From: Pyrinomonadaceae bacterium
GTDB lineage: Bacteria; Acidobacteriota; Blastocatellia; Pyrinomonadales; Pyrinomonadaceae
Assembly (NCBI GenBank): GCA_035942915.1
Contig: DASZCR010000271.1
Location: forward strand, 1-57,957
Reading direction: 5' to 3'
Length of the DNA stretch: 57,957 nt
Made by a program: the position numbers and the translations under genes. Of this stretch, positions 1-57,957 are shown one piece after another (within the stretch, counting starts at the first letter, position 1; each line of letters starts with the position of its first letter). The notes below the pieces were generated by a model. That model was not told where the DNA came from and did no database searches. It worked only from the letters and a program-made list of their open reading frames with translations.

Positions 1-5
1 AAAAC

Positions 6-194
6 ATGAAGAAGAGCAAACTCGCAGCAATCGTCGCCGGTACCGCTTTGGCCGCTTTCACCGCCGCGTGCGGTGGTGATGCGAATACCAACAACACCAA
101 CGCGAACACCAACACGAACACGAACACGAACGCGAGCACCAACACGAACGCCAATGCGAACGCGAACGCGCACAGCGGCAACGCCAATCACTAA
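6..194 (+). CDS. small putative lipoprotein whose mature part is only Asn-Thr/Asn-Ala repeats
   Basis: 62-aa ORF MKKSKLAAIVAGTALAAFTAAC...: basic N-terminus, hydrophobic core, Cys in a lipobox-like context. The remainder is (NT/NA)n encoded by AAC-RCS hexanucleotide repeats. A stem-loop follows at 232-262. Confidence 0.5.
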   Translation: MKKSKLAAIVAGTALAAFTAACGGDANTNNTNANTNTNTNTNASTNTNANANANAHSGNANH

Positions 195-231
195 GGCGTT
201 TTCTTTGATGTTCGGCCGGAAGTAAGTTGCG

Positions 232-262
232 AGAACCGCCGCGAGCGATTCGCGGCGGTTCT
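232..262 (+). terminator. 13-bp GC-rich stem-loop after the small lipoprotein ORF
   Basis: AGAACCGCCGCGA-gcgat-TCGCGGCGGTTCT read directly. There is no clear U-tract, so terminator function is only inferred. Confidence 0.35.
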
Positions 263-346
263 TAGCAAACGCCGCCGCTGCGCGGAGGCGCGCAGGCGGC
301 TCTGAACTTCCAACGAAGAAAGCTTCTCGCTGACAGTCTCACGGGC

Positions 347-1315
347 ATGAGTACCTTCCTACAACAGCTTATCAACGGCATCACTCTGGGCGCGATTTAC
401 GCGCTCATCGCCCTCGGCTACACGATGGTCTACGGCGTGCTGAAGCTCATCAACTTCGCGCACGGCGATGTCTACATGGTCGGGGCTTTCATGGGCTACT
501 ACCTCGCCAACGGTCTCGGCGTGCGCGGCGCGGAAAAGCTCGGCATGGGAGCCGACAGCATCGTCGCGCGCGGACTGCTCGGCGGCGGGTCGATGGAACC
601 GTCGCTGATTACGGCGCTCGTCGTGATGCTGCTGGCGATGGTCATCTGCGCCGCGCTGGGTGCGCTCATCGAGCGGCTCGCCTATCGTCCCGTGCGCAAG
701 TATTCGCGCCTCACGGCGCTGATTACGGCCATCGGCGTCTCGCTCCTGTTGGAGAACGGCGGGCAGGTCGTCTTCGGCGCAGACCCGAAGTTTTTCCCGA
801 CGCTCTTTAAGGCCAGCAACGTCCGCTTGACCGAAGGCGTGACGATTAACAGCGCCGACATCATCGTGCTCGTCATCGCGCTGGCGCTGATGGTCTTGTT
901 GCAGTTCATCGTCTACTACACGAAGACGGGGAAGGCCATGCGCGCCGTCTCCTTCAATCTACAGTCGGCGAAGTTGATGGGCATCAACACAGACCACATC
1001 ATCTCTTTCACCTTCGCGCTCGGCTCGGCGCTGGCCGCCGCCGCAGGCGTCCTTGTCGCCATCCGCATCCCGCGCATCGACCCGCTGATGGGCATCCTCG
1101 TCGGCTTAAAAGCCTTCGTCGCGGCCGTGCTCGGCGGCATCGGCAACATTCCGGGCGCTGTGTTGGGAGGGCTGCTGATAGGAGTGACGGAGACGATGGT
1201 GGTCGGCTATCTCTCGCCCACTTACCGCGACGCCGTCGCCTTCGCAATTCTGATTCTGATTCTCCTGTTCCGCCCGTCGGGTCTGCTCGGCTCGGTCGCG
1301 CAGGAAAAAGTTTAA
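347..1315 (+). CDS. livH: branched-chain amino acid ABC transporter permease LivH
   Basis: 322-aa polytopic ORF with a LivH/BraD-like N-terminus (FLQQLINGITLGAIYALIALGYTMVYG) and a C-terminal RPSGLLG. It is first in a livH-M-G-F gene order. Confidence 0.9.
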   Translation: MSTFLQQLINGITLGAIYALIALGYTMVYGVLKLINFAHGDVYMVGAFMGYYLANGLGVRGAEKLGMGADSIVARGLLGGGSMEPSLITALVVMLLAMVICAALGALIERLAYRPVRKYSRLTALITAIGVSLLLENGGQVVFGADPKFFPTLFKASNVRLTEGVTINSADIIVLVIALALMVLLQFIVYYTKTGKAMRAVSFNLQSAKLMGINTDHIISFTFALGSALAAAAGVLVAIRIPRIDPLMGILVGLKAFVAAVLGGIGNIPGAVLGGLLIGVTETMVVGYLSPTYRDAVAFAILILILLFRPSGLLGSVAQEKV

Positions 1316-1320
1316 GGAAA

Positions 1321-1401
1321 GGATGAGGGATGAGCGACGCGGGATGAATAAGAAAAGACGGGTCTTCGTTCTGTTCATCCCGCGTCGCTCATCCCTCATC
1401 C
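1321..1401. repeat. heptamer-periodic palindromic element, GGATGAG word (perfect 28-bp stem)
   Basis: GGATGAG GGATGAG CGACGCG GGATGAA - 25-nt loop - TTCATCC CGCGTCG CTCATCC CTCATCC. It lies between the livH stop (1315) and the livM ATG (1413). Confidence 0.9.
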
Positions 1402-1412
1402 CTTGAACACTT

Positions 1413-2510
1413 ATGTCTCGCTCCGCGCGCAATCTACTCTTCGGTGTCGTGGTTATCGGCGCGCTGTTTGCGCTCGATTACGTCTTCAAGGCGGGACTCG
1501 TGCCGCCTTACTACAGCCGCATCATCATGCTGGCGGGCATCAACATCACGCTCGCCGTCTCACTCAATCTGATTAACGGCTTCACGGGGCAGTTCTCCAT
1601 CGGCCACGCGGGCTTCATGGCGGTCGGCGCATACTCTTCGGCCTACTTCTCCGTCAATTACGGCGCGGCGCTGGCTGCGACGCTCGGCGGAGGGACGTTC
1701 GGCTGGTTCGTGCCTCTGCTCGTGGCGACGCTGCTCGGCGCGGCCGTCGCAGCCTTCGCCGGGCTGCTCGTCGGCGTGCCGTCTCTGCGCCTGAAGGGCG
1801 ACTACCTCGCCATCGTGACGCTCGGTTTCGGTCAGATTATCGTCGTCCTCATCAATAACATCGAGACTGTCGGCGGCGCACGCGGCTACTCAGGGATTCC
1901 CATCGTCAAAAGTTTCTTCTGGATTTTCCTCGTCGCCGTGTTGACGATTGTCGTCGTTCACAACATCGTCCGCTCGGCCTTCGGACGCGCGCTCGTCTCC
2001 ATCCGCGAAGACGAGTTGGCGGCCGAAGCGATGGGCGTCAACACGACGCGCTACAAGGTGATGGCCTTCGTCATCTCTTCGGCGCTGGCCGGGGCGGGCG
2101 GAGTCTTGCTGGCGCACTTCGACGGGTATCTCAATCCGAAGTCGTTCGAGTTCATACGCTCGTTCGAGATTCTCATCATGATTATCCTCGGCGGCCTCGG
2201 CTCAATCGTCGGCTCTGTGCTTGGCGCGATAGTGCTGACGGTCTTGCCGGAAGCCCTGCGCGGCTTTGCCGAGTACAGAATGGTCATCTACTCGCTGATG
2301 CTCATCATCCTGATGCTGACGCGGCCGCAGGGACTCTTGGGGAGCACGGCCGCCTTCAAGGGCTGGCGCGCGCGTCTGCGACCGAAGACGAGGACGCAGA
2401 CAGAGGAGATTACGGCCGAAGACACGCGCACGCACGAGGCCGTCGATAAGGCCACGACGGGGCAGCGCCAGCGCGAAACATCACTGGGCGAGGGGGACAA
2501 AACGCGATGA
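1413..2510 (+). CDS. livM: branched-chain amino acid ABC transporter permease LivM
   Basis: 365-aa polytopic ORF with a LivM-like core (NLINGFTGQFSIGHAGFMAVGAY), RPQGLLG and a charged C-terminal tail. Its stop overlaps the livG start (ATGA at 2507-2510). Confidence 0.9.
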   Translation: MSRSARNLLFGVVVIGALFALDYVFKAGLVPPYYSRIIMLAGINITLAVSLNLINGFTGQFSIGHAGFMAVGAYSSAYFSVNYGAALAATLGGGTFGWFVPLLVATLLGAAVAAFAGLLVGVPSLRLKGDYLAIVTLGFGQIIVVLINNIETVGGARGYSGIPIVKSFFWIFLVAVLTIVVVHNIVRSAFGRALVSIREDELAAEAMGVNTTRYKVMAFVISSALAGAGGVLLAHFDGYLNPKSFEFIRSFEILIMIILGGLGSIVGSVLGAIVLTVLPEALRGFAEYRMVIYSLMLIILMLTRPQGLLGSTAAFKGWRARLRPKTRTQTEEITAEDTRTHEAVDKATTGQRQRETSLGEGDKTR

Positions 2511-3334
2511 CGCCGGACACGAGCACGCCGCACGCGCAGGCGACCGCAGCGGGCGCGGGCGCCGCCGCGCCAATGACGCCCATCCTGCGCACCACGAAAT
2601 GCACCATCCGCTTCGGCGGCCTCGTCGCCGTCAACGAACTCGACATGGCCGTCCGCCCCGGCGAAATCTACGGCCTCATCGGGCCGAACGGCGCGGGCAA
2701 AACCACCATCTTCAACCTGCTCACAGGCGTCTATACTCCGACCTCCGGCGAGATACATTTTCAGGGAGAGCGCATCGACGGCCGCCGTCCCTACGAAATC
2801 GCCGCGCGCGGCGTCTCGCGCACGTTTCAGAATATACGTCTGTTTCCGAGCATGAGCGTGTTGGAGAACGTCATGACGGCCTGCCACATACACACGCGGC
2901 AGAGCCTCGTCGATGCCATCCTGCGCACGCCGCGCTACGGTCAGGACGAGCGCGAGCACGAAGAGTTCTGTCTCGAACTGCTCGAAATCTTCGACCTCGC
3001 GCGCTTCCGCGATGAAGGCGGCACGAGTCTGCCTTACGGCAACCAGCGCCGCCTCGAAATCGTCCGCGCGCTCGCCACGCGCCCCAAACTGCTGCTCTTG
3101 GACGAACCGGCCGCCGGGATGAACCCTGCCGAGCAGGACGACCTCCTCAACCTGATTCACCAGATACGCGACCGCTTCGGTCTCACCATCCTTCTCGTCG
3201 AACACAACATGAAGGTCGTGATGGGCGTCTGCGAACGCATACAGGTGGTTGACTACGGCAAGTCCATCGCTCTGGGGCTGCCCGAAGAGATTAGGAACGA
3301 CCCCAAGGTCATCGAAGCGTATCTGGGAGACTGA
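2507..3334 (+). CDS. livG: branched-chain amino acid ABC transporter ATP-binding protein LivG
   Basis: Walker A GPNGAGKTT, LPYGNQRRLEIVRAL, Walker B LLLLDEPAAGMN, C-terminal VIEAYLG. An alternative start at the internal Met (2573) is possible. Confidence 0.9.
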   Translation: MTPDTSTPHAQATAAGAGAAAPMTPILRTTKCTIRFGGLVAVNELDMAVRPGEIYGLIGPNGAGKTTIFNLLTGVYTPTSGEIHFQGERIDGRRPYEIAARGVSRTFQNIRLFPSMSVLENVMTACHIHTRQSLVDAILRTPRYGQDEREHEEFCLELLEIFDLARFRDEGGTSLPYGNQRRLEIVRALATRPKLLLLDEPAAGMNPAEQDDLLNLIHQIRDRFGLTILLVEHNMKVVMGVCERIQVVDYGKSIALGLPEEIRNDPKVIEAYLGD

Positions 3335-3338
3335 AGAA

Positions 3339-3412
3339 GTGATAAGTGATGGGTGAGAGGTGAGAGGATAAAACCTGTCTTCTCTTATCACCCATCACTT
3401 ATCACCTATCAC
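3339..3412. repeat. heptamer-periodic palindromic element, GTGATRG type (4 + core + 4, 74 nt)
   Basis: GTGATAA GTGATGG GTGAGAG GTGAGAG - GATAAAACCTGTCTTCTC - TTATCAC CCATCAC TTATCAC CTATCAC. It lies between the livG stop (3334) and the livF ATG (3420). Confidence 0.9.
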
Positions 3413-3419
3413 GGTTTTT

Positions 3420-4124
3420 ATGCTGACACTGGAAAACATCTCTGTTAATTACGGTGCGATTAATGCGCTCAAGGGCGTCTCGATGCATGTCGAGCGCGGT
3501 GAGGTGATTACGCTCATCGGGGCAAACGGCGCGGGGAAGACGACGACGCTCAGAACCATTACGGGACTCTTAAGCCCGCGCGAGGGGCGCGTGCTCTACG
3601 AGGGCGAGGAGATTAGCGGCACGCCGACGCATAAGCTCGTCGCGCGCGGCATCGCCATGTCGCCCGAAGGGCGCGGCGTCTTCGCCAACCTGACCGTCAG
3701 AGAGAACTTGCAGATGGGCGCGTATCTGCAAAAGGACAAGCGCAAGCAGGCAGAGGACATGGAGCGCGCCTTCCGCATGTTCCCGCGTCTGAAGGAACGC
3801 GAGACGCAGAAGGCCGGAACGCTCTCCGGCGGCGAACAGCAGATGCTGGCGATGGGACGCGCGCTGATGTCGCGCCCGCGCCTCTTGCTTCTGGATGAAC
3901 CCTCGCTCGGTCTTGCCCCGCTCGTCGTCCACACCATCTTCGAGGCCATCGAGGAGATTCGCAGCGAGGGCACGACCATCCTTCTCGTCGAGCAGAACGC
4001 ACACGCCGCGCTCGGCCACTCCGACCGCGCCTACGTCCTTGAGACCGGCCGCATCGTCATGGAAGGCCCCTCGAAGGAACTCGCCGCCGACCCGCGCATC
4101 AAGGAAGCCTACCTCGGCGAATAA
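3420..4124 (+). CDS. livF: branched-chain amino acid ABC transporter ATP-binding protein LivF
   Basis: Walker A GANGAGKTT, signature LSGGEQQMLA, Walker B LLLLDEPSLGLAP, C-terminal IKEAYLG. Confidence 0.9.
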   Translation: MLTLENISVNYGAINALKGVSMHVERGEVITLIGANGAGKTTTLRTITGLLSPREGRVLYEGEEISGTPTHKLVARGIAMSPEGRGVFANLTVRENLQMGAYLQKDKRKQAEDMERAFRMFPRLKERETQKAGTLSGGEQQMLAMGRALMSRPRLLLLDEPSLGLAPLVVHTIFEAIEEIRSEGTTILLVEQNAHAALGHSDRAYVLETGRIVMEGPSKELAADPRIKEAYLGE

Positions 4125-4165
4125 CCGCCCCATCGGCAGACGACAAACTTGCTCAGCCGTTGTCG

Positions 4166-5557
4166 CTAACCGGCGAGCGAGGCGCGCGCGGCGGCGAGCG
4201 CCTCTGCGACGCGTTCCGGCGCAGTCCCTCCCGTCTGTCGCTTGGTCGCCAACGTCTGCTCAAGAGAGAGCGCATCGTAGACATCTTCCTCGACGAGAGG
4301 CGAAAACTCACGCAGCTCTTCGAGGTCTAGTTCCTGCAACTCCAAACCCTTCTCGATAGCCTTTAAGACCATCCGCCCGACCGTCTCGTGCGCCTCGCGG
4401 AAGGGCAGGCCGCGCCGCGCCAGATAGTCTGCCATCTCGGTCGCGTTCATGTAGCCGAGCGTCGCCGCATCGTACGCACGCACCTCGCGCACACGCAGGT
4501 TGCCGAGCACTGTGGCCGTCACTTCCAGAGACGCGCGCACCGTGTCGGCCGCGTCGAAGACCGCTTCCTTGTCCTCCTGCAAGTCCTTGTTGTAGGTGAG
4601 GGGCAGCCCCTTGACGAGCGCCAGCAACGCCGTCAGGTGACCGAAGACGCGCCCCGCCTTGCCGCGCACCAACTCCAACGCGTCCGGGTTCTTCTTCTGC
4701 GGCATGATGCTCGACCCGGTCGCCACCGCATCGCCCAACTCGATGAAGCCGAACTCGTTCGTCGCATACAGGATGATGTCTTCGGCGAGACGCGACAGGT
4801 GCGCCATGATGAGACTCGCCGCCGCCACGAACTCAACGCAGAAGTCGCGGTCGCTGACGGCGTCCAGACTGTTGCGCGTCACGCCGTCGAAGCCGAGCGC
4901 GTGCGCGACCGCCTCGCGGTCGATGGCGTAACTCGTCCCGGCGAGCGCGGCCGAACCGAGCGGCGAGACGTTCGTGCGACGGCGCACGTCTCCGAGCCGT
5001 TCGCGGTCGCGCGCGAACATCTCGACGTAGGCGAGACACCAATGCGCAAAGAGGATGGGCTGCGCGCGTTGAAGATGCGTGTAGCCGGGAAGGACTGCAT
5101 CGGCGTGAGCCTCCGCCAACTCGACGAGGGCGGCCTGCGTCGCACGCACGCGCTCCGAGAGACCTTCAATCTCATCGCGCAGCCACAGGCGCAGCGCCGT
5201 CGCCACCTGGTCGTTGCGACTGCGCCCCGCGTGCAACTTGCGCCCCGCATCGCCGACCAACTCGACAAGCCGCGCCTCGACGAACGAATGTACGTCCTCT
5301 GCGCTCTCGTCTTCGAGATAGCTCGCGCCTCCGGCCTCTGCACGTTCGAGCAGCGTCCGCAAGGCGGCGTTGATGCGCGCGGCTTCCTCCTGCGTGAGCA
5401 CGCCCGCCCTGCGTAAGCCCTCGCAGTGCGCGAGGCTCCCCCGCACGTCGGCCTCGAAGAGACGACGGTCGAAGCCGAACGAGCGATTGAAACGCGCGAA
5501 GCCCGCATCAGTCGCACCCCGAAATCTTCCGCCCCACAGATTTTTCGCTTCACTCAT
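4166..5557 (-). CDS. argH: argininosuccinate lyase
   Basis: 463 aa. WGGRF near the N-terminus and the fumarate-lyase signature GSSIMPQKKNPD. Divergent from argR. Confidence 0.95.
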   Translation of the reverse strand: MSEAKNLWGGRFRGATDAGFARFNRSFGFDRRLFEADVRGSLAHCEGLRRAGVLTQEEAARINAALRTLLERAEAGGASYLEDESAEDVHSFVEARLVELVGDAGRKLHAGRSRNDQVATALRLWLRDEIEGLSERVRATQAALVELAEAHADAVLPGYTHLQRAQPILFAHWCLAYVEMFARDRERLGDVRRRTNVSPLGSAALAGTSYAIDREAVAHALGFDGVTRNSLDAVSDRDFCVEFVAAASLIMAHLSRLAEDIILYATNEFGFIELGDAVATGSSIMPQKKNPDALELVRGKAGRVFGHLTALLALVKGLPLTYNKDLQEDKEAVFDAADTVRASLEVTATVLGNLRVREVRAYDAATLGYMNATEMADYLARRGLPFREAHETVGRMVLKAIEKGLELQELDLEELREFSPLVEEDVYDALSLEQTLATKRQTGGTAPERVAEALAAARASLAG

Positions 5558-5604
5558 AAGCCGGTTTTTATCACCTTCCGCGCCGACGCTCGACGAAAAC
5601 TTTG

Positions 5605-5668
5605 CTTTGATGCATCTTGCGTGCTATTTTATGCATCTATGCACAAGTTATGCAAATTTCGCGCATAA
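5605..5668. promoter_or_regulatory. candidate ArgR operators (ARG-box-like palindromes) in the argH/argR divergent region
   Basis: AT-rich stretch with repeated TGCAT/ATGCA half-sites: TGCAT(5611)...ATGCATCTATGCAC(5631-5644)...TTATGCAaatttcGCGCATAA(5648-5668). The palindromic geometry is roughly that of 18-bp ARG boxes. No exact consensus match is claimed. Confidence 0.4.
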
Positions 5669-5679
5669 CAGGAAGAGCG

Positions 5680-6096
5680 ATGGACAAGGAAAGGCGACAG
5701 CAGAAAATCCTCAGCCTGATTCGCGCGCGGCGCATCGGGACGCAGCAGGAGTTGGCGGCGCAGTTGGAGCGCGCGGGTGTGGTGGCGACGCAGTCGAGCA
5801 TCTCGCGCGACCTCGAAGAGCTGGGCGTCGTCAAGCAGCAGGGGCGCTACACTTTGCCGCGCGCGGCTGACGGAGCAGCGGCGCGCGGCTTGTTGGAACT
5901 CGAAGCGGCGGGCGATTGTCTCGTCGTGGCGAGGTGCGAGCCGGGGTTGGCGTCGGCGGTGGCGGTCGAGATTGACCGCGCCGCCATCGCAGAGATTGTC
6001 GGGACGATTGCTGGCGAGGACACCATCTTTATCGCTGTCCGCGAGCGACGCGAGCAGCGCGCGGCGATGAAGAGAATCTGGGAACTGTTCGGTTAA
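5680..6096 (+). CDS. argR: arginine repressor ArgR
   Basis: Winged-helix N-terminus (QQELAAQLERAGVVATQSSISRDLEELG) and C-terminal GTIAGEDTIFI motif. Start placed at ATG 5680 (MDKERRQQ); the ORF track begins at 5617. Confidence 0.85.
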   Translation: MDKERRQQKILSLIRARRIGTQQELAAQLERAGVVATQSSISRDLEELGVVKQQGRYTLPRAADGAAARGLLELEAAGDCLVVARCEPGLASAVAVEIDRAAIAEIVGTIAGEDTIFIAVRERREQRAAMKRIWELFG

Positions 6097-6113
6097 TTTT
6101 GAAAGGCTGAATT

Positions 6114-7297
<1,184 letters not shown>

Positions 7298-7313
<16 letters not shown>

Positions 7314-7429
7314 TGGGTGATGGGTGATAGGAAAAGAGTGATGGGTGATGGGTGATGGGTGATAGGAGAAAGGCTGTTTCTTATCACCTATCACCTATCA
7401 CCCATCACTTCCTTCCTATCACTTATCAC
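7298..7429. repeat. heptamer-periodic palindromic element, GTGATRG type, nested/composite
   Basis: Four outer G-units, GAAAAGA, four inner G-units, core GAGAAAGGCTGTTTCT, four inner C-units, TTCCTTC, two outer C-units. Everything stays in a 7-nt register. Confidence 0.9.
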
Positions 7430-7447
7430 TGATTTAGGGAGGCGGCG

Positions 7448-8503
7448 ATGGTAACGAGGGTTGAGGTTGACAAGGTCGGGTCGGCGGCGTCGGGGCTTGG
7501 ATTGGAGAGGTCTCTGACGGTGACGCGCGAGGCGCGGAAGGTGCGCGCGGGCGACGTGCTGGTGGTGCGTGCGCTGACCGACAGCGCGACCTACAACCAG
7601 TTGGAGTTGCCTTCGGGGCGTCTGGCGAAGATTAATCCGGGCGATGTGCTCGTCGGCGTGCTCGGCAGTCGCCGCGCGCTCAAAGGTTTCGTCGGAGACG
7701 TGCCGGAGGCGGTCGCCGAGGGCGACGAATTGCACCTCCTGAACATGGGCGGCGTCGTCGGCCGTTGCACGGGTCATCATTCGAGTCTGAGCGATGCCAT
7801 CCGCGTGCGCGTCCTCGGACTTGCGTGCGATGCGCGGGGCGAGCGCGTGCACAACATCTCGGACGGCGCGTTGCCGCTGCGCGAGAGGCTGGGCGCGAGC
7901 GCGCCGCTCGTCGTCGTCGCGGGAGCGTGCATGAACAGCGGCAAGACGTTTGCGGCGACGGAGATAGTCAGGCAGGCGACGCGGCACGGTTTGCGCGTGG
8001 CGGCCGGAAAACTGTCGGGCGTCGCCTGCCTGCGCGACACCTTGAACATGGCCGACCATGGCGCGGTGGCGACCGCGAGCTTTCTCGATTGCGGTCTGCC
8101 TTCGACGGTCGGCGTCGGCGACCTTGCGCCCGTCGCGAAGGCCGTCGTCGCGCGTCTCAACGAGTGCGCGCCCGACCTCGTCGTTATCGAACTGGGGGAC
8201 GGCATCCTCGGCGGCTACTCTGTGGATTCCGTGTTTGACGATGCGGAGTTGCGCGCGGCGACGAGCGCGATTGTCTTCTGCGCGTCGGATTACGTCGGCG
8301 CGTGGGGAGGCATCGAGTTGTTTCGTCGCAGAGGCTTGCGCGTGGACGTGGTGGCCGGGTCTGTCACCGACTCGCAGATGGGCGAGGACTACATCGAACG
8401 CGAGTTCGACGTTCCGGCCGGAAATGCCAAACGCAACGGTGCGCGGCTCTTCGAGTTGATTCGCCCGAAGATTGTCGGCAGCAAACTCGAAGTCGCCGCA
8501 TAG
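7448..8503 (+). CDS. uncharacterised P-loop (Walker A-like) protein embedded in the arg operon
   Basis: 351-aa ORF with protein-like composition, unlike the R-rich antisense ORF 7391-8551. It has VVVAGACMNSGKT, later LVVIELGDG (a Walker-B-like strand plus acidic residue), and an N-terminal ~150 aa that is beta-rich with no motif I recognise. It lies between argG and argC on the same strand, and its stop is 22 nt before the argC ATG. Confidence 0.7.
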   Translation: MVTRVEVDKVGSAASGLGLERSLTVTREARKVRAGDVLVVRALTDSATYNQLELPSGRLAKINPGDVLVGVLGSRRALKGFVGDVPEAVAEGDELHLLNMGGVVGRCTGHHSSLSDAIRVRVLGLACDARGERVHNISDGALPLRERLGASAPLVVVAGACMNSGKTFAATEIVRQATRHGLRVAAGKLSGVACLRDTLNMADHGAVATASFLDCGLPSTVGVGDLAPVAKAVVARLNECAPDLVVIELGDGILGGYSVDSVFDDAELRAATSAIVFCASDYVGAWGGIELFRRRGLRVDVVAGSVTDSQMGEDYIEREFDVPAGNAKRNGARLFELIRPKIVGSKLEVAA

Positions 8504-8525
8504 AACGTTGAAGCAGGGTTTTGAA

Positions 8526-9560
8526 ATGGGTATGAAAATCAGGGTCGGCATCTATGGCGGGTCGGGTTACGGGGGCGCGGAGCTTTTGCGCATCCTGCTC
8601 GCACACCCGCACGCGGAGGTCGCGCTCGTCACGGCCAACGAGCACGCGGGCAAGAGCGTCGGCGAGGTTCATCGCAATCTGTACGGGTTGACCGACCTGC
8701 GCTTCGTCTCTGCGCCCGCCGAGCCGGAGAGCCTGCGCGAACTCGACTGCCTCTTCCTCGCGCTGCCGCACGGGCAGGCGCTTGAGATTGCGCCGCGCCT
8801 GCCGGAGCACGTCCGCGTGATAGACCTGTCGGGCGATTTTCGTCTCGGCGACCCTGCGGAGTTTGCCGCGCATTACGGGCGCGAGCACACGGCCGTCGAG
8901 TTGCAGAAGAACTTCGTCTACGGGTTGACGGAGATTAACCGCGAGCGCATCGCGCGTGCGCGCCTCGTCAGCAATCCCGGTTGCTTCGCTACGGCGACGC
9001 TGCTCGGTCTCGCTCCGCTGGTGGCGCGCGGCGCGCTCACGGGTCGCGTCGTCGTCGATGCCAAGACCGGCTCTTCCGGTTCAGGCGCCAAGCCTGCGTC
9101 CAACACGCATCACCCGCAGCGCGCCAACTCCTTCTACGCCTACAAGCCTTTCACGCACCAGCACGTGCCGGAGATTGAACAAGCCCTGCGCGGCGTCGGC
9201 GACTGGACGAGCGAGTTCGTCTTCATGACCCATTCGCTTCCGGTCTCGCGCGGCATCTTCGCTTCGATTTATGTCGAGACGCGAGAGGAGACGAGCGAGG
9301 AGGCCGCACGCGAACTGTTCGCAGACTTCTACGGCGAGAGCTTCTTTGTGCGTCTCGTCAAAGGCTCGCCCGACATCAACTGGGTCAAGCTGACGAACTT
9401 TTGCGATATCGGATTCGCCGCGCGCAGGCATCAACTCGTCGTCTTCGCGGCGCTCGATAACCTTGTCAAAGGCGCGGCCGGTCAAGCCGTACAGAACATG
9501 AACCTGATGTTCGGTCTCGACGAGAAGACCGCTCTGACCTTCGTCGGCGGCAATCCATGA
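8526..9560 (+). CDS. argC: N-acetyl-gamma-glutamyl-phosphate reductase
   Basis: GGSGYGGAELLRILLAHP Rossmann N-terminus and the active-site Cys in SNPGCFAT. Start placed at ATG 8526 (MGMKIRV) rather than the track start 8472. Confidence 0.9.
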   Translation: MGMKIRVGIYGGSGYGGAELLRILLAHPHAEVALVTANEHAGKSVGEVHRNLYGLTDLRFVSAPAEPESLRELDCLFLALPHGQALEIAPRLPEHVRVIDLSGDFRLGDPAEFAAHYGREHTAVELQKNFVYGLTEINRERIARARLVSNPGCFATATLLGLAPLVARGALTGRVVVDAKTGSSGSGAKPASNTHHPQRANSFYAYKPFTHQHVPEIEQALRGVGDWTSEFVFMTHSLPVSRGIFASIYVETREETSEEAARELFADFYGESFFVRLVKGSPDINWVKLTNFCDIGFAARRHQLVVFAALDNLVKGAAGQAVQNMNLMFGLDEKTALTFVGGNP

Positions 9561-10774
9561 AGAGCGTGATTTCAATGATGACGAGTCAACTTGTGAAGCC
9601 ATTCGAGGAGACGGCGCGGCGCGAAGACGCGTTTCAGCTGGCGACCTACAAGAAGTTTCCGTTCGCCGTCGAGCGGGGCGAGGGCGCGTGGGTTGAGACG
9701 AGCGAGGGCATCCGTTATCTGGACTTGTACGGCGGACATGCCGTCGCCGCCACCGGCCATTGTCATCCGCGCGTCGTCGCGGCGATTAAGGCGCAGGCCG
9801 AGCGTCTGCTGTTCTACTCGAACCTCGTCTATTCGGAGGTGCGTGCGCGTGCCTCCGCGCGACTCGTCGGCGTCGCGCCCGCACGGCTCACGAAAGCCTT
9901 CTTCTGCAACTCCGGCACGGAGGCCAACGAGAACGCGATGCGGATGGCGCGCTTGAAGACCGGACGCGAGCGCATCATCACCTTCGAACGGGGGTTTCAC
10001 GGCCGCACGGCCGACTCCATCAGCGCGACGTTCCTCGGCAAGTATCGTGACCTCGGACGACCGAACGTGCCCGGCCATCTCTGCGCCGAGTTCGGCTCGA
10101 TTGAGTCGGTCGCCGCGTTGGCCGATGAGACGGTCGCGGCCGTGTTGCTCGAACCCGTGCAGTCGATGGCTGGCGTACGGCTCGCCGCGCCGGAGTTCTA
10201 TCGGGCTTTACGCAGGCTGTGCGACGAGCGCGGGATGGTGCTGATTTATGACGAGGTGCAGACAGGGATAGGGCGGACGGGCGAGTGGTTCTTTGCCGGG
10301 AGTGAGGCGGGCGGGCGCGTCGTGCCAGACATCGTCACGCTCGCAAAGGCTCTCGGAAGCGGCGTCCCTGTCGGCGCGTGTCTGACGACGGAGGACGTGG
10401 CCTCTCAAATTAAAGAGAACGACCTCGGCACGACCTTCGGCGGCGGGATGCTGGCGATGGCGGCCGTCGAGGCGACGCTCGACGCCATTGAGACGGACGC
10501 GATGCTTGAGAACGTGCGCGCCGTCGAGCGTCGCCTGAGAGAAAGGCTCGCGGGCGTCGGGCGTGTCGCGGGCGTGCGCGGCTTGGGCTTTCTGCTCGGC
10601 GTCGAGTTCGACGGAGAGATTGCCTCGAAGGTGCAACAGTCGCTGCTCGGAAGACGCATCATCACCGGCACGTCGAGCGATGCGCGCGTGCTCAGACTTT
10701 TGCCGCCGCTTTGCCTGAGCGGCAGGGAAGCAGACCTGTTCGTGGATGCTCTCAAAGCATCGCTTGAGATGTAA
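9557..10774 (+). CDS. argD: acetylornithine (N-acyl-ornithine) aminotransferase, class III
   Basis: 405 aa. DEVQTGIGRTGEWF and the PLP-lysine context TLAKALGSG. Start overlaps the argC stop (ATGA). Confidence 0.9.
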   Translation: MKSVISMMTSQLVKPFEETARREDAFQLATYKKFPFAVERGEGAWVETSEGIRYLDLYGGHAVAATGHCHPRVVAAIKAQAERLLFYSNLVYSEVRARASARLVGVAPARLTKAFFCNSGTEANENAMRMARLKTGRERIITFERGFHGRTADSISATFLGKYRDLGRPNVPGHLCAEFGSIESVAALADETVAAVLLEPVQSMAGVRLAAPEFYRALRRLCDERGMVLIYDEVQTGIGRTGEWFFAGSEAGGRVVPDIVTLAKALGSGVPVGACLTTEDVASQIKENDLGTTFGGGMLAMAAVEATLDAIETDAMLENVRAVERRLRERLAGVGRVAGVRGLGFLLGVEFDGEIASKVQQSLLGRRIITGTSSDARVLRLLPPLCLSGREADLFVDALKASLEM

Positions 10775-10814
10775 GGGCGCAGAAGCCGTCTTCTGTCCCG
10801 CACATGATGCCGAT

Positions 10815-11840
10815 ATGCCGAAGAACTTTCTGACGACCGGCGACTGGACGCGCGCCGAACTGGAAGGCTTGATTGAAGAGGCGCTGCGCCTGAAGCGCGG
10901 TGAGTCGCGCGACGCGCGCCCGCTCGCCGGTCGCTCGGTCGCGCTCGTCTTCTTCAACCCTTCCTTGCGGACGCGCGCCTCGATGCAGGTCGGCGTCTAC
11001 GAGTTGGGCGGAAACGCCGTCGTGCTCGAACCGGGCGGGACGAGTTGGACGCTTGAACATCGCGCGGGCGTCGTGATGGACGGCGACAAGACTGAACACG
11101 TCGCCGAGTTCGTGCGCGTCGTCGGCCGTTACTGCGCCGCCATCGGCGTGCGTACCTTCGCGGCGCTCAAAGATTGGGAGGAGGAGCGGCGCGACCCAAT
11201 CCTCAGAGCCTTCGCCGAACACGCCGAAGTGCCGCTCATCAATCTCGAATCCGCGATGCATCATCCCTGCCAGTCTCTCGCAGACATGTTGACCGTCCGC
11301 GAGAAACTCGGCGCGGGACGCAAACGCCTGCTGCTCACATGGGCGTGGCATCCGAAGCCTCTGCCGATGGCCGTCCCGAACAGCTTCGCGCTGGCTTCCG
11401 CACAGATGGGACACGAACTCGTCATCGCTCATCCCGAAGGCTACGAACTGGACGAAGAGTTGATGAGCGAAGTCAGAGGCGCGGCCGAAGCAAGCGGCGG
11501 GAGCGTCTCTTTGACGCATGACGTGGCGGAAGCCTTCGACGGCGCGCAGGCCGTCTATGCGAAGAGCTGGGGCAGTCGTCGCTTCTACGGCGACGCCGCG
11601 CGCGACATCTCGGAGCGCGCACGCTACCGCGCCGACTGGATTGTTGATGAAGCGAAGATGAGACGCACCGACAGCGCCCTCTTCATGCACTGTCTGCCCG
11701 TCAGGCGCAACTGCATCGTCACCGATGCGGTTATCGACTCGCACGCCTCCGTCGTGATAGACGAAGCGGAGAACCGCCTGCACGCGCAGAAGGCCGTCCT
11801 CACGAAACTGCTGGCCGATGCGGGAACGGAGGAGTTATGA
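10815..11840 (+). CDS. argF': N-acyl-L-ornithine carbamoyltransferase type (argF'-like), not a classical OTCase
   Basis: Carbamoyl-phosphate site SLRTR, HPCQSLAD, and FMHCLPVRRNCIVTD. From memory, HCLPVRRN marks acetyl/succinyl-ornithine transcarbamylases, whereas classical OTCases have HCLPA. Start placed at ATG 10815 (MPKNFLT). Confidence 0.8.
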   Translation: MPKNFLTTGDWTRAELEGLIEEALRLKRGESRDARPLAGRSVALVFFNPSLRTRASMQVGVYELGGNAVVLEPGGTSWTLEHRAGVVMDGDKTEHVAEFVRVVGRYCAAIGVRTFAALKDWEEERRDPILRAFAEHAEVPLINLESAMHHPCQSLADMLTVREKLGAGRKRLLLTWAWHPKPLPMAVPNSFALASAQMGHELVIAHPEGYELDEELMSEVRGAAEASGGSVSLTHDVAEAFDGAQAVYAKSWGSRRFYGDAARDISERARYRADWIVDEAKMRRTDSALFMHCLPVRRNCIVTDAVIDSHASVVIDEAENRLHAQKAVLTKLLADAGTEEL

Positions 11841-12724
11841 GCCAGCCGCGACTCGACCTCTTGCGCGAGGCACTACCTTACATTCAGCGTTTCAAGGGTA
11901 AGACCTTCGTCGTCAAACTCTCCGGGAAGGTGACGGAGGACGACGAGAATCTGGTCAGTCTGGCTGAGGAGTTGGCGCTGCTGCATCAGGTCGGCATACG
12001 CGTCTGCGTCGTGCACGGCGGCGGCAAGCAGTTGACCGAGTTGGCCGCGCAACTCGGCGTCGAGCAGACCATCATCGACGGCCGTCGCGTCACCGACGAT
12101 GCGACGCTTGAGATGGCGAAGATGATTTTCGCCGGGAAGATTAATACGGACATCCTCGCGGCGCTCAGGAATCGCGGCGTCGAAGCGGTCGGCCTCTCCG
12201 GCGTCGATGGCGGCATCGTGCGCGCCGAACGACGCCCGCCCAAAGAGGTTGTCAACCGCGAGACGGGCAAGAGCGAACAGATAGACTTCGGGCATGTCGG
12301 CGACATCGTCGAGGTCAACGACAGGCTCCTGCGCGTGCTTCTCGACCACGATTACCTGCCCGTTGTCTCATCGCTTGCGGCCGACGAAGCGGGGATGGTC
12401 TTCAACGTCAACGCCGATACCATCGCGGCCGAAATCGCCGTCCGCCTCGAAGCCGAGAAGTTGATAATGCTGAGCGACGTGGACGGCATCTACCTGCGGC
12501 CGGATGAGGTGGCGACGAAGCTGTCGCGCCTGACGGCGGACGAGGTGCTGGCGCTGGTGCGCGACGGCGTGGCGAGCGGCGGGATGATTCCGAAGCTCCA
12601 GAACATTGCGGGTCTGCTCAAGCGCGGCGTCCGCAGCGCACACATCATCAAAGGCTCGCTGCGCAACGCACTGCTCTCCGAAGTCTTCACGGACGAAGGC
12701 ACGGGCACGATGATTGTCGCCTGA
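11837..12724 (+). CDS. argB: acetylglutamate kinase
   Basis: 295 aa, amino-acid kinase fold (FVVKLSGK, VVHGGG). ATGA overlap with the argF' stop. Confidence 0.9.
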   Translation: MSQPRLDLLREALPYIQRFKGKTFVVKLSGKVTEDDENLVSLAEELALLHQVGIRVCVVHGGGKQLTELAAQLGVEQTIIDGRRVTDDATLEMAKMIFAGKINTDILAALRNRGVEAVGLSGVDGGIVRAERRPPKEVVNRETGKSEQIDFGHVGDIVEVNDRLLRVLLDHDYLPVVSSLAADEAGMVFNVNADTIAAEIAVRLEAEKLIMLSDVDGIYLRPDEVATKLSRLTADEVLALVRDGVASGGMIPKLQNIAGLLKRGVRSAHIIKGSLRNALLSEVFTDEGTGTMIVA

Positions 12725-12787
12725 ACCCGCTGCCAGATTTCTCAAACTTCTCTTTGCGCCTCCGCCATCTTTGCGCGAAACTTCTGC

Positions 12788-13960
12788 TTGATGAAAGAAG
12801 AAGTTTCGCGCAAAGACGTTAAGGCGCAAGGGAGGTTGAGCGAGTTCGCGCGTCGTTTGCGTCAGGAGTGGCGGCGGCGTGGTTGGCGCGAGTCGGGCGG
12901 GCGCGTGGTCTGCGCCGTCTCCGGCGGCGCAGATTCGACGGCGCTGCTGCTCGGCCTCGCAGAGTTGTTGCAGACGGGGCGGCTCGCTTTCGACGTAACG
13001 GTCGCGCACCTCGACCACGAGTTGCGCGGCGAGCGTGCGCGTGAGGATGCGGCGTGGGTGGAGGCTCTGGCGCGCGAGTTGGGCTTCGAGTCCGTCATCG
13101 GGCGCGCGTCGGTCGAAGCGTCTGCGCGGGAGCGTAAGGACAATCTCGAACAGGCTGCGCGGCGTACGCGTTACCGTTTCCTCTCTGAGACGGCGAGAGA
13201 GAGAGGGGCATGGGCAGTCGTCGTCGGTCACACGTCGGACGACCAGGCGGAGACCCTGTTGCTGCGCCTCGTGCGCGGAAGCGGCGCGCAAGGGCTGGCC
13301 GGGATGCGTGCCGAGCGTGTGCTTGACGAAGGGGAAGGGCCAGAGGCGCGACCGGATGATGATGAAGAGGAAGATGCTTCTCATCATCCTTCTCGGTCGC
13401 CGGTCTGGTTGTTGCGCCCGCTGCTCGGTTGGGCGCGTCGCGCCGAGACGCAAAAGTACTGCGCCGCGCGCGGGGTAGCGTGTCGTGTTGACGAGATGAA
13501 CGAGGACGAGCGTTTTGCGCGCGTACGTGTCCGGCGCAGGTTGTTGCCGCTGCTTGAGACTTTCAATCCGCGCGTCGTCGAGGCGCTCGTGCGCGCGTCC
13601 GAAATTCTGGCCGACGACTCACAGGCGATAGACGAAGCAGCCGCGCATCTGCTCGAAGCGGCGCGCGCCGAGCCGGTTGCAAGCGAGAGCGTGGGCGCGC
13701 AGGCGTGGCCGCTAAGGGTCGAGGCATTGAGCGGGGCGAGTGCGGGGCTGCGGCGGCGCGCGTTGCGCCTGTGGATGGCGCGCGGTCGCGGCGATTTGCG
13801 GCGCGTCGAGATGGCGCACGTCGCGGCCGTCGAGCGTCTGTTGACGGGCGAGCGGGGCGGGCGCGTGGCGGAATTGCCGGGCGGCAGCCGCGTCGAACGC
13901 AGGCGCGGCCGTCTCGTCTTTCATGGGAAAAGAGTTGAAAAAGGCACACACGGCATTTAG
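12788..13960 (+). CDS. tilS: tRNA(Ile)-lysidine synthetase
   Basis: PP-loop SGGADS in VCAVSGGADSTALL. 390 aa with an acidic insertion (DEGEGPEARPDDDEEEDASHH). Lies in a tilS-hpt-ftsH arrangement. Confidence 0.8.
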   Translation: MMKEEVSRKDVKAQGRLSEFARRLRQEWRRRGWRESGGRVVCAVSGGADSTALLLGLAELLQTGRLAFDVTVAHLDHELRGERAREDAAWVEALARELGFESVIGRASVEASARERKDNLEQAARRTRYRFLSETARERGAWAVVVGHTSDDQAETLLLRLVRGSGAQGLAGMRAERVLDEGEGPEARPDDDEEEDASHHPSRSPVWLLRPLLGWARRAETQKYCAARGVACRVDEMNEDERFARVRVRRRLLPLLETFNPRVVEALVRASEILADDSQAIDEAAAHLLEAARAEPVASESVGAQAWPLRVEALSGASAGLRRRALRLWMARGRGDLRRVEMAHVAAVERLLTGERGGRVAELPGGSRVERRRGRLVFHGKRVEKGTHGI

Positions 13961-14065
13961 AATCAAACCGGGTCGCCGCCCACAGAAGACCGCCGGCCAA
14001 CTCTCCGGCCTGCGGTTTTGTCTTTCAGACGGCGCGTTTGTTTTTCCCCTTGAGGGCGTCAGGCG

Positions 14066-14587
14066 ATGAATGAAGGTATCGTAGAGGTTTACGGCGTGCG
14101 CGAGATTGCCGGGCGCGTCGAGGCGCTGGCCGCCGAAATCTCCGAAGCCTACAGAGGGGAAGAATTGACCGTGCTCGGCGTGCCCGAAGACGGCTTCGTC
14201 TTTCTCGCAGACCTCTTGCGCGCCCTCTCTGTGCCGCTCCGCACAAGCTTCCTGCGCTACGACCACCGCGCCCTCGGCGGCGTCCAAGACCTCTCCTTCA
14301 GCACACAAATCGACCTCCGTGGACGCGACATCCTGCTCGTCGAAGGCGTGTTGGAGACCGGCGTGACACAGGAGTACATCATCAAGCAACTCGAAGCGCA
14401 GGGCGCAAAGCGCGTCCGTCTGTGCGTTCTGGTGGACAAGCCTGCGGGGCGGCGCACGGCCGTCAACGCAGACTGGCGCGCCTTCAGGACGGGCGAAGAG
14501 TATCTGTTCGGCTACGGGCTGGGATTGCAGGAGCGTTGGCGTGAACTGCCTTTTCTGGCAACGTTTGCGCAGGGGCGTGCAGGCTGA
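14066..14587 (+). CDS. hpt: hypoxanthine phosphoribosyltransferase
   Basis: 173 aa with a PRPP-binding loop (ILLVEGVLETGVT). The conserved position between tilS and ftsH supports the call. Confidence 0.85.
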   Translation: MNEGIVEVYGVREIAGRVEALAAEISEAYRGEELTVLGVPEDGFVFLADLLRALSVPLRTSFLRYDHRALGGVQDLSFSTQIDLRGRDILLVEGVLETGVTQEYIIKQLEAQGAKRVRLCVLVDKPAGRRTAVNADWRAFRTGEEYLFGYGLGLQERWRELPFLATFAQGRAG

Positions 14588-14784
14588 CCGGGTGAGCGGA
14601 TGCGGGCGCAACTTGGCCGCGCGCGTGGGCATCCAAAGAAGGCCGCAAACCAACGGCGCAGGTCGTGCGTAAAAGTATGGCAATCCGGCGCACGTGCGGC
14701 GGCCGTCAACGGGTGGGTTGGAAGCTTTGGAGCGACAAGTGATGCCGAAATGGGTTATTATCGGCGTCGGAGGCGAGAAAAATT

Positions 14785-16710
<1,926 letters not shown>

Positions 16711-16719
16711 GCGGCAGAC

Positions 16720-16813
16720 GGTCAAAGGTCAAAGACCAAAGGCAAAAGTTGAGAGGCTACGTCCTCCTGACTTTTGCCTTTTTACTTTTGCCTTCTTTAG
16801 ATTACTTTTGACC
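16720..16813. repeat. heptamer-periodic palindromic element, GGTCAAA word
   Basis: GGTCAAA GGTCAAA GACCAAA GGCAAAA - loop - TTTTGCC TTTTTAC TTTTGCC TTCTTTA GATTAC TTTTGAC. It fills the ftsH-folP gap and ends 1 nt before the folP GTG. Confidence 0.85.
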
Positions 16814-16814
16814 T

Positions 16815-17678
16815 GTGCAACAACTCGTCTGGAAAACGGGGCGACGGACGCTCACGCTCGGCGCGCGCACGCTCGTCATGGGCGTCCTCAACGTGACGCC
16901 CGACAGCTTCAGCGACGGCGGCCGTTTCTTCGACGCGGCACGCGCCGTCGAGCGCGCCGAGCGAATGGTTGAAGAGGGCGCGGACTTGCTCGACGTAGGC
17001 GGAGAATCGACGCGGCCGGGCGGCGCAGCCGTCGAGGTTGAAGAAGAGCTGCGCCGCGTCGTGCCGGTCATCAAAGCCATCGCGCGGACGGTCTCCGTGC
17101 CCGTCTCAATCGACACGACGAAGGCGCGCGTCGCACGCGCCGCGCTCGACGCGGGGGCGGAGATTGTTAACGACATCTCGGCCTTACGGTTTGAGCCGCA
17201 TCTGGCGGACGAGGCGGCACGCACGGGCGCGGGACTCGTCCTCATGCACTCGCGCGGGACGGCCGATGAGTTGCACACTCGGCCGCCGTCGGCCAACATC
17301 TGGAAAGAGATGGCCGAGAGCCTGCATGGCAGCATCTCGGAAGCGAGGCGGCGCGGTGTGGCGCGCGAGTGCATCGCGCTCGACCCCGGCATCGGCTTCG
17401 GCAAGACGCAGGAGCAGAACGTCGAAATAATCGCGCGCCTCACGCGCTTTGCAGATGCCTTGCCGGGCTATCCGGTTCTCATCGGCACATCGCGCAAATC
17501 TTTCATCGGCCGCCTGCTGGGCGGCGCTGCCGTCGATGAGCGTCTGCATGGCACGATGGCGACCATCACGGCCGCCGTCCTCGCAGGCGCGCACATCGTC
17601 CGCGTCCACGACGTGCGCCCCGCCGTCGAGACCGTCCGCGTCGCAGATGCGCTGAAAGCAGTGATAGGTGATAGGTGA
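16815..17678 (+). CDS. folP: dihydropteroate synthase
   Basis: GVLNVTPDSFSDGG and DVGGESTRPG pterin-binding motifs. GTG start. The last five codons and the TGA stop lie in the repeat at 17661-17763. Confidence 0.9.
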   Translation: MQQLVWKTGRRTLTLGARTLVMGVLNVTPDSFSDGGRFFDAARAVERAERMVEEGADLLDVGGESTRPGGAAVEVEEELRRVVPVIKAIARTVSVPVSIDTTKARVARAALDAGAEIVNDISALRFEPHLADEAARTGAGLVLMHSRGTADELHTRPPSANIWKEMAESLHGSISEARRRGVARECIALDPGIGFGKTQEQNVEIIARLTRFADALPGYPVLIGTSRKSFIGRLLGGAAVDERLHGTMATITAAVLAGAHIVRVHDVRPAVETVRVADALKAVIGDR

Positions 17679-17763
17679 TGGGTGATAAGTGATGGGTGAT
17701 AGGAAGAAAACAGGATTTCTCCTATCACCTATCACTTATCACCTATCACCATTCTCTTATCAC
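17661..17763. repeat. heptamer-periodic palindromic element, GTGATRG type
   Basis: Six G-units, core GAAGAAAACAGGATTTCTC, four C-units, CATTCTC, one C-unit. Confidence 0.9.
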
Positions 17764-17849
17764 CTGTGTTTTACTTGTCACTCGTGACTGCATTATCGTA
17801 TCGTGCCACGTCTTGGAGTTGGGAAGATGCGTTGTGAGGTAGAGTCGAA

Positions 17850-18419
17850 ATGATTTTCAGAGGCAGGTTTTGGCGGGGAGCGGCGTTGGCCGTGTTGCTG
17901 TTGTCGGCGACGGGGTTTACGGAGTGCTACAAGCCGGTGACGCGTAGCGGCATGCCGAGGCACATTCGCAGGGTGGCCGTGCCCGCCTTTCAGTTTCAGG
18001 ACAACGCGCTGCGCTTCAAGGTCGAGTCGCGTTTCACGGAAGCTGTCAGCAACGAGATTATCCGGCGCGGCAAGGGGTTGCGCGTGCAGAGCGAGCGCGA
18101 GGGCGCGGACGCCGTCGTCGAAGGCTCAATCAAAAACTTCGGTTTCTACGGCGTGCTGCTGCAACCGAACGACCCGGCCACGCGTGCGCGCATCTTCGAG
18201 GTACAGATTACGGCCGCCATCACCGTGCGCGACCAGGTGGAAAACCGCGTCCTCTACGACAATCAGAACTATCAGTTTCGCGGCGAGTTCGAGTTCACGC
18301 GCGACCCGCGCAGCTTCTTCAACGAGGAAGACCCGGCCGTGCAGCGCATCGCGCGCAGCTTCGCCGAAAGCCTCGTCTCCACGCTCGTCAACGGTTTCGG
18401 AGTCAACGAAGAGAAGTGA
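17850..18419 (+). CDS. lptE: LptE-like outer-membrane lipoprotein
   Basis: Signal peptide ending in a Cys (SATGFTEC), 189 aa. It sits immediately upstream of, and overlaps, holA, as in the lptE-holA arrangement. The similarity is judged by eye only. Confidence 0.6.
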   Translation: MIFRGRFWRGAALAVLLLSATGFTECYKPVTRSGMPRHIRRVAVPAFQFQDNALRFKVESRFTEAVSNEIIRRGKGLRVQSEREGADAVVEGSIKNFGFYGVLLQPNDPATRARIFEVQITAAITVRDQVENRVLYDNQNYQFRGEFEFTRDPRSFFNEEDPAVQRIARSFAESLVSTLVNGFGVNEEK

Positions 18420-19417
18420 GCACGCTGACGCGCGAAAGACTCAAGACGGAGTTGCGCGCCGAGCGCATCGCGCCGCTCTACCTGCTCTACGGTGCGGAGG
18501 ACTACCTGCGCGACGAGGCCGCGCGCGACATTGCGGAGTCGGCGCTGGCCTCCGCTCCCTTGCGCGAGTTCAACGAGACGACCTTTAGCCTCGCCTCCGT
18601 CGATGTGCAACAGGCCATCGCCGCCGCCGAACAACTGCCGATGATGGCGTCGCGTCGCGTCGTCCGCGTGACGGACTTTGCGCGTCTGAAGGAGGGAGAC
18701 GAGGCTGCTCTGGCGCGATATCTCGCGCGACCCGTCGAGTCTTCGACCGTTATCTTCGTGACGGACGAGTTGGACAAAAGGCGCAAGCTGAGCAAGACGC
18801 TCCTCGACGCGTGCGTGAGCATTGAGTTCGCGCCGTTGTCAGACGGGGAGTTGACGGCGTGGGCGAAAGGGCGTCTCAAGGAGTTACAAGCGCAGGCCGA
18901 CGAGAGGACTTTGCGGCAGGTCGTCGCGCTCGTCGGTGCGAGCGTGCGAAAGCTGGCGACGGAGTTGGACAAACTGGCGACGGCGGCGCTGCCCGGCGGA
19001 CACATCTCGATGGAGATGGTCGAGTCGCTCGTCGGACGCTCGCGCGAGCTTTCCAACTTCGAATTGACTGACCACCTCGTCGCCCGCAACCGCAAGCGTG
19101 CGCTTGAGACGCTGCGCCGACTGCTGGACGACGGCGCAGAACCCTTGATGCTCCTTGGCCTGCTGGCGAGCAATTATCACCGGCTCGCGCTCGCTAAAGA
19201 CCTGATGGCTCGCGGCGCGCCGCGCGAGGAGGTCTTCCGCCTCGTCCCGATGCCGCATCACAAGCGCGAGGACTTCCTTGCCACCGCGCGCCGCGCCGAA
19301 GCCAACGAACTCGCGCGCCGCATCCGTCGCATCGCCGACGCAGACCTCGCCATCAAGACCTCGCAGGCCACCCCGCGCCTCCAACTTGAGCTGCTCGTCT
19401 GCGAGCTTTCGAGTTAA
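18416..19417 (+). CDS. holA: DNA polymerase III delta subunit
   Basis: 333 aa. N-terminal LYLLYGAEDYL and the overall delta-subunit pattern. GTGA overlap with the lptE stop. Confidence 0.8.
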   Translation: MSTLTRERLKTELRAERIAPLYLLYGAEDYLRDEAARDIAESALASAPLREFNETTFSLASVDVQQAIAAAEQLPMMASRRVVRVTDFARLKEGDEAALARYLARPVESSTVIFVTDELDKRRKLSKTLLDACVSIEFAPLSDGELTAWAKGRLKELQAQADERTLRQVVALVGASVRKLATELDKLATAALPGGHISMEMVESLVGRSRELSNFELTDHLVARNRKRALETLRRLLDDGAEPLMLLGLLASNYHRLALAKDLMARGAPREEVFRLVPMPHHKREDFLATARRAEANELARRIRRIADADLAIKTSQATPRLQLELLVCELSS

Positions 19418-19456
19418 AACGAAAACAGTCGCTCCAATCGACAGTTCTAAAAAGGA

Positions 19457-19489
19457 GAGGCGGGCTGAAGTCTTCCTTCAACCCGCCTC
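19457..19489. terminator. bidirectional stem-loop between convergent holA and rpsT
   Basis: GAGGCGGGCTGAA - 7-nt loop - TTCAACCCGCCTC (13-bp stem, one mismatch). Confidence 0.55.
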
Positions 19490-19513
19490 GTGCTTTAAAC
19501 TTGCGCTGTTCGG

Positions 19514-19780
19514 CTACTTGCCCGCCGTGTTGACGCTCACCGTCAGGCGCGACTTGTAGCGTGCGGCCGCGTTGCGATGGAGCACGCCCTTCTGGACGGC
19601 TTTGTCGATGAGGGAGACGGTCTGCGGCAACAACGTCTGAATCTGTTCGGCGTCGCCGCCGTCGAGTGCCGCGCGCAGTTTCTTGATTCCCGTGCGTAGA
19701 CGCCCACGATTGTTGCGATTGACGACGCGGCGCTTTTCGTTCTGGCGCATGCGCTTTTCCGCTGATTTATGGTTCGGCAT
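19514..19780 (-). CDS. rpsT: 30S ribosomal protein S20
   Basis: 88-aa basic ORF MPNHKSAEKRMRQNEKRR..., typical of S20. Confidence 0.95.
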   Translation of the reverse strand: MPNHKSAEKRMRQNEKRRVVNRNNRGRLRTGIKKLRAALDGGDAEQIQTLLPQTVSLIDKAVQKGVLHRNAAARYKSRLTVSVNTAGK

Positions 19781-19874
19781 TTCCTCTTAAACTCCGTCGG
19801 ATTGCTGCTTGTTGAAATACTAATTTTTGCGGCGCACCCACAGTCGGCCATCAGGCATCGGGCGCAAAGCGGAA

Positions 19875-19903
19875 AGTATAGGTTTCGAGGTGGGAAGTGT
19901 CAA
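19875..19903 (-). promoter_or_regulatory. near-consensus sigma70-type promoter for rpsT
   Basis: Minus strand reads TTGACA (19903-19898) - 17 nt - TATACT (19880-19875), about 95 nt upstream of the rpsT ATG. Confidence 0.55.
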
Positions 19904-19941
19904 GGCGAGGGGCGGATGAGGACGCTTTGCGCCCCTCTTCG

Positions 19942-19971
19942 TTGACACCCGCGAGTGACGTGTTGTAGCGT
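19942..19971 (+). promoter_or_regulatory. possible promoter for the phoH-ybeY-corC unit
   Basis: TTGACA (19942-19947) - 18 nt - TAGCGT (19966-19971). If real, transcription starts downstream of the track start 19955, implying a later phoH start codon. Confidence 0.3.
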
Positions 19972-21034
19972 CATAAGTGACAATGTTTCGAGCGATTTGC
20001 CTAAGCCTCATGCGCCCGCCCAGAAGAGCGGCCACCCGCGACCGTCGTCACCCGCGACAAGGAGATTGCTGCGCCTTTTGAAGAAGATAGAACTGCCGCC
20101 AAGAGGAATCGAGACGCTCTTTGGCGTCCACGACCAAAACATCAAGTATCTCGAATCGCTGCTTGACGTGCGCGTGGACGCGCGCGGTCAGGACGTGTCC
20201 GTCGATGGCGACCCGAAGGATGTCGAGACGGTCGAGCGCATCCTCGAAGACTTCGCCGCGCTCTTTAGCGAGGGCAAGACCTTCACCGACCGCGAACTGC
20301 GCGAAGCCTTCGCCCAAATCTCCGAAGACCGCGCCTACTCGCTGCGCGACTACTTCACCAAAGCGCGCTTCAATCCGGCGGGCAAAAAACAGGTCGCGCC
20401 CAAGTCGGCCATGCAGCGCCGCTACATCGAAGCCATCCAGCAGAACGACATCGTCTTCGGCGTCGGCCCGGCCGGTACGGGGAAGACCTATCTCGCCGTC
20501 GCGATGGCCGTGCAGGCTTTGATGCAGAAGCAGGTGAGCCGCATCGTGCTGGCGCGCCCGGCCGTCGAGGCGGGCGAGCGTTTAGGCTTTCTGCCCGGCG
20601 ACTTGCAGGAGAAGGTTGACCCTTACCTGCGGCCGCTCTACGACGCGCTCTTCGACCTCATCGACGCCGAGCGCGTGACGAAGTTTCTGGAGAAACGCAT
20701 CATCGAGGTTGCCCCGTTGGCCTTCATGCGCGGCCGGACGCTGGCCGATGCCTTCATCATCCTTGACGAGGCGCAGAACACGACGAGCGAGCAGATGAAG
20801 ATGGCGTTGACGCGCATCGGCTTCGGCTCGAAGGCCGTGATTACGGGCGACGTGACGCAGATTGATTTGCCGACGGGCAAGCGCAGCGGCCTCATCGAAG
20901 CAGAGCGCGTGCTGGCCGACACCGAAGGCATCGAGTTCGTCTATTTCACAGAGAAGGACGTGGTGCGCCACCGCCTCGTCCAGATGATTATCAAGGCTTA
21001 CGAAAAGCACGCCACCAAGAGCGGGCAGATGTAA
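19955..21034 (+). CDS. phoH: PhoH-like ATPase (YbeZ family)
   Basis: Walker [32 protein letters not shown]. The N-terminal ~40 aa of the track ORF are doubtful. An in-frame TTG at 20078, after GGAG at 20061, is an alternative start. Confidence 0.85.
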
Positions 21035-21040
21035 AAGACT

Positions 21041-21111
21041 GTCATGGGTGATGGGTGATGGGTGATAAGAGAAAAGCTGTTTCCCGTCAGCCTTCACCTC
21101 TCAGCCATCAA
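21041..21111. repeat. decayed GTGATRG-type element (4 + core + 4) overlapping the ybeY 5' end
   Basis: GTCATGG GTGATGG GTGATGG GTGATAA - GAGAAAAGCTGTTTCCC (core, overlapping the first C-unit by 2 nt) - CCGTCAG CCTTCAC CTCTCAG CCATCAA. The right arm is degenerate. Confidence 0.7.
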
Positions 21112-21543
21112 CGTTGCGCGGTCGAGGTCGTCAATCGCCAGCGCAAGATGAAGATTGATAGCGAACGCTGGCAGGCGTTTGCGGCCGCGGCCTTGAGCGT
21201 TGTGCCGTCGCAAGGCGCGGGCGCAACCATCGCTTTCGTCTCAGACCGCGCCATGCGCGAGTTGAATCGTCGCTGGCGTGGCAAGCGCGGGACGACCGAT
21301 GTGCTGTCGTTTCCGGCCGAGCAGGACGAGTTTGAGAAGGCGGAGGGGCTGAGTCTGGGCGATGTGGTGATTTCGGTCGAACAGGCGCGGCGACAGGCCG
21401 ACGAGCACGGTCTGGAGTTTGATGAAGAGGTGGCACAACTGATTCTTCATGGCCTGCTGCACCTGTGCGGCTACGACCACGAACGAGACGATGGAGAGAT
21501 GAACGCCCTCGAACTCCGCCTGCGCCGTCGGCTCGGAATATGA
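21055..21543 (+). CDS. ybeY: rRNA maturation endoribonuclease YbeY
   Basis: Metal site HGLLHLCGYDHE and TDVLSFP. The only in-frame starts that retain the conserved N-terminal strand (VEVVNRQ) are GTG 21055 and ATG 21058, both inside the repeat. The alternative is ATG 21148. Confidence 0.85.
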   Translation: MMGDKRKAVSRQPSPLSHQRCAVEVVNRQRKMKIDSERWQAFAAAALSVVPSQGAGATIAFVSDRAMRELNRRWRGKRGTTDVLSFPAEQDEFEKAEGLSLGDVVISVEQARRQADEHGLEFDEEVAQLILHGLLHLCGYDHERDDGEMNALELRLRRRLGI

Positions 21544-21547
21544 GTTG

Positions 21548-21657
21548 GTGATAAGAGATAAGTGATAGGTGATAGGTAATAGGTGATAAGACAAAGACAG
21601 GTTTTATCCTATCACCTATCACCTATCACCCATCACCTATCACTCATCACCTATCAC
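21548..21657. repeat. heptamer-periodic palindromic element, GTGATRG type
   Basis: Six G-units (GTGATAA GAGATAA GTGATAG GTGATAG GTAATAG GTGATAA), core GACAAAGACAGGTTTTATC, seven C-units. It lies between the ybeY stop (21543) and the corC-like ATG (21668). Confidence 0.9.
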
Positions 21658-21667
21658 TCCATTTGCT

Positions 21668-22954
21668 ATGGAAATCGAGATAGCGATTACGTGCCTTCTG
21701 CTGCTGGCGCTGGCCTTCATCGCCACCGTCGATATGGCGTTCGGCCAGTTGAGCGATGTCGGGCTACGTCGCCTGATAGCCGACGCAGCCGAGCCTGCGC
21801 CGGGCGAACCGCAGCCGTTTCTCAACGAGATTCTCGACAACCGGCCGCGCTTCCGCTTCACGCTGCTGGCGGCCATCCAACTCCTGCTCGTCGCCGTCGC
21901 CGTCCTCGTCACCTCCATCACGCTGCAAGCCTTCCCCGACTCTTCGCCCTTCCTGCTCGCTTTCCTCATCGGCGTCGCCTCGACCATCATCTGCCGTCAG
22001 GTTGTGCCGCGCCTGCTCACGCGTCGCAATCCTGAGCGGACGCTGCTCAGGCTGCTCCCCGTCTACCGTCCCTTCTATCGCCTCCTCTCGTTCGTCACGC
22101 TGCCGTTTCATCGCACGCGACGCAGCGAGCAACCGGCCGAGACCGACGCCGATGACGACACGGACGAGACCGACGGCGACGACCTTCAGGCGCTCATCGA
22201 CGTGGGCGAAGAGGAAGGCATCATCGAAGAGGAAGAGGGCGAACTGATTCAGTCAATCATCGAGTTTGGCGACACGCGCGTCAGCGAGGTGATGACGCCG
22301 CGCACGGACATCGTCGCCCTGCCGATTACGGCCAGCGTGCGCGAGGCGCGCGACATCATCATCGAGTCGAAGTATTCGCGCCTGCCCGTCTACCGCGACC
22401 AGATAGACAACATCGAGGGTCTCATCTACGTGCGCGACCTGCTCGTCTGCTGGCACGAGTGCCGCGAGGACGAGACCATCGAGCGGTTGCTGCGCCCGGC
22501 CTACTTCGTGCCGGAGACGAAGGAGGTTGACGAACTGCTAAAGGAGATGCAGAAGACGCACGCGCAACTGGCGATGGTAATAGACGAGTACGGCGGATTG
22601 GCCGGGCTGGTGACGGTCGAAGACATCCTCGAAGAGATAGTCGGCGAGATAGAGGACGAGGACATCGAGGGCGACGAGATTGTCGAGATTATCGAAGCGG
22701 GCGACGGCTACTACGACGTGCTCGGCTCGACTGAGGTCGGCAAAATCGAGAGGCTCTTTGATTTCGAGTTCGAGGACGACGACTTTACGACCATCGCCGG
22801 GCTTGTCATCAGCGAGTCGGGCTGCGTCCCGCGACCGGGCACGCAGTTGAAACTTCGCGGCCTCGACGTGGAGGTGCTCGAAGCGGATGAGCGGCGCATC
22901 GGGCGCGTGCGCCTGCGCCGCGCGGTCGATAACGGCGCGCAGGAGACGCCGTAG
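21668..22954 (+). CDS. CNNM/DUF21-CBS-CorC_HlyC family membrane protein (CorC/TlyC-like)
   Basis: 428 aa: an N-terminal TM domain, an acidic linker, CBS-pair-like repeats and a C-terminal CorC-type domain. The phoH-ybeY-corC context supports the call. Confidence 0.85.
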
Positions 22955-23109
22955 CAAGCGAGTCAGCGAACGCAGTCGGAGGGGAAACTGGCAAGTCTGT
23001 TGACCTGCGTGCTCCTCGTGCAAGGTCTCTAAAAAAGAGGCGACGTGGCGAGAGGTTCAGGTTTCACACGGCGAGCGTTGAGGCCGAAGATTAGCGAATC
23101 AAAGGGAGA

Positions 23110-24252
23110 ATGATGGCGAAGAAGAAGAGCAGCAGGTTTTTGCAGGGGCGGCGCATCGACCCGCGACCCATCGAGGGCGGCGTCGCATTGGCAGACCTCA
23201 TCGACGAAACTTTTCTCGCTTACAACGCGGCGCGTCTGCGCGAGGCGTGCCAGCTTTTCACGCAGAAGATGCTTGAGCCGGACGTAACCGTCGGGCTTTC
23301 AATCACGGGCGCGCTGACACCGGCCGGGCTTGGCATCTCGGCGCTCATTCCGCTGCTGCGCGCGGGCTTCGTCGATTGGATTATCACGACCGGCGCGAAC
23401 CTCTACCACGACGCGCACTTCGGCATCGGCCTCTCGCTTCATCAGGGCAACACGAGCATTTCGGACGTGACGCTGCGCGAGCAGGAAGTGGTGCGCATCT
23501 ACGACATCTTCTTCGACTACTCTGTGCTGCTCGACACGGACTCTTTCTTCCGCCGTCTGATTGAGGGCGAGGAGTTTCAGAAGCCGATGTCAACGGCCGA
23601 GTTTCATCATCTGTGCGGCAAGTACGTGCGCGAGCGCGAGCGTCAACTCGGTCTCGAATACAAGTCTCTGCTGGCGGCCGCCTACGAGTTCGGCGTGCCG
23701 CTCTACACTTCGAGTCCGGGCGATTCATCAATCGGCATGAACGTGGCGGCGAAGGCGCTGCAAGGAAACCGTCTCGCCTTCGACCCGTCGCTCGACGTGA
23801 ACGAGACGGCCGCTATCGTCCTCGCGGCCAAGCGCGGCGCGATTCACGGACGAGGCGACCGGGGCAAAAAGCACGGTGGGAAGTCGGCCGTCTTCATCCT
23901 CGGCGGAGGCAGCCCCAAAAACTTCATGCTTCAGACAGAGCCGCAGATACAGGAGGTCTTAGGGATTGACGAGCGCGGCCACGACTACTTCCTGCAAATC
24001 ACAGACGCGCGCCCGGACACGGGCGGCTTAAGTGGTGCGACGCCGGGCGAGGCCGTCTCTTGGGGTAAGGTTGACCCGGACAGGCTGCCGGACGCCGTCG
24101 TGTGTTATGTTGATTCGACCGTCGCGCTGCCGCTTATCACGGCCTACGCGCTCGCGCGCCACGAGCCGCGCGAGTTGAAGCGTCTCTACGAGCGGCGCGG
24201 CGAGTTGATGGAGTTGCTGCTGTCGGAATACGAGAAATCGAGTAGACGTTAA
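23110..24252 (+). CDS. deoxyhypusine synthase-like protein
   Basis: 380 aa. Family resemblance judged by eye ([27 protein letters not shown]-terminal half ...[10 protein letters not shown]). RBS GGGAG precedes the ATG. Confidence 0.75.
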
Positions 24253-24311
24253 AGAGGAAGGGACGGCCACGAAGCGAACGCGCAAGCGTCGCACGGTCGC
24301 AGGGAGAACAC

Positions 24312-24785
24312 ATGGCGAAGAAAATCACGGACGAACAGCCGCGCGTCTATTTCGATTGCTCGAAGTGTCCGGCCTTCTGCTGTTCGGTCTACGAGCGCGT
24401 CCAGACGAGCGACCGCGACATCACGCGTCTGGCAAAACACTTCGGCGTCTCTTTTGACACGGCGCGGCGGCGCTACACGAAGATGTACGAAGGCGAGCGC
24501 GTGCTGCGGCGCGTCAAGGACGAAATCTTCGAAGAGACCTGCATGTTCCTCAATCAGGAGACGCGCGGCTGCGGCATCTATCATGCGCGCCCGGCCGTCT
24601 GTCGCGAGTACCCCGACCGCGTGCGTTGCGCCTACTACGACCTGCTACAGTTCGAGCGCCGACAACAGGACGACGAATCGGTCATCCCCCTCGTCCAAAT
24701 CACCTTCCGACAGGTGAAGAAGGCGGAAGTCTCGGACGAACACGGCAGCGAAAAGATTTGGGAATGGAAACCGGAAAAGCGTTGA
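24312..24785 (+). CDS. YkgJ-family cysteine-cluster protein (CxxCxxCC)
   Basis: FDCSKCPAFCC plus a downstream GCGIYHARPAVCREYP. The stop TGA (24783-24785) lies in the first unit of the repeat. Confidence 0.75.
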   Translation: MAKKITDEQPRVYFDCSKCPAFCCSVYERVQTSDRDITRLAKHFGVSFDTARRRYTKMYEGERVLRRVKDEIFEETCMFLNQETRGCGIYHARPAVCREYPDRVRCAYYDLLQFERRQQDDESVIPLVQITFRQVKKAEVSDEHGSEKIWEWKPEKR

Positions 24786-24905
24786 TAGTTGATAAGAAGA
24801 AAGTGATGGGTGATAGGTGATAGGTGATAGGAGAAGAACAAGTTTTCTCTTATCACCTATCACCTATCACCTATCACTCTTGTTCTATCACCTATCACCT
24901 ATCAC
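24782..24905. repeat. heptamer-periodic palindromic element, GTGATRG type, nested/composite
   Basis: TTGATAG TTGATAA, GAAGAAA, four G-units, core GAGAAGAACAAGTTTTCTC, four C-units, TCTTGTT, three C-units. Confidence 0.9.
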
Positions 24906-24925
24906 TATTACGAGAGGTGTGAGTT

Positions 24926-25150
24926 ATGGGCGAGTTTCTGGCAACAATGATTGGGCGGCGTTTGGACGTGTTCTGCGGAGGGAATGCTTCCTTGCGCGGC
25001 GAGGTGTTGAAGGTCGAGGGCGGCGTCTTGCACCTGAGGGACGACGAGGGGCAGACCTGTTACGTGGCGATTGAACGCATCGCCGTCGTCTGGGAGGCGC
25101 GCGACAGCGAGCGGCCGAACGCCGGTTTCGTCTCGCACCCCGTCAAGTAA
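24926..25150 (+). CDS. small hypothetical protein (Sm-like/DUF2642-like beta pattern)
   Basis: 74 aa. MIGRRLDVFCGGNASLRGEVLKVEGGVLHLRDDEGQTCYVAIERIAVVWE resembles small beta-barrel proteins. A strong terminator hairpin follows. No family is confirmed. Confidence 0.5.
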   Translation: MGEFLATMIGRRLDVFCGGNASLRGEVLKVEGGVLHLRDDEGQTCYVAIERIAVVWEARDSERPNAGFVSHPVK

Positions 25151-25183
25151 GGGCGCGGAAAAAGAGTTGTAGGAAAAAAGTTG

Positions 25184-25218
25184 AAGGCCGGTGTCGCCTG
25201 CGAGCGGACACCGGCCTT
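25184..25218. terminator. bidirectional terminator hairpin
   Basis: AAGGCCGGTGTC - 11-nt loop - GACACCGGCCTT, between convergent ORFs 24926-25150 (+) and 25249-25893 (-). Confidence 0.6.
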
Positions 25219-25248
25219 CGCGCGTTCGGCGCGGGGGGCTTTTGCGTG

Positions 25249-25893
25249 TTACTTCCTCGAAGTTGTCATCGAGGCGAGCGTCGGCGTGTCGGGCGCGGCG
25301 CTCGGCGCGCGTCGGAAGCCGTCGAGGCGCGCGAGCCAGTAGTCGTTGAAGGGCGAATAGACAACGCCCTTGCTTGTCGAGGCGTGATAAAAGCCGTGTT
25401 CACCGGCGACGATGCCGACGTGGTTGAGATTGTTGAAGAAGACGAGCGTGCCGAACTTGAACCGTTCATCTCCGGTCGCGGGCGCGAAACGCTGCCAGAG
25501 TGAACGCGCGCTGCTGCGCTCGAAGTCAACGCCGATGGACTGATAGACGCTCCACACGAAGCCCGAACAATCGTAGCGATAAGGCCCCGTCGAGCCGAGC
25601 CTGTAAGGCGTTCCGAGGCGAGCGTCTATAGCGGCCAGCATCATGCGTTCGAGTTGCGTGGCGGCGGCGGGCGTCGGTAGCGTGTGCAGAGAATCGAGCG
25701 GGGCGGGCGTCGTCGCTTCGGAGACGACGAACGGCTCGTTTTCGAGGCGCGTGATAACGCGCGGGTTTCCGGTCGGGTCTGCCGGGGCGACTTGACGCGG
25801 GCGCATCTCGGTCTGTGCGAAGGTCTGCGCGGCGAACAGGCACACGAGGCAGAAGGCCGCGAGGGCGCGGGGGACAGGGGTAGAAAATGGCAT
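25249..25893 (-). CDS. NlpC/P60 family cell-wall peptidase
   Basis: Signal peptide, catalytic Cys in YRYDCSGFVWSVY, and a downstream His in LNHVGIVAG. Confidence 0.85.
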   Translation of the reverse strand: MPFSTPVPRALAAFCLVCLFAAQTFAQTEMRPRQVAPADPTGNPRVITRLENEPFVVSEATTPAPLDSLHTLPTPAAATQLERMMLAAIDARLGTPYRLGSTGPYRYDCSGFVWSVYQSIGVDFERSSARSLWQRFAPATGDERFKFGTLVFFNNLNHVGIVAGEHGFYHASTSKGVVYSPFNDYWLARLDGFRRAPSAAPDTPTLASMTTSRK

Positions 25894-26263
25894 AACGGGG
25901 GAACGAATCTCCTCTGCGTCCGAGTCTCAAATTGCTTACTGGGGACTTCTTGGGTGAGACTGTCAGGCCGCTTGTCTCGCGACCGTAAAACCATCCTACA
26001 GACCAATTTACAGTCGTGACAAGAGGCAATGTGACTGTTTTGTGACGAGCCACTTGCGGAAGGCGACAGAATGCACGGAAAGGGTTCGGGTAGATAGCGT
26101 TAAATGGTTCAGATTGAACGAATTGTGGGAAGATAATACGCTTTTCGGAGTGCTCTCAGCAGATATCTAGGCACATCCGGCAATCGGCGCGTGCCTCCGG
26201 GACGTGGATATTTCTGCGCGCGGCGTGATAGCATGCGCGGCCAAAGAGGGAGTCGAACGAGTG

Positions 26264-27721
26264 ATGCTATTCATCGAAAGTAGAGTTTGCGAACAGGGCG
26301 TTGACGCCGCGTCGCGCACCTTTGTCCTCGACAAATTGCAGGAGCAGGGGCTTACGCCTCTGATTCGCACGACGCGTCTGGCCTGCTACGAGCAGGCTTT
26401 GCTCGCCCCTGAGCGCACGGCCGAGATGGAGCGACAGATGGCCGCGTTGACCGACGCAGGGGCAGACGCGCCATACGTGCGCGGCGACCTTTTCTGCTTT
26501 GAAGACCACGCGCTCTATCTCATCTTCGGCGGCGCAGAGGACGGCGTGCGCGCCTCGACCGTCCGCGCGGGCATCATCCACCACGCCGAGACGCGCGAGC
26601 CGACGGAAAAACTCGACGCCTTCTGTCGCGCTCTCTCGGATGTCTTCCTGCTCGCCGTCCACGCAGACGCCGCCAACTCCTCGACTGCCGGGAGCGCGGC
26701 TCCCATCAACTTCGTCTGGCGCAGGCGGGAGGAGGATGTGCCTGCCAGTTTCGCGCGCTTCTCGGCTGAGGCAGGGGCGGGCGAAACGCGTGAGGGCGTC
26801 GAAGCGTCGGAGCGGCTGCGCGCCGTAGAGATTCTGGAAGACGCGGAGGCGCGCAGATTCCTGCGTCGTCTGAGCGACGCGCAGACCGAAGGGCGAACGG
26901 CCGACATGTTGGTCGGAGCGACCGGGACGGGCGAACACGCCTCGGAAGACTTCATCGGTCGTCTGTCGGGCGCGGGACTCGTCAAGCGCGAACTGCTCGT
27001 TAGCTGCCGCAAGGCGGGGCGCTCGCTCTTCCGTCTGCCGTCGGCCGATGCGCTGGCCGTGCTGACGGCGAGCGGCGCGGTCTGTAGCGAATGCGGCACG
27101 GCTCTGGCCGACGAGCGGGCAGAAGAGTTGGTGACGCCGACGGCGACCGCGACGGGGATGCTCAAGGATGGCGCGTGGCTCGTCAGCCGGATGCGTTCGT
27201 CGCTCGTCGAGTTGGGTGTGCCGGAGCGCGCCGTCGCCGTGCGTCCTGCGGGTGGCGAGACGGAGGCGCAACTGATGGCGCACGTCTGCGGCGAGCCTTT
27301 CCTCTTTATCCTGCGCGACGGCGACGTGTCGCTCGCGCAGGCGCGACGCGCGCTCGACTTGGAGGCCGAAACGGAAGCCTCTCATCTGGTCGTCGTCGCG
27401 ACGGGTAAGATTCAGGACGAGGCGCGTGCGCGTCTGCGCGAGCATGCGCGGCGGCGTGCGCGTGCGGGCGGCGGCGGTGGCGTCGAGATGATTCTGGTCG
27501 AGGGCGTCGAGGTGGCGGCTACGGAACTGCGGCAGGCGCTCGAACGCGTCTCGCAGAACGCGCTTTCGGCCGAACTCTACGAACTCGATGCGAGCCTCGG
27601 CCTCAGCGCAGGTCATCTCATCGCCACGCGTTTCCGACTCGTCCAACCGCGCACGACCGGACTCAAAGACCTCGCCGCCTCTGCCGCCGGAGCACTCGCC
27701 GGGAGCCTCCGCGAAATATAG
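26264..27721 (+). CDS. hypothetical protein, no recognisable family
   Basis: High GC3 in this frame, whereas the antisense ORF is R-rich. GGGAG lies 8 nt before GTG 26261/ATG 26264; the track start is 26204. There is a C-x28-CxxC pattern (VSCRKAG...VCSECG) mid-protein. A 22-bp hairpin follows. Confidence 0.65.
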   Translation: MLFIESRVCEQGVDAASRTFVLDKLQEQGLTPLIRTTRLACYEQALLAPERTAEMERQMAALTDAGADAPYVRGDLFCFEDHALYLIFGGAEDGVRASTVRAGIIHHAETREPTEKLDAFCRALSDVFLLAVHADAANSSTAGSAAPINFVWRRREEDVPASFARFSAEAGAGETREGVEASERLRAVEILEDAEARRFLRRLSDAQTEGRTADMLVGATGTGEHASEDFIGRLSGAGLVKRELLVSCRKAGRSLFRLPSADALAVLTASGAVCSECGTALADERAEELVTPTATATGMLKDGAWLVSRMRSSLVELGVPERAVAVRPAGGETEAQLMAHVCGEPFLFILRDGDVSLAQARRALDLEAETEASHLVVVATGKIQDEARARLREHARRRARAGGGGGVEMILVEGVEVAATELRQALERVSQNALSAELYELDASLGLSAGHLIATRFRLVQPRTTGLKDLAASAAGALAGSLREI

Positions 27722-27742
27722 AAAAGCAGAAAGCAGAGCACA

Positions 27743-27796
27743 GACAGCGTTAGACGGTTCGAAACAGTTCGAGTGTTTCGACCGTCTAACGCTGTC
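27743..27796 (+). terminator. long (about 22-bp) stem-loop after the orphan ORF
   Basis: GACAGCGTTAGACGGTTCGAAAC ... GTTTCGACCGTCTAACGCTGTC, with one bulged T. Confidence 0.55.
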
Positions 27797-27932
27797 GGCC
27801 TTCTGTTATCCTCCGCGTCGGTCGGTGTGGTTAGCCACGTTATGCTGCCAGCGCGCCGGGCGCATGCTCCGCCTCGACGCAAGCGCGCTTTCGCGCAGGC
27901 GTTCATGAGTTGGCAGAGGAGGTGCCACAGAG

Positions 27933-28670
27933 ATGAGTAGCGAAAGAAACGGACAGATTTTCAATGCGGGATTCGCGCTGGCCGTCGGGCTGGTGCTCGC
28001 CTCAATCGTCTTCGCGTGGGCTTACACGCGCACCAAGAGCGTCGACCAGACCATCACCGTCACGGGTTCTGCGCGCAAGCGCATCAAGTCGGACTTGATA
28101 GTCTGGCGCGCCAATGTCTCATATCAATCGGGGCAACTCTCAGAGGCTTACAACTCGCTCAAGGACAAAGTGCCGCGCGTCAAAGCCTACCTCGTCTCAA
28201 AAGGCATCCCCGAAGAGCAGATAGTCGTCTCCTCTGTCTCGACGCGCACCACGCAGGCCAAAGACGACGAGGGACAAGAGACCGGGCAGATTAGCAGCTA
28301 CGTGATGAGCCAGAGTCTCGAAGTGCGCTCGAACGACGTGGAGAAAATCGCGCGCATTTCGCGCGAGGTGACGGAACTGATTGACCAGGGCATCCTGCTC
28401 GAATCGCAAGCGCCCGAATATCACTACACGAAACTCGGCGACCTCAAGATACAGATGCTCTCCGAGGCGTCGAAGGACGCGAAGGCGCGTGCGCAGCAGA
28501 TAGCGCAGAGCACGGGCAGCGATGTCGGCAGCGTGCGCTCGGCCAAGATGGGCGTCATGCAAATCACTCCGGCCGACTCCAACGAAGTCTCCGATTACGG
28601 GATGAACGATACGACCTCGCTCGAAAAGGACATCACGGCCGTCGTCAACGTCAGCTTCGCGATAGACTGA
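27933..28670 (+). CDS. SIMPL (DUF541) domain protein
   Basis: 245 aa with an N-terminal TM anchor. ITVTGSA...; family pattern judged by eye. GGAGG RBS upstream. Confidence 0.75.
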   Translation: MSSERNGQIFNAGFALAVGLVLASIVFAWAYTRTKSVDQTITVTGSARKRIKSDLIVWRANVSYQSGQLSEAYNSLKDKVPRVKAYLVSKGIPEEQIVVSSVSTRTTQAKDDEGQETGQISSYVMSQSLEVRSNDVEKIARISREVTELIDQGILLESQAPEYHYTKLGDLKIQMLSEASKDAKARAQQIAQSTGSDVGSVRSAKMGVMQITPADSNEVSDYGMNDTTSLEKDITAVVNVSFAID

Positions 28671-28691
28671 CCCGGCCGACGAAAATTTGTG

Positions 28692-28740
28692 AGAGAAGAG
28701 AGCGCGCCCGCGTCACTTACGTAGGGCGCGCTCTTTCTCT
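28692..28740 (+). terminator. stem-loop after the SIMPL gene
   Basis: AGAGAAGAGAGCGCGCCC ... GGGCGCGCTCTTTCTCT. Confidence 0.5.
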
Positions 28741-28892
28741 GCCTGCCGCCTCGTGCGAACGGATTCAGTCCGGCGAGGGCAATTTGACGAGCCGCCCGAT
28801 TTAGGTGTTGACAACCCCGTGCGCGCCGCGCGAATCTTAAAGGCGCTCCTCGCGCGAATTGTGCGAGCCATCCCGGAAGGTATAACCAGAAG

Positions 28893-30260
28893 ATGAAAAA
28901 CCGCTCGTTGTTCCTACTCGTTTCGACGCTCGTCGTCTTTGCGCCGTCCGTCTATGCGCAGACGCAGGAATCGGCCGCTCCGCAGACCACTTACACGCGC
29001 CCGCGCGTCATCAACCCGACGCAGACCACAGGAGGCCAGCAGCCGCAGACGCCGCCGACGCAAACGGCCGCGCCGCAAGCCACGCCCGCACCCGCGACAC
29101 ACTCGACGGGCGGCGCGTCTGTGCAGACGAACGGCACAACGCCTGCTCCGTCTGCGACGAGCGCGCCGGTCTCCGTGCCGACGCTCGGTGCGGCCACGCC
29201 CACGCTCTTTCCGCCCGTGCCTTTGCAGCCCGCGCAGCCGCTCCCGCTCTCGAAGTTTCGCGCGCGCTCTCAGGAAGCGCAGCGCCTCTTGAAGTCGCGC
29301 GTTTCGATGACGGCCTCGACGCCCTCGACCGCCTTCGTCACCGTCGCCGCGCTCGACCATGACACGTCGCAGATTCACACCATCACGCTGCTCAAGGAGA
29401 ACTTCCTCCGGCGCGGCGCGGAGATGTGGCTGACGACATCGGCCGGGCTTCCCGTGCGGATGCAGGTCGTGCGCTCGAACTTCGTCAACACGGCGCTCGT
29501 CATCTCGGACGCGAAGGGACGGCAGTTGACGCCGCTCGTCGTCCAGTATCCGATTGAGAAGTTCGGACACTACCGCGAGATGGCCTACTACACGTCGGCG
29601 CACCCGTCTCTGATGACGCCCGAACTCGTCAAGAGCGGTCAGGCTTACGTCCGCACGATGCTCGACCTCGCGGCCAAGCGCCTGCACGACAAGGGCAAGG
29701 TTATCTCTCCGAAGATAGTCGATATCGCCGAGCGACTCTGCATCGTCGAGCACGTCGACCACGACCGCTTCCGACGCGAAGACCGCGCCGCGCTCTACAA
29801 CGAGGTGTACGCGCTCTTCGCCTTGAACGAGTTGGACACCTATCGCTACTCGGTCAGTTCGGCCGGGGCGGGCGGCATGGTGCAGATGATTCCTTCGACC
29901 TACCAGATGCTCAGGCGTCTGCACCCGACCGTCGGCCTCAACCCGGACTTCGTCGCAGGGATGCGCAATCATGGCAACGCGCTCGAAGCGATGCTCCTGC
30001 ACATGCAGGACAACTGGAACACGTTGCTGTTGAGTCCTGAAGCCAACGAGGCGCTCGCCAGCGGCATTGCGACGCAGCCCGAACTGGTCGCCGCCGGTTA
30101 CAACTCGAACTCGGCGCGGCTGCCCGGCTACATCCGTCGCGGCGGCGCGTCTTGGCGCGTGCTCATCCCGCGCGAGACGCAGATGTACCTGCAAATCTAT
30201 AAGTCGGTCGAAAGCCTCGTCCAGTTCAAGTCGCGCACCGAGGGCGCAACCAAAAACTAA
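28893..30260 (+). CDS. secreted protein with a Pro/Thr/Gln-rich linker and an SLT-like lytic transglycosylase motif
   Basis: Signal peptide (ends ...PSVYAQ) and a low-complexity PTQ region. NELDTYRYSVSSAGAGGMVQMIPSTY aligns position by position with the SLT pattern ES-x7-S-xx-GA-x-GLMQ. Confidence 0.65.
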   Translation: MKNRSLFLLVSTLVVFAPSVYAQTQESAAPQTTYTRPRVINPTQTTGGQQPQTPPTQTAAPQATPAPATHSTGGASVQTNGTTPAPSATSAPVSVPTLGAATPTLFPPVPLQPAQPLPLSKFRARSQEAQRLLKSRVSMTASTPSTAFVTVAALDHDTSQIHTITLLKENFLRRGAEMWLTTSAGLPVRMQVVRSNFVNTALVISDAKGRQLTPLVVQYPIEKFGHYREMAYYTSAHPSLMTPELVKSGQAYVRTMLDLAAKRLHDKGKVISPKIVDIAERLCIVEHVDHDRFRREDRAALYNEVYALFALNELDTYRYSVSSAGAGGMVQMIPSTYQMLRRLHPTVGLNPDFVAGMRNHGNALEAMLLHMQDNWNTLLLSPEANEALASGIATQPELVAAGYNSNSARLPGYIRRGGASWRVLIPRETQMYLQIYKSVESLVQFKSRTEGATKN

Positions 30261-30274
30261 AACGACGCGCTTTT

Positions 30275-30325
30275 AAACTTTGCGCCTTTGCGTGAGATGA
30301 AGTTTCACGCAAAGGCGCAAAGTTT
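30275..30325 (+). terminator. perfect 21-bp hairpin terminator
   Basis: AAACTTTGCGCCTTTGCGTGA - 9-nt loop - TCACGCAAAGGCGCAAAGTTT followed by TT. It lies between convergent genes. Confidence 0.75.
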
Positions 30326-30337
30326 TTGACGTTGCTG

Positions 30338-31237
30338 TTAGTTTGGTCGGACGGTTTTGGTCTGTGCTTCTGCGATGACCTGACGGATGGCTGCGATGAC
30401 AAGTTCGGGCTGGTCTTGATGGATGAAGTGGCCGCTTTTTTCGGCTATCACCTGCCGACCTTTGCGCGAGCGGCCGACCAGTTCTTTCTGTAGTTCCAGA
30501 TGCAGTTGATAATACTTGGGAGCGAGCGCCGGAGTTGTATAATCCTCGGCTCTGTACGGGATGCCCTGCGTGAGAACGACGAGCGGAATGTCTGCGCGCC
30601 AGTTGAGAGCGTTCATCAGAGGCCGAAGCGCGCAGGTGTCAATCGCCTCGCCACCCTGTACTTTGAGGTCTTCCGGCCGCGCCGTCCGCAGCAACTCCTT
30701 CAACATCTCCTGCGGCATCAACGCCACGCCACGGTCGGCCTCATCCTCGTGCGCCGAATCGACGAGCACCATGCCGACCACTTCCGCAGGGTAATAACTG
30801 GCGTAGACCCGCGCCAGCATCCCGCCCAGAGAGTGACCGACGAGGACGTAAGGCGCAGGCACTTTGGCCGCCGCCAGAAGCGCGTGCAACTCCTCCGTGA
30901 CGGCGACGACCGTGCGCGGCGACGCGGGCGCGGGCTGACTCGCGCCGAGACCCGCACGGTCGTAAGAGCAGACGCGTGTGAACTTCAAGACCTCCGGTTG
31001 AACCTTCGACCAGACCGAAGCGTCGCTCCCGAAACCCGATTCGAGCACGACGGTCGGACTTCCTGAGACGCGCTCTCCCATGCAGTTGAGACGCAGCCGC
31101 CGCCCTCCGACCTCGACCATCTGTCCGGCGGTCTGTGAAGACCCGTCGGCCTGATTTCCCCCGACTTGCGCTGAGGCGCACCCGGCCGACGCGACGGCGC
31201 ACACAGCCATCAGCAGAAGCCTTCCCGCGACGTGCAT
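30338..31237 (-). CDS. secreted alpha/beta hydrolase
   Basis: Signal peptide, GHSLGG nucleophile elbow, 299 aa, GGAGG RBS. Confidence 0.8.
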   Translation of the reverse strand: MHVAGRLLLMAVCAVASAGCASAQVGGNQADGSSQTAGQMVEVGGRRLRLNCMGERVSGSPTVVLESGFGSDASVWSKVQPEVLKFTRVCSYDRAGLGASQPAPASPRTVVAVTEELHALLAAAKVPAPYVLVGHSLGGMLARVYASYYPAEVVGMVLVDSAHEDEADRGVALMPQEMLKELLRTARPEDLKVQGGEAIDTCALRPLMNALNWRADIPLVVLTQGIPYRAEDYTTPALAPKYYQLHLELQKELVGRSRKGRQVIAEKSGHFIHQDQPELVIAAIRQVIAEAQTKTVRPN

Positions 31238-31348
31238 CCTCTGTCTCCTCCTCTTCTTTCAAGGGTCGTGTTGAGGACAGACACCGGCGGCGCGCGAAAA
31301 GTTCCAGAGAGGCGTCGCGCGGGGGCGCGTGGCTAATCACAGAATTGG

Positions 31349-33235
31349 CTAATCGCCGAACTGTAGGCTGTCGCGCAAGGGCGCGTCCTTGATGGCCTCT
31401 TCGCGTGAGTCGTCTGCGTACTGCAACTTGTAGAGTCGCCAGTAGAGGCCGCGTGCGGTGAGCAACTCCTGATGCGACCCCTGTTCGCGGATTTCGCCGT
31501 GATGCATGACGATAATGCGGTCTGCGCGTTGGACGGTCGAGAGGCGATGCGCGATGACGATTGAGGTGCGGTCGCGCATCACGCGCTCGATGGCCTGCTG
31601 GATGAGTTGCTCGGTCTCTGTGTCGATAGAACTGGTCGCTTCGTCGAGAATCAGCAGCGCGGGGTCGAAGGCGAGAGCGCGCGCAAACGAGATGAGCTGC
31701 TTCTGACCGACCGAAAGCCCCGCGCCGCGCTCGCGCACCTCCGTCTCATACTTGCGCGGCAGGCGTTGGATGAAGTCGTCTGCACGCACCTCGCGCGCCG
31801 CCCAGTTGATGCGCTCGGCGTCTATCTCCTCACGCCCCAGACGGATGTTCGATTCGACCGTGCCGCTGAACAGGAACACGTCCTGCAAGACGACGGCGAA
31901 GTTCTCCCGCAGCGCCTTCAAGTCCCATTCGCGCACGTCAACGCCGTCAAGAAGAATCTGCCCGCGCGTCACGTCGTAGAAGCGCATGAGCAGATTCGTT
32001 ATCGTCGTCTTGCCGGAGCCTGTGTGGCCGACGAGCGCGATTGACTGACCCGGTTCGACCGTGAAGGAGACATCCTTCAAGACCCATTCTTCGCCCTTGT
32101 AGGCGAACCACACGTTGCGAAACTCGATGTGGCCGCGTGCGCGCCCGGCGCGACGCGGATGCTCCGGCGTCTGGATGGCAATAGGCTGGTCGAGCAGCCG
32201 GAAGATGCGATGCGAAGCGACCATCGCCGCCTGTAGGACGTTGTACTTGTCCGAGATTTCGCGGATGGGCTGAAAGAGTTGCTGCGAATACTGTATGAAG
32301 GCGACGAGCGCGCCGACGCTCAAGACCTCGTAGCCCGCAGAGTTCTGCATCACGCGCCAGCCGCCGTACCAGATAACGAGCGCGACGCCGACCGCGCCTA
32401 TCAGGTCAACGAGCGGAAAGAAGACCGCGTAGTAGAAGATGGTCTCGATGTGAGCGCGGCGATGGTCGTCGTTGATGGCGTGAAACTGCTGAAGAGACTT
32501 CTGCTCGCGGTTGAAGATTTGCACGGTCTGCGCGCCCGACAGGTGCTCTTGCAGGAAGGCGTTGATGCGCGCCAGTTTCGTGCGAACAAGGTCGTAACCG
32601 CGCCGCGCGTGTCGGCGAAACCACGTCGTCGCGGCAAAGAGCAACGGCACGGTGATGAGCGTGGCAAGCGTCAGACGCCAGTCCATCCAGAACATGATGG
32701 CAGCGATGGCGAAGATGGTCACCACGTCGCCCAGACCTTCGATGACGCCCGACGTGAACAGTTCATTGAGCGAGTCCACGTCCGAAGTGAGGCGCGTCAT
32801 CACGCGCCCGACGGGGTTGCGGTCGAAGTAGGCGACCTCCTGCCGTTGCAGCTTCGCGTAAATCTCTCCGCGCAGGTCGAACATCACACGCTGCCCGACC
32901 GATTGCAGCATCACGGCCTGAAAGTAGGAGACGAGGAAGTGCAGGAACTTGACGACGAGGAAGATGAGCGCGATGAGGCCAAGCCCCGTCAGACGCTCGT
33001 CATAACTCAACACCGCGCGCGCCTCTTCCACAGGGTTGATGTACCAATCAATCGCGTACTGAAAGAATTTCGGCTGAAGGACGCCGAGTCCGTTCGCCAA
33101 AAGCGTCAGCAGGAGCGCCGGGACGACGAGGTAGAAATAGGGTCGCAGATACTTCAAGAGGCGGCGCGCATGCCCCTTATCGAAGGACTTACCGAGTGCC
33201 TCCTCCTCATGAAATTGTTGGACGCTGGCAGACAT
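31349..33235 (-). CDS. ABC exporter, fused permease/ATPase (MdlB/MsbA-like)
   Basis: Six-TM exporter domain plus [24 protein letters not shown] and [11 protein letters not shown]. Confidence 0.9.
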
Positions 33236-33262
33236 TCTTTCGTGTCACGCTTTCCTAAATCA

Positions 33263-33730
33263 TCACGCCGCCGCGTTTCGGTCGGCCGTCTTGTACGAGG
33301 CCGCAAGCAACTGCTCGCGGCGCGGGAAGTGCAGGAGGTCGCCGACGGCGGCGAGGACAAACAGCGCGTACGCATAAGGGTTGCCTTCGATGAGCAACCC
33401 TATCAGGCCGAGCAGCGCCCCGACCTCGCACATCACGAGGGCGATGATGAGCGCCTGCTGTACGAGCGCCGGGTTCTGCTCTCGCTCCGCTTTCGACTGA
33501 AGCACGCGTCTGACGACGAACGACGCAGCCAACGAGGCGACGCCAGCCGCGAAGAAGAGAAGCAACAGGTTCGAGAATCCCGTCGCCGCATCTTCCTCCG
33601 TCTCTCTCGACCGTGCCGTCAGGTATCCGAAGAGCGCGAACACGCCGATGTTAGCCAGAAACGTGATGCAGAGGATACGCAACGTCTGTAAGCGTTGCTC
33701 GACGGTCGCAGGCTTTCCGGTCTGTGTCAT
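33263..33730 (-). CDS. small membrane protein between the two ABC exporter genes
   Basis: Start placed at ATG 33730 (MTQTGKPATVEQ...), giving about 155 aa with 3-4 hydrophobic segments. The Arg-rich 51-aa extension of the track ORF overlaps the upstream gene and is discarded. Confidence 0.5.
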   Translation of the reverse strand: MTQTGKPATVEQRLQTLRILCITFLANIGVFALFGYLTARSRETEEDAATGFSNLLLLFFAAGVASLAASFVVRRVLQSKAEREQNPALVQQALIIALVMCEVGALLGLIGLLIEGNPYAYALFVLAAVGDLLHFPRREQLLAASYKTADRNAAA

Positions 33731-33759
33731 AGCGCGTGCCTCCGGCGTGTGGCGGCCTC

Positions 33760-35523
33760 CTAACTCGCCGCCAGTTCCTCTTCCAACAGTTGCCGCTCGT
33801 AGAGGTCTGCGTACTCGCCGCCGCGCGCGAGCAGTTCTTCGTGCGTGCCCTGTTCGACGATGCGACCGTGTTCGAGAACGCAAATCAGGTCTGCATCACG
33901 CACGGTCGAGATGCGGTGCGAGACGATGAGACTCGTCCGTTCGCGCATCACGCCGCGCAGTTGCGCGAGTATCTTCTCCTCCGTGTAAGTATCGACGGCC
34001 GAGAGCGCATCGTCGAGGATGAGTATCTGCGGCTGTCGCAGGACGGCGCGGGCAATCGCCGTGCGCTGCTTCTGCCCGCCGGAGAGCGTGATGCCGCGCT
34101 CTCCGACCATCGTCTCGAACCCTTCGGGGAAACTGCGGATGTCATCCGTCAGCCCGGCAATCTCGGCCGCCCACTCCACATCTGCGCGCTCGGCCTGCTC
34201 GACGCCGAAGGCGATGTTCTCGGCCAGCGTGTCGCTGAAGAGGAAAGTCTCCTGCGGGACGTAGCCGATTGAGGCGCGCAACTGCGCGAGCGGGTAATCG
34301 CGCACCGAGATGCCGTCGATGAAGACCGTCTCCGGCGGCGCTTCGATGACGCGCGGGATGAGATTCATCAGAGTCGATTTGCCCGAACCCGTGCGCCCGA
34401 CGAAGGCGACCGTCTGTCCTGCCTCAATCGTCAGGTTGATATCTTTGAGCACCGGCTCGGCTTCGGGGCTGTAGGAGAACGTTAGGTGACGCAACTCGAT
34501 GCGTCCGCGTATCGGCGGACGCTCCGTCACGCCCGGTGCGTCCGCTATCGACGGTTCGACCGAGAAGACGGAATTCATCCTCTTGAGGCTGGCCGTGCCG
34601 CGTTGGTAGAGATTGACGACGTAACCGAGCGCGATGAGCGGCCAGATAAGCGTCGTCAGATAGAGGTTGAACTCGACCACCTGCCCGACCGAAATCTCGC
34701 CGCGCACGGCCAGTCGCCCGCCGTACCAGAGAATCAGCACGTAGCCCAGACCGATGACGAATTGGAGCAGCGGTCTCATCATCGCAGAGATGCGGACGAG
34801 CGCCAGATTGCGCTCGGCATACTGCCGGTTGAGGTCTTTGAAGGCCGCTATCTCAGGCTCCTCCTGCGCGTAGGCGCGCACGACCCGGACGCCTGAAAAG
34901 TTCTCCTGCGCGCGCGCCGAAATCCGCGAGAAGAACTCCTGTATCTTCTCAAAGCGGACGTGTACTTGCTGGCCGAAGTACTTGACCGTCAGCGAGACGA
35001 GCGGCATCGTCACCAGCAGCAGCAACGTCAGACGCACGCTGATGCGCAGCATCAAAGGCACGATGATGAGCACGACGAAGACGGTCTGCAACGTGTACAT
35101 AATCATCGGCCCGGCCAACTGCCGGACGGCGGCGAGGTCGTTGGTGGCACGCGCCATCAGGTCGCCCGTGCGGTTCGCGTGGAAAAAGGAGAGCGGAAGC
35201 TTTTGCAGGTGCGCGTAGAAGTCTTGCCGCAGGTCGTATTCGATGTGGCGCGACATGTTGATGATGATGCGCCGTTGCAGAAAGAGGAAGATGCCGCTGA
35301 CGACGCGGACGCCGAGGATGAGGAGCGCGTAGCGCGTCAGCGTCGCCCATGAAATCTCCTCGCGCAGACGGTCAACGGCCGCGCCGACGAGCCAGGGAAC
35401 GAAGAGGCCGACGGCGACCGAAGCGAGAATACAGAGGATGCCCGCGACGAGAGACGTTTTATAAGGGCGAAAATAGCGCGCGAATTTTCTTAAATCGTGC
35501 ATACCGGGAAACCGCACAGACAC
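33760..35523 (-). CDS. ABC exporter, fused permease/ATPase (MdlA-like)
   Basis: Six-TM domain plus [23 protein letters not shown] and [12 protein letters not shown]. Confidence 0.9.
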
Positions 35524-35719
35524 GTCGCGCCTCGGCTCGAAGTCGGCGTGCCGGTCTCGCGTCTATGATGCGCGATTTCACCTGCAAAGCCAAACGCGGC
35601 GGCGTGGCGAACTGATTCCCGAAGTTTAACGGACGAAGGTCGCGAAAGTGTAAAGCCGATGTCAAAAGGGCTACGACGAAGGAAGGAGCGGCAAGGCAAG
35701 GCTCTGCGTGCAGAGGGCT

Positions 35720-37396
35720 TTAGATGATGGGCGCGTCGGTCGGGGTGGAGATGATGTCTTCGTCTGAGATGCTGAACAGGTCATCCGTCAGGTCAACCTC
35801 CTCAGCCGGTGCGGCAGGGGCGCAGACGCGGTTACGACCCGCGCGCTTGGCCTCGTAGAGAGAGCGGTCGGCGTTCGTCACGAGCAGGTCGCGCGAGCCT
35901 GCGTGGACGGGAAAAGTGGCGATGCCGAAAGAGGCCGTGATGTGACCGACGACAGGCACTTCCATCTTCTCAATCCGCGTGCGCAGGCGCTCCGCAACGA
36001 CAAGCGCGCCCTCCGAATCGGCCGAAGGCAGGATGACGGCGAACTCCTCTCCGCCGTAACGCGCCGCCGTGTCCACCCCGCGCAACTCCTCGCGCAAAGC
36101 CTGCGCGAGCATACGCAAGGCCACGTCTCCGGCGTCGTGTCCGTGCGTGTCGTTGACGGCCTTGAAGTGGTCAACGTCGAGCATGATGAGCGAGACGGGT
36201 TGGCGCAGACGCGTCGCCATGTGGAGGTCGCGTTCGAGTTGCATCTCGAAGGAACGCCGGTTGAAGCAGCCCGTCAAGCCATCGGTTAAAGCCTGCTGCT
36301 GCATCTCTTGAAACAGCCGCGCGTGCCTGACAGCGACAGCCACCTGGTCGGCCACCGTTCGCATGAGCAGCACTTCGTTCTCCTGCCAGACGCGCGTCGG
36401 CTCGTCCGAACGCACGAGCAGCACGCCCATCGCACGCTCGCCGTAAATGAGCGGAACGGCCGCCAGCGGACGCGCGTTAGCATCGCCCGCGCTGGCGATG
36501 GCCGGGTCGTGCCCGTCCTGTACGTGCGCCTTGACGCGCGAGCCGAGACGGACGGTATAGGCGTCGAGGTCGCTAATCAACTCCGCGCGGTCGGCCTCGC
36601 TCAACTCGCCGTCGCGGAAGTAGCAATTGGTGAGAGGCGGGCGACCGTGCTCGCCTTCGACGCGCAGGGCGCTGTGCTGCGCGCCGAGCGCACGCCCGAC
36701 TTCATCCACTGTCGTTTGCAGCACACTCGGCAATTCGAGAGAACTTCTGATGGCCGTCGCAATGCGGTTAACGGCCAATTCGCGCACGGCCTGCTCTTGC
36801 AGCAGGCGCGCCAGCTTCGTCGTCACCGACACCGTCAGTTGCAGCGAAGTCGTCTTCGGCATGCACGTCCGCACGGCCATCGAGAAGGCCGACGACTGAA
36901 ACGGACGCTCGGCCGTGACGCGTGCCATCAGATATTCGAGCGCCGAATAGACGATGTCAGGCTCGAACGTCCAGATAACTTCGTCGCCGTCTTCCGAGCC
37001 GTGCTGCGGGTCGTGTACGGAGGCGAGCAGCGCCGAGAAGCGCGCGTCGGCGATAACGACGAAGCGCTCGTTCTGCGAAGGCGCAGCCCACTTCATCATG
37101 ACCGGCTCGCGGTCGTGCTGGTTAAGTCGCAGAGGTACTTTGTTGAGCGCGTCGTCGCCGGAGACGAAGAAGAAGGCGTGACGCGCGGCGCGCCCGATTT
37201 CGCGCACGCGCGCGATGTCGCGCATCGAACGCTCGGACTCCTCCGGCAGACTCTCGACGACGAGCGCCGCCAGATTGTTCTCCAACACCACGTCCTCAAA
37301 ATAACGATGTAGCTGCGCAATAGTCTGCCCCGCACAACGCACAGACGTGAGTTGACGGGGATGCTGCGCAAGCAATGCGTCGTAGAGTGAAAGCAT
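35720..37396 (-). CDS. GAF-GGDEF diguanylate cyclase with an unassigned N-terminal sensor region
   Basis: GLTGCFNRRSF, LDVDHFKAVNDTHGH, RYGGEEFAVILP. A central GAF-like region. The N-terminal ~180 aa may be DICT-like, unverified. Confidence 0.9.
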   Translation of the reverse strand: MLSLYDALLAQHPRQLTSVRCAGQTIAQLHRYFEDVVLENNLAALVVESLPEESERSMRDIARVREIGRAARHAFFFVSGDDALNKVPLRLNQHDREPVMMKWAAPSQNERFVVIADARFSALLASVHDPQHGSEDGDEVIWTFEPDIVYSALEYLMARVTAERPFQSSAFSMAVRTCMPKTTSLQLTVSVTTKLARLLQEQAVRELAVNRIATAIRSSLELPSVLQTTVDEVGRALGAQHSALRVEGEHGRPPLTNCYFRDGELSEADRAELISDLDAYTVRLGSRVKAHVQDGHDPAIASAGDANARPLAAVPLIYGERAMGVLLVRSDEPTRVWQENEVLLMRTVADQVAVAVRHARLFQEMQQQALTDGLTGCFNRRSFEMQLERDLHMATRLRQPVSLIMLDVDHFKAVNDTHGHDAGDVALRMLAQALREELRGVDTAARYGGEEFAVILPSADSEGALVVAERLRTRIEKMEVPVVGHITASFGIATFPVHAGSRDLLVTNADRSLYEAKRAGRNRVCAPAAPAEEVDLTDDLFSISDEDIISTPTDAPII

Positions 37397-37641
37397 CGGA
37401 AACGGGTGCGGACGCGGGCACGGACGAGGTCTGTCGTCGCGGAGAAACGGGGAACCGAACTGTTGCCGGGGAGTGCAGGCAACAATCGCGAAATATATTT
37501 TTACACAGGCTAAGGGTTTTGTCTATCAAAAATTAAAGTTCGTTAAACAATAATAGAATGAGCATCATAGGGGTCAAAAGCTGTGAAAAAGGTGACGGTC
37601 AAGCCGTCTGCCGAAAAGCGGTCGCAAGCAGGCGAGACGGG

Positions 37642-38067
37642 TCAGCCTTGTTTGACGTAAGTGGTTGTGGCAGTTGAGATTAGGTCGCCGTGCTGGTCTT
37701 TCGCTTCGATGGCGACGATGACGAGGCGGCGACCTGCGCGGAGGATGCGCGCGTCGGCATGCAGGCGTGTGTCGGACGTGGCGGGGCGCAGGTAGTGAAT
37801 CGTCAAATCGACGGTCACGGTGCGCTGGCCGGGCTCAAGCGTGGAGATGACGGCGAAGGCGGCGGCCGTGTCGAGCAGAGAGGCGAGCGCGCCGCCGTGA
37901 ACGATGCCCTCCATGCGCGTCAGTTCCTCGCGCACATTGAGGGTGAGCGTGGCCGCGCCGCGTTCGACGCGAAGCAACTCGATGCCGAGCAGGCGCGCGT
38001 AAGGCACGCGCGCGAAGGCCGCGCGGATGCGCTCCAACTCTTCAGGGGTAAGTGGCCGTTCGTCCAC
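37642..38067 (-). CDS. PaaI-family hotdog thioesterase
   Basis: 141 aa, GIVHGGALASLLDTAAAFAV motif, GTG start. Confidence 0.85.
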   Translation of the reverse strand: MDERPLTPEELERIRAAFARVPYARLLGIELLRVERGAATLTLNVREELTRMEGIVHGGALASLLDTAAAFAVISTLEPGQRTVTVDLTIHYLRPATSDTRLHADARILRAGRRLVIVAIEAKDQHGDLISTATTTYVKQG

Positions 38068-38079
38068 AGGTCTCGAAAC

Positions 38080-38481
38080 TCAATCGCCGAAGAGTCCCGG
38101 CTGACGCGAAGGCTCGTCGTCCGTCTTCTCCTGCGCGAACTCTTCGGGCGTCCAGCGATAGCGCGAGAGGTCGCAACGCCCGCGCGCATCGAAGACGATG
38201 CCCTCTGCTTCGAGCATGCGCTGCTGTTTGTTCGACGGCAGGAGGACGCGCCCCGTCGAGCACGCGCCCTGCGAGTTGATGACGCGATGCCAGGGGTCGT
38301 TCTCGTCGGCCGAGTGCATGACGAAGCCGACGGTGCGCGCCGTGTAACCTTCGCCGAGGATGTCTGCAATCTGCCCGTAAGTCATGACGCGCCCGACGGG
38401 GATGCGTCGAACTATCTGATAGACGCGCTCGCGATAATTGGGCGAGTCAGGGTCGATGGGAGGTTTCCGGGTTTCACTCAT
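38080..38481 (-). CDS. atl: alkyltransferase-like protein (ATL; MGMT DNA-binding domain with Trp replacing the active Cys)
   Basis: VYQIVRRIPVGRVMTYGQIA, DPWHRVINSQG (PWHRV instead of PCHRV) and DLSRYRW closely mirror E. coli YbaZ as I remember it. Start placed at ATG 38481; the S/R-rich 83-aa extension in the track is discarded. Confidence 0.8.
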   Translation of the reverse strand: MSETRKPPIDPDSPNYRERVYQIVRRIPVGRVMTYGQIADILGEGYTARTVGFVMHSADENDPWHRVINSQGACSTGRVLLPSNKQQRMLEAEGIVFDARGRCDLSRYRWTPEEFAQEKTDDEPSRQPGLFGD

Positions 38482-38512
38482 AACTTCTGCGGAGACGACT
38501 TTACGCGTCGCT

Positions 38513-38875
38513 TCAGATGTGTTGCAACACGGCGACGGTTCTCTCGCCGCCCGCGTCGCCGGTGTTGATGGTCGATTTCGGTTCGAGCAGGAGGACGTGC
38601 GCTTCTTCTGCGGCGACGGGCATGTGCTCGACGCCGCGCGGGATGACGACGAACTCGCCCTCGTCGAGATGTATCTCGCCGTCGCGCAGCTTAATCGTGA
38701 GCGTGCCCTTGACGACGAAGAAAAGCTCATCTTCCGTCTCGTGCTGATGCCAGATGAACTCGCCCTTGAGTTTGACCAACTTGACGTAGGAGTCGTTCAA
38801 CTCGGCGGCCACCTTCGGACTCCAATAGTCCTCGAAGAGCGCGAACTTGTCTGCCGGATTCACCTTCTCAATCAT
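38513..38875 (-). CDS. cupin domain protein
   Basis: 120 aa. WHQHETEDELFFVVKG ... GEFVVIPRGVEH two-motif cupin pattern. Confidence 0.8.
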   Translation of the reverse strand: MIEKVNPADKFALFEDYWSPKVAAELNDSYVKLVKLKGEFIWHQHETEDELFFVVKGTLTIKLRDGEIHLDEGEFVVIPRGVEHMPVAAEEAHVLLLEPKSTINTGDAGGERTVAVLQHI

Positions 38876-38888
38876 CAGCCTCTACTCC

Positions 38889-39533
38889 TCAAATCGTCCG
38901 CAACACGGCGCGCGCAGGTGCGCCGTCGCCGCTCCCGCCGTCTATCTTCAACGGCAGACAGATGAATTCGTAGACGCCCGCGCTGACGCCACGTAAATCA
39001 AGCCCCTCGACGATGACGACATCGCGCGAGAGCAGCAACTTATGCGTCGCGAAGTCTTCCGAGTTGAATTGCTCGACCGACAGGTAGTCGATGCCGACGA
39101 GTCGGACGCCGCCTTCGGCGAGGGCGCGCGCGCCGCCGGGCGTGATGTAGGTGAAGTCTTCACGGAAGATGCCGCGCGGGTCGTCCCAGAAGGCAGAGTT
39201 ACGCGTCTTGAAGAGGACGCGTGTCGCGCCGCTGAGGTTCTGCGCGGCGACGTGCGAGGCATCAATCGCGTGCACGTCTTCAGGTATCTCGACGACGCGC
39301 GCTTCGCCGACGAGCATATCGAGCGAGAGGCTCGGCAGGCCGGGCGCGCCGTCGATGAAATGCGCGGGCGCGTCGAGGTGCGTTGCAGTGTGCGCGCCGA
39401 AGTGGAGCATGGTGACATTGGCCGGGTCGCCACGCCGCATCGAAGACCACGCTTCAATCTCGATGCCGGGGTCGCCCGGATAGGTCGGCGTCACGCCCGG
39501 ACGTATCGCCACGCTGATATCATAGATAGCCAT
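38889..39533 (-). CDS. cyclase-family protein (kynurenine formamidase-like)
   Basis: 214 aa. FGAHTATHLDAPAHF metal-binding motif of the putative-cyclase family. Confidence 0.8.
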   Translation of the reverse strand: MAIYDISVAIRPGVTPTYPGDPGIEIEAWSSMRRGDPANVTMLHFGAHTATHLDAPAHFIDGAPGLPSLSLDMLVGEARVVEIPEDVHAIDASHVAAQNLSGATRVLFKTRNSAFWDDPRGIFREDFTYITPGGARALAEGGVRLVGIDYLSVEQFNSEDFATHKLLLSRDVVIVEGLDLRGVSAGVYEFICLPLKIDGGSGDGAPARAVLRTI

Positions 39534-39544
39534 AAGGATGAAGA

Positions 39545-39694
39545 ATGGTAAATGGTAAATGGTGAATAGTAAATGGTGATGTGTGGTGATAAGTGATAGA
39601 TGATAAGTGATGGGCGATAGGAGAAGGACTGTTCTTTCCTATCACCTATCACCCATCACCTATCACTCCGCACTTATCACTCATCACTTATCAC
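39545..39694. repeat. hybrid heptamer element: ATGGTAA-word block fused to a GTGATRG-type palindrome
   Basis: ATGGTAA ATGGTAA ATGGTGA ATAGTAA ATGGTGA, then GTGATAA GTGATAG ATGATAA GTGATGG GCGATAG, core GAGAAGGACTGTTCTTTC, four C-units, TCCGCAC, three C-units. It lies between the divergent cyclase and mqnA genes. Confidence 0.9.
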
Positions 39695-39767
39695 TTCCTT
39701 GCGGCGGGGCGGAGGTGTGCGTTAGCATCGAAGGAGGGAAGAAGAGAAGCGAGATGGCGGACGACGA

Positions 39768-40628
39768 TTGAGAGAGGATGTAAGCGAGAGCAACGTGAGA
39801 GAGGTTAAGAGTGCGGGGCGTCTGCCGCGTGTCGCCGCTTCGAGCTATTTGAACACAGCGCCGCTCATCTGGAGTTTCGCGCACGGCGCGCGTCGCAGTG
39901 AGGTCGAGTTGATGATGGATGCTGCGCCCTCGCGTTGCGCGCAGATGCTGTCGCGCGGGACGGTGGATGCGGCGCTCGTGCCCGTCATCGAATATCAGCG
40001 GATGGCGGATGCGTTGGTCGTGCCGGGCGTCTGCGTGGCCGCGCGCAGGGAAGTGAGGAGCGTGGTGTTGGTGACGCGCGGCGCGCGTCTCGAAGAGGTG
40101 CGGACGGTGGCGCTTGACACCTCTTCGCGCACGTCGGCTGCGCTCGTGCGTGTCATCTTCCGCGAGTTTGTCGAGCGCGAGCCGTTGTTTGCGTCCTCCG
40201 AGCCGAACTTGCGCGAGATGCTGCGCGCAAACGACGCCGCGCTCGTGATTGGCGACCCGGCGATGACCTTCGAGCGCGAGGGCTTGCGCGTCTATGACCT
40301 CGCCGCGCTGTGGCGCGAGCGGACAGGGTTCGGCTTCGTCTTCGCAATGTGGATGGCACGCGCGTCCGCGTCCGAGAGCGTCGGCCGTATAGACTTCGCA
40401 GGGGCGCGCGACGAAGGGCTAGCACGCGTCGAAGAGATAGCGGCGCGTTATGAAGGTGAGTTGAAGTTGCCGCGCGCGGCGCTCGTCTCGTACCTGCGCG
40501 AGAACATCTGTTTCGAGTTGGACGACGAACTGCGTGCGGGGCTGGAACTGTTCTACAAACTCGCGTACCGGCACGGCGTCATCGGCACGCTGCGACCCAT
40601 CCAGACGCTCGGCGCGCCGGTTGCATAA
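39768..40628 (+). CDS. mqnA: chorismate dehydratase MqnA (futalosine pathway)
   Basis: RVAASSYLNTAPL... periplasmic-binding-like fold pattern of MqnA, with an adjacent radical-SAM mqn gene. Start uncertain (TTG 39768 or GTG 39795). Confidence 0.75.
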   Translation: MREDVSESNVREVKSAGRLPRVAASSYLNTAPLIWSFAHGARRSEVELMMDAAPSRCAQMLSRGTVDAALVPVIEYQRMADALVVPGVCVAARREVRSVVLVTRGARLEEVRTVALDTSSRTSAALVRVIFREFVEREPLFASSEPNLREMLRANDAALVIGDPAMTFEREGLRVYDLAALWRERTGFGFVFAMWMARASASESVGRIDFAGARDEGLARVEEIAARYEGELKLPRAALVSYLRENICFELDDELRAGLELFYKLAYRHGVIGTLRPIQTLGAPVA

Positions 40629-40797
40629 GATAAAGACATGATGAAACGTCGCTCCGGCAATTCGCTTCTCGTTAGCGTCTCCCGCGCCTTGAGCGCGAGA
40701 TTAAATTGTCGCGGGAGACGCAGGACGTGCTAGGCAAACGGGCGTCGTCATCGCAAATTGCGAAATGAAAATCGCGGATTCTTAAATTGAGAACGAC

Positions 40798-41943
40798 ATG
40801 AGCGGAGACATTCAACCAATTCTCGACCGCGTGCTGGCGGGCGAGCGGCTATCGGCAGACGACTGTGCGGCTCTTTTGGAATCGCATGACATCGCGCGGC
40901 TCGGCGTGGCGGCCGACGAGGTGCGTCGTCGCAAACACCCTTCGGGCGTCGTCACCTACATCATCGACCGCAACATCAACTACACGAACGTCTGCAACGT
41001 CGTCTGCACCTTCTGCGCCTTCTACCGTCGTCCCGGCAAGCCGGACACTTACGTCCAGACCGTCGAGCAGATTTGCGAGCGCATCGATGAGACCATCGCG
41101 CTCGGCGGGACGGGCGTCTTGATGCAGGGCGGCCTCCACCCGGATTTCGGCATCGAGTGGTACGAAGACCTGCTGCGCACGCTGCACGCGCGCTACCCGG
41201 ACTTTCAACTGCACTGCTTCTCGCCGCCCGAAATACACAACATACATCTCATCTCCGGCCTCTCCTACGAGCAGATTATGGAGCGGCTCAAGGCGGCCGG
41301 ACTCTACTCGATGCCGGGCGGCGGCGGCGAGATTTTAGACGACGAGGTGCGCAAGCGCGTCTCGACCAAGTGTACGACCGACGAGTGGCTGGCCGTCATG
41401 CGCGCGACGCACAAGGTCGGTCTGCGTTCGACGGCGACGATGATGTTCGGCATCGGCGACCGCCTCGAACATCGCGTTCGTCATCTACAGCGCATCCGCG
41501 ACTTACAGGACGAGACGGGCGGCTTCACAGCCTTCATCCCGTGGACGTTCCAGCGCGAGAACACCGCGCTCGGCCGTCGCATCAAGGACGAGCCGACCGG
41601 CGTCGATTATCTCAAGATGCTCGCCGTCTCGCGCCTCTTCCTCGACAACATCGAACACATACAGTCTTCATGGCTGACGCAAGGCTTGCGCCTCGGTCAG
41701 GTCGCGCTGCGTTTCGGCGCGGACGACATGGGGTCGATTATGATTGAGGAGAACGTCGTCTCGGCGGCAGGCGCGCACAACACGGCCGACGAGCGGATGC
41801 TTCGCTATCTCATCCGCGAGGCAGGCTTTCAACCGCAGCAACGCGACATCCTCTACCGCCACGTCCACCGCGCAGAATCGCACAGGGCAGACGCCACCGA
41901 CTCGGCATCTCTACGAGAGTTGACCGTTGCCTTCGCAGACTAA
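40798..41943 (+). CDS. radical SAM menaquinone biosynthesis enzyme (MqnC or MqnE; CofH-like)
   Basis: NINYTNVCNVVCTFCAFYR radical-SAM cluster motif in the MqnC/MqnE/CofH context, 381 aa. I cannot separate MqnC from MqnE by eye. Confidence 0.8.
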   Translation: MSGDIQPILDRVLAGERLSADDCAALLESHDIARLGVAADEVRRRKHPSGVVTYIIDRNINYTNVCNVVCTFCAFYRRPGKPDTYVQTVEQICERIDETIALGGTGVLMQGGLHPDFGIEWYEDLLRTLHARYPDFQLHCFSPPEIHNIHLISGLSYEQIMERLKAAGLYSMPGGGGEILDDEVRKRVSTKCTTDEWLAVMRATHKVGLRSTATMMFGIGDRLEHRVRHLQRIRDLQDETGGFTAFIPWTFQRENTALGRRIKDEPTGVDYLKMLAVSRLFLDNIEHIQSSWLTQGLRLGQVALRFGADDMGSIMIEENVVSAAGAHNTADERMLRYLIREAGFQPQQRDILYRHVHRAESHRADATDSASLRELTVAFAD

Positions 41944-42021
41944 GACACCTCTGTACGTAAGATTGTAGGGGCGGAAGACTCATCCTCCGCCCCTACAGTT
42001 CTGTCGTCTGCGCTTCGCCCT

Positions 42022-43215
42022 TTACGGATTGAGTGCCTTCCTGAATACGTCCCAGAGAGGATTGGCGACGCGCGGCAGTTGCGGCCGTTCGCCTCTGCCG
42101 ACCGCTTCCCAGTAGGCCGCACCCGGTGGGCGTGTGCCGTACTCGTAGTCGCGTTCCGTCCACGTCCCGTCGGCGCGAAACTGATAGAAAGCCCAGTGCC
42201 AGCCCTGCTTGTTGAAGATTTTGATGAGGTCGGATAGATACTCGGCCGCGCCTTCGACGCTGCGGCTGCACCCGAACTCGCCGACGAAGATTCTGCGCGA
42301 CGTAATCTTGTGCCGCCGCTGCCACTCGATGACCGGCGCGTGAAAGCGTTCGAGTTCGACGGCGTTCATCTGAAACTGCCTGCGCTGGCCGTTGACTGCG
42401 CTGCCGACCGGCATCACGCCGGGGTAAGCGTAGCGTCCTTGATTGACGCGGCGCGTCGTATAGCCCCAAGGCTCGGCCATGTGGAAGGAATAGATGATGC
42501 GCGCGTCTGCGAGAGGCTTCAGGTACTTGAACGCCCAAGGCGTCGCGTAGAGACCGCTGTCGAGAACGACGGGCGTCTCGCGGTCAACTTCGCGGATGGC
42601 CGCGACGACTCGCCGGTAGAACAGATTCAAGTCGGCCGGGGTCTGTTCGACCTTCGCATACCACGCGACGAAGTCCTGCGTCCAGAAATCGTCAAAGCCT
42701 GTCGCGCGCTCCGGGTGCGGCTCGTTCAGGATGTTGTAGCCGACAACGGCGCGGTGGTCTTTCAAAGCAGCCGCGAGTTGACGCCAGAACTCCGCCGCCT
42801 GCGCGTGATACGTGAAATCGCGCCACAGACGCAGGTCGTCCTTGTCTCCGTTCTGCTGTCGCCAACGCAAGCCCGGCAAAGTCGTCGTCGTCAGCACGAC
42901 CTTGAGGCCGACTGATTCGGCATGGTCGAGCGACTCTCTCAACAACTTCAAATCGCGCTCGTCGAGGCGCTCGAACTTGTCCGCATCGCCGACGAGAAAA
43001 TCCCTCCGCGCCGTCGGCCACTGATTCGGAAACAGCCTGACAATGCGGATGCCCGCCTCTCTGGCCGCCACCCACCATTCGCGCGTCGGCGTGCTGTTCA
43101 TGTAATCCGCGCCGCGCCGCTGCTCGTTCCAGAAATCAATCTTGGCCGTGCGTGCCGACGCCGCGCCCGCACTCAAGAGCATCAACACGACGCCGACGAT
43201 TGCCCTCAACAACAT
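42022..43215 (-). CDS. glycoside hydrolase family 5 (cellulase-like), secreted
   Basis: Signal peptide from ATG 43215 (MLLRAIVGVVLMLLSAGAASA). Acid/base NILNEPHP and nucleophile FVGEFGCS motifs. Confidence 0.8.
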   Translation of the reverse strand: MLLRAIVGVVLMLLSAGAASARTAKIDFWNEQRRGADYMNSTPTREWWVAAREAGIRIVRLFPNQWPTARRDFLVGDADKFERLDERDLKLLRESLDHAESVGLKVVLTTTTLPGLRWRQQNGDKDDLRLWRDFTYHAQAAEFWRQLAAALKDHRAVVGYNILNEPHPERATGFDDFWTQDFVAWYAKVEQTPADLNLFYRRVVAAIREVDRETPVVLDSGLYATPWAFKYLKPLADARIIYSFHMAEPWGYTTRRVNQGRYAYPGVMPVGSAVNGQRRQFQMNAVELERFHAPVIEWQRRHKITSRRIFVGEFGCSRSVEGAAEYLSDLIKIFNKQGWHWAFYQFRADGTWTERDYEYGTRPPGAAYWEAVGRGERPQLPRVANPLWDVFRKALNP

Positions 43216-43246
43216 CCGCTCATCCCCTCCCGTCCGTGAGATACAC

Positions 43247-43300
43247 GAAAGCCCTTTAGTGAGTGATACGCCGACGCGAAACCTCTCACTAAAGGGCTTC
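43247..43300 (-). terminator. 15-16-bp stem-loop between the XRE gene and GH5
   Basis: GAAAGCCCTTTAGTGAG - loop - CTCACTAAAGGGCTTC. It is either the XRE terminator or a GH5 leader structure. Confidence 0.45.
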
Positions 43301-43351
43301 TCGAAAGATGACAAGCATCGCCGCGCGCTTCTCAGCGCGTTCCGGCCGCGC

Positions 43352-43594
43352 TTACTTCAATACCTTCTCCAATCTTTTGACGAACTCGCCCAAGCTAATA
43401 CCCATCGCCTGACATATCTCTCGCACCTCCAACACGTCCAACCGTCGCTCACCACTTTCATACCTTGAAACATACGGCTGATGTTTTTCGAGACGCGCCG
43501 CCATGTCGGCCTGCGTGATACCTGCCTCCATCCTCATCTCACGCAAGAGATTAACCATGCGCTCTCGTTGAGCGAGATAGACTCTCTTCTTCAT
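43352..43594 (-). CDS. XRE-family helix-turn-helix regulator
   Basis: MKKRVYLAQRERMVNLLREMRMEAGITQADMAARLEKHQPYVSRYESGERRLDVLEV: a classic HTH_3/cI-like pattern. GC is lower than in the neighbours. Start placed at ATG 43594. Confidence 0.8.
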   Translation of the reverse strand: MKKRVYLAQRERMVNLLREMRMEAGITQADMAARLEKHQPYVSRYESGERRLDVLEVREICQAMGISLGEFVKRLEKVLK

Positions 43595-43601
43595 CCAATA
43601 T

Positions 43602-43644
43602 GTTATATGGACATATTGATGGATATGCAAATTCTAGATATTAT
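43602..43644. promoter_or_regulatory. overlapping divergent promoters with repeated TTGCA-TAT operator-like motifs
   Basis: Minus strand: TTGCAT (43630-43625) - 17 nt - TATAAC (43607-43602), with the -10 ending 7 nt before the XRE ATG (leaderless geometry). Plus strand: TTGATG (43616-43621) - 17 nt - TATTAT (43639-43644). Confidence 0.45.
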
Positions 43645-43698
43645 GCATATTGCAAACCCCACCCAAGTCGTTAATCTTAGTAAAGATGGAATCATCAA

Positions 43699-43974
43699 AT
43701 GGTAGCCCTGCTCGCAGATGATGAGACGTGGACTGCGATTCTTAAACCTGCCGTGTGTCAGGATGTGGCTGCCATAGAATGTTTGGCACGTCTTCTCTTC
43801 ACGCTCAAGAGAGCAATCGATAGCGGCCCGGAAGGAGCAATGCGAGCAAGTCAAACGCTGCTCAACGGCATCGAGTTAATCTATCCACACACCACAGCCC
43901 ACCAAGCCGCACTCAAACTCTACCTACTCTCACTAGAAGGCGATTTGAAGCCGCAAGACGAACCGCTCATCTAA
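43699..43974 (+). CDS. hypothetical 91-aa protein divergent from the XRE gene
   Basis: Helical-looking ORF with low GC3 compared with the rest of the window. It lies downstream of the plus-strand promoter candidate. It has a weak RBS and competes with the antisense ORF 43603-43854. Confidence 0.4.
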   Translation: MVALLADDETWTAILKPAVCQDVAAIECLARLLFTLKRAIDSGPEGAMRASQTLLNGIELIYPHTTAHQAALKLYLLSLEGDLKPQDEPLI

Positions 43975-44063
43975 CGCATGCATCACCCGCACGCATAGAC
44001 TGTGAGAAGTTCTCAACGCGACGCATGGCATTCTCTCTTGTTGCGGGTCAGGTACATGTCCTG

Positions 44064-45038
44064 TTATTCGCGTGTGGGGAGGGATTGGCGCAGGAGTGTG
44101 TTGAATTTCTCGGAGTGTTCTTCTTGAGGCATCATGCGGCAGCGGTCGAAGAGCTCAAGGCGTGCGCGTGGGTTGAGTTGGAGCAGGGCAGCGGCGTGTG
44201 TGGGCGGATTGGTCTCGTCATGGCGTCCCCAGACGAGTGTGACGTTCTGCGTGAGGCGCGCAAAGGGTTCGCGGATATCCGTGTTGAGATAGCCGGAGAG
44301 GAAGGCCGTGATGGCGTGCTGCGCGCCGGGCAGATGGCTCACAGAGTAGTAGTGTGCGACGAGGCGCGGGGTGGCGAAGCGACGGTCGTAGAAGAGCTGT
44401 TTGCGCGCGTAGTCGCGTATGCTGCGCTCGCTCGTCATGGCGTTGTAGAAGGAAGTGCCGAGGACGGGCGAGTTGAGCAGGCCGTAGAAGGCCGCGCCCG
44501 GCAGGTCTGGCCGCGCACTGAGGTTGCCGCCGACGCCGGTCGGCGAGATGAGCACGAGCGAGTCGACAGATTCGGGACGCTCATCGGCCGCGCGGACGGC
44601 GAAGGCGGCGCCGAGCGAAGAGGCGACGATGGACGTGCGACGACCGGCCACCTCCTCGATAAAGTCCATGATGAGTTCGGCGTAGAGGTCTGCCGAGTAG
44701 GGCGCGCCCGCAGGCTTGTCCGAATAGCCGAAGCCGAGCAGGTCAAGGGCGTAGACGCGGAAGTCGCGCGAGAGCGGCTCGAAGTTGCGCCGCCACATGA
44801 AGGAGCGCGCGCCCGCGCCGATGCCGTGAACAAAGAGCACAGGGGGAGCTTGCGTGTGACCGGCGCGACGGTAGAAGACGCGCCCGTGCTTCCACTCGAA
44901 GGTCGCGCCCTCGCCGCCGAGCGCGCCCGTCTCCGGCTCAGGAACGCCGCGCGCAATCTCCGCATTGACGGCCGCCAGCGCCGCCACGCCCGCGCCCCCC
45001 GCCACAAGCCCCTTCCAAAATTTGCGCACAAGACCCAT
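44064..45038 (-). CDS. alpha/beta hydrolase
   Basis: 324 aa. PPVLFVHGIGAGARSF and the nucleophile-elbow-like IVASSLGAAFA. Confidence 0.8.
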   Translation of the reverse strand: MGLVRKFWKGLVAGGAGVAALAAVNAEIARGVPEPETGALGGEGATFEWKHGRVFYRRAGHTQAPPVLFVHGIGAGARSFMWRRNFEPLSRDFRVYALDLLGFGYSDKPAGAPYSADLYAELIMDFIEEVAGRRTSIVASSLGAAFAVRAADERPESVDSLVLISPTGVGGNLSARPDLPGAAFYGLLNSPVLGTSFYNAMTSERSIRDYARKQLFYDRRFATPRLVAHYYSVSHLPGAQHAITAFLSGYLNTDIREPFARLTQNVTLVWGRHDETNPPTHAAALLQLNPRARLELFDRCRMMPQEEHSEKFNTLLRQSLPTRE

Positions 45039-45045
45039 AGAACAG

Positions 45046-45153
45046 GTGATAGGTGATGAGTGATAGGTGATAAGTAAGGAAGTGATAGGTGATTGGTGAT
45101 GGGTGATAGGAAGAAAGCTGTTTTCTTATCACCTATCACCTATCACCTATCAC
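45046..45153. repeat. heptamer-periodic palindromic element, GTGATRG type, asymmetric
   Basis: Four outer G-units, GTAAGGAA, four inner G-units, core GAAGAAAGCTGTTTTC, four C-units. It ends 5 nt before the rne stop codon. Confidence 0.9.
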
Positions 45154-45158
45154 TGTTT

Positions 45159-48287
<3,129 letters not shown>

Positions 48288-49034
48288 GTTCGGAAAACTG
48301 TCTCCATGAAAAATCGCGGCGCGCCTCGCCTGCCACAAAGAGTTGCGGCGGCGGAGTTGTGCGCGCGTCCGCTCAGGTTAAAAGTGTGCGACGCGCGACG
48401 GCACGACGGCGCGGCGACGCGTGCGCGGCCTGCGAGCTTACGCGAAGTAAGCGAGGCGCGAGCGTGCGGCGCGCGTGCGCGCGTTCGTATTGAGCGCAGC
48501 CCGTGTGGCCGACGCTCTCTGTCTGTGTGTTGGAATGGATGACGCTTGCGCCTCGCGCGACGCTCGCGGGGCGCCCGGACAGAGGAAGGTAGACTTCCTC
48601 CGTGCGAAAGCAGGATGGACTATTCACTTAACAAAAACCCCGTGCGGAAGGCCGCGCCCGATTGGCGACCGCGAGCCTGCGACCTGTGCGGGTCGAAGCT
48701 TACTCGACGCGTGCGCGTCAGTTCGCGCAGGGTTTGCGTCGAGCAAAGCCTGCACGACCGGCCTCTCTAGCGGAAGGGAAGTGCGGCGGCGAAACAGTTC
48801 GCTTGAACTCCCGCGCATTTCCACCTCGCGCTGGCGGCAGCGGCTTCCGTACATTTCAAAGAGAGATGAAACTTGCGAGGCCGCTTCAGGGTTGGTCAAG
48901 ACCGTCTCCGCAGCGGCTCGCTCAAACTTTTTGTCCCGTCAATTTCAGGGCGCGCACACGCGCGTCGCGCCGTGCCGGAAAGTTGTCAGATTCAGGCAAA
49001 AAGGACAGGCAAGCCGGAGTATAGCCGGAAAAGT

Positions 49035-49114
49035 GTCTAAAGTCTAAAGTCCGGAGTCTAAAGTCCGAGACCGCAGTCTTGGCGACTCCCGACTGTGGAC
49101 TTCAGACTTCAGGC
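49035..49114. repeat. heptamer-periodic palindromic element, GTCTAAA word
   Basis: GTCTAAA GTCTAAA GTCCGGA GTCTAAA GTCCGAG - loop - TCCCGAC TGTGGAC TTCAGAC TTCAGGC. It lies immediately downstream of the rodA stop (49122-49124). Confidence 0.8.
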
Positions 49115-49121
49115 TGAGAGT

Positions 49122-50243
49122 TTAGTTGACGAATCTTCTCAGGCGGACGCTGATGGCGAAGCCGATGGCGACGGAGGTGGCGAGGATGGCCGAAAGCCCC
49201 GCGCTCATCAGCGGCAGCGGGACACCGATGACGGGCAGGAGTCCGAGCGTCATCCCGACGTTGATGAAGATTTGGAAGGCGAGGCCGCCGACAATCGCCA
49301 TGATGACGAGCATCCCTGTCCTGTCGGGCGCACGCCGCGCGCCCGAAATCAATTTCGAGAGTAGGACGACGTAGGCCAGCAGGAGCAGTATCGTGCCGAA
49401 GAAGCCGGTCGTCTCGGCCGTCGCGGCGAAGATGAAATCGGTGTGCGGTTCGGGCAGGAATTTGAGACTGCTCTGCGTGGCTTCGGCCGAAGTGTCAGAG
49501 CCGGTCAAGCGCCCCTTGCCGACCGTCAGTATCGACTGCCATGTGTGATAGCCGAAGCCGCGCCGGTCTGCGTTCTCCGGGTCGAGGATGACGTTGATGC
49601 GCTCCTGTTGATAGCCCTTGATGACTCCCGCCTCGACGCCCACGACGTAAGCGGCCGGGATAGCCAACGTCGCCAGCACGAGCGCCGCGACGACAATCCA
49701 CATGCGGATGGAGGAGAGAAAGAGGACGACGGCGAGCAGCGGCATGTAGGTGATGGCCTGTCCCGCGTCCGGTTCGAGCAGAATGAGACTGACGGGCAGC
49801 GCGAGGATGGCGACTCCCATCAGCATCTCTTTGATGGTCAGCGTCGAGTGGCGCGGGCGACCGAAGTAGCGCGCCAGCATCAGCACCGTCGGAATCTTGA
49901 CGAACTCAGAGGGCTGGAACGTGCCGAGACCCGGAATCATAATCCACGCCTGCTGCCCGTTGACCTTATGACCGATGCCCGGAATGAGCACGAGCACGAG
50001 CAGGATGAGGCCGAACACGTAGAAGGCCGGAGCGAAATGGATAATCTTGCGATAGTCCGTGAAGGCGACGCCGAGCATCACGACCATCGAGATACCGAGG
50101 CCGATAAGCTGCTTTTTCCAGTAATTCATCTCCGGCTGCGCGTTGTAAATCTGCCACGTGCCGAAGATGGCAATCGCCACCGCCAGCAGCGTCAGAAACC
50201 AATCGAAGTCGCGCAAGCGCCTGTGTTCGAGAATGGCAACCAT
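49122..50243 (-). CDS. rodA: SEDS peptidoglycan polymerase RodA
   Basis: 373-aa polytopic FtsW/RodA/SpoVE-family ORF located after mrdA in the mre/mrd cluster. Confidence 0.9.
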   Translation of the reverse strand: MVAILEHRRLRDFDWFLTLLAVAIAIFGTWQIYNAQPEMNYWKKQLIGLGISMVVMLGVAFTDYRKIIHFAPAFYVFGLILLVLVLIPGIGHKVNGQQAWIMIPGLGTFQPSEFVKIPTVLMLARYFGRPRHSTLTIKEMLMGVAILALPVSLILLEPDAGQAITYMPLLAVVLFLSSIRMWIVVAALVLATLAIPAAYVVGVEAGVIKGYQQERINVILDPENADRRGFGYHTWQSILTVGKGRLTGSDTSAEATQSSLKFLPEPHTDFIFAATAETTGFFGTILLLLAYVVLLSKLISGARRAPDRTGMLVIMAIVGGLAFQIFINVGMTLGLLPVIGVPLPLMSAGLSAILATSVAIGFAISVRLRRFVN

Positions 50244-50261
50244 AAAATCTCAGGCTGACAG

Positions 50262-50343
50262 GTGATAAGTGATAGGTGATAAGTGATAGGTGATAAGAGA
50301 AGAACCCGTTTTCTCCTATCACCCATTACCCATCACCCATCAC
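50262..50343. repeat. heptamer-periodic palindromic element, GTGATRG type
   Basis: Five G-units, core GAGAAGAACCCGTTTTCTC, four C-units (CTATCAC CCATTAC CCATCAC CCATCAC). It contains the mrdA stop codon (50340-50342). Confidence 0.9.
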
Positions 50344-52232
50344 CTGTTTTGAGCTATCTGTTGCGGCGGCGGCAGCAGTTCGGGGTGAGTCTTGCCGACG
50401 TAGACATCGTAGACGGCGCGGACGGCCGGAGCGGCGAAGGTGCCGCCGAAGCCGACGTTTTCGATGAGCGCGATGGCCGAAATCTCCGGCTTGTAGGCCG
50501 GTGCGACCGAGACGAACCACGCGTGGTCTTTGTTCTCGCCAACGTCCTTGCCGAGCGAGACGACCTGCGCCGTGCCCGTCTTTCCGGCAATCTCGAAGCC
50601 TTCCATCTTGATGCGTCCGGCCGTGCCGCCCGCGTTGACCACGTCGTACATGCCGTCCATCACGATGCGGTATTGCTCTTCGGTCATCGGGATAATCTTC
50701 GGGTCAGGTCGGTCGAACCCGCGCTTCGGCCGTTCGGGGAAAGGCCCGATGGCGTGCATCGCGCGCGCCTCCTTCAACAAGTGCGGCACGTAGAGTTTGC
50801 CGCCGACGCCGATGGAGGCGACGGCGCGCAGCATCGCAATCGGCGTGGCGAAGTCGTAGACCTGACCGAAGGAGGCGTAGACGGTGTCGATGTCTCGCCA
50901 TTCGGGGTCGCGCGGGTTGAAACGCGCCTTGAACTTGCGAGAGGGCGTCCAACTAATCAGTTCGCGCGGGAGGTCGATGCCGGACTTCCTGTTAATCTCG
51001 AACTCGTTGACCATCTCCTCGATGCCTTCGAGCCGCATCTTGAGGCCGAGGCGATAGAAGTAGCCGTCGCAGGAGTGCTGGATGGCGACGCGAACGTTGG
51101 GCGAGCCGTGACTGCCCATGCAACGCGTGAACTTGTTGCCGATGGTGATGCCGCCGCCGCAGACGAGGTTCGAGTTCTTGACCGTAATCGCGCCCTGCTG
51201 AAGACCGGCGACGGCCATCGGAATCTTCCACGTCGAGCCGGGAGGATAACGGCCGCGAATGGCGCGGTTGGTGAGCGGCGCTTTCGGGTCTTTCAGCAGG
51301 CGGCGCGCCTCAGCGCGTCCCTCCGGCGTGTTGATGCGTTGCGAGAAGATGTTCGGGTCGAAGGTGGGATAGGAGGCCATCACCATCACTTCGCCGTTGT
51401 TCGGGTCCATTGCGATGATGACGCCGCGCTTTGAAGGCGAGTTGCGCAGTTGCTCTTCGGCCGCCAGTTGGAGGTCGAGGTCGATGGTGGTGACGATGTC
51501 TTGACCGGGCTGCGGCTGGACGGTTTCGAGTTCGCGCTGAATCTGTCCGCGACTGTTGACCTCGACCTTGCGATAGCCGTCGCGCCCGCGCAGGTAGTGG
51601 TCGTAAGTCGCCTCCAAGCCCTCCTGCCCGATGATGTCGCCGGGGCGATACGGGTTCTCCTGACTGTCTCGATACTTGGGCTGCTTCAACTGCTCCGGGC
51701 TGATTTCGCCGACGTATCCGAGGACGTGCGCCAGCACGCCGTTTTCCGGGTAGCGGCGCTGCGGCTGCTCGCGGATGGAGAGTTCGGGAAACTCCAATTG
51801 GTGGGCTTCGACCCACGCGATATCGGCGCTGTCGGCGTTCTCCTTGACGGGAATGTACTCGAAGGCGGGCTGCGACTTGACGGCCTCGAACTGCTCGCGC
51901 AGGAGGTCTGGGTCGAGCGCCAGCCCTTCGGAGAGCGGCTTGACGAGGGCGTTGAAGTCCTTGTTCTTCATGTCCTCGCGCGTCAGCACGACGTTGTAGA
52001 TGGAGCGCGAGTCAACGAGCAGTTTGCCGTTGCGGTCGAAGATTGCGCCGCGCGGGGCGGGGATGGGCAGCAGACGGATGCGCTGGTTCTCGGCGCGCTC
52101 GGCGTAATACTCGCCGTTGACGACTTGCAGGTAATAGAGCCTGACGCCGAGCACGACGAGCAGCACGACGACGAGCACCTGAATCACCGTCAGGCGCAGA
52201 CGCAGGTTTTGCGATTCGTCCTCAAATTTCAT
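50340..52232 (-). CDS. mrdA: penicillin-binding protein 2 (elongasome transpeptidase)
   Basis: 630 aa with an N-terminal TM segment, SxxK in PPGSTWK and KTGT in AGKTGTAQ. It lies between mreD and rodA. Confidence 0.9.
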   Translation of the reverse strand: MKFEDESQNLRLRLTVIQVLVVVLLVVLGVRLYYLQVVNGEYYAERAENQRIRLLPIPAPRGAIFDRNGKLLVDSRSIYNVVLTREDMKNKDFNALVKPLSEGLALDPDLLREQFEAVKSQPAFEYIPVKENADSADIAWVEAHQLEFPELSIREQPQRRYPENGVLAHVLGYVGEISPEQLKQPKYRDSQENPYRPGDIIGQEGLEATYDHYLRGRDGYRKVEVNSRGQIQRELETVQPQPGQDIVTTIDLDLQLAAEEQLRNSPSKRGVIIAMDPNNGEVMVMASYPTFDPNIFSQRINTPEGRAEARRLLKDPKAPLTNRAIRGRYPPGSTWKIPMAVAGLQQGAITVKNSNLVCGGGITIGNKFTRCMGSHGSPNVRVAIQHSCDGYFYRLGLKMRLEGIEEMVNEFEINRKSGIDLPRELISWTPSRKFKARFNPRDPEWRDIDTVYASFGQVYDFATPIAMLRAVASIGVGGKLYVPHLLKEARAMHAIGPFPERPKRGFDRPDPKIIPMTEEQYRIVMDGMYDVVNAGGTAGRIKMEGFEIAGKTGTAQVVSLGKDVGENKDHAWFVSVAPAYKPEISAIALIENVGFGGTFAAPAVRAVYDVYVGKTHPELLPPPQQIAQNR

Positions 52233-52252
52233 AAGTCACAGAGGTTCGGTCT

Positions 52253-52798
52253 TTAATACTTTCGTCCCCTCGACGTGCGGCGTGCGACGCGCCGCCGGAA
52301 CTTGAACTGTCGGCGTTGGCGCGCCGTCTCGCTGAAGAAGGTGTCGAGCACGTAGATGATGATAGTTCCCGTAATGGTCGTCCCGATAATCGTCCCGGCG
52401 ACCGTTTCGACGAAGGGCGCGACGGGCGGCTGGCGCAGCAGTCTGTGCAGCAGGACGTAAACGCACGAATCGAAAGCGGCCGCACTTGCTAAGACGGGAA
52501 TTCTGAGCAGCGGGTTGTCAATCCTGATGCGCGTCACCATGAAGGCGATGAGATAGGCTGTCAGGGTTTTGGAGAAGCCGCCCGCGCCGAGCAGCCCGCC
52601 GCCCAGAGCGTCGGTCGCCAGCCCCGCCACCGTCCCGATAATGACGGCTTGGAGCGGGTCGCGCCGGAGCGCGAAATAGGTCACGACGATGAGCGTGAGG
52701 TCGGCGTATTTGAGCCACTCGCCGGCCGTCGGGATTGAGCGCAGAGACGACTGCAACAGCACCGCCAGCGCCACGCACACGGCAATCTTCAGTCTCAT
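52253..52798 (-). CDS. mreD: rod shape-determining protein MreD
   Basis: 181-aa polytopic ORF after mreC. Confidence 0.8.
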   Translation of the reverse strand: MRLKIAVCVALAVLLQSSLRSIPTAGEWLKYADLTLIVVTYFALRRDPLQAVIIGTVAGLATDALGGGLLGAGGFSKTLTAYLIAFMVTRIRIDNPLLRIPVLASAAAFDSCVYVLLHRLLRQPPVAPFVETVAGTIIGTTITGTIIIYVLDTFFSETARQRRQFKFRRRVARRTSRGRKY

Positions 52799-52805
52799 AA
52801 AAACG

Positions 52806-52915
52806 GTGATAGGTGATAGGCCATCAGTGATAGGTGATGAGTGACAGGTGATAAGAGAAGAACTGTTTTTGTCCCATCACCTATCACTCATCACTTATCA
52901 CTGATGGCCTATCAC
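52806..52915. repeat. heptamer-periodic palindromic element, GTGATRG type with complementary interruptions
   Basis: GTGATAG x2, GCCATCA, four G-units, core GAGAAGAACTGTTTTTGTC, four C-units, TGATGGC (exact complement of GCCATCA), CTATCAC. It contains the mreC stop (52912-52914). Confidence 0.9.
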
Positions 52916-53805
52916 TTTTTGCCCTTGTCCACGTTCGGCAGCGCGCGGTCGGGCGCGTTGCGCTGCGGGGGACGGTACTGCAAGACCGCCACCTCCGAGA
53001 GCGAATCGAGCCGCGCGCTCGGCTTGACGCGGATGACGTGCGGCGAGGTGGCCGAGCCTTGCTGCACTTCCACCACCGTCCCGACGTTTAAACCCGGCGG
53101 ATAGATGCCGTCCTGTCCCGTCGTCACCACGTAGTCGCCGACGTTGACGGTCTCCAACCCGGACACGTAGCGCATCTCCAGCAGCCCGTTCTTGCCGTAG
53201 CCGCGCACCGAGCCGAGTGCGTTCGACGCGCCGAGTTGGCCGACGACCGCGCCGGCCGCCGCCCGCTCGTCCGTGACGAGCATGACCTGCGCGGTGACGG
53301 GGCTGACGGCGACGACGCGACCGACGATGCCGTCGCGCGTGGCGACCGGCATGTTCAACTCGACGCCCGACGAAGAACCCCGGTTGATAATGACCGTGTT
53401 GAACCAGATGGACGGGTCGCGCGCGATGACGCGCGCCGGGACGACGCCGTACTCCGAATCCTGCTTCATGTCGAGCAGGCTCTTGAGCCGTTCATTCTCG
53501 TCGCGTGCGGCCTTCGCATCCCGTAACTCCGACTCGGCCGCCGCGAGCCGCTCGCGCAGTTGCTCGTTTTCGACCTGCGCGCGCCGGAGGTTGGCGAGGT
53601 TCTGGAAGAAGCCGATGCTCGCGCCGCCCGCGCCCGTCGTTGCGCGCTGCACGGGCGAGACGGCGGCCTGCGCCCAGACGCGCAGCACGCGCTGCTTGGT
53701 CACGGCGTCGCGGGCGTCCCATGTCATCAACCCGAAGTTGACAACGAGCAGGCCGAGCAGCCAGACCGGCGCGCGCTGCCTTAGCTCTTTCTGCGTCCGA
53801 AGCAT
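52912..53805 (-). CDS. mreC: rod shape-determining protein MreC
   Basis: 297 aa: N-terminal TM segment, a coiled-coil (ENEQLRERLAAAESELRD) and beta-rich C-terminal domains. Confidence 0.9.
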   Translation of the reverse strand: MLRTQKELRQRAPVWLLGLLVVNFGLMTWDARDAVTKQRVLRVWAQAAVSPVQRATTGAGGASIGFFQNLANLRRAQVENEQLRERLAAAESELRDAKAARDENERLKSLLDMKQDSEYGVVPARVIARDPSIWFNTVIINRGSSSGVELNMPVATRDGIVGRVVAVSPVTAQVMLVTDERAAAGAVVGQLGASNALGSVRGYGKNGLLEMRYVSGLETVNVGDYVVTTGQDGIYPPGLNVGTVVEVQQGSATSPHVIRVKPSARLDSLSEVAVLQYRPPQRNAPDRALPNVDKGKK

Positions 53806-53820
53806 CTTCGATGAGAATCA

Positions 53821-53894
53821 GTGATAAGTAATGGGTGATAGGTGATAAGAGAAAACCTGTCTTGTCCTATCACCTATCACCCATCACCTATCAC
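53821..53894. repeat. heptamer-periodic palindromic element, GTGATRG type (4 + core + 4, 74 nt)
   Basis: GTGATAA GTAATGG GTGATAG GTGATAA - GAGAAAACCTGTCTTGTC - CTATCAC CTATCAC CCATCAC CTATCAC. It lies between the mreB stop and the mreC start. Confidence 0.9.
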
Positions 53895-53900
53895 TACTCT

Positions 53901-54947
53901 TTACGTCCCGCTCGTCAGCGTGTTGTCCCACTTGACGCGCTTGAGGAGGTTGAAGTCCGAGAGCATCTTGCCCGCGCCCAAGACGACCGAGGAGAGTGGG
54001 TCTTCGGCGACCGAGACGGGCAGCCCCGTCTCGATGGAGAGACGCCGGTCGAGGTTCTTCAGCAGCGCCCCGCCGCCCGTCATCACGATGCCGCGCTCGA
54101 CGATGTCGGCCGACAGTTCCGGCGGCGTCCGCTCAAGCGCCACACGCACGGCGTTCACGATGGTCGAGACGGAATCGGCCAGCGCCTCTCGAACTTCCTC
54201 GTCCGTGATGGTGATGGTCTTCGGGATGCCTTCGATGAGGTTGCGGCCGCGCACGTCCATCGAAAGCGGCTCGTCGAGCGGGAAGGCGCTCCCCAGTTCA
54301 ATCTTGATGGCCTCGGCCGTGCGCTCGCCGATAAGGAGGTTGTACTTGCGCTTGATGTACTGCGTGATAGCTTCGTCCATCTCGTTTCCGGCGACGCGCA
54401 CGGCGCGCGAGTAGACGATGCCGGACAAACTGATGACGGCGATATCGGTCGTGCCGCCGCCGATGTCGACAATCATGTTGCCGTGCGGCTCGGTGATGGG
54501 GAGGCCCGCGCCGATGGCCGCGCACATCGCCTCCTCCACCAGATAGACCTCTGAGGCTTTAGCGCGATAGGCCGAGTCTTCGACGGCGCGGCGCTCGACC
54601 TGCGTAATCTCGGAGGGGATGCCGATGACGACGCGCGGGCTGACCCATGTCTTGCCGTTGTGCGCCTTGCGGATGAAGTGCTGAAGCATCTTCTCCGTCA
54701 CCTCGAAGTTGGCAATCACGCCGTCTTTCATCGGGCGGATGGCGACGATGTTGCCGGGCGTGCGCCCCAACATCTCTTTGGCCTCTTTGCCGACGGCCTC
54801 CGGCGTGTTGGTGACCTTGTTGATGGCGACGATGGAAGGTTCACTGACGACGATGCCGCGCCCCTTGGCGAAGACGAGCGTGTTGGCCGTGCCGAGGTCA
54901 ATGGCAAGGTCGCTAGAGAACAGGCTAAAAAAGGATTTAAATGCCAT
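53901..54947 (-). CDS. mreB: rod shape-determining actin homologue MreB
   Basis: [13 protein letters not shown] phosphate-1 motif, DIGGGTTD. Start placed at ATG 54947 (MAFKSFF). Confidence 0.95.
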
Positions 54948-55252
54948 TCGGTTTCCTGTCACTACCTCTTAACTGAAAAACGCGCCGGAATCTGAACAAA
55001 CGTGAGCGCCATCCTGCGCGCGAGCGAACCCACAAAGATACACCGAAGCGGCGCTTCTTTGCTAACCGTCAGACACATGTCGCGGAGGCTTCAGGATATC
55101 AGCGAGTGAGACTCGCTCCTGTTGTTGTCGTGCTTGTAACCGCTCGGTAGGGGGGTGTCGGCTCTGCTGCTACTGAACAACTCGCTCAATGCTTTACAGC
55201 ATGCGACCGAAAATGTCTATAACTTTTTGAGCCGGGAAACGGAAAATTTTCG

Positions 55253-56797
55253 TCACGCGCCCGCCGCAGGCTCCGGTGCGAAGCGGATGCAGTTTTTGCG
55301 CGCCGCTTTGGCCTCGTACATGGCCGCGTCGGCGCAGGCGACGAGTTGCTGCGGCGACTGCGCGTGTTCGGGGAAGGTGGCGATGCCGAAGGAGGCCGTC
55401 AGCGACAGGCGCAGGCGTCGGCCGCCGGTGAAAGGGTGGTTGGCGATGCGCGAGCGGACGCGCTCGGCGACGCGCGCGGCCATCTCGATGCCTGTTTCGG
55501 GAAGGATGACGACGAACTCGTCGCCGCCGTAACGCGCCACCACGTCCGTATCGCGCACACATGAGAGGATGACTCCGGCCATCTCCATCAGGACGTGCGA
55601 GCCGACGAGGTGCCCGTGACGGTCGTTGACCGCCTTGAAATCGTCGAGGTCAAGAAAGAGCGCGCTGACGGATGAGCCGTAGCGGCGCGCGCGCTTGATT
55701 TCGCTGATGAGGAACTGTCTGAGGTAACGCGCGTTGTGCAGCTTCGTCAGGTCGTCTGTCTGCGAGAGCCGTTCGGCCTCGGCGATGCGGACGGCGTTCG
55801 AGAGAGCCGCCGCGAGCGGCAGCGCGAGCGCCGAGAGAAAGGAGGCGTCGGCACGCGAGAAGGCGCGCACCCTTTCGCCTTCGCGGACGGCTTCGAGGAC
55901 GCCGATGACGCGTTCACTGCTGAGTAGCGGAATGGCGATGACGCGGCGCGCGCCCTCGGTCTTACGCAACGTCTCGGCCGACGCGGCGGCGCGTCTCGCC
56001 GCGCACGACTCCGCGCCGGAGAGCGCCAGCGCGTCGCCCATCAGCGCGCGTCGCCAGTCTCCTTCCGGCAGAGCGCGCTCGCTCGCCGTCAGCCCGCGCA
56101 CGGCGAGCGGTTCGAAAGCGAGCTCTTCGGGCTGTGCGCCGCCCTCGCCGACGAGGTAAATAGTCCAACGGTCTGCTTTGACGAGCGAGGCGAGTCCGGC
56201 CAGCGCGGCCGAGGCGGCGCTCTTCTGGTCGGCCGCGAAGTGCAAGGCCGCGACCGTCTCGAAGGCCGCGCGCAGACGCGTCACGCTCAAGTTGTCGGGC
56301 AACAGCAGGCTCGAAGGCGCAATCATCGGCTCGTCGTCCGGGGGCAACTCCTCGCGTCGCTCGCGCGGGCTAAGCTGGCCGGAATTGCCGCGTGATTCGA
56401 GTTCATGCAGCAGCGCGCGCAGTTGCGCCGGGTCGTCTGCGACGGCGCGGAAGCCGAGCCGTTCAAGGGCGGCCGCGTCGAGACGCCGCGCCATCGTGCG
56501 CGCGACATCAGGCGACGGGGGGCGACGGCAGGCGACGAGCGGCGCATCCGGCCACGTCTCTGCGGCGCGACGCGCGACGGCATGAACCTCTGCCACGTCA
56601 GCCCCGGCCGCGACTTCGTAGAGCACTGCGAGCGGCATCTGCGACACATCGGCAGCCGCCCGGCCGACGCGTCCGCGACCCGCCACGTCGCCGAAAGCCT
56701 TAACCGTCGTCGCGCGCACACCGGCCTCGTCGAGCGCCTCCAACAACGCCTCCGCCGGATGCTCGTGTTCGCTCCTGAGAAGGATGACGGGTTTCAT
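55253..56797 (-). CDS. GGDEF diguanylate cyclase with a receiver-like N-terminus and a GAF-like region
   Basis: LDLDDFKAVNDRHGH, RYGGDEFVVILP. The N-terminal MKPVILLRSEHEH... resembles a receiver, but I cannot confirm the phospho-acceptor. Confidence 0.85.
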   Translation of the reverse strand: MKPVILLRSEHEHPAEALLEALDEAGVRATTVKAFGDVAGRGRVGRAAADVSQMPLAVLYEVAAGADVAEVHAVARRAAETWPDAPLVACRRPPSPDVARTMARRLDAAALERLGFRAVADDPAQLRALLHELESRGNSGQLSPRERREELPPDDEPMIAPSSLLLPDNLSVTRLRAAFETVAALHFAADQKSAASAALAGLASLVKADRWTIYLVGEGGAQPEELAFEPLAVRGLTASERALPEGDWRRALMGDALALSGAESCAARRAAASAETLRKTEGARRVIAIPLLSSERVIGVLEAVREGERVRAFSRADASFLSALALPLAAALSNAVRIAEAERLSQTDDLTKLHNARYLRQFLISEIKRARRYGSSVSALFLDLDDFKAVNDRHGHLVGSHVLMEMAGVILSCVRDTDVVARYGGDEFVVILPETGIEMAARVAERVRSRIANHPFTGGRRLRLSLTASFGIATFPEHAQSPQQLVACADAAMYEAKAARKNCIRFAPEPAAGA

Positions 56798-56805
56798 AAA
56801 GACAG

Positions 56806-56924
56806 GTGATAGGTGATGAGTGATAGGTGATAAGAAAAACAGCAGTCAGTTGTCAGTCGTCGGTTAAGGATGATGAGAGGCGCGCTGTTTTCCGTCTTAT
56901 CACCTATCACCCATCACCTATCAG
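56806..56924. repeat. GTGATRG-type element with a ~42-nt insertion at the apex
   Basis: Four G-units, GAAAAACAG | CAGTCAGTTGTCAGTCGTCGGTTAAGGATGATGAGAGGCGCG | CTGTTTTCCGTC, four C-units. The insert carries xxGTCAG heptamers and a GGATGATGAGAGG piece. Confidence 0.85.
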
Positions 56925-56938
56925 TAGTTTCCTCAACA

Positions 56939-57957
56939 CTATTTGCTCCCGAAGGGGAAGCGGTAGCTGTCGCGATTGCCCTGCGCGTCTTCGGCCTCGA
57001 CGTGGACTTCGCGCGTGCCGGCCGGCGCGGTGATTTGGAGTTGGAAGTGGCCGTCGCGTGAGGCCAGCGTCTCGCGTCCGGCGATGCGGATGGTGCTGCC
57101 CGGCACGGTGCGCCCACGGACGAGATAAATCTGCCCTGCGACGTACTCGAAAGACACGTCCGAGACGCCGACGCGCTCGCCCGTCCCGCCCTCCGCAACG
57201 ACGAGGAACTTCTGCGGCTCGCTCCACTCGCTGGCCTGTCCCGAAGCGGCGACGGCGCGCACGCGCCAGAAATAGTTGCCCTGACGGAGGTCGCCGACGG
57301 TGAACTCGGTGGCCTGAAGCTGGTCGCGCTCGATGACCTTCCCGGCCGTGACGAAGAAGGGCGAGGTGGCGACTTCGACGCGGTAGTGCGTGGGCGCGCC
57401 CGTCGCCGGACGCTGCCAGCGCAACGCGACGCTCGTCGCGCCGCCCTTGCGCGTCGCTATCTTTTCCAGATTGCGCGGCGCTGAAGGGACGGGCACGTCG
57501 AGCAGCTTTTCCCTCTGCGTGATGCTGCCCGTCGGGTTGACGGCCACGTACTCGCCGCCGGCCAGCGTGGTCTGGTCGCCGTTGCGCGTGCTGGTGACGA
57601 CGCTGCCGTCCGTGACGCGAATGTCTTCGGACTGGTCTTCGCGGACGCCGATGCTGACGCCCGTCTGCGCGCCCAGTTGGTTCTCTGTGAGCGGCGTCTT
57701 CACGACGTTGCTCGCGCCTTCGGGTTGCTGTTCGGTGCGGACGCTCATCTGTCCTCGGTCGACGGCGACGCGGACGTTCGTCCGTCCACCGTCTCCGGTG
57801 GTGTTCTCCGCGATGGTCACGACGCTGTTCGGCTTGACGATGAGCGTCGAGCCGTCTGCCAGCGTGATGCGCGCGCGCCCGTCCTGTTGGGTCTGCACGG
57901 TGTCGCCGGGAAACAGGCGCGTGTCGGCGCGCGCCTGTATAGTCTCGCGCGTCGAGG
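56939..57957 (-). CDS. FecR-domain / FN3-like protein, 5'-truncated by the window edge
   Basis: PGDTVQTQQDGRARITLADGSTLIVKPNSVVTI is a FecR-type pattern, and the reading frame stays open to position 57957. The C-terminal part is FN3-like (ALRWQRP...YRVEVA...YFWRVRAV). Confidence 0.6.
   Translation of the reverse strand, partial: STRETIQARADTRLFPGDTVQTQQDGRARITLADGSTLIVKPNSVVTIAENTTGDGGRTNVRVAVDRGQMSVRTEQQPEGASNVVKTPLTENQLGAQTGVSIGVREDQSEDIRVTDGSVVTSTRNGDQTTLAGGEYVAVNPTGSITQREKLLDVPVPSAPRNLEKIATRKGGATSVALRWQRPATGAPTHYRVEVATSPFFVTAGKVIERDQLQATEFTVGDLRQGNYFWRVRAVAASGQASEWSEPQKFLVVAEGGTGERVGVSDVSFEYVAGQIYLVRGRTVPGSTIRIAGRETLASRDGHFQLQITAPAGTREVHVEAEDAQGNRDSYRFPFGSK

Follow-up and report, generated by a model that had tools for sequence, protein, structure and literature searches.

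What are the long palindromes that recur throughout a 57,957-nt window (the whole stretch of DNA analysed here, contig DASZCR010000271.1 of a Pyrinomonadaceae bacterium, a soil acidobacterium), and how might they have come to lie between its genes? A sequence-only reading had listed twelve palindromes of the type GTGATRR(n)-tip-YYATCAC(n), and all twelve were found where it had placed them. With at most one mismatch allowed, the window contains 89 occurrences of the double unit GTGATRRGTGATRR, against 0.07 (maximum 1) expected from its dinucleotide-preserving shuffles. As claimed, both arms of every copy are tandem heptamer arrays (TRF period 7). Almost all of the 25 longest inverted repeats of the window are elements of this kind, the longest being a palindrome of 62+62 nt (52802-52926). 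The predicted RNA folding energies of the elements range from -29 to -85 kcal/mol (z -3.4 to -17 against shuffles). The tip is purine-then-pyrimidine and self-complementary (GARAARAAC..GTTYTYTC) in 11 of the 12 copies; the conserved core proposed for all of them is interrupted in the twelfth (56806-56924) by 45 nt of foreign sequence. Every copy is intergenic or touches only a stop codon, also as proposed. The pattern search suggested together with these claims was too strict and recovers only 3 of the 12 copies, since most are missed because of unit variants.

Two copies represent the modal form, which had been described correctly as four units, an 18-nt tip and four units (74 nt). E1 (3339..3412; MFE -42.7, z -11.9), in which the two inner left units are GTGAGAG, occupies the livG/livF gap with the livG stop 4 nt upstream and the livF ATG 7 nt downstream, and E11 (53821..53894) lies between mreB and mreC. 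E3 (17661..17763) possesses a left arm of 6 units and a right arm of 4+1, and its third unit contains the stop codon TGA of folP (pterin-binding). E5 (21548..21657; 6+7 units) follows the ybeY stop at 21543 and precedes the corC start at 21668. E9 (50262..50343; 5+4 units) is situated between the PBP2 gene, whose stop lies within the element, and rodA. On the minus strand, E8 (45046..45153) combines a 4+4 module with an additional outer left arm, 5 nt after the stop of the RNase E/G gene and 7 nt before the start of the next gene. E4 (21041..21111; z only -3.4), in the phoH/ybeY gap, has an intact left arm and tip and a right arm that is decayed, as had been recognised.

The longer copies are assembled from several modules, one lying within the tip of the next or mirrored about it. 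In the composites, the run of units is broken after exactly four by a single purine heptamer, and this break is mirrored on the opposite arm. E2 (7298..7429; arms UUUU-p-UUUU / UUUU-p-UU) is a four-unit module within the tip of another one, shows a 35-nt super-period (TRF period 35, 94%) and contains the argG stop. E6 (24782..24905; UUUU-p-UU / UUUU-p-UUU) includes the upstream stop TGA in its first unit, and an element is present at the orthologous site in four other genomes, too. E10 (52802..52926), in the mreC/mreD gap, is the 62+62-nt composite palindrome, broken by GCCATCA/TGATGGC; it extends beyond the limits 52806-52915 that had been assigned to it. E7 (39534..39694) is the sole window copy in a divergent gap, between a cyclase gene (minus strand) and a menaquinone gene (plus strand). 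It had been taken as a GTGATRR copy from 39545 to 39694, which is true of the hairpin at 39586-39694, but the first 41 nt belong to an ATGGTRA array (39534-39577). In E12 (56806..56924), 4+4 GTGATRR arms enclose the foreign tip sequence of about 45 nt, including GTCAGTT GTCAGTC GTCGGTT.

Three further heptamer hairpins of the window, built from other units, had been overlooked. X1 (1318..1404), in the livH/livM gap, is a 4+tip+4-type hairpin of GGATGAG units with 31-nt arms (97% complementary), in which a variant unit, CGACGCG, is mirrored on the opposite arm. X2 (16720..16813; GGTCAAA-type units), immediately 3' of the ftsH stop, and X3 (49035..49112), which has GTCTAAA-type units and starts 10 nt past the stop codon of rodA, show the same heptamer-hairpin architecture. 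The GTGATRR family is real, but it is one family inside a larger class of heptamer hairpins across Pyrinomonadaceae and related Acidobacteriota, in whose genomes at least 64 different heptamers supply the units of such hairpins (4x7 + tip + 4x7). A conserved tip marks the GTGATRR family and not the class; the other families have constant arms and a varying tip. The G/purine-rich arm is the 5' arm in 172 of 181 elements, on both strands (43 vs 8 distinct units).

Elements were found in at least 32 species-representative genomes of Acidobacteriota, which originate from many studies and include complete chromosomes; in a complete 5.17-Mb chromosome, the matches listed span 72 kb to 3.59 Mb. The family is genome-scale, as had been supposed, and no artefact. 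Its unit dialects are genome-specific: AG, GG and AA occur at unit positions 6-7 in the window, OY969111, CAWBSB and CAZEZJ, only AA and GA in DASVES, JBEVJD, JACMLC, DATFCB and DATHJK. Elements sharing an orthologous site each match the dialect of their own genome. Several window copies have tip sub-types in common; together with the fixed four-unit module and the genome-specific unit variants, this argues for a family dispersed by copying and not for independent slippage, in agreement with the sequence-only reading. Other families are nested in GTGATRR tips in L006, L014, L063 and L077 and in E12 of the window. Rfam yielded no match to the element and a literature search no description; heptamer hairpins of this kind are apparently undescribed for this group.

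None of the 181 elements is intragenic. They start at the stop codon of the upstream gene or only a few nt from it (median 4 nt), and a median of 16 nt separates them from the next start codon; in 42 of 104 cases the adjacent gene ends on a TGA within units 1-3. The elements often lie within operons (livHMGF, phoH-ybeY-corC, mreBCD-PBP2-rodA). A comparison of orthologous junctions, which had been recommended, revealed filled and empty sites as well as unit turnover: the junctions retain a hairpin across distant genomes, and its unit sequence changes. L097 and L107 likewise contain GTGATRR elements at the E10 site, whereas at the E11 site L097 has AAGTCTC units and L107 has GGTCAGA units; hairpins of CAGGAGT units (E9 site, L107) and AGTCAGG units (E12 site, L097) were also detected. 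No target-site duplication was seen in two filled/empty comparisons. The suggested search for a RAYT-type or other mobilising gene revealed none in about 1.4 Mb, and no gene flanked by arms. The only Y1-transposase-like ORF seen, in L128, was rejected as mobiliser; the palindromes flanking it are unrelated.

The best explanation, to which we give an even chance, is that the elements are DNA-level dispersed, homogenised palindromic repeats with REPIN- or MITE-like behaviour, which form intercistronic stem-loops. They would be non-autonomous DNA repeats, copied or gene-converted among the loci of one genome, and their preferred landing place might be the tips of pre-existing hairpins behind stop codons. 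It is supported by the fixed module size, the signs of copying within genomes, the nesting, the turnover at orthologous junctions, the position next to stop codons, the lack of a strand difference in folding and the 5'-G-rich polarity on both strands. Besides the failure to find a mobilising gene or a target-site duplication, several observations count against this explanation. A large number of unit families seem to be confined to particular sites in few copies. Point changes often connect the units that different genomes have at one site (AGTGATG, AGTGACG, AGTGAGC, AGTAAGC), so that in-situ concerted evolution fits as well as replacement. In some composites (E10), units lie outside the older frame, which is not accounted for by simple tip insertion. 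The near-universal occupancy of the mre junctions in distant genomes could equally reflect host selection for structure.

It is possible, though rather unlikely, that the elements are RNA structures selected by the host, namely intercistronic or 3'-end stem-loops whose heptamer substructure is a by-product. Such structures could attenuate or terminate transcription, protect the mRNA from 3' exonucleases, be processed by RNase III or couple translation by holding a stop codon near the following start. The anchoring at stop codons is consistent with this, and so are the mreB/C and mreC/D junctions, which carry heptamer arrays in most of 72 mreC loci chosen independently of the heptamer pattern; when near-clade mre loci were viewed by eye, all had a hairpin, including those missed by the detector, despite the replacement of its sequence. 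Downstream start codons follow 4-13 nt past the stem, often after a T-run and without a Shine-Dalgarno sequence, A4/T4 flanks are 3-4 fold above background, and the window shows no enrichment of canonical terminators (8 found vs 11.4 expected). However, neither strand was favoured in fold energy (the sense strand was the more stable one for 55 elements, the antisense strand for 64) or in G:U pairs (220 vs 255). A run of at least four T follows the arm in only about 22%, and an A-run precedes it equally often (24%), so that the flanks are symmetric and not directional. Tests for Shine-Dalgarno mimicry and G-quadruplex potential were negative or weak. Occupancy differs little between gap types (tandem 28%, convergent 27%, apparently divergent 22%), and strong terminators within livGF or mreCD would be harmful. 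Nor does selection for RNA structure account for a period of seven, an arm of four units, the 5'-G polarity or the genome-wide dialects.

The exact 4 x 7 architecture independent of sequence, with four-unit arms of this kind in Xanthomonas, too, might indicate that each arm presents four 7-nt sites to a multimeric DNA/RNA-binding protein or a recombinase, whose specificity co-evolves with the units. The arrays would then be functional sites (e.g. for nucleoid organisation or regulation) or ends for a putative transposase. The dialects at unit positions 6-7 and the enrichment of cores common to the units (GTGA, GTCA, TCAG; z = 4-5) fit this idea, which we nevertheless regard as improbable: dozens of unrelated units coexist in a single genome, and at a single site when relatives are compared, which is more than specific binders could be expected to match, the 7-bp spacing mismatches the DNA helical repeat, and no candidate protein was identified.

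It is still more doubtful that the arms arose locally, by in-place slippage of a 7-nt seed and hairpin-templated strand switching, without any transfer between loci. Period 7 does outnumber every other period (516 arrays vs at most 70), many of the units were seen only once, those at one site are related across genomes, and the arms of some elements are unequal in length. Instead of a broad spread of lengths, however, the hairpins of the class show a sharp mode at exactly four units per arm; among 133 GTGATRR hairpins, the inner run has this number in 90 left and 95 right arms. Unit variants are position-specific within the 28-nt arm, and identical arm patterns recur at scattered loci and from genome to genome, with multi-copy families that agree in arm variants and tips. 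The shared GTGATRR tip, the genome-wide dialects and the nesting of whole modules likewise argue against a purely local origin. Formation of G-quadruplexes, as suggested for Xanthomonas and Nostoc heptamers, is most improbable and largely refuted by the unit composition: GTGATGG, the majority variant in JAWKHL (64%), yields (GGGTGAT)n, but the commonest units (GTGATAG in the window, GTGATAA/GTGATGA in five other genomes) have no G3 tract and many other families no G runs at all.

Among known systems, the cyanobacterial STRR heptamers, reportedly treated by Mazel in 1990 and Elhai in 2008 together with small dispersed repeats lying inside heptamer arrays, are tandem heptamers of several sequence families as well; they are over-represented between genes, and nested insertions are associated with the arrays. 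They belong to a different phylum, their arrays are mainly direct and of variable length, and we know of no description of a fixed 4+4 inverted module at stop codons among them.

The closest published analogue is the GGGAATC repeat of Xanthomonas (Rehm et al. 2015, PLoS One, PMC4692102). Most of its arrays have exactly four units (28 nt), and 70-75 convergent inverted pairs per genome, with 21-67 nt between the arms, have their G-rich arm at the 5' side on either strand; a strict 7-nt register on both arms, formerly held to be distinctive, is consequently shared. About 90% of the arrays are intergenic, far nearer to the upstream than to the downstream ORF, and some lie in operons (groES/EL, atpA/G, atpD/C, gltB/D). 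The array length varies by species, and the repeats were read as G-quadruplex formers. As far as arms and positions were compared, the two systems agree in 7-nt units, four-unit arms, convergent pairs, upstream-gene proximity and operon sites. They differ in phylum and unit, and the Pyrinomonadaceae units are mostly unable to form G-quadruplexes. Xanthomonas has one dominant unit family and many solitary arrays, whereas in Pyrinomonadaceae nearly all are hairpins, with dozens of families and nesting. TAACTGA repeats of Beggiatoaceae, cyanobacteria and Bacteroidetes are intergenic heptamer arrays as well (2-6 copies), which lie beside start codons and frequently take the place of the ribosome-binding site; unlike the hairpins described here, they are almost exclusively direct repeats upstream of genes (169 direct sets vs one inverted; MacGregor 2015, PMC4679880).

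REP, BIME and REPIN sequences of enterobacteria and pseudomonads, of which REP/BIME had been named among the closest systems, are similar in behaviour only: they are abundant palindromes outside genes, which form hairpins, occur at the 3' ends of genes and in operons, and constitute genome-specific families of non-autonomous dispersed DNA that are targets for further insertion (PMC3116915, PMC3733652). The Pyrinomonadaceae elements do not show the defining features of REPs: they lack the GTAG/CGTC tag, a search of about 1.4 Mb revealed no RAYT gene associated with them, and their arms are tandem heptamers instead of a 20-40-nt imperfect palindrome. REPs are, moreover, rare in divergent gaps. 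For dispersed repeats of this kind in Pyrinomonadaceae, the predicted intercistronic stem-loops (-35 to -85 kcal/mol) would probably act in the transcript as 3'-exonuclease barriers and partial terminators, by analogy with REP/BIME. Tolerance of the elements may be due to the folding of a perfect palindrome out of the transcript, by which the neighbouring stop and start codons stay close.

All twelve GTGATRR heptamer hairpins listed by the sequence-only reading were confirmed at their coordinates, and the repeat family is real and abundant. In the window, 89 copies of the double unit GTGATRRGTGATRR were counted, compared to 0.07 expected from dinucleotide-preserving shuffles, and TRF detected period-7 arrays on both arms of the elements. 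The longest inverted repeats of the window are these heptamer elements themselves, with a maximum palindrome of 62 + 62 nt at 52802-52926 (element E10). Their stems comprise 23-55 bp (38-53% GC), the predicted folds range from -29 to -85 kcal/mol (z = -3.4 to -17), and the G+C content of the elements is 38-51%, versus 62.7% for the window. The count of twelve was too low, as three more hairpins of the same design are made of other heptamers, namely GGATGAG (X1, 1318-1404), GGTCAAA (X2, 16720-16813) and GTCTAAA (X3, 49035-49112). A heptamer hairpin is present in 15 of the 38 intergenic gaps of at least 50 nt; the elements make up 2.6% of the window, at a density of roughly one per 4 kb. The whole window gave no Rfam match at the gathering threshold and contains no tRNA genes. 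Neither an Rfam family nor a description from Acidobacteria was found, also when literal sequence strings were used in the literature search. The family is apparently undescribed for the Acidobacteriota lineage.

Two repeats of another kind were noticed in the window. A hexamer array (AACACG x 12.5) lies at 93-167 in a partial ORF at the left edge and may be a coding dipeptide repeat. Tandem repeats of 9/18/27 nt (CGCGAATCG type), together with a 31-nt inverted repeat, were detected at 46483-46561 in the N-terminal part of a gene encoding an RNase E/G of 1059 aa.

The basic form of the element is a discrete module consisting of four GTGATRR units, a tip forming a small palindrome of its own (GARAARAAC, 3-5 nt, GTTYTYTC) and four complementary units. 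This 4 + 4 form, proposed as the modal one from the window, also prevailed when 133 GTGATRR hairpins of the window and of related genomes were counted: the inner run, up to the first interruption, comprised exactly four units in 90 of 133 left and 95 of 133 right arms, with a steep drop at three and five units. Variants within the 28-nt arm depend on position; GTGATAA prevails in the innermost unit, and GTGATGA is frequent in the third. In the stems of 94 modules of the 4 + 4 type, 2364 Watson-Crick pairs, 256 transition mismatches and 12 transversions were counted, and the mirroring of variable positions between the arms was above chance (0.719 versus 0.664 ± 0.013). Longer copies (E2, 7298-7429; E3, 17661-17763; E6, 24782-24905; E7, 39534-39694; and E10) showed one odd heptamer, such as GAAAAGA, GAAGAAA or GCCATCA, after exactly four units and mirrored on the opposite arm; TRF reports this pattern as a 35-nt period with 94% identity. 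Such copies are interpreted as one module lodged within the tip of a second or, which amounts to the same, as a duplication of 35 nt that is mirrored. GTGATRR tips repeatedly host elements of other families, namely in E12 (56806-56924) of the window and in loci L006, L014, L063 and L077 of other genomes. The sequence flanking the elements is rich in A on the 5' side, rich in T on the 3' side, and often prolongs the palindrome (AAAACAG before, CTGTTTT after the element). Directly upstream of the E7 hairpin, a direct ATGGTRA array of about 5-6 units without a complementary partner was seen at 39534-39577; it begins beside the start codon of a cyclase-family gene on the minus strand.

The genes flanking the elements of the window are ordinary housekeeping genes. 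X1 lies between livH and livM, and E1 (3339-3412) between livG and livF of the same cluster, in which livG follows livM. E2 follows argG, X2 is located between ftsH and folP, and E3 between folP and lptE. E4 (21041-21111) separates phoH from ybeY, E5 (21548-21657) separates ybeY from corC, and E8 (45046-45153) follows the RNase E/G gene. In the cluster mreB-mreC-mreD-PBP2-rodA, E11 (53821-53894) lies behind mreB, E10 behind mreC, E9 (50262-50343) behind the PBP2 gene and X3 behind rodA. A co-directional gene is present upstream of 14 of the 15 elements; E7 alone lies in a divergent gap. The intergenic placement claimed before was found throughout a wider sample of 181 elements in 841 kb, none of which was intragenic. 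Moreover, the elements are anchored to stop codons. In co-directional gaps the elements lie at a median of 4 nt from the preceding stop codon (78% are within 10 nt of it) and of 16 nt from the start codon that follows, and in roomy gaps 30 elements abutted the stop, 12 the start and four lay in mid-gap. In 42 of 104 adjacent genes, the reading frame ends at a TGA belonging to the first, second or third unit. Tandem (28%), convergent (27%) and apparently divergent gaps (22%) were occupied to a similar extent, proportions that are approximate because the crude GC3-based gene caller inflates the divergent class.

Many downstream starts lie 4-13 nt past the stem; in the window and at the mre-junction loci they are often preceded by a short T-run and lack a Shine-Dalgarno (SD) sequence. 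In the window, starts 7-10 nt past the stem, without SD and often with a T-run before the ATG, were seen at livF (3412-3422) and mreD (52795-52806), and likewise at a hydrolase gene (45038-45046), a GGDEF gene (56797-56806) and livM (1404-1415). In many relatives, a T-run followed by ATG is likewise present at the mre junctions. Three ORFs of the window with a good coding signal showed no Pfam match (26204-27721, 505 aa; 28893-30260, 455 aa; 7448-8503, 351 aa).

A scan with the pattern (GTGATRR)3GARAAR, in which each species was represented by one genome and which is thus biased towards GTGATRR matches, yielded at least 107 loci. The elements form a genome-scale family, as the sequence-only reading had supposed: the matches stem from at least 32 genomes labelled Pyrinomonadaceae, Blastocatellaceae or Acidobacteriota and from many independent studies, and those listed for a complete chromosome of 5.17 Mb span 72 kb to 3.59 Mb. 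The genes of the window share 68-81% DNA identity with those of the scan genomes, so that the window derives from an acidobacterium of Pyrinomonadaceae type. An assembly artefact is excluded. Among the matches listed, three lie outside the Acidobacteriota (Desulfoluna, Chitinophagales and Fluviicola; loci L041, at 3319-3367 in Desulfoluna, L062 and L104). These are lone GTGATAG/GTGATGA arrays without an inverted partner and probably represent unrelated simple repeats. A viral origin was rejected, as no viral contig matched the pattern.

The GTGATRR elements had been regarded as a single family. They do form one, but it belongs to a larger class of hairpins built from at least 64 distinct units, typically in the 4 + 4 arrangement. 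In the window and the loci, period 7 exceeds all other periods (516 arrays versus at most 70 each), and inverted pairs hold 367 of 507 arrays. In some families an arm pattern recurs at dispersed loci or in different genomes with unrelated tips; one example is an arm of two AAGGATG units, one AAGGCGG and a further AAGGATG, which was found at L005, L010 and L011. The 5' arm contains more G than C in 172 of 181 elements and in 68 of the 77 elements with units other than GTGATRR (43 versus 8 when distinct units are counted). Because the elements are palindromic, this polarity is valid on both strands. GC-rich units (GCGCGGG, GCCGGGG) were observed at the mreB/C and mreC/D junctions of two genomes with 69-71% G+C (L112 and L123), where 5'-G-rich polarity and arms of 3-4 units are retained.

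The comparison of orthologous junctions that had been proposed was possible through chance overlaps among the loci and revealed filled and empty sites as well as differences in unit number. Elements are turned over at fixed junctions. At the E6 site, a GTGATRR element is present in five genomes with 70-79% identical flanking genes, and the copies vary in unit number, unit variants and tip, some with a decayed left arm or a tip insertion. GTGATRR units occupy the mreC/mreD junction (E10) in three genomes, and GTGATAG, AAGTCTC or GGTCAGA units the mreB/mreC junction (E11) in three genomes. Between the PBP2 gene and rodA, GTGATGG units in the window (E9) correspond to CAGGAGT units in L107, a locus in which the mreD/PBP2 junction is also filled; this junction is empty in the window. 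The gap at 24253-24311 is empty in the window and filled in three relatives. In pattern-independent mreC loci from metagenomes (56-77% amino acid identity, none above 77%), most showed heptamer arrays of many different units at both mre junctions. The nearest of these loci, inspected by eye, had a hairpin in every case at the junctions shown, including the units GCGCGGG and GCCGGGG, which the detector skips. As heptamer hairpins built from many different units occur at the mre junctions across loci, the architecture persists while the sequence is replaced or drifts.

Unit positions 6-7 show a dialect. AG, GG and AA are used in the window, OY969111, CAWBSB and CAZEZJ, only AA and GA in DASVES, JBEVJD, JACMLC, DATFCB and DATHJK, and mostly GG in JAWKHL. 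Dispersed copies within one genome have a common dialect, and copies at orthologous sites match the dialect of their own genome. The shared dialects are concerted evolution across loci: copies are dispersed and homogenised within genomes.

With about even confidence, we regard the elements as DNA-level, non-autonomous palindromic repeats, which spread or convert between loci and form intercistronic stem-loops. Hairpin tips shortly behind stop codons would be their preferred sites, and the resulting large intercistronic stem-loops would probably act like REP/BIME elements. This reading does not account for why the units are 7 nt long, why there are four of them per arm, why the 5' arm is the G-rich one, or by what agent the elements are copied.

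Among the alternatives, RNA structures selected by the host survive best, yet are unlikely. In 120 elements from co-directional gaps, the sense strand folded more stably in 55 and the antisense strand in 64, and G:U pairs were not biased either (220 sense versus 255 antisense), so that selection on the sense-strand RNA was not detected. A function as canonical intrinsic terminator was rejected. The stems are neither short nor GC-rich, and T4 runs after the arm (22%) are a minority, symmetric with A4 runs before it (24%; background 6-7%). The flanks beyond the full stem showed no T-run, the terminator consensus scan does not call the elements, and at 44000-57957 of the window eight terminator-like sites were found versus 11.4 expected from shuffles, hence no excess. 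Mimicry of Shine-Dalgarno or anti-SD sequences was also rejected. Read across two GTGATAG units, the 7-nt string AGGTGAT pairs perfectly with the assumed 3' tail of 16S rRNA (-10.6 kcal/mol), and the 3' arm of GTGATAG elements copies this assumed tail. Over the 64 units, the effect is marginal and barely above composition (9 of 200 shuffles were as low), and it is absent in other dialects; AAGTGAT, the commonest variant elsewhere, is a weak SD complement. All-frame stops as the cause of the purine-rich 5' arm were dismissed, since composition suffices (36 observed versus 32.5 ± 3.5 in shuffles).

It is doubtful that the arrays are binding sites for a putative trans-acting factor; among the units, the cores GTGA, GTCA, TCAG and AGTC are enriched (z = 4-5 versus shuffled units). 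Slightly less probable again is purely local slippage, by which each array would have arisen in place. G-quadruplex (G4) formation is highly improbable, being excluded for most units, as the dominant GTGATAG, GTGATAA and GTGATGA lack G3 tracts.

A mobilising gene, for which a search had been recommended, was sought in the window and about 1.4 Mb of loci by tblastn with an approximate IS200 TnpA sequence as query; no cognate RAYT gene was detected there. The search yielded one Y1-like ORF in a more distant relative (L128, 10712-11140, minus strand, 142 aa), which resembles the Y1 transposase of IS200/RAYT. It lies downstream of rodA and is flanked by GGGTC...GACCC palindromes, not by heptamer arrays. 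No gene flanked by heptamer arms, as expected of an autonomous partner, was found there, and two comparisons of filled and empty sites showed no target-site duplication.

The elements had been likened to STRRs and to REP/BIME. STRRs are tandem intergenic heptamers of heterocystous cyanobacteria; the heptamer and the intergenic position agree, whereas the taxon (Acidobacteriota) and the inverted 4 + 4 module lie outside that definition. The arms resemble the terminal inverted repeats of MITEs, but neither the autonomous IS, in the window and the loci, nor, in the two comparisons, the target-site duplication of MITEs was detected. The TAACTGA repeats (PMC4679880) have the heptamer, though not the inverted module, in common with the elements. 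The likeness to REP/BIME holds for behaviour, as REP/REPIN sequences are also extragenic and enriched at 3' ends and in operons, but not for sequence design: they are imperfect palindromes of 20-40 nt with a conserved GTAG or CGTC tag at their end and a cognate RAYT flanked by repeats (PMC3116915, PMC3733652), whereas GTGATRR arrays without such a tag occur here.

The closest published system is the GGGAATC repeat of Xanthomonas, with 28-nt, mostly four-unit arms and 70-75 convergent pairs per genome, located in intergenic regions within a few nt of the preceding ORF, among them groES/EL, atpA/G, atpD/C and gltB/D (Rehm et al. 2015, PMC4692102). Four of its five defining features recur here, among them modal four-unit arrays, convergent inverted pairs whose 5' arm is the G-rich one on either strand, and an intergenic position nearer to the end of the upstream ORF than to the downstream ORF. 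The fifth, a G3 tract in every unit, is lacking in the dominant units. The strict 7-nt register is therefore less distinctive than had been assumed, since Xanthomonas has the same four-unit arms. It is conceivable, albeit no likelier than host-selected RNA structures, that a sequence-independent but architecture-dependent process or machinery makes, copies or maintains 5'-G-rich stop-codon hairpins with 4 x 7 arms in at least two phyla and causes the heptamer excess. Pyrinomonadaceae would thereby be united with Xanthomonas, and possibly with the STRRs of cyanobacteria as well. Candidates would be a recombinase or transposase reading the 4 x 7 arms or, alternatively, a polymerase that adds repeats to the 3' ends of breaks in hairpin tips, which would produce the observed polarity.

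In Pyrinomonadaceae, the 4 x 7-nt inverted architecture is built from units unable to form quadruplexes. The over-representation of heptanucleotides in bacterial genomes has reportedly been recognised since 2007 without a mechanism, and the only detailed study of this excess, to our knowledge, invoked G-quadruplex formation. Units without G4 potential, dozens of unit families, nesting and dialects together speak against G4 and in favour of a structural or enzymatic cause. The chief value of the finding is thus comparative, as the architecture is independent of G4 potential and unit sequence, and the question of the heptamer excess in bacteria becomes more tractable. The elements can be used as a strain-typing marker, and they also break short-read assemblies. 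Since they separate cistrons within essential operons (mreBCD-PBP2-rodA, livHMGF, ybeZYX), they would have consequences for mRNA structure, for the expression of operons and for genome assembly in this major group of soil-dwelling bacteria.

Follow-up and report, generated by a model that had tools for sequence, protein, structure and literature searches.

Tandem-heptanucleotide palindromes in the intergenic gaps of a soil acidobacterium and their proposed place in a phylum-wide class

Four loci within a 57,957-nt stretch of DNA (“the window”, meaning the whole of the stretch that was analysed) carry 7-nt units built on words other than the one that dominates the stretch, and we put the probability at slightly better than even, roughly 55%, that they are part of a phylum-wide class of intergenic tandem-heptanucleotide palindromes in the Acidobacteriota. 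With much the same leaning, and by analogy, we would regard the acidobacterial heptamer hairpins as the counterpart of the cyanobacterial STRR hairpins. The initial annotation had named the four odd words as GGTCAAA, GTCTAAA, GGATGAG and ATGGTAA; all four loci were found as it described them, with TRF calling period 7 at each, and none of them is expected by chance. It had also held that what is conserved is the period-7 hairpin and not one sequence, and this was borne out among related genomes, where 52 such hairpins use 38 different words and orthologous gaps differ in the word that they carry.

The best matches of the FtsH and RodA of the window (83% identity) are Pyrinomonadaceae/Acidobacteria gp4 MAGs and soil metagenome contigs, which points to a soil Pyrinomonadaceae-like acidobacterium as its origin. 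A single soil metagenome run contains 83% of the sampled words of the window, the contigs of this run ending at the hairpins, and two metatranscriptomes match the window only in conserved ftsH words. NCBIfam searches identified FtsH, DHPS (FolP), RodA, MrdA and MreB, and for the liv genes the LivH and LivM models score best, yet below the curated cut-offs, so these genes are called here LivH-like and LivM-like ABC permeases. Hairpins occur along the window at a density of about one per 4 kb, and it holds 17 period-7 runs, with 0–1 runs for each other period from 3 to 12 and zero period-7 runs in 20 dinucleotide shuffles. At least five distinct words are present, all of them between ORFs, GTGATRG being the dominant one and GGTCAAA/AAAAGGY, AGTCTRR, GGATGAR and AATGGTR the minor ones.

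The comparison set comprised the window and 136 related loci (137 in total), the locus lengths available for comparison being 22.6 kb or less. A word-agnostic scan of the window together with 80 acidobacterial ftsH loci (1.53 Mb) returned 0, 1, 7, 98, 13, 15, 3, 1 and 4 tandem runs at periods 4 to 12, respectively, and a second set of 56 rodA loci (L081–L136) gave 44 period-7 runs and at most 6 at any other period. Such a scan had been proposed with the reservation that periods 5 to 9 might turn out equally common, and in these acidobacterial loci they do not, period 7 being dominant. Among 130 long hairpins, the 52 with period-7 arms stand beside 9, 10, 3, 1 and 2 hairpins at periods 8 to 12; given that periods 8–10 form such hairpins too, about a fifth as often, 7 is a preference and not a rule. 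A complementary partner array lies within 160 nt of 102 of the 180 heptamer arrays (57%), the corresponding figures being 0/37 at period 6, 6/20 at period 8 and 6/30 at period 9, and a reversed-sequence control for partner arrays gave 0. The window has 29 period-7 runs per 100 kb, Pyrinomonadaceae-like loci have about 10, other Acidobacteriota 4 and unrelated taxa 0.3, and shuffles have none.

More than 100 words are in use over the related sequences, and the rare words of the window are found in other genomes as well (GGTCAAA, GGATGAR, AATGGTR and AGTCTRR). These words are not free: loci share identical words in 29 pairs, where 8.4 ± 2.8 are expected and the maximum in 2000 simulations was 20, so that they recur across genomes beyond chance, as recurring families. 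The trinucleotide TGA (z = 3.6) and the tetranucleotide CTGA (z = 4.2) are enriched among the acidobacterial words.

The hairpins of the window occupy the stop-to-start gaps of co-directional genes. Along mreB-mreC-mreD-mrdA-rodA they are present at all cistron junctions except the 20-nt mreD|mrdA gap, by our count at four of five cistron junctions, and the other sites in the window are two liv gaps and the ftsH|folP gap; at 7313 and 17678 it is the hairpin that supplies the stop codon of the upstream gene. In the mrdA|rodA gap of 37 relatives, the distance between the two genes is 2–6 nt in the seven tightest loci and has a median of 95 nt where period-7 arrays are present, with the arrays starting a median of 2 nt after the stop codon and stopping a median of 11 nt short of the start codon. 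The array-bearing mrdA|rodA gaps that were inspected lack a visible Shine-Dalgarno sequence. Copies would thus be retained hardly anywhere except in the gap that runs from a stop codon to the start codon of the following gene, where a folded palindrome would leave the two codons adjacent, and because of this adjacency we propose that translational coupling and operon function would survive the presence of the stem. From their positions, we infer that the hairpins are tolerated in these gaps since folding restores the stop-start adjacency.

The GGTCAAA element fills the gap between ftsH (14785–16710, + strand; NCBIfam TIGR01241, 878 bits) and folP, the gene of dihydropteroate synthase (16815–17678, + strand; TIGR01496, 309 bits). 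Its 5′ arm (16720–16757, + strand), recovered by TRF and as the left arm of inverted repeat I22, reads GGTCAAA GGTCAAA GACCAAA GGCAAAA before the start of the apex (period 7, 4.0 copies, 80% matches). The 3′ arm (16776–16813, + strand), recovered by TRF, the inverted repeat and the fold, is T-rich and reads TTTTGCC TTTTTAC TTTTGCC ...TTTTGACC, being composed of TTTTGCC/TTTTTAC units and the conserved insert TTCTTTAGATTAC (period 7, 3.9 copies, 75% matches), and the GTG start codon of folP at 16815 lies 1 nt beyond its end. The two 38-nt arms are only 71% complementary, which makes this stem the weakest among the four, and its fold on the + strand has an MFE of −43.3 kcal/mol (z = −4.8), equalled by 0 of 200 shuffles. 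The stop codon of folP (17678) in turn lies inside the next GTGATRG hairpin, which begins at 17661.

This element is orthologous and alignable in L001, L004 and L015, that is, in four genomes with the window. On its left side, AAAGGCAAAAG is invariant in L001, L004 and L015, on its right side CTTTTGCCTTCTTTAG is conserved in L001 and L004, and the consensus stem is preserved in 4/4 genomes, the alignment of only four genomes containing a single base pair with a double change. Since the stem is conserved although FtsH is only about 80% identical among these genomes and their other gaps are unalignable, we consider the ftsH|folP element to be old. The distant loci L045 and L046 carry GGTCAAA and GTCAAAA likewise 3′ of ftsH; in other lineages the same spot is occupied by quite different heptamers, and many relatives have a canonical terminator after ftsH. 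A derivation of GGTCAAA from GTGATRG was considered and rejected because the best rotation agrees at 5/7 positions, as expected by chance over 14 comparisons.

The GTCTAAA/AGTCTAA hairpin (49035–49114, − strand), supported by TRF, an inverted repeat and the fold, begins 7 nt past the rodA stop codon and consists of 24-nt arms around a 25-nt loop, with GTCTAAA ×4.4 at 75% matches opposite GACTTCA ×2.1 according to TRF. Its MFE is −40.0 kcal/mol when the + strand is folded (z = −4.55) and −41.4 kcal/mol for the − strand (z = −4.33), and the element is followed by CACUUUU. A promoter-like TAGACT-17-TATACT is found at 49046–49018 on the − strand, upstream of an RNase E/G gene, and the − strand 3′ arm of the hairpin overlaps its −35-like TAGACT hexamer. 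In L004, a hairpin made of AGTCTGG/AGTCTAG, a related word, lies on the upstream side of ftsH.

The third element, GGATGAG (1318–1404, + strand), was identified by inverted repeat, fold and apex comparison, and fills the livH|livM gap, in which the upstream stop codon ends at 1315 and the downstream start codon lies at 1413. The perfect 28-bp stem claimed for it at 1321–1401 is indeed there, and it can be extended to 31-nt arms that are 97% complementary; the fold reaches an MFE of −65 kcal/mol (z = −12.8). Three of the four units in each arm are GGATGAG-like, the third unit being CGACGCG, and TRF gives 70–72% matches. The GTGATRG copies have a common apex, GAGAAAAC-NNG-GTTTTCTC, and the apex of the GGATGAG element matches it at a score reached by 1 of 109 control apexes; moreover, GGATGAG is one substitution away from a rotation of the GTGATGA variant. 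Judged by word and apex, the GGATGAG element is a diverged member of the GTGATRG family. Elsewhere, hairpins with the word GGATGAR are present in L009 and L083, and L014 has it as an array that follows ftsH.

The fourth locus is a block of AATGGTA/AATGGTG units (39544–39577, + strand; TRF, 4.9 units, 85% matches) on the 5′ side of a GTGATRG hairpin in a divergent gap (39586–39696, + strand; inverted repeats I8 and I13, and fold), so that the fusion of ATGGTAA units to a GTGATRG element, claimed beforehand, is seen here. In the predicted fold the block would pair with the outer 3′ arm of the adjoining hairpin via G·U pairs. ATGGTAA is GTGATAA with two transitions in each unit, as AATGGTA is AAGTGAT with the same two, and the block has the appearance of a unit that mutated and was then amplified anew within a single arm. 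Beyond the window, AATGGTR forms hairpins in L081 (twice) and in L012, and arrays in L019, L087 and L113. L081 is the closest relative (RodA 83%), and with AATGGTR in 2/3 hairpins of one 4.5-kb contig, this appears to be its main word. The mreC|mreD and mrdA|rodA gaps carry AATGGTR hairpins in L081 and GTGATRG hairpins in the window (for mrdA|rodA at 50258–50347, − strand, an inverted repeat used as comparison locus), the AATGGTR copies of L081 having a conserved core of their own; the mreD|mrdA gap holds a GTTTTCA hairpin in L081 and merely 20 nt in the window. Between mrdA and rodA, relatives other than L081 have other words or no more than 2–6 nt.

These comparisons divide the four words unevenly. 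Of the rarer words, which the initial annotation had suggested should be checked for the GTGATRG-type apex, the GGATGAG element shares it, whereas the apexes of GGTCAAA and GTCTAAA show no match and are unlike it, and the latter two are therefore separate families. The claim of four different words consequently stands for GGTCAAA and GTCTAAA, whereas GGATGAG and ATGGTAA are near-variants of GTGATRG.

How such arms change could be followed in L093 and L094, two loci with 89% identity in rodA. Between their versions of one gap there is an exact 7-nt indel, the array is homogeneous (GTGATGA ×4) in one and decayed in the other, and a 64-nt unrelated hairpin is inserted within the 3′ array. The indel is the whole-unit copy change between close relatives by which a slippage repeat is recognised, and because the indel is exactly 7 nt between 89%-identical relatives, slippage in 7-nt steps can be taken as shown at the level of sequence. 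Higher-order repeats of 14 and 35 nt are also present inside the window arrays (TRF). Arms thus lengthen and shorten through slipped-strand mispairing, 7 nt per step, with units homogenised within the array; re-amplification of a mutated unit can let the word of an arm drift, and ATGGTAA versus GTGATAA, as well as GGATGAG arms on a GTGATRG-type apex, are snapshots of this drift. Slippage, the mechanism put forward by Mrazek and colleagues for heptanucleotide repeats in general, is the most likely origin of the preference for 7, which is probably not the mark of a reader of a particular word. Slippage alone, nevertheless, accounts neither for the complementarity of the arms nor for the recurrence of words in distant lineages. 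Since the members of a family have a non-repeat core in common, since gaps that are filled in one genome are empty in a relative, and since insertions nested in other elements occur, we infer that family copies were distributed to new gaps by copy-wise spread. Viral contigs offer both words that were searched as tandem arrays (14 and 48 stretches), and their arrays almost never have a complementary partner, for which reason phages are no obvious vehicle for the hairpins.

Copy-wise spread invites the reading that survives best beside ours, which we hold to be possible at perhaps one chance in four in spirit, that is, clearly the less favoured one: the hairpins would be non-autonomous mobile elements of the MITE/REPIN type, moved by a trans-acting enzyme such as a hairpin-recognising transposase, with the heptamer as the binding unit of the enzyme, one enzyme variant per word family and period 7 as its footprint. 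Such elements would agree with the family-specific conserved cores (the GTGATRG apex and the L081 core), with the presence/absence variation and the different families found in the same orthologous gaps (for example, GTGATRG in the window versus TCGTAAA in L001 in the g21055|g21668 gap), with words common to distant lineages beyond chance, TAACTGA included, and with the hairpin at 56798–56938, where a foreign heptamer segment, a 42-nt insert with GTCAGTT units and a GGATGATGAGAGG stretch, sits exactly at the apex. Against them, no target-site duplications were seen at the flanks of 11 GTGATRG elements, and the ends of these are not constant, unlike MITEs, which have defined terminal inverted repeats together with target-site duplications; arm length varies between copies and even within a copy, from one arm to the other; the 10 window ORFs searched (NCBIfam) included no recognisable transposase gene; and neither the exact 7-nt indel nor the homogenisation of units requires an enzyme. 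A bolder proposal, which we regard as improbable, is that the Acidobacteriota possess a dedicated hairpin-making or hairpin-moving system in which the word would be a specificity code and the stop-to-start gap the preferred target, and the same proposal perhaps extends to those cyanobacteria, Beggiatoaceae and Bacteroidetes in which shared words such as TAACTGA are found.

Somewhat more doubtful still is that the arrays are selected sites for a protein that reads nucleic acid, single- or double-stranded, in a 7-nt register (of the S1, Csp or CsrA kind), the hairpin controlling access to the sites. The position of the 3′ arms, ending a median of 11 nt before start codons with no Shine-Dalgarno sequence in the array-bearing mrdA|rodA gaps, would suit such a protein, as would the TGA and CTGA enrichment and the long conservation of the ftsH|folP element, and there is the precedent of the proposal of MacGregor (2015) for the TAACTGA repeats. 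With more than 100 words in related genomes and at least five in the window, however, either many different proteins or a single one indifferent to sequence would be required; the words are swapped freely between orthologous gaps, in many relatives the corresponding gap is free of arrays, and the strand asymmetry expected of an RNA site is not found, sense-strand mismatches being 23 G·U versus 14 A·C (p = 0.19). The initial annotation had suggested a binding protein, template switching or mobile hairpins as the mechanism; evidence was gained here for slippage and copy-wise spread, and none for a binding protein.

That the elements are nothing out of the ordinary, being palindromes that arose by chance or simple intrinsic terminators with a seeming periodicity, is very improbable, for although the ftsH|folP 3′ arm is U-rich, the same word makes a canonical terminator in relatives such as L012, canonical terminators stand after ftsH in many relatives and CACUUUU follows the rodA element, the shuffles contain no period-7 runs, the folding z-scores are −4.3 to −12.8, terminator consensus scans of 16500–17900 and 48300–50400 call none of the heptamer hairpins, most of these lie inside operons between essential cistrons (mreB, mreC, mreD, mrdA, rodA), and their stems, at 24–60 nt far beyond terminator stem length and A+T-rich relative to the genome, are not the short G+C-rich stem with a U tract of an intrinsic terminator.

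Returning to slippage with copy-wise spread, the resulting stem-loops, once transcribed, probably act as intercistronic RNA structures, by analogy as 3′-end stabilisers or partial attenuators, and if any element has a selected role, the old, conserved and U-rich one of ftsH|folP is the likeliest. Only 8 of 12 elements fold better as the sense strand than as the antisense strand, and neither this split nor the mismatch count is significant as a sign of selection on the transcribed strand. Rfam gave no match at gathering score anywhere in the window, and the only weak match in 48300–49140 was to sbcD RNA (E = 0.21).

To our knowledge, no function has been assigned to the cyanobacterial STRR hairpins since 1990, and STRR units reportedly occur inside a structural RNA helix of RNase P RNA, as Vioque is said to have described in 1997. 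In the cyanobacterial hupS-hupL gap, 7-bp STRR hairpins are present for which roles in transcript stability or translational coupling have been suggested (PMC2670836). The acidobacterial elements resemble STRRs in their tandem 7-bp units, in the several words per genome, in their intergenic and often intercistronic position and in their ability to form hairpins from an array and its complementary array. They differ in that they occur in Acidobacteriota rather than in heterocyst-forming cyanobacteria and use words other than the canonical ones, in that the palindromic arrangement is here the majority (57% of arrays), in that one acidobacterial word family has a conserved non-repeat apex, and in that hairpins fill almost every gap of some operons; given this host and these words, they would be an STRR analogue in another phylum and not a strict member.

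Heptanucleotide units were reportedly found by Mrazek et al. in 2007 to be over-represented among long simple sequence repeats. No long simple repeat is more common than the heptamer, a prevalence for which polymerase slippage has been put forward (PMC4679880; PMC4692102). Rehm et al. (2015) described GGGAATC/GGGGAYT repeats in Xanthomonas and Nostoc, some of them as inverted pairs, as with GGGAATC in Xanthomonas (PMC4692102). In these repeats, as here, heptamers are over-represented among 5–11-nt repeats, are intergenic and recur in the same gaps of related species with much variation in length and sequence. Theirs are mostly single direct arrays, of which the G-rich ones have been studied as quadruplex formers, whereas most acidobacterial arrays pair into long stems, and they are not prone to form G4. 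TAACTGA direct repeats have been described in marine Beggiatoaceae, cyanobacteria and Bacteroidetes (MacGregor 2015; PMC4679880), “Maribeggiatoa” having 169 direct TAACTGA sets and one indirect (inverted) repeat (PMC4679880). The acidobacterial arrays likewise lie a few nt upstream of start codons in gaps without a canonical ribosome-binding site, TAACTGA itself forms a hairpin between mrdA and rodA in L098, and CTGA is enriched in the acidobacterial words, whereas many words with inverted pairs as the norm are found here and one word dominates in “Maribeggiatoa”.

REP, BIME and REPIN elements of Enterobacteria and Pseudomonas are similarly abundant intergenic palindromes between co-transcribed genes and at operon ends, and REPs stabilise the upstream mRNA. 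REP arms, however, are not tandem-periodic, and REPs have a GTAG head and a cognate RAYT transposase, whereas the elements described here have ends that read ACAG|GTGAT..., no GTAG head, and periodic arms of variable length. REPINs form families that have a conserved sequence and spread within genomes (PMC3116915). In the literature searched, no paper was found that links Acidobacteria with heptamer or heptanucleotide repeats.

In summary, an over-abundance of heptanucleotides in the intergenic DNA of bacteria was recognised in 2007 and has long gone unexplained, and here a very dense natural system is available in which many words are in use, orthologous gaps differ and one element, that of ftsH|folP, is retained in different genera. 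This system makes it testable whether the 7-nt step originates in the replication machinery and how the complementarity of the arms is kept up, as well as whether long intercistronic stems are neutral passengers, accepted since they fold out of the way, or are put to use in mRNA stability, attenuation or translational coupling. The annotation of acidobacterial MAGs is affected too, given that these hairpins break short-read assemblies and supply stop codons to genes. Were the dedicated system real, it would add a class of very small mobile elements to those known and would explain the bacterial heptanucleotide excess.

Among the 80 distinct heptamer words collected from the window together with the acidobacterial ftsH loci (L001-L080), TGA or its complement TCA occurs in 33, as against 19 expected (z = 3.6), and the longer form CTGA/TCAG in 14, as against 4.9 expected (z = 4.2). 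Since 7 and 3 have no common factor, tandem copies of such a heptamer bring a stop codon into each of the three frames. TAACTGA units also form a hairpin in the rodA locus L098 (about 2960-3030, in the gap between mrdA and rodA), and this unit is identical to the TAACTGA heptamer previously described as an abundant direct repeat in Beggiatoaceae, cyanobacteria, and Bacteroidetes (PMC4679880).

The hairpins themselves can be interrupted. In the GTGATRG hairpin at 56798-56938 of the window, a 42-nt insert sits exactly at the apex, and since it contains three units of the GTCAGTT type together with a GGATGATGAGAGG stretch, it represents one heptamer element nested within another. A different kind of interruption was found in the rodA locus L093 (about 9400-9470), where the heptamer array is broken by a non-periodic REP-like hairpin (CCCCGTGAGATAG...TATCTCACGGGG) that is missing from L094, a relative 89% identical to L093; a second copy of the same REP-like hairpin is located after rodA in L093. 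As for genomic position, the hairpin at 24783-24905 is followed by a short ORF (about 74 aa; 24927-25151, + strand), and it is therefore also intercistronic and not placed at a convergent gap; the ORF is itself succeeded by a G+C-rich stem-loop (GGCCGGTGTC...GACACCGGCC).

Repeats with other unit lengths were also observed. A second hairpin family, with units of about 9 nt (CTTTGCGCC TTTGCGTGA ... TCACGCAAAGGCGCAAAG), is common to the window (12745-12825 and 30275-30325) and to the ftsH locus L004 (14653-14732), its copy at 30275 lying in a convergent gap and being followed by a T run. In the ftsH locus L001, a long tandem array (7990-8430) of units of roughly 22-23 nt, like GCGGGGCGCGAAAATTGGCTTGC, is flanked by orthologues of two window genes, those at 19955 and 21055; the corresponding place in the window contains no more than three ATGGGTG units. 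An AACACG hexamer array (x12.5, 93-167) is part of the coding sequence for a small protein, a predicted lipoprotein (MKKSKLAAIVAGTALAAFTAACGG..., 6-194, + strand), in which it specifies Asn-Thr/Asn-Ala dipeptide repeats.

The next gene after rodA encodes a 1059-aa RNase E/G homologue (45159-48338, - strand), whose coding region includes period-9 repeats with inverted symmetry (six copies of CGCGAATCG, 46484-46552), probably encoding a repetitive peptide segment of the protein. Ahead of this gene there is a non-coding stretch of 783 nt (48339-49121, - strand), and the GTCTAAA hairpin (49035-49114, - strand) overlaps, with its 3' arm, the promoter-like sequence TAGACT-17-TATACT (49046-49018, - strand). 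Downstream of rodA in seven other loci (L087-L089, L095, and L099-L101) there is also a TATACT box, with a conserved GCTCGCCCCTGCGGAG motif after it, and this suggests that an rne promoter and a long leader are conserved.
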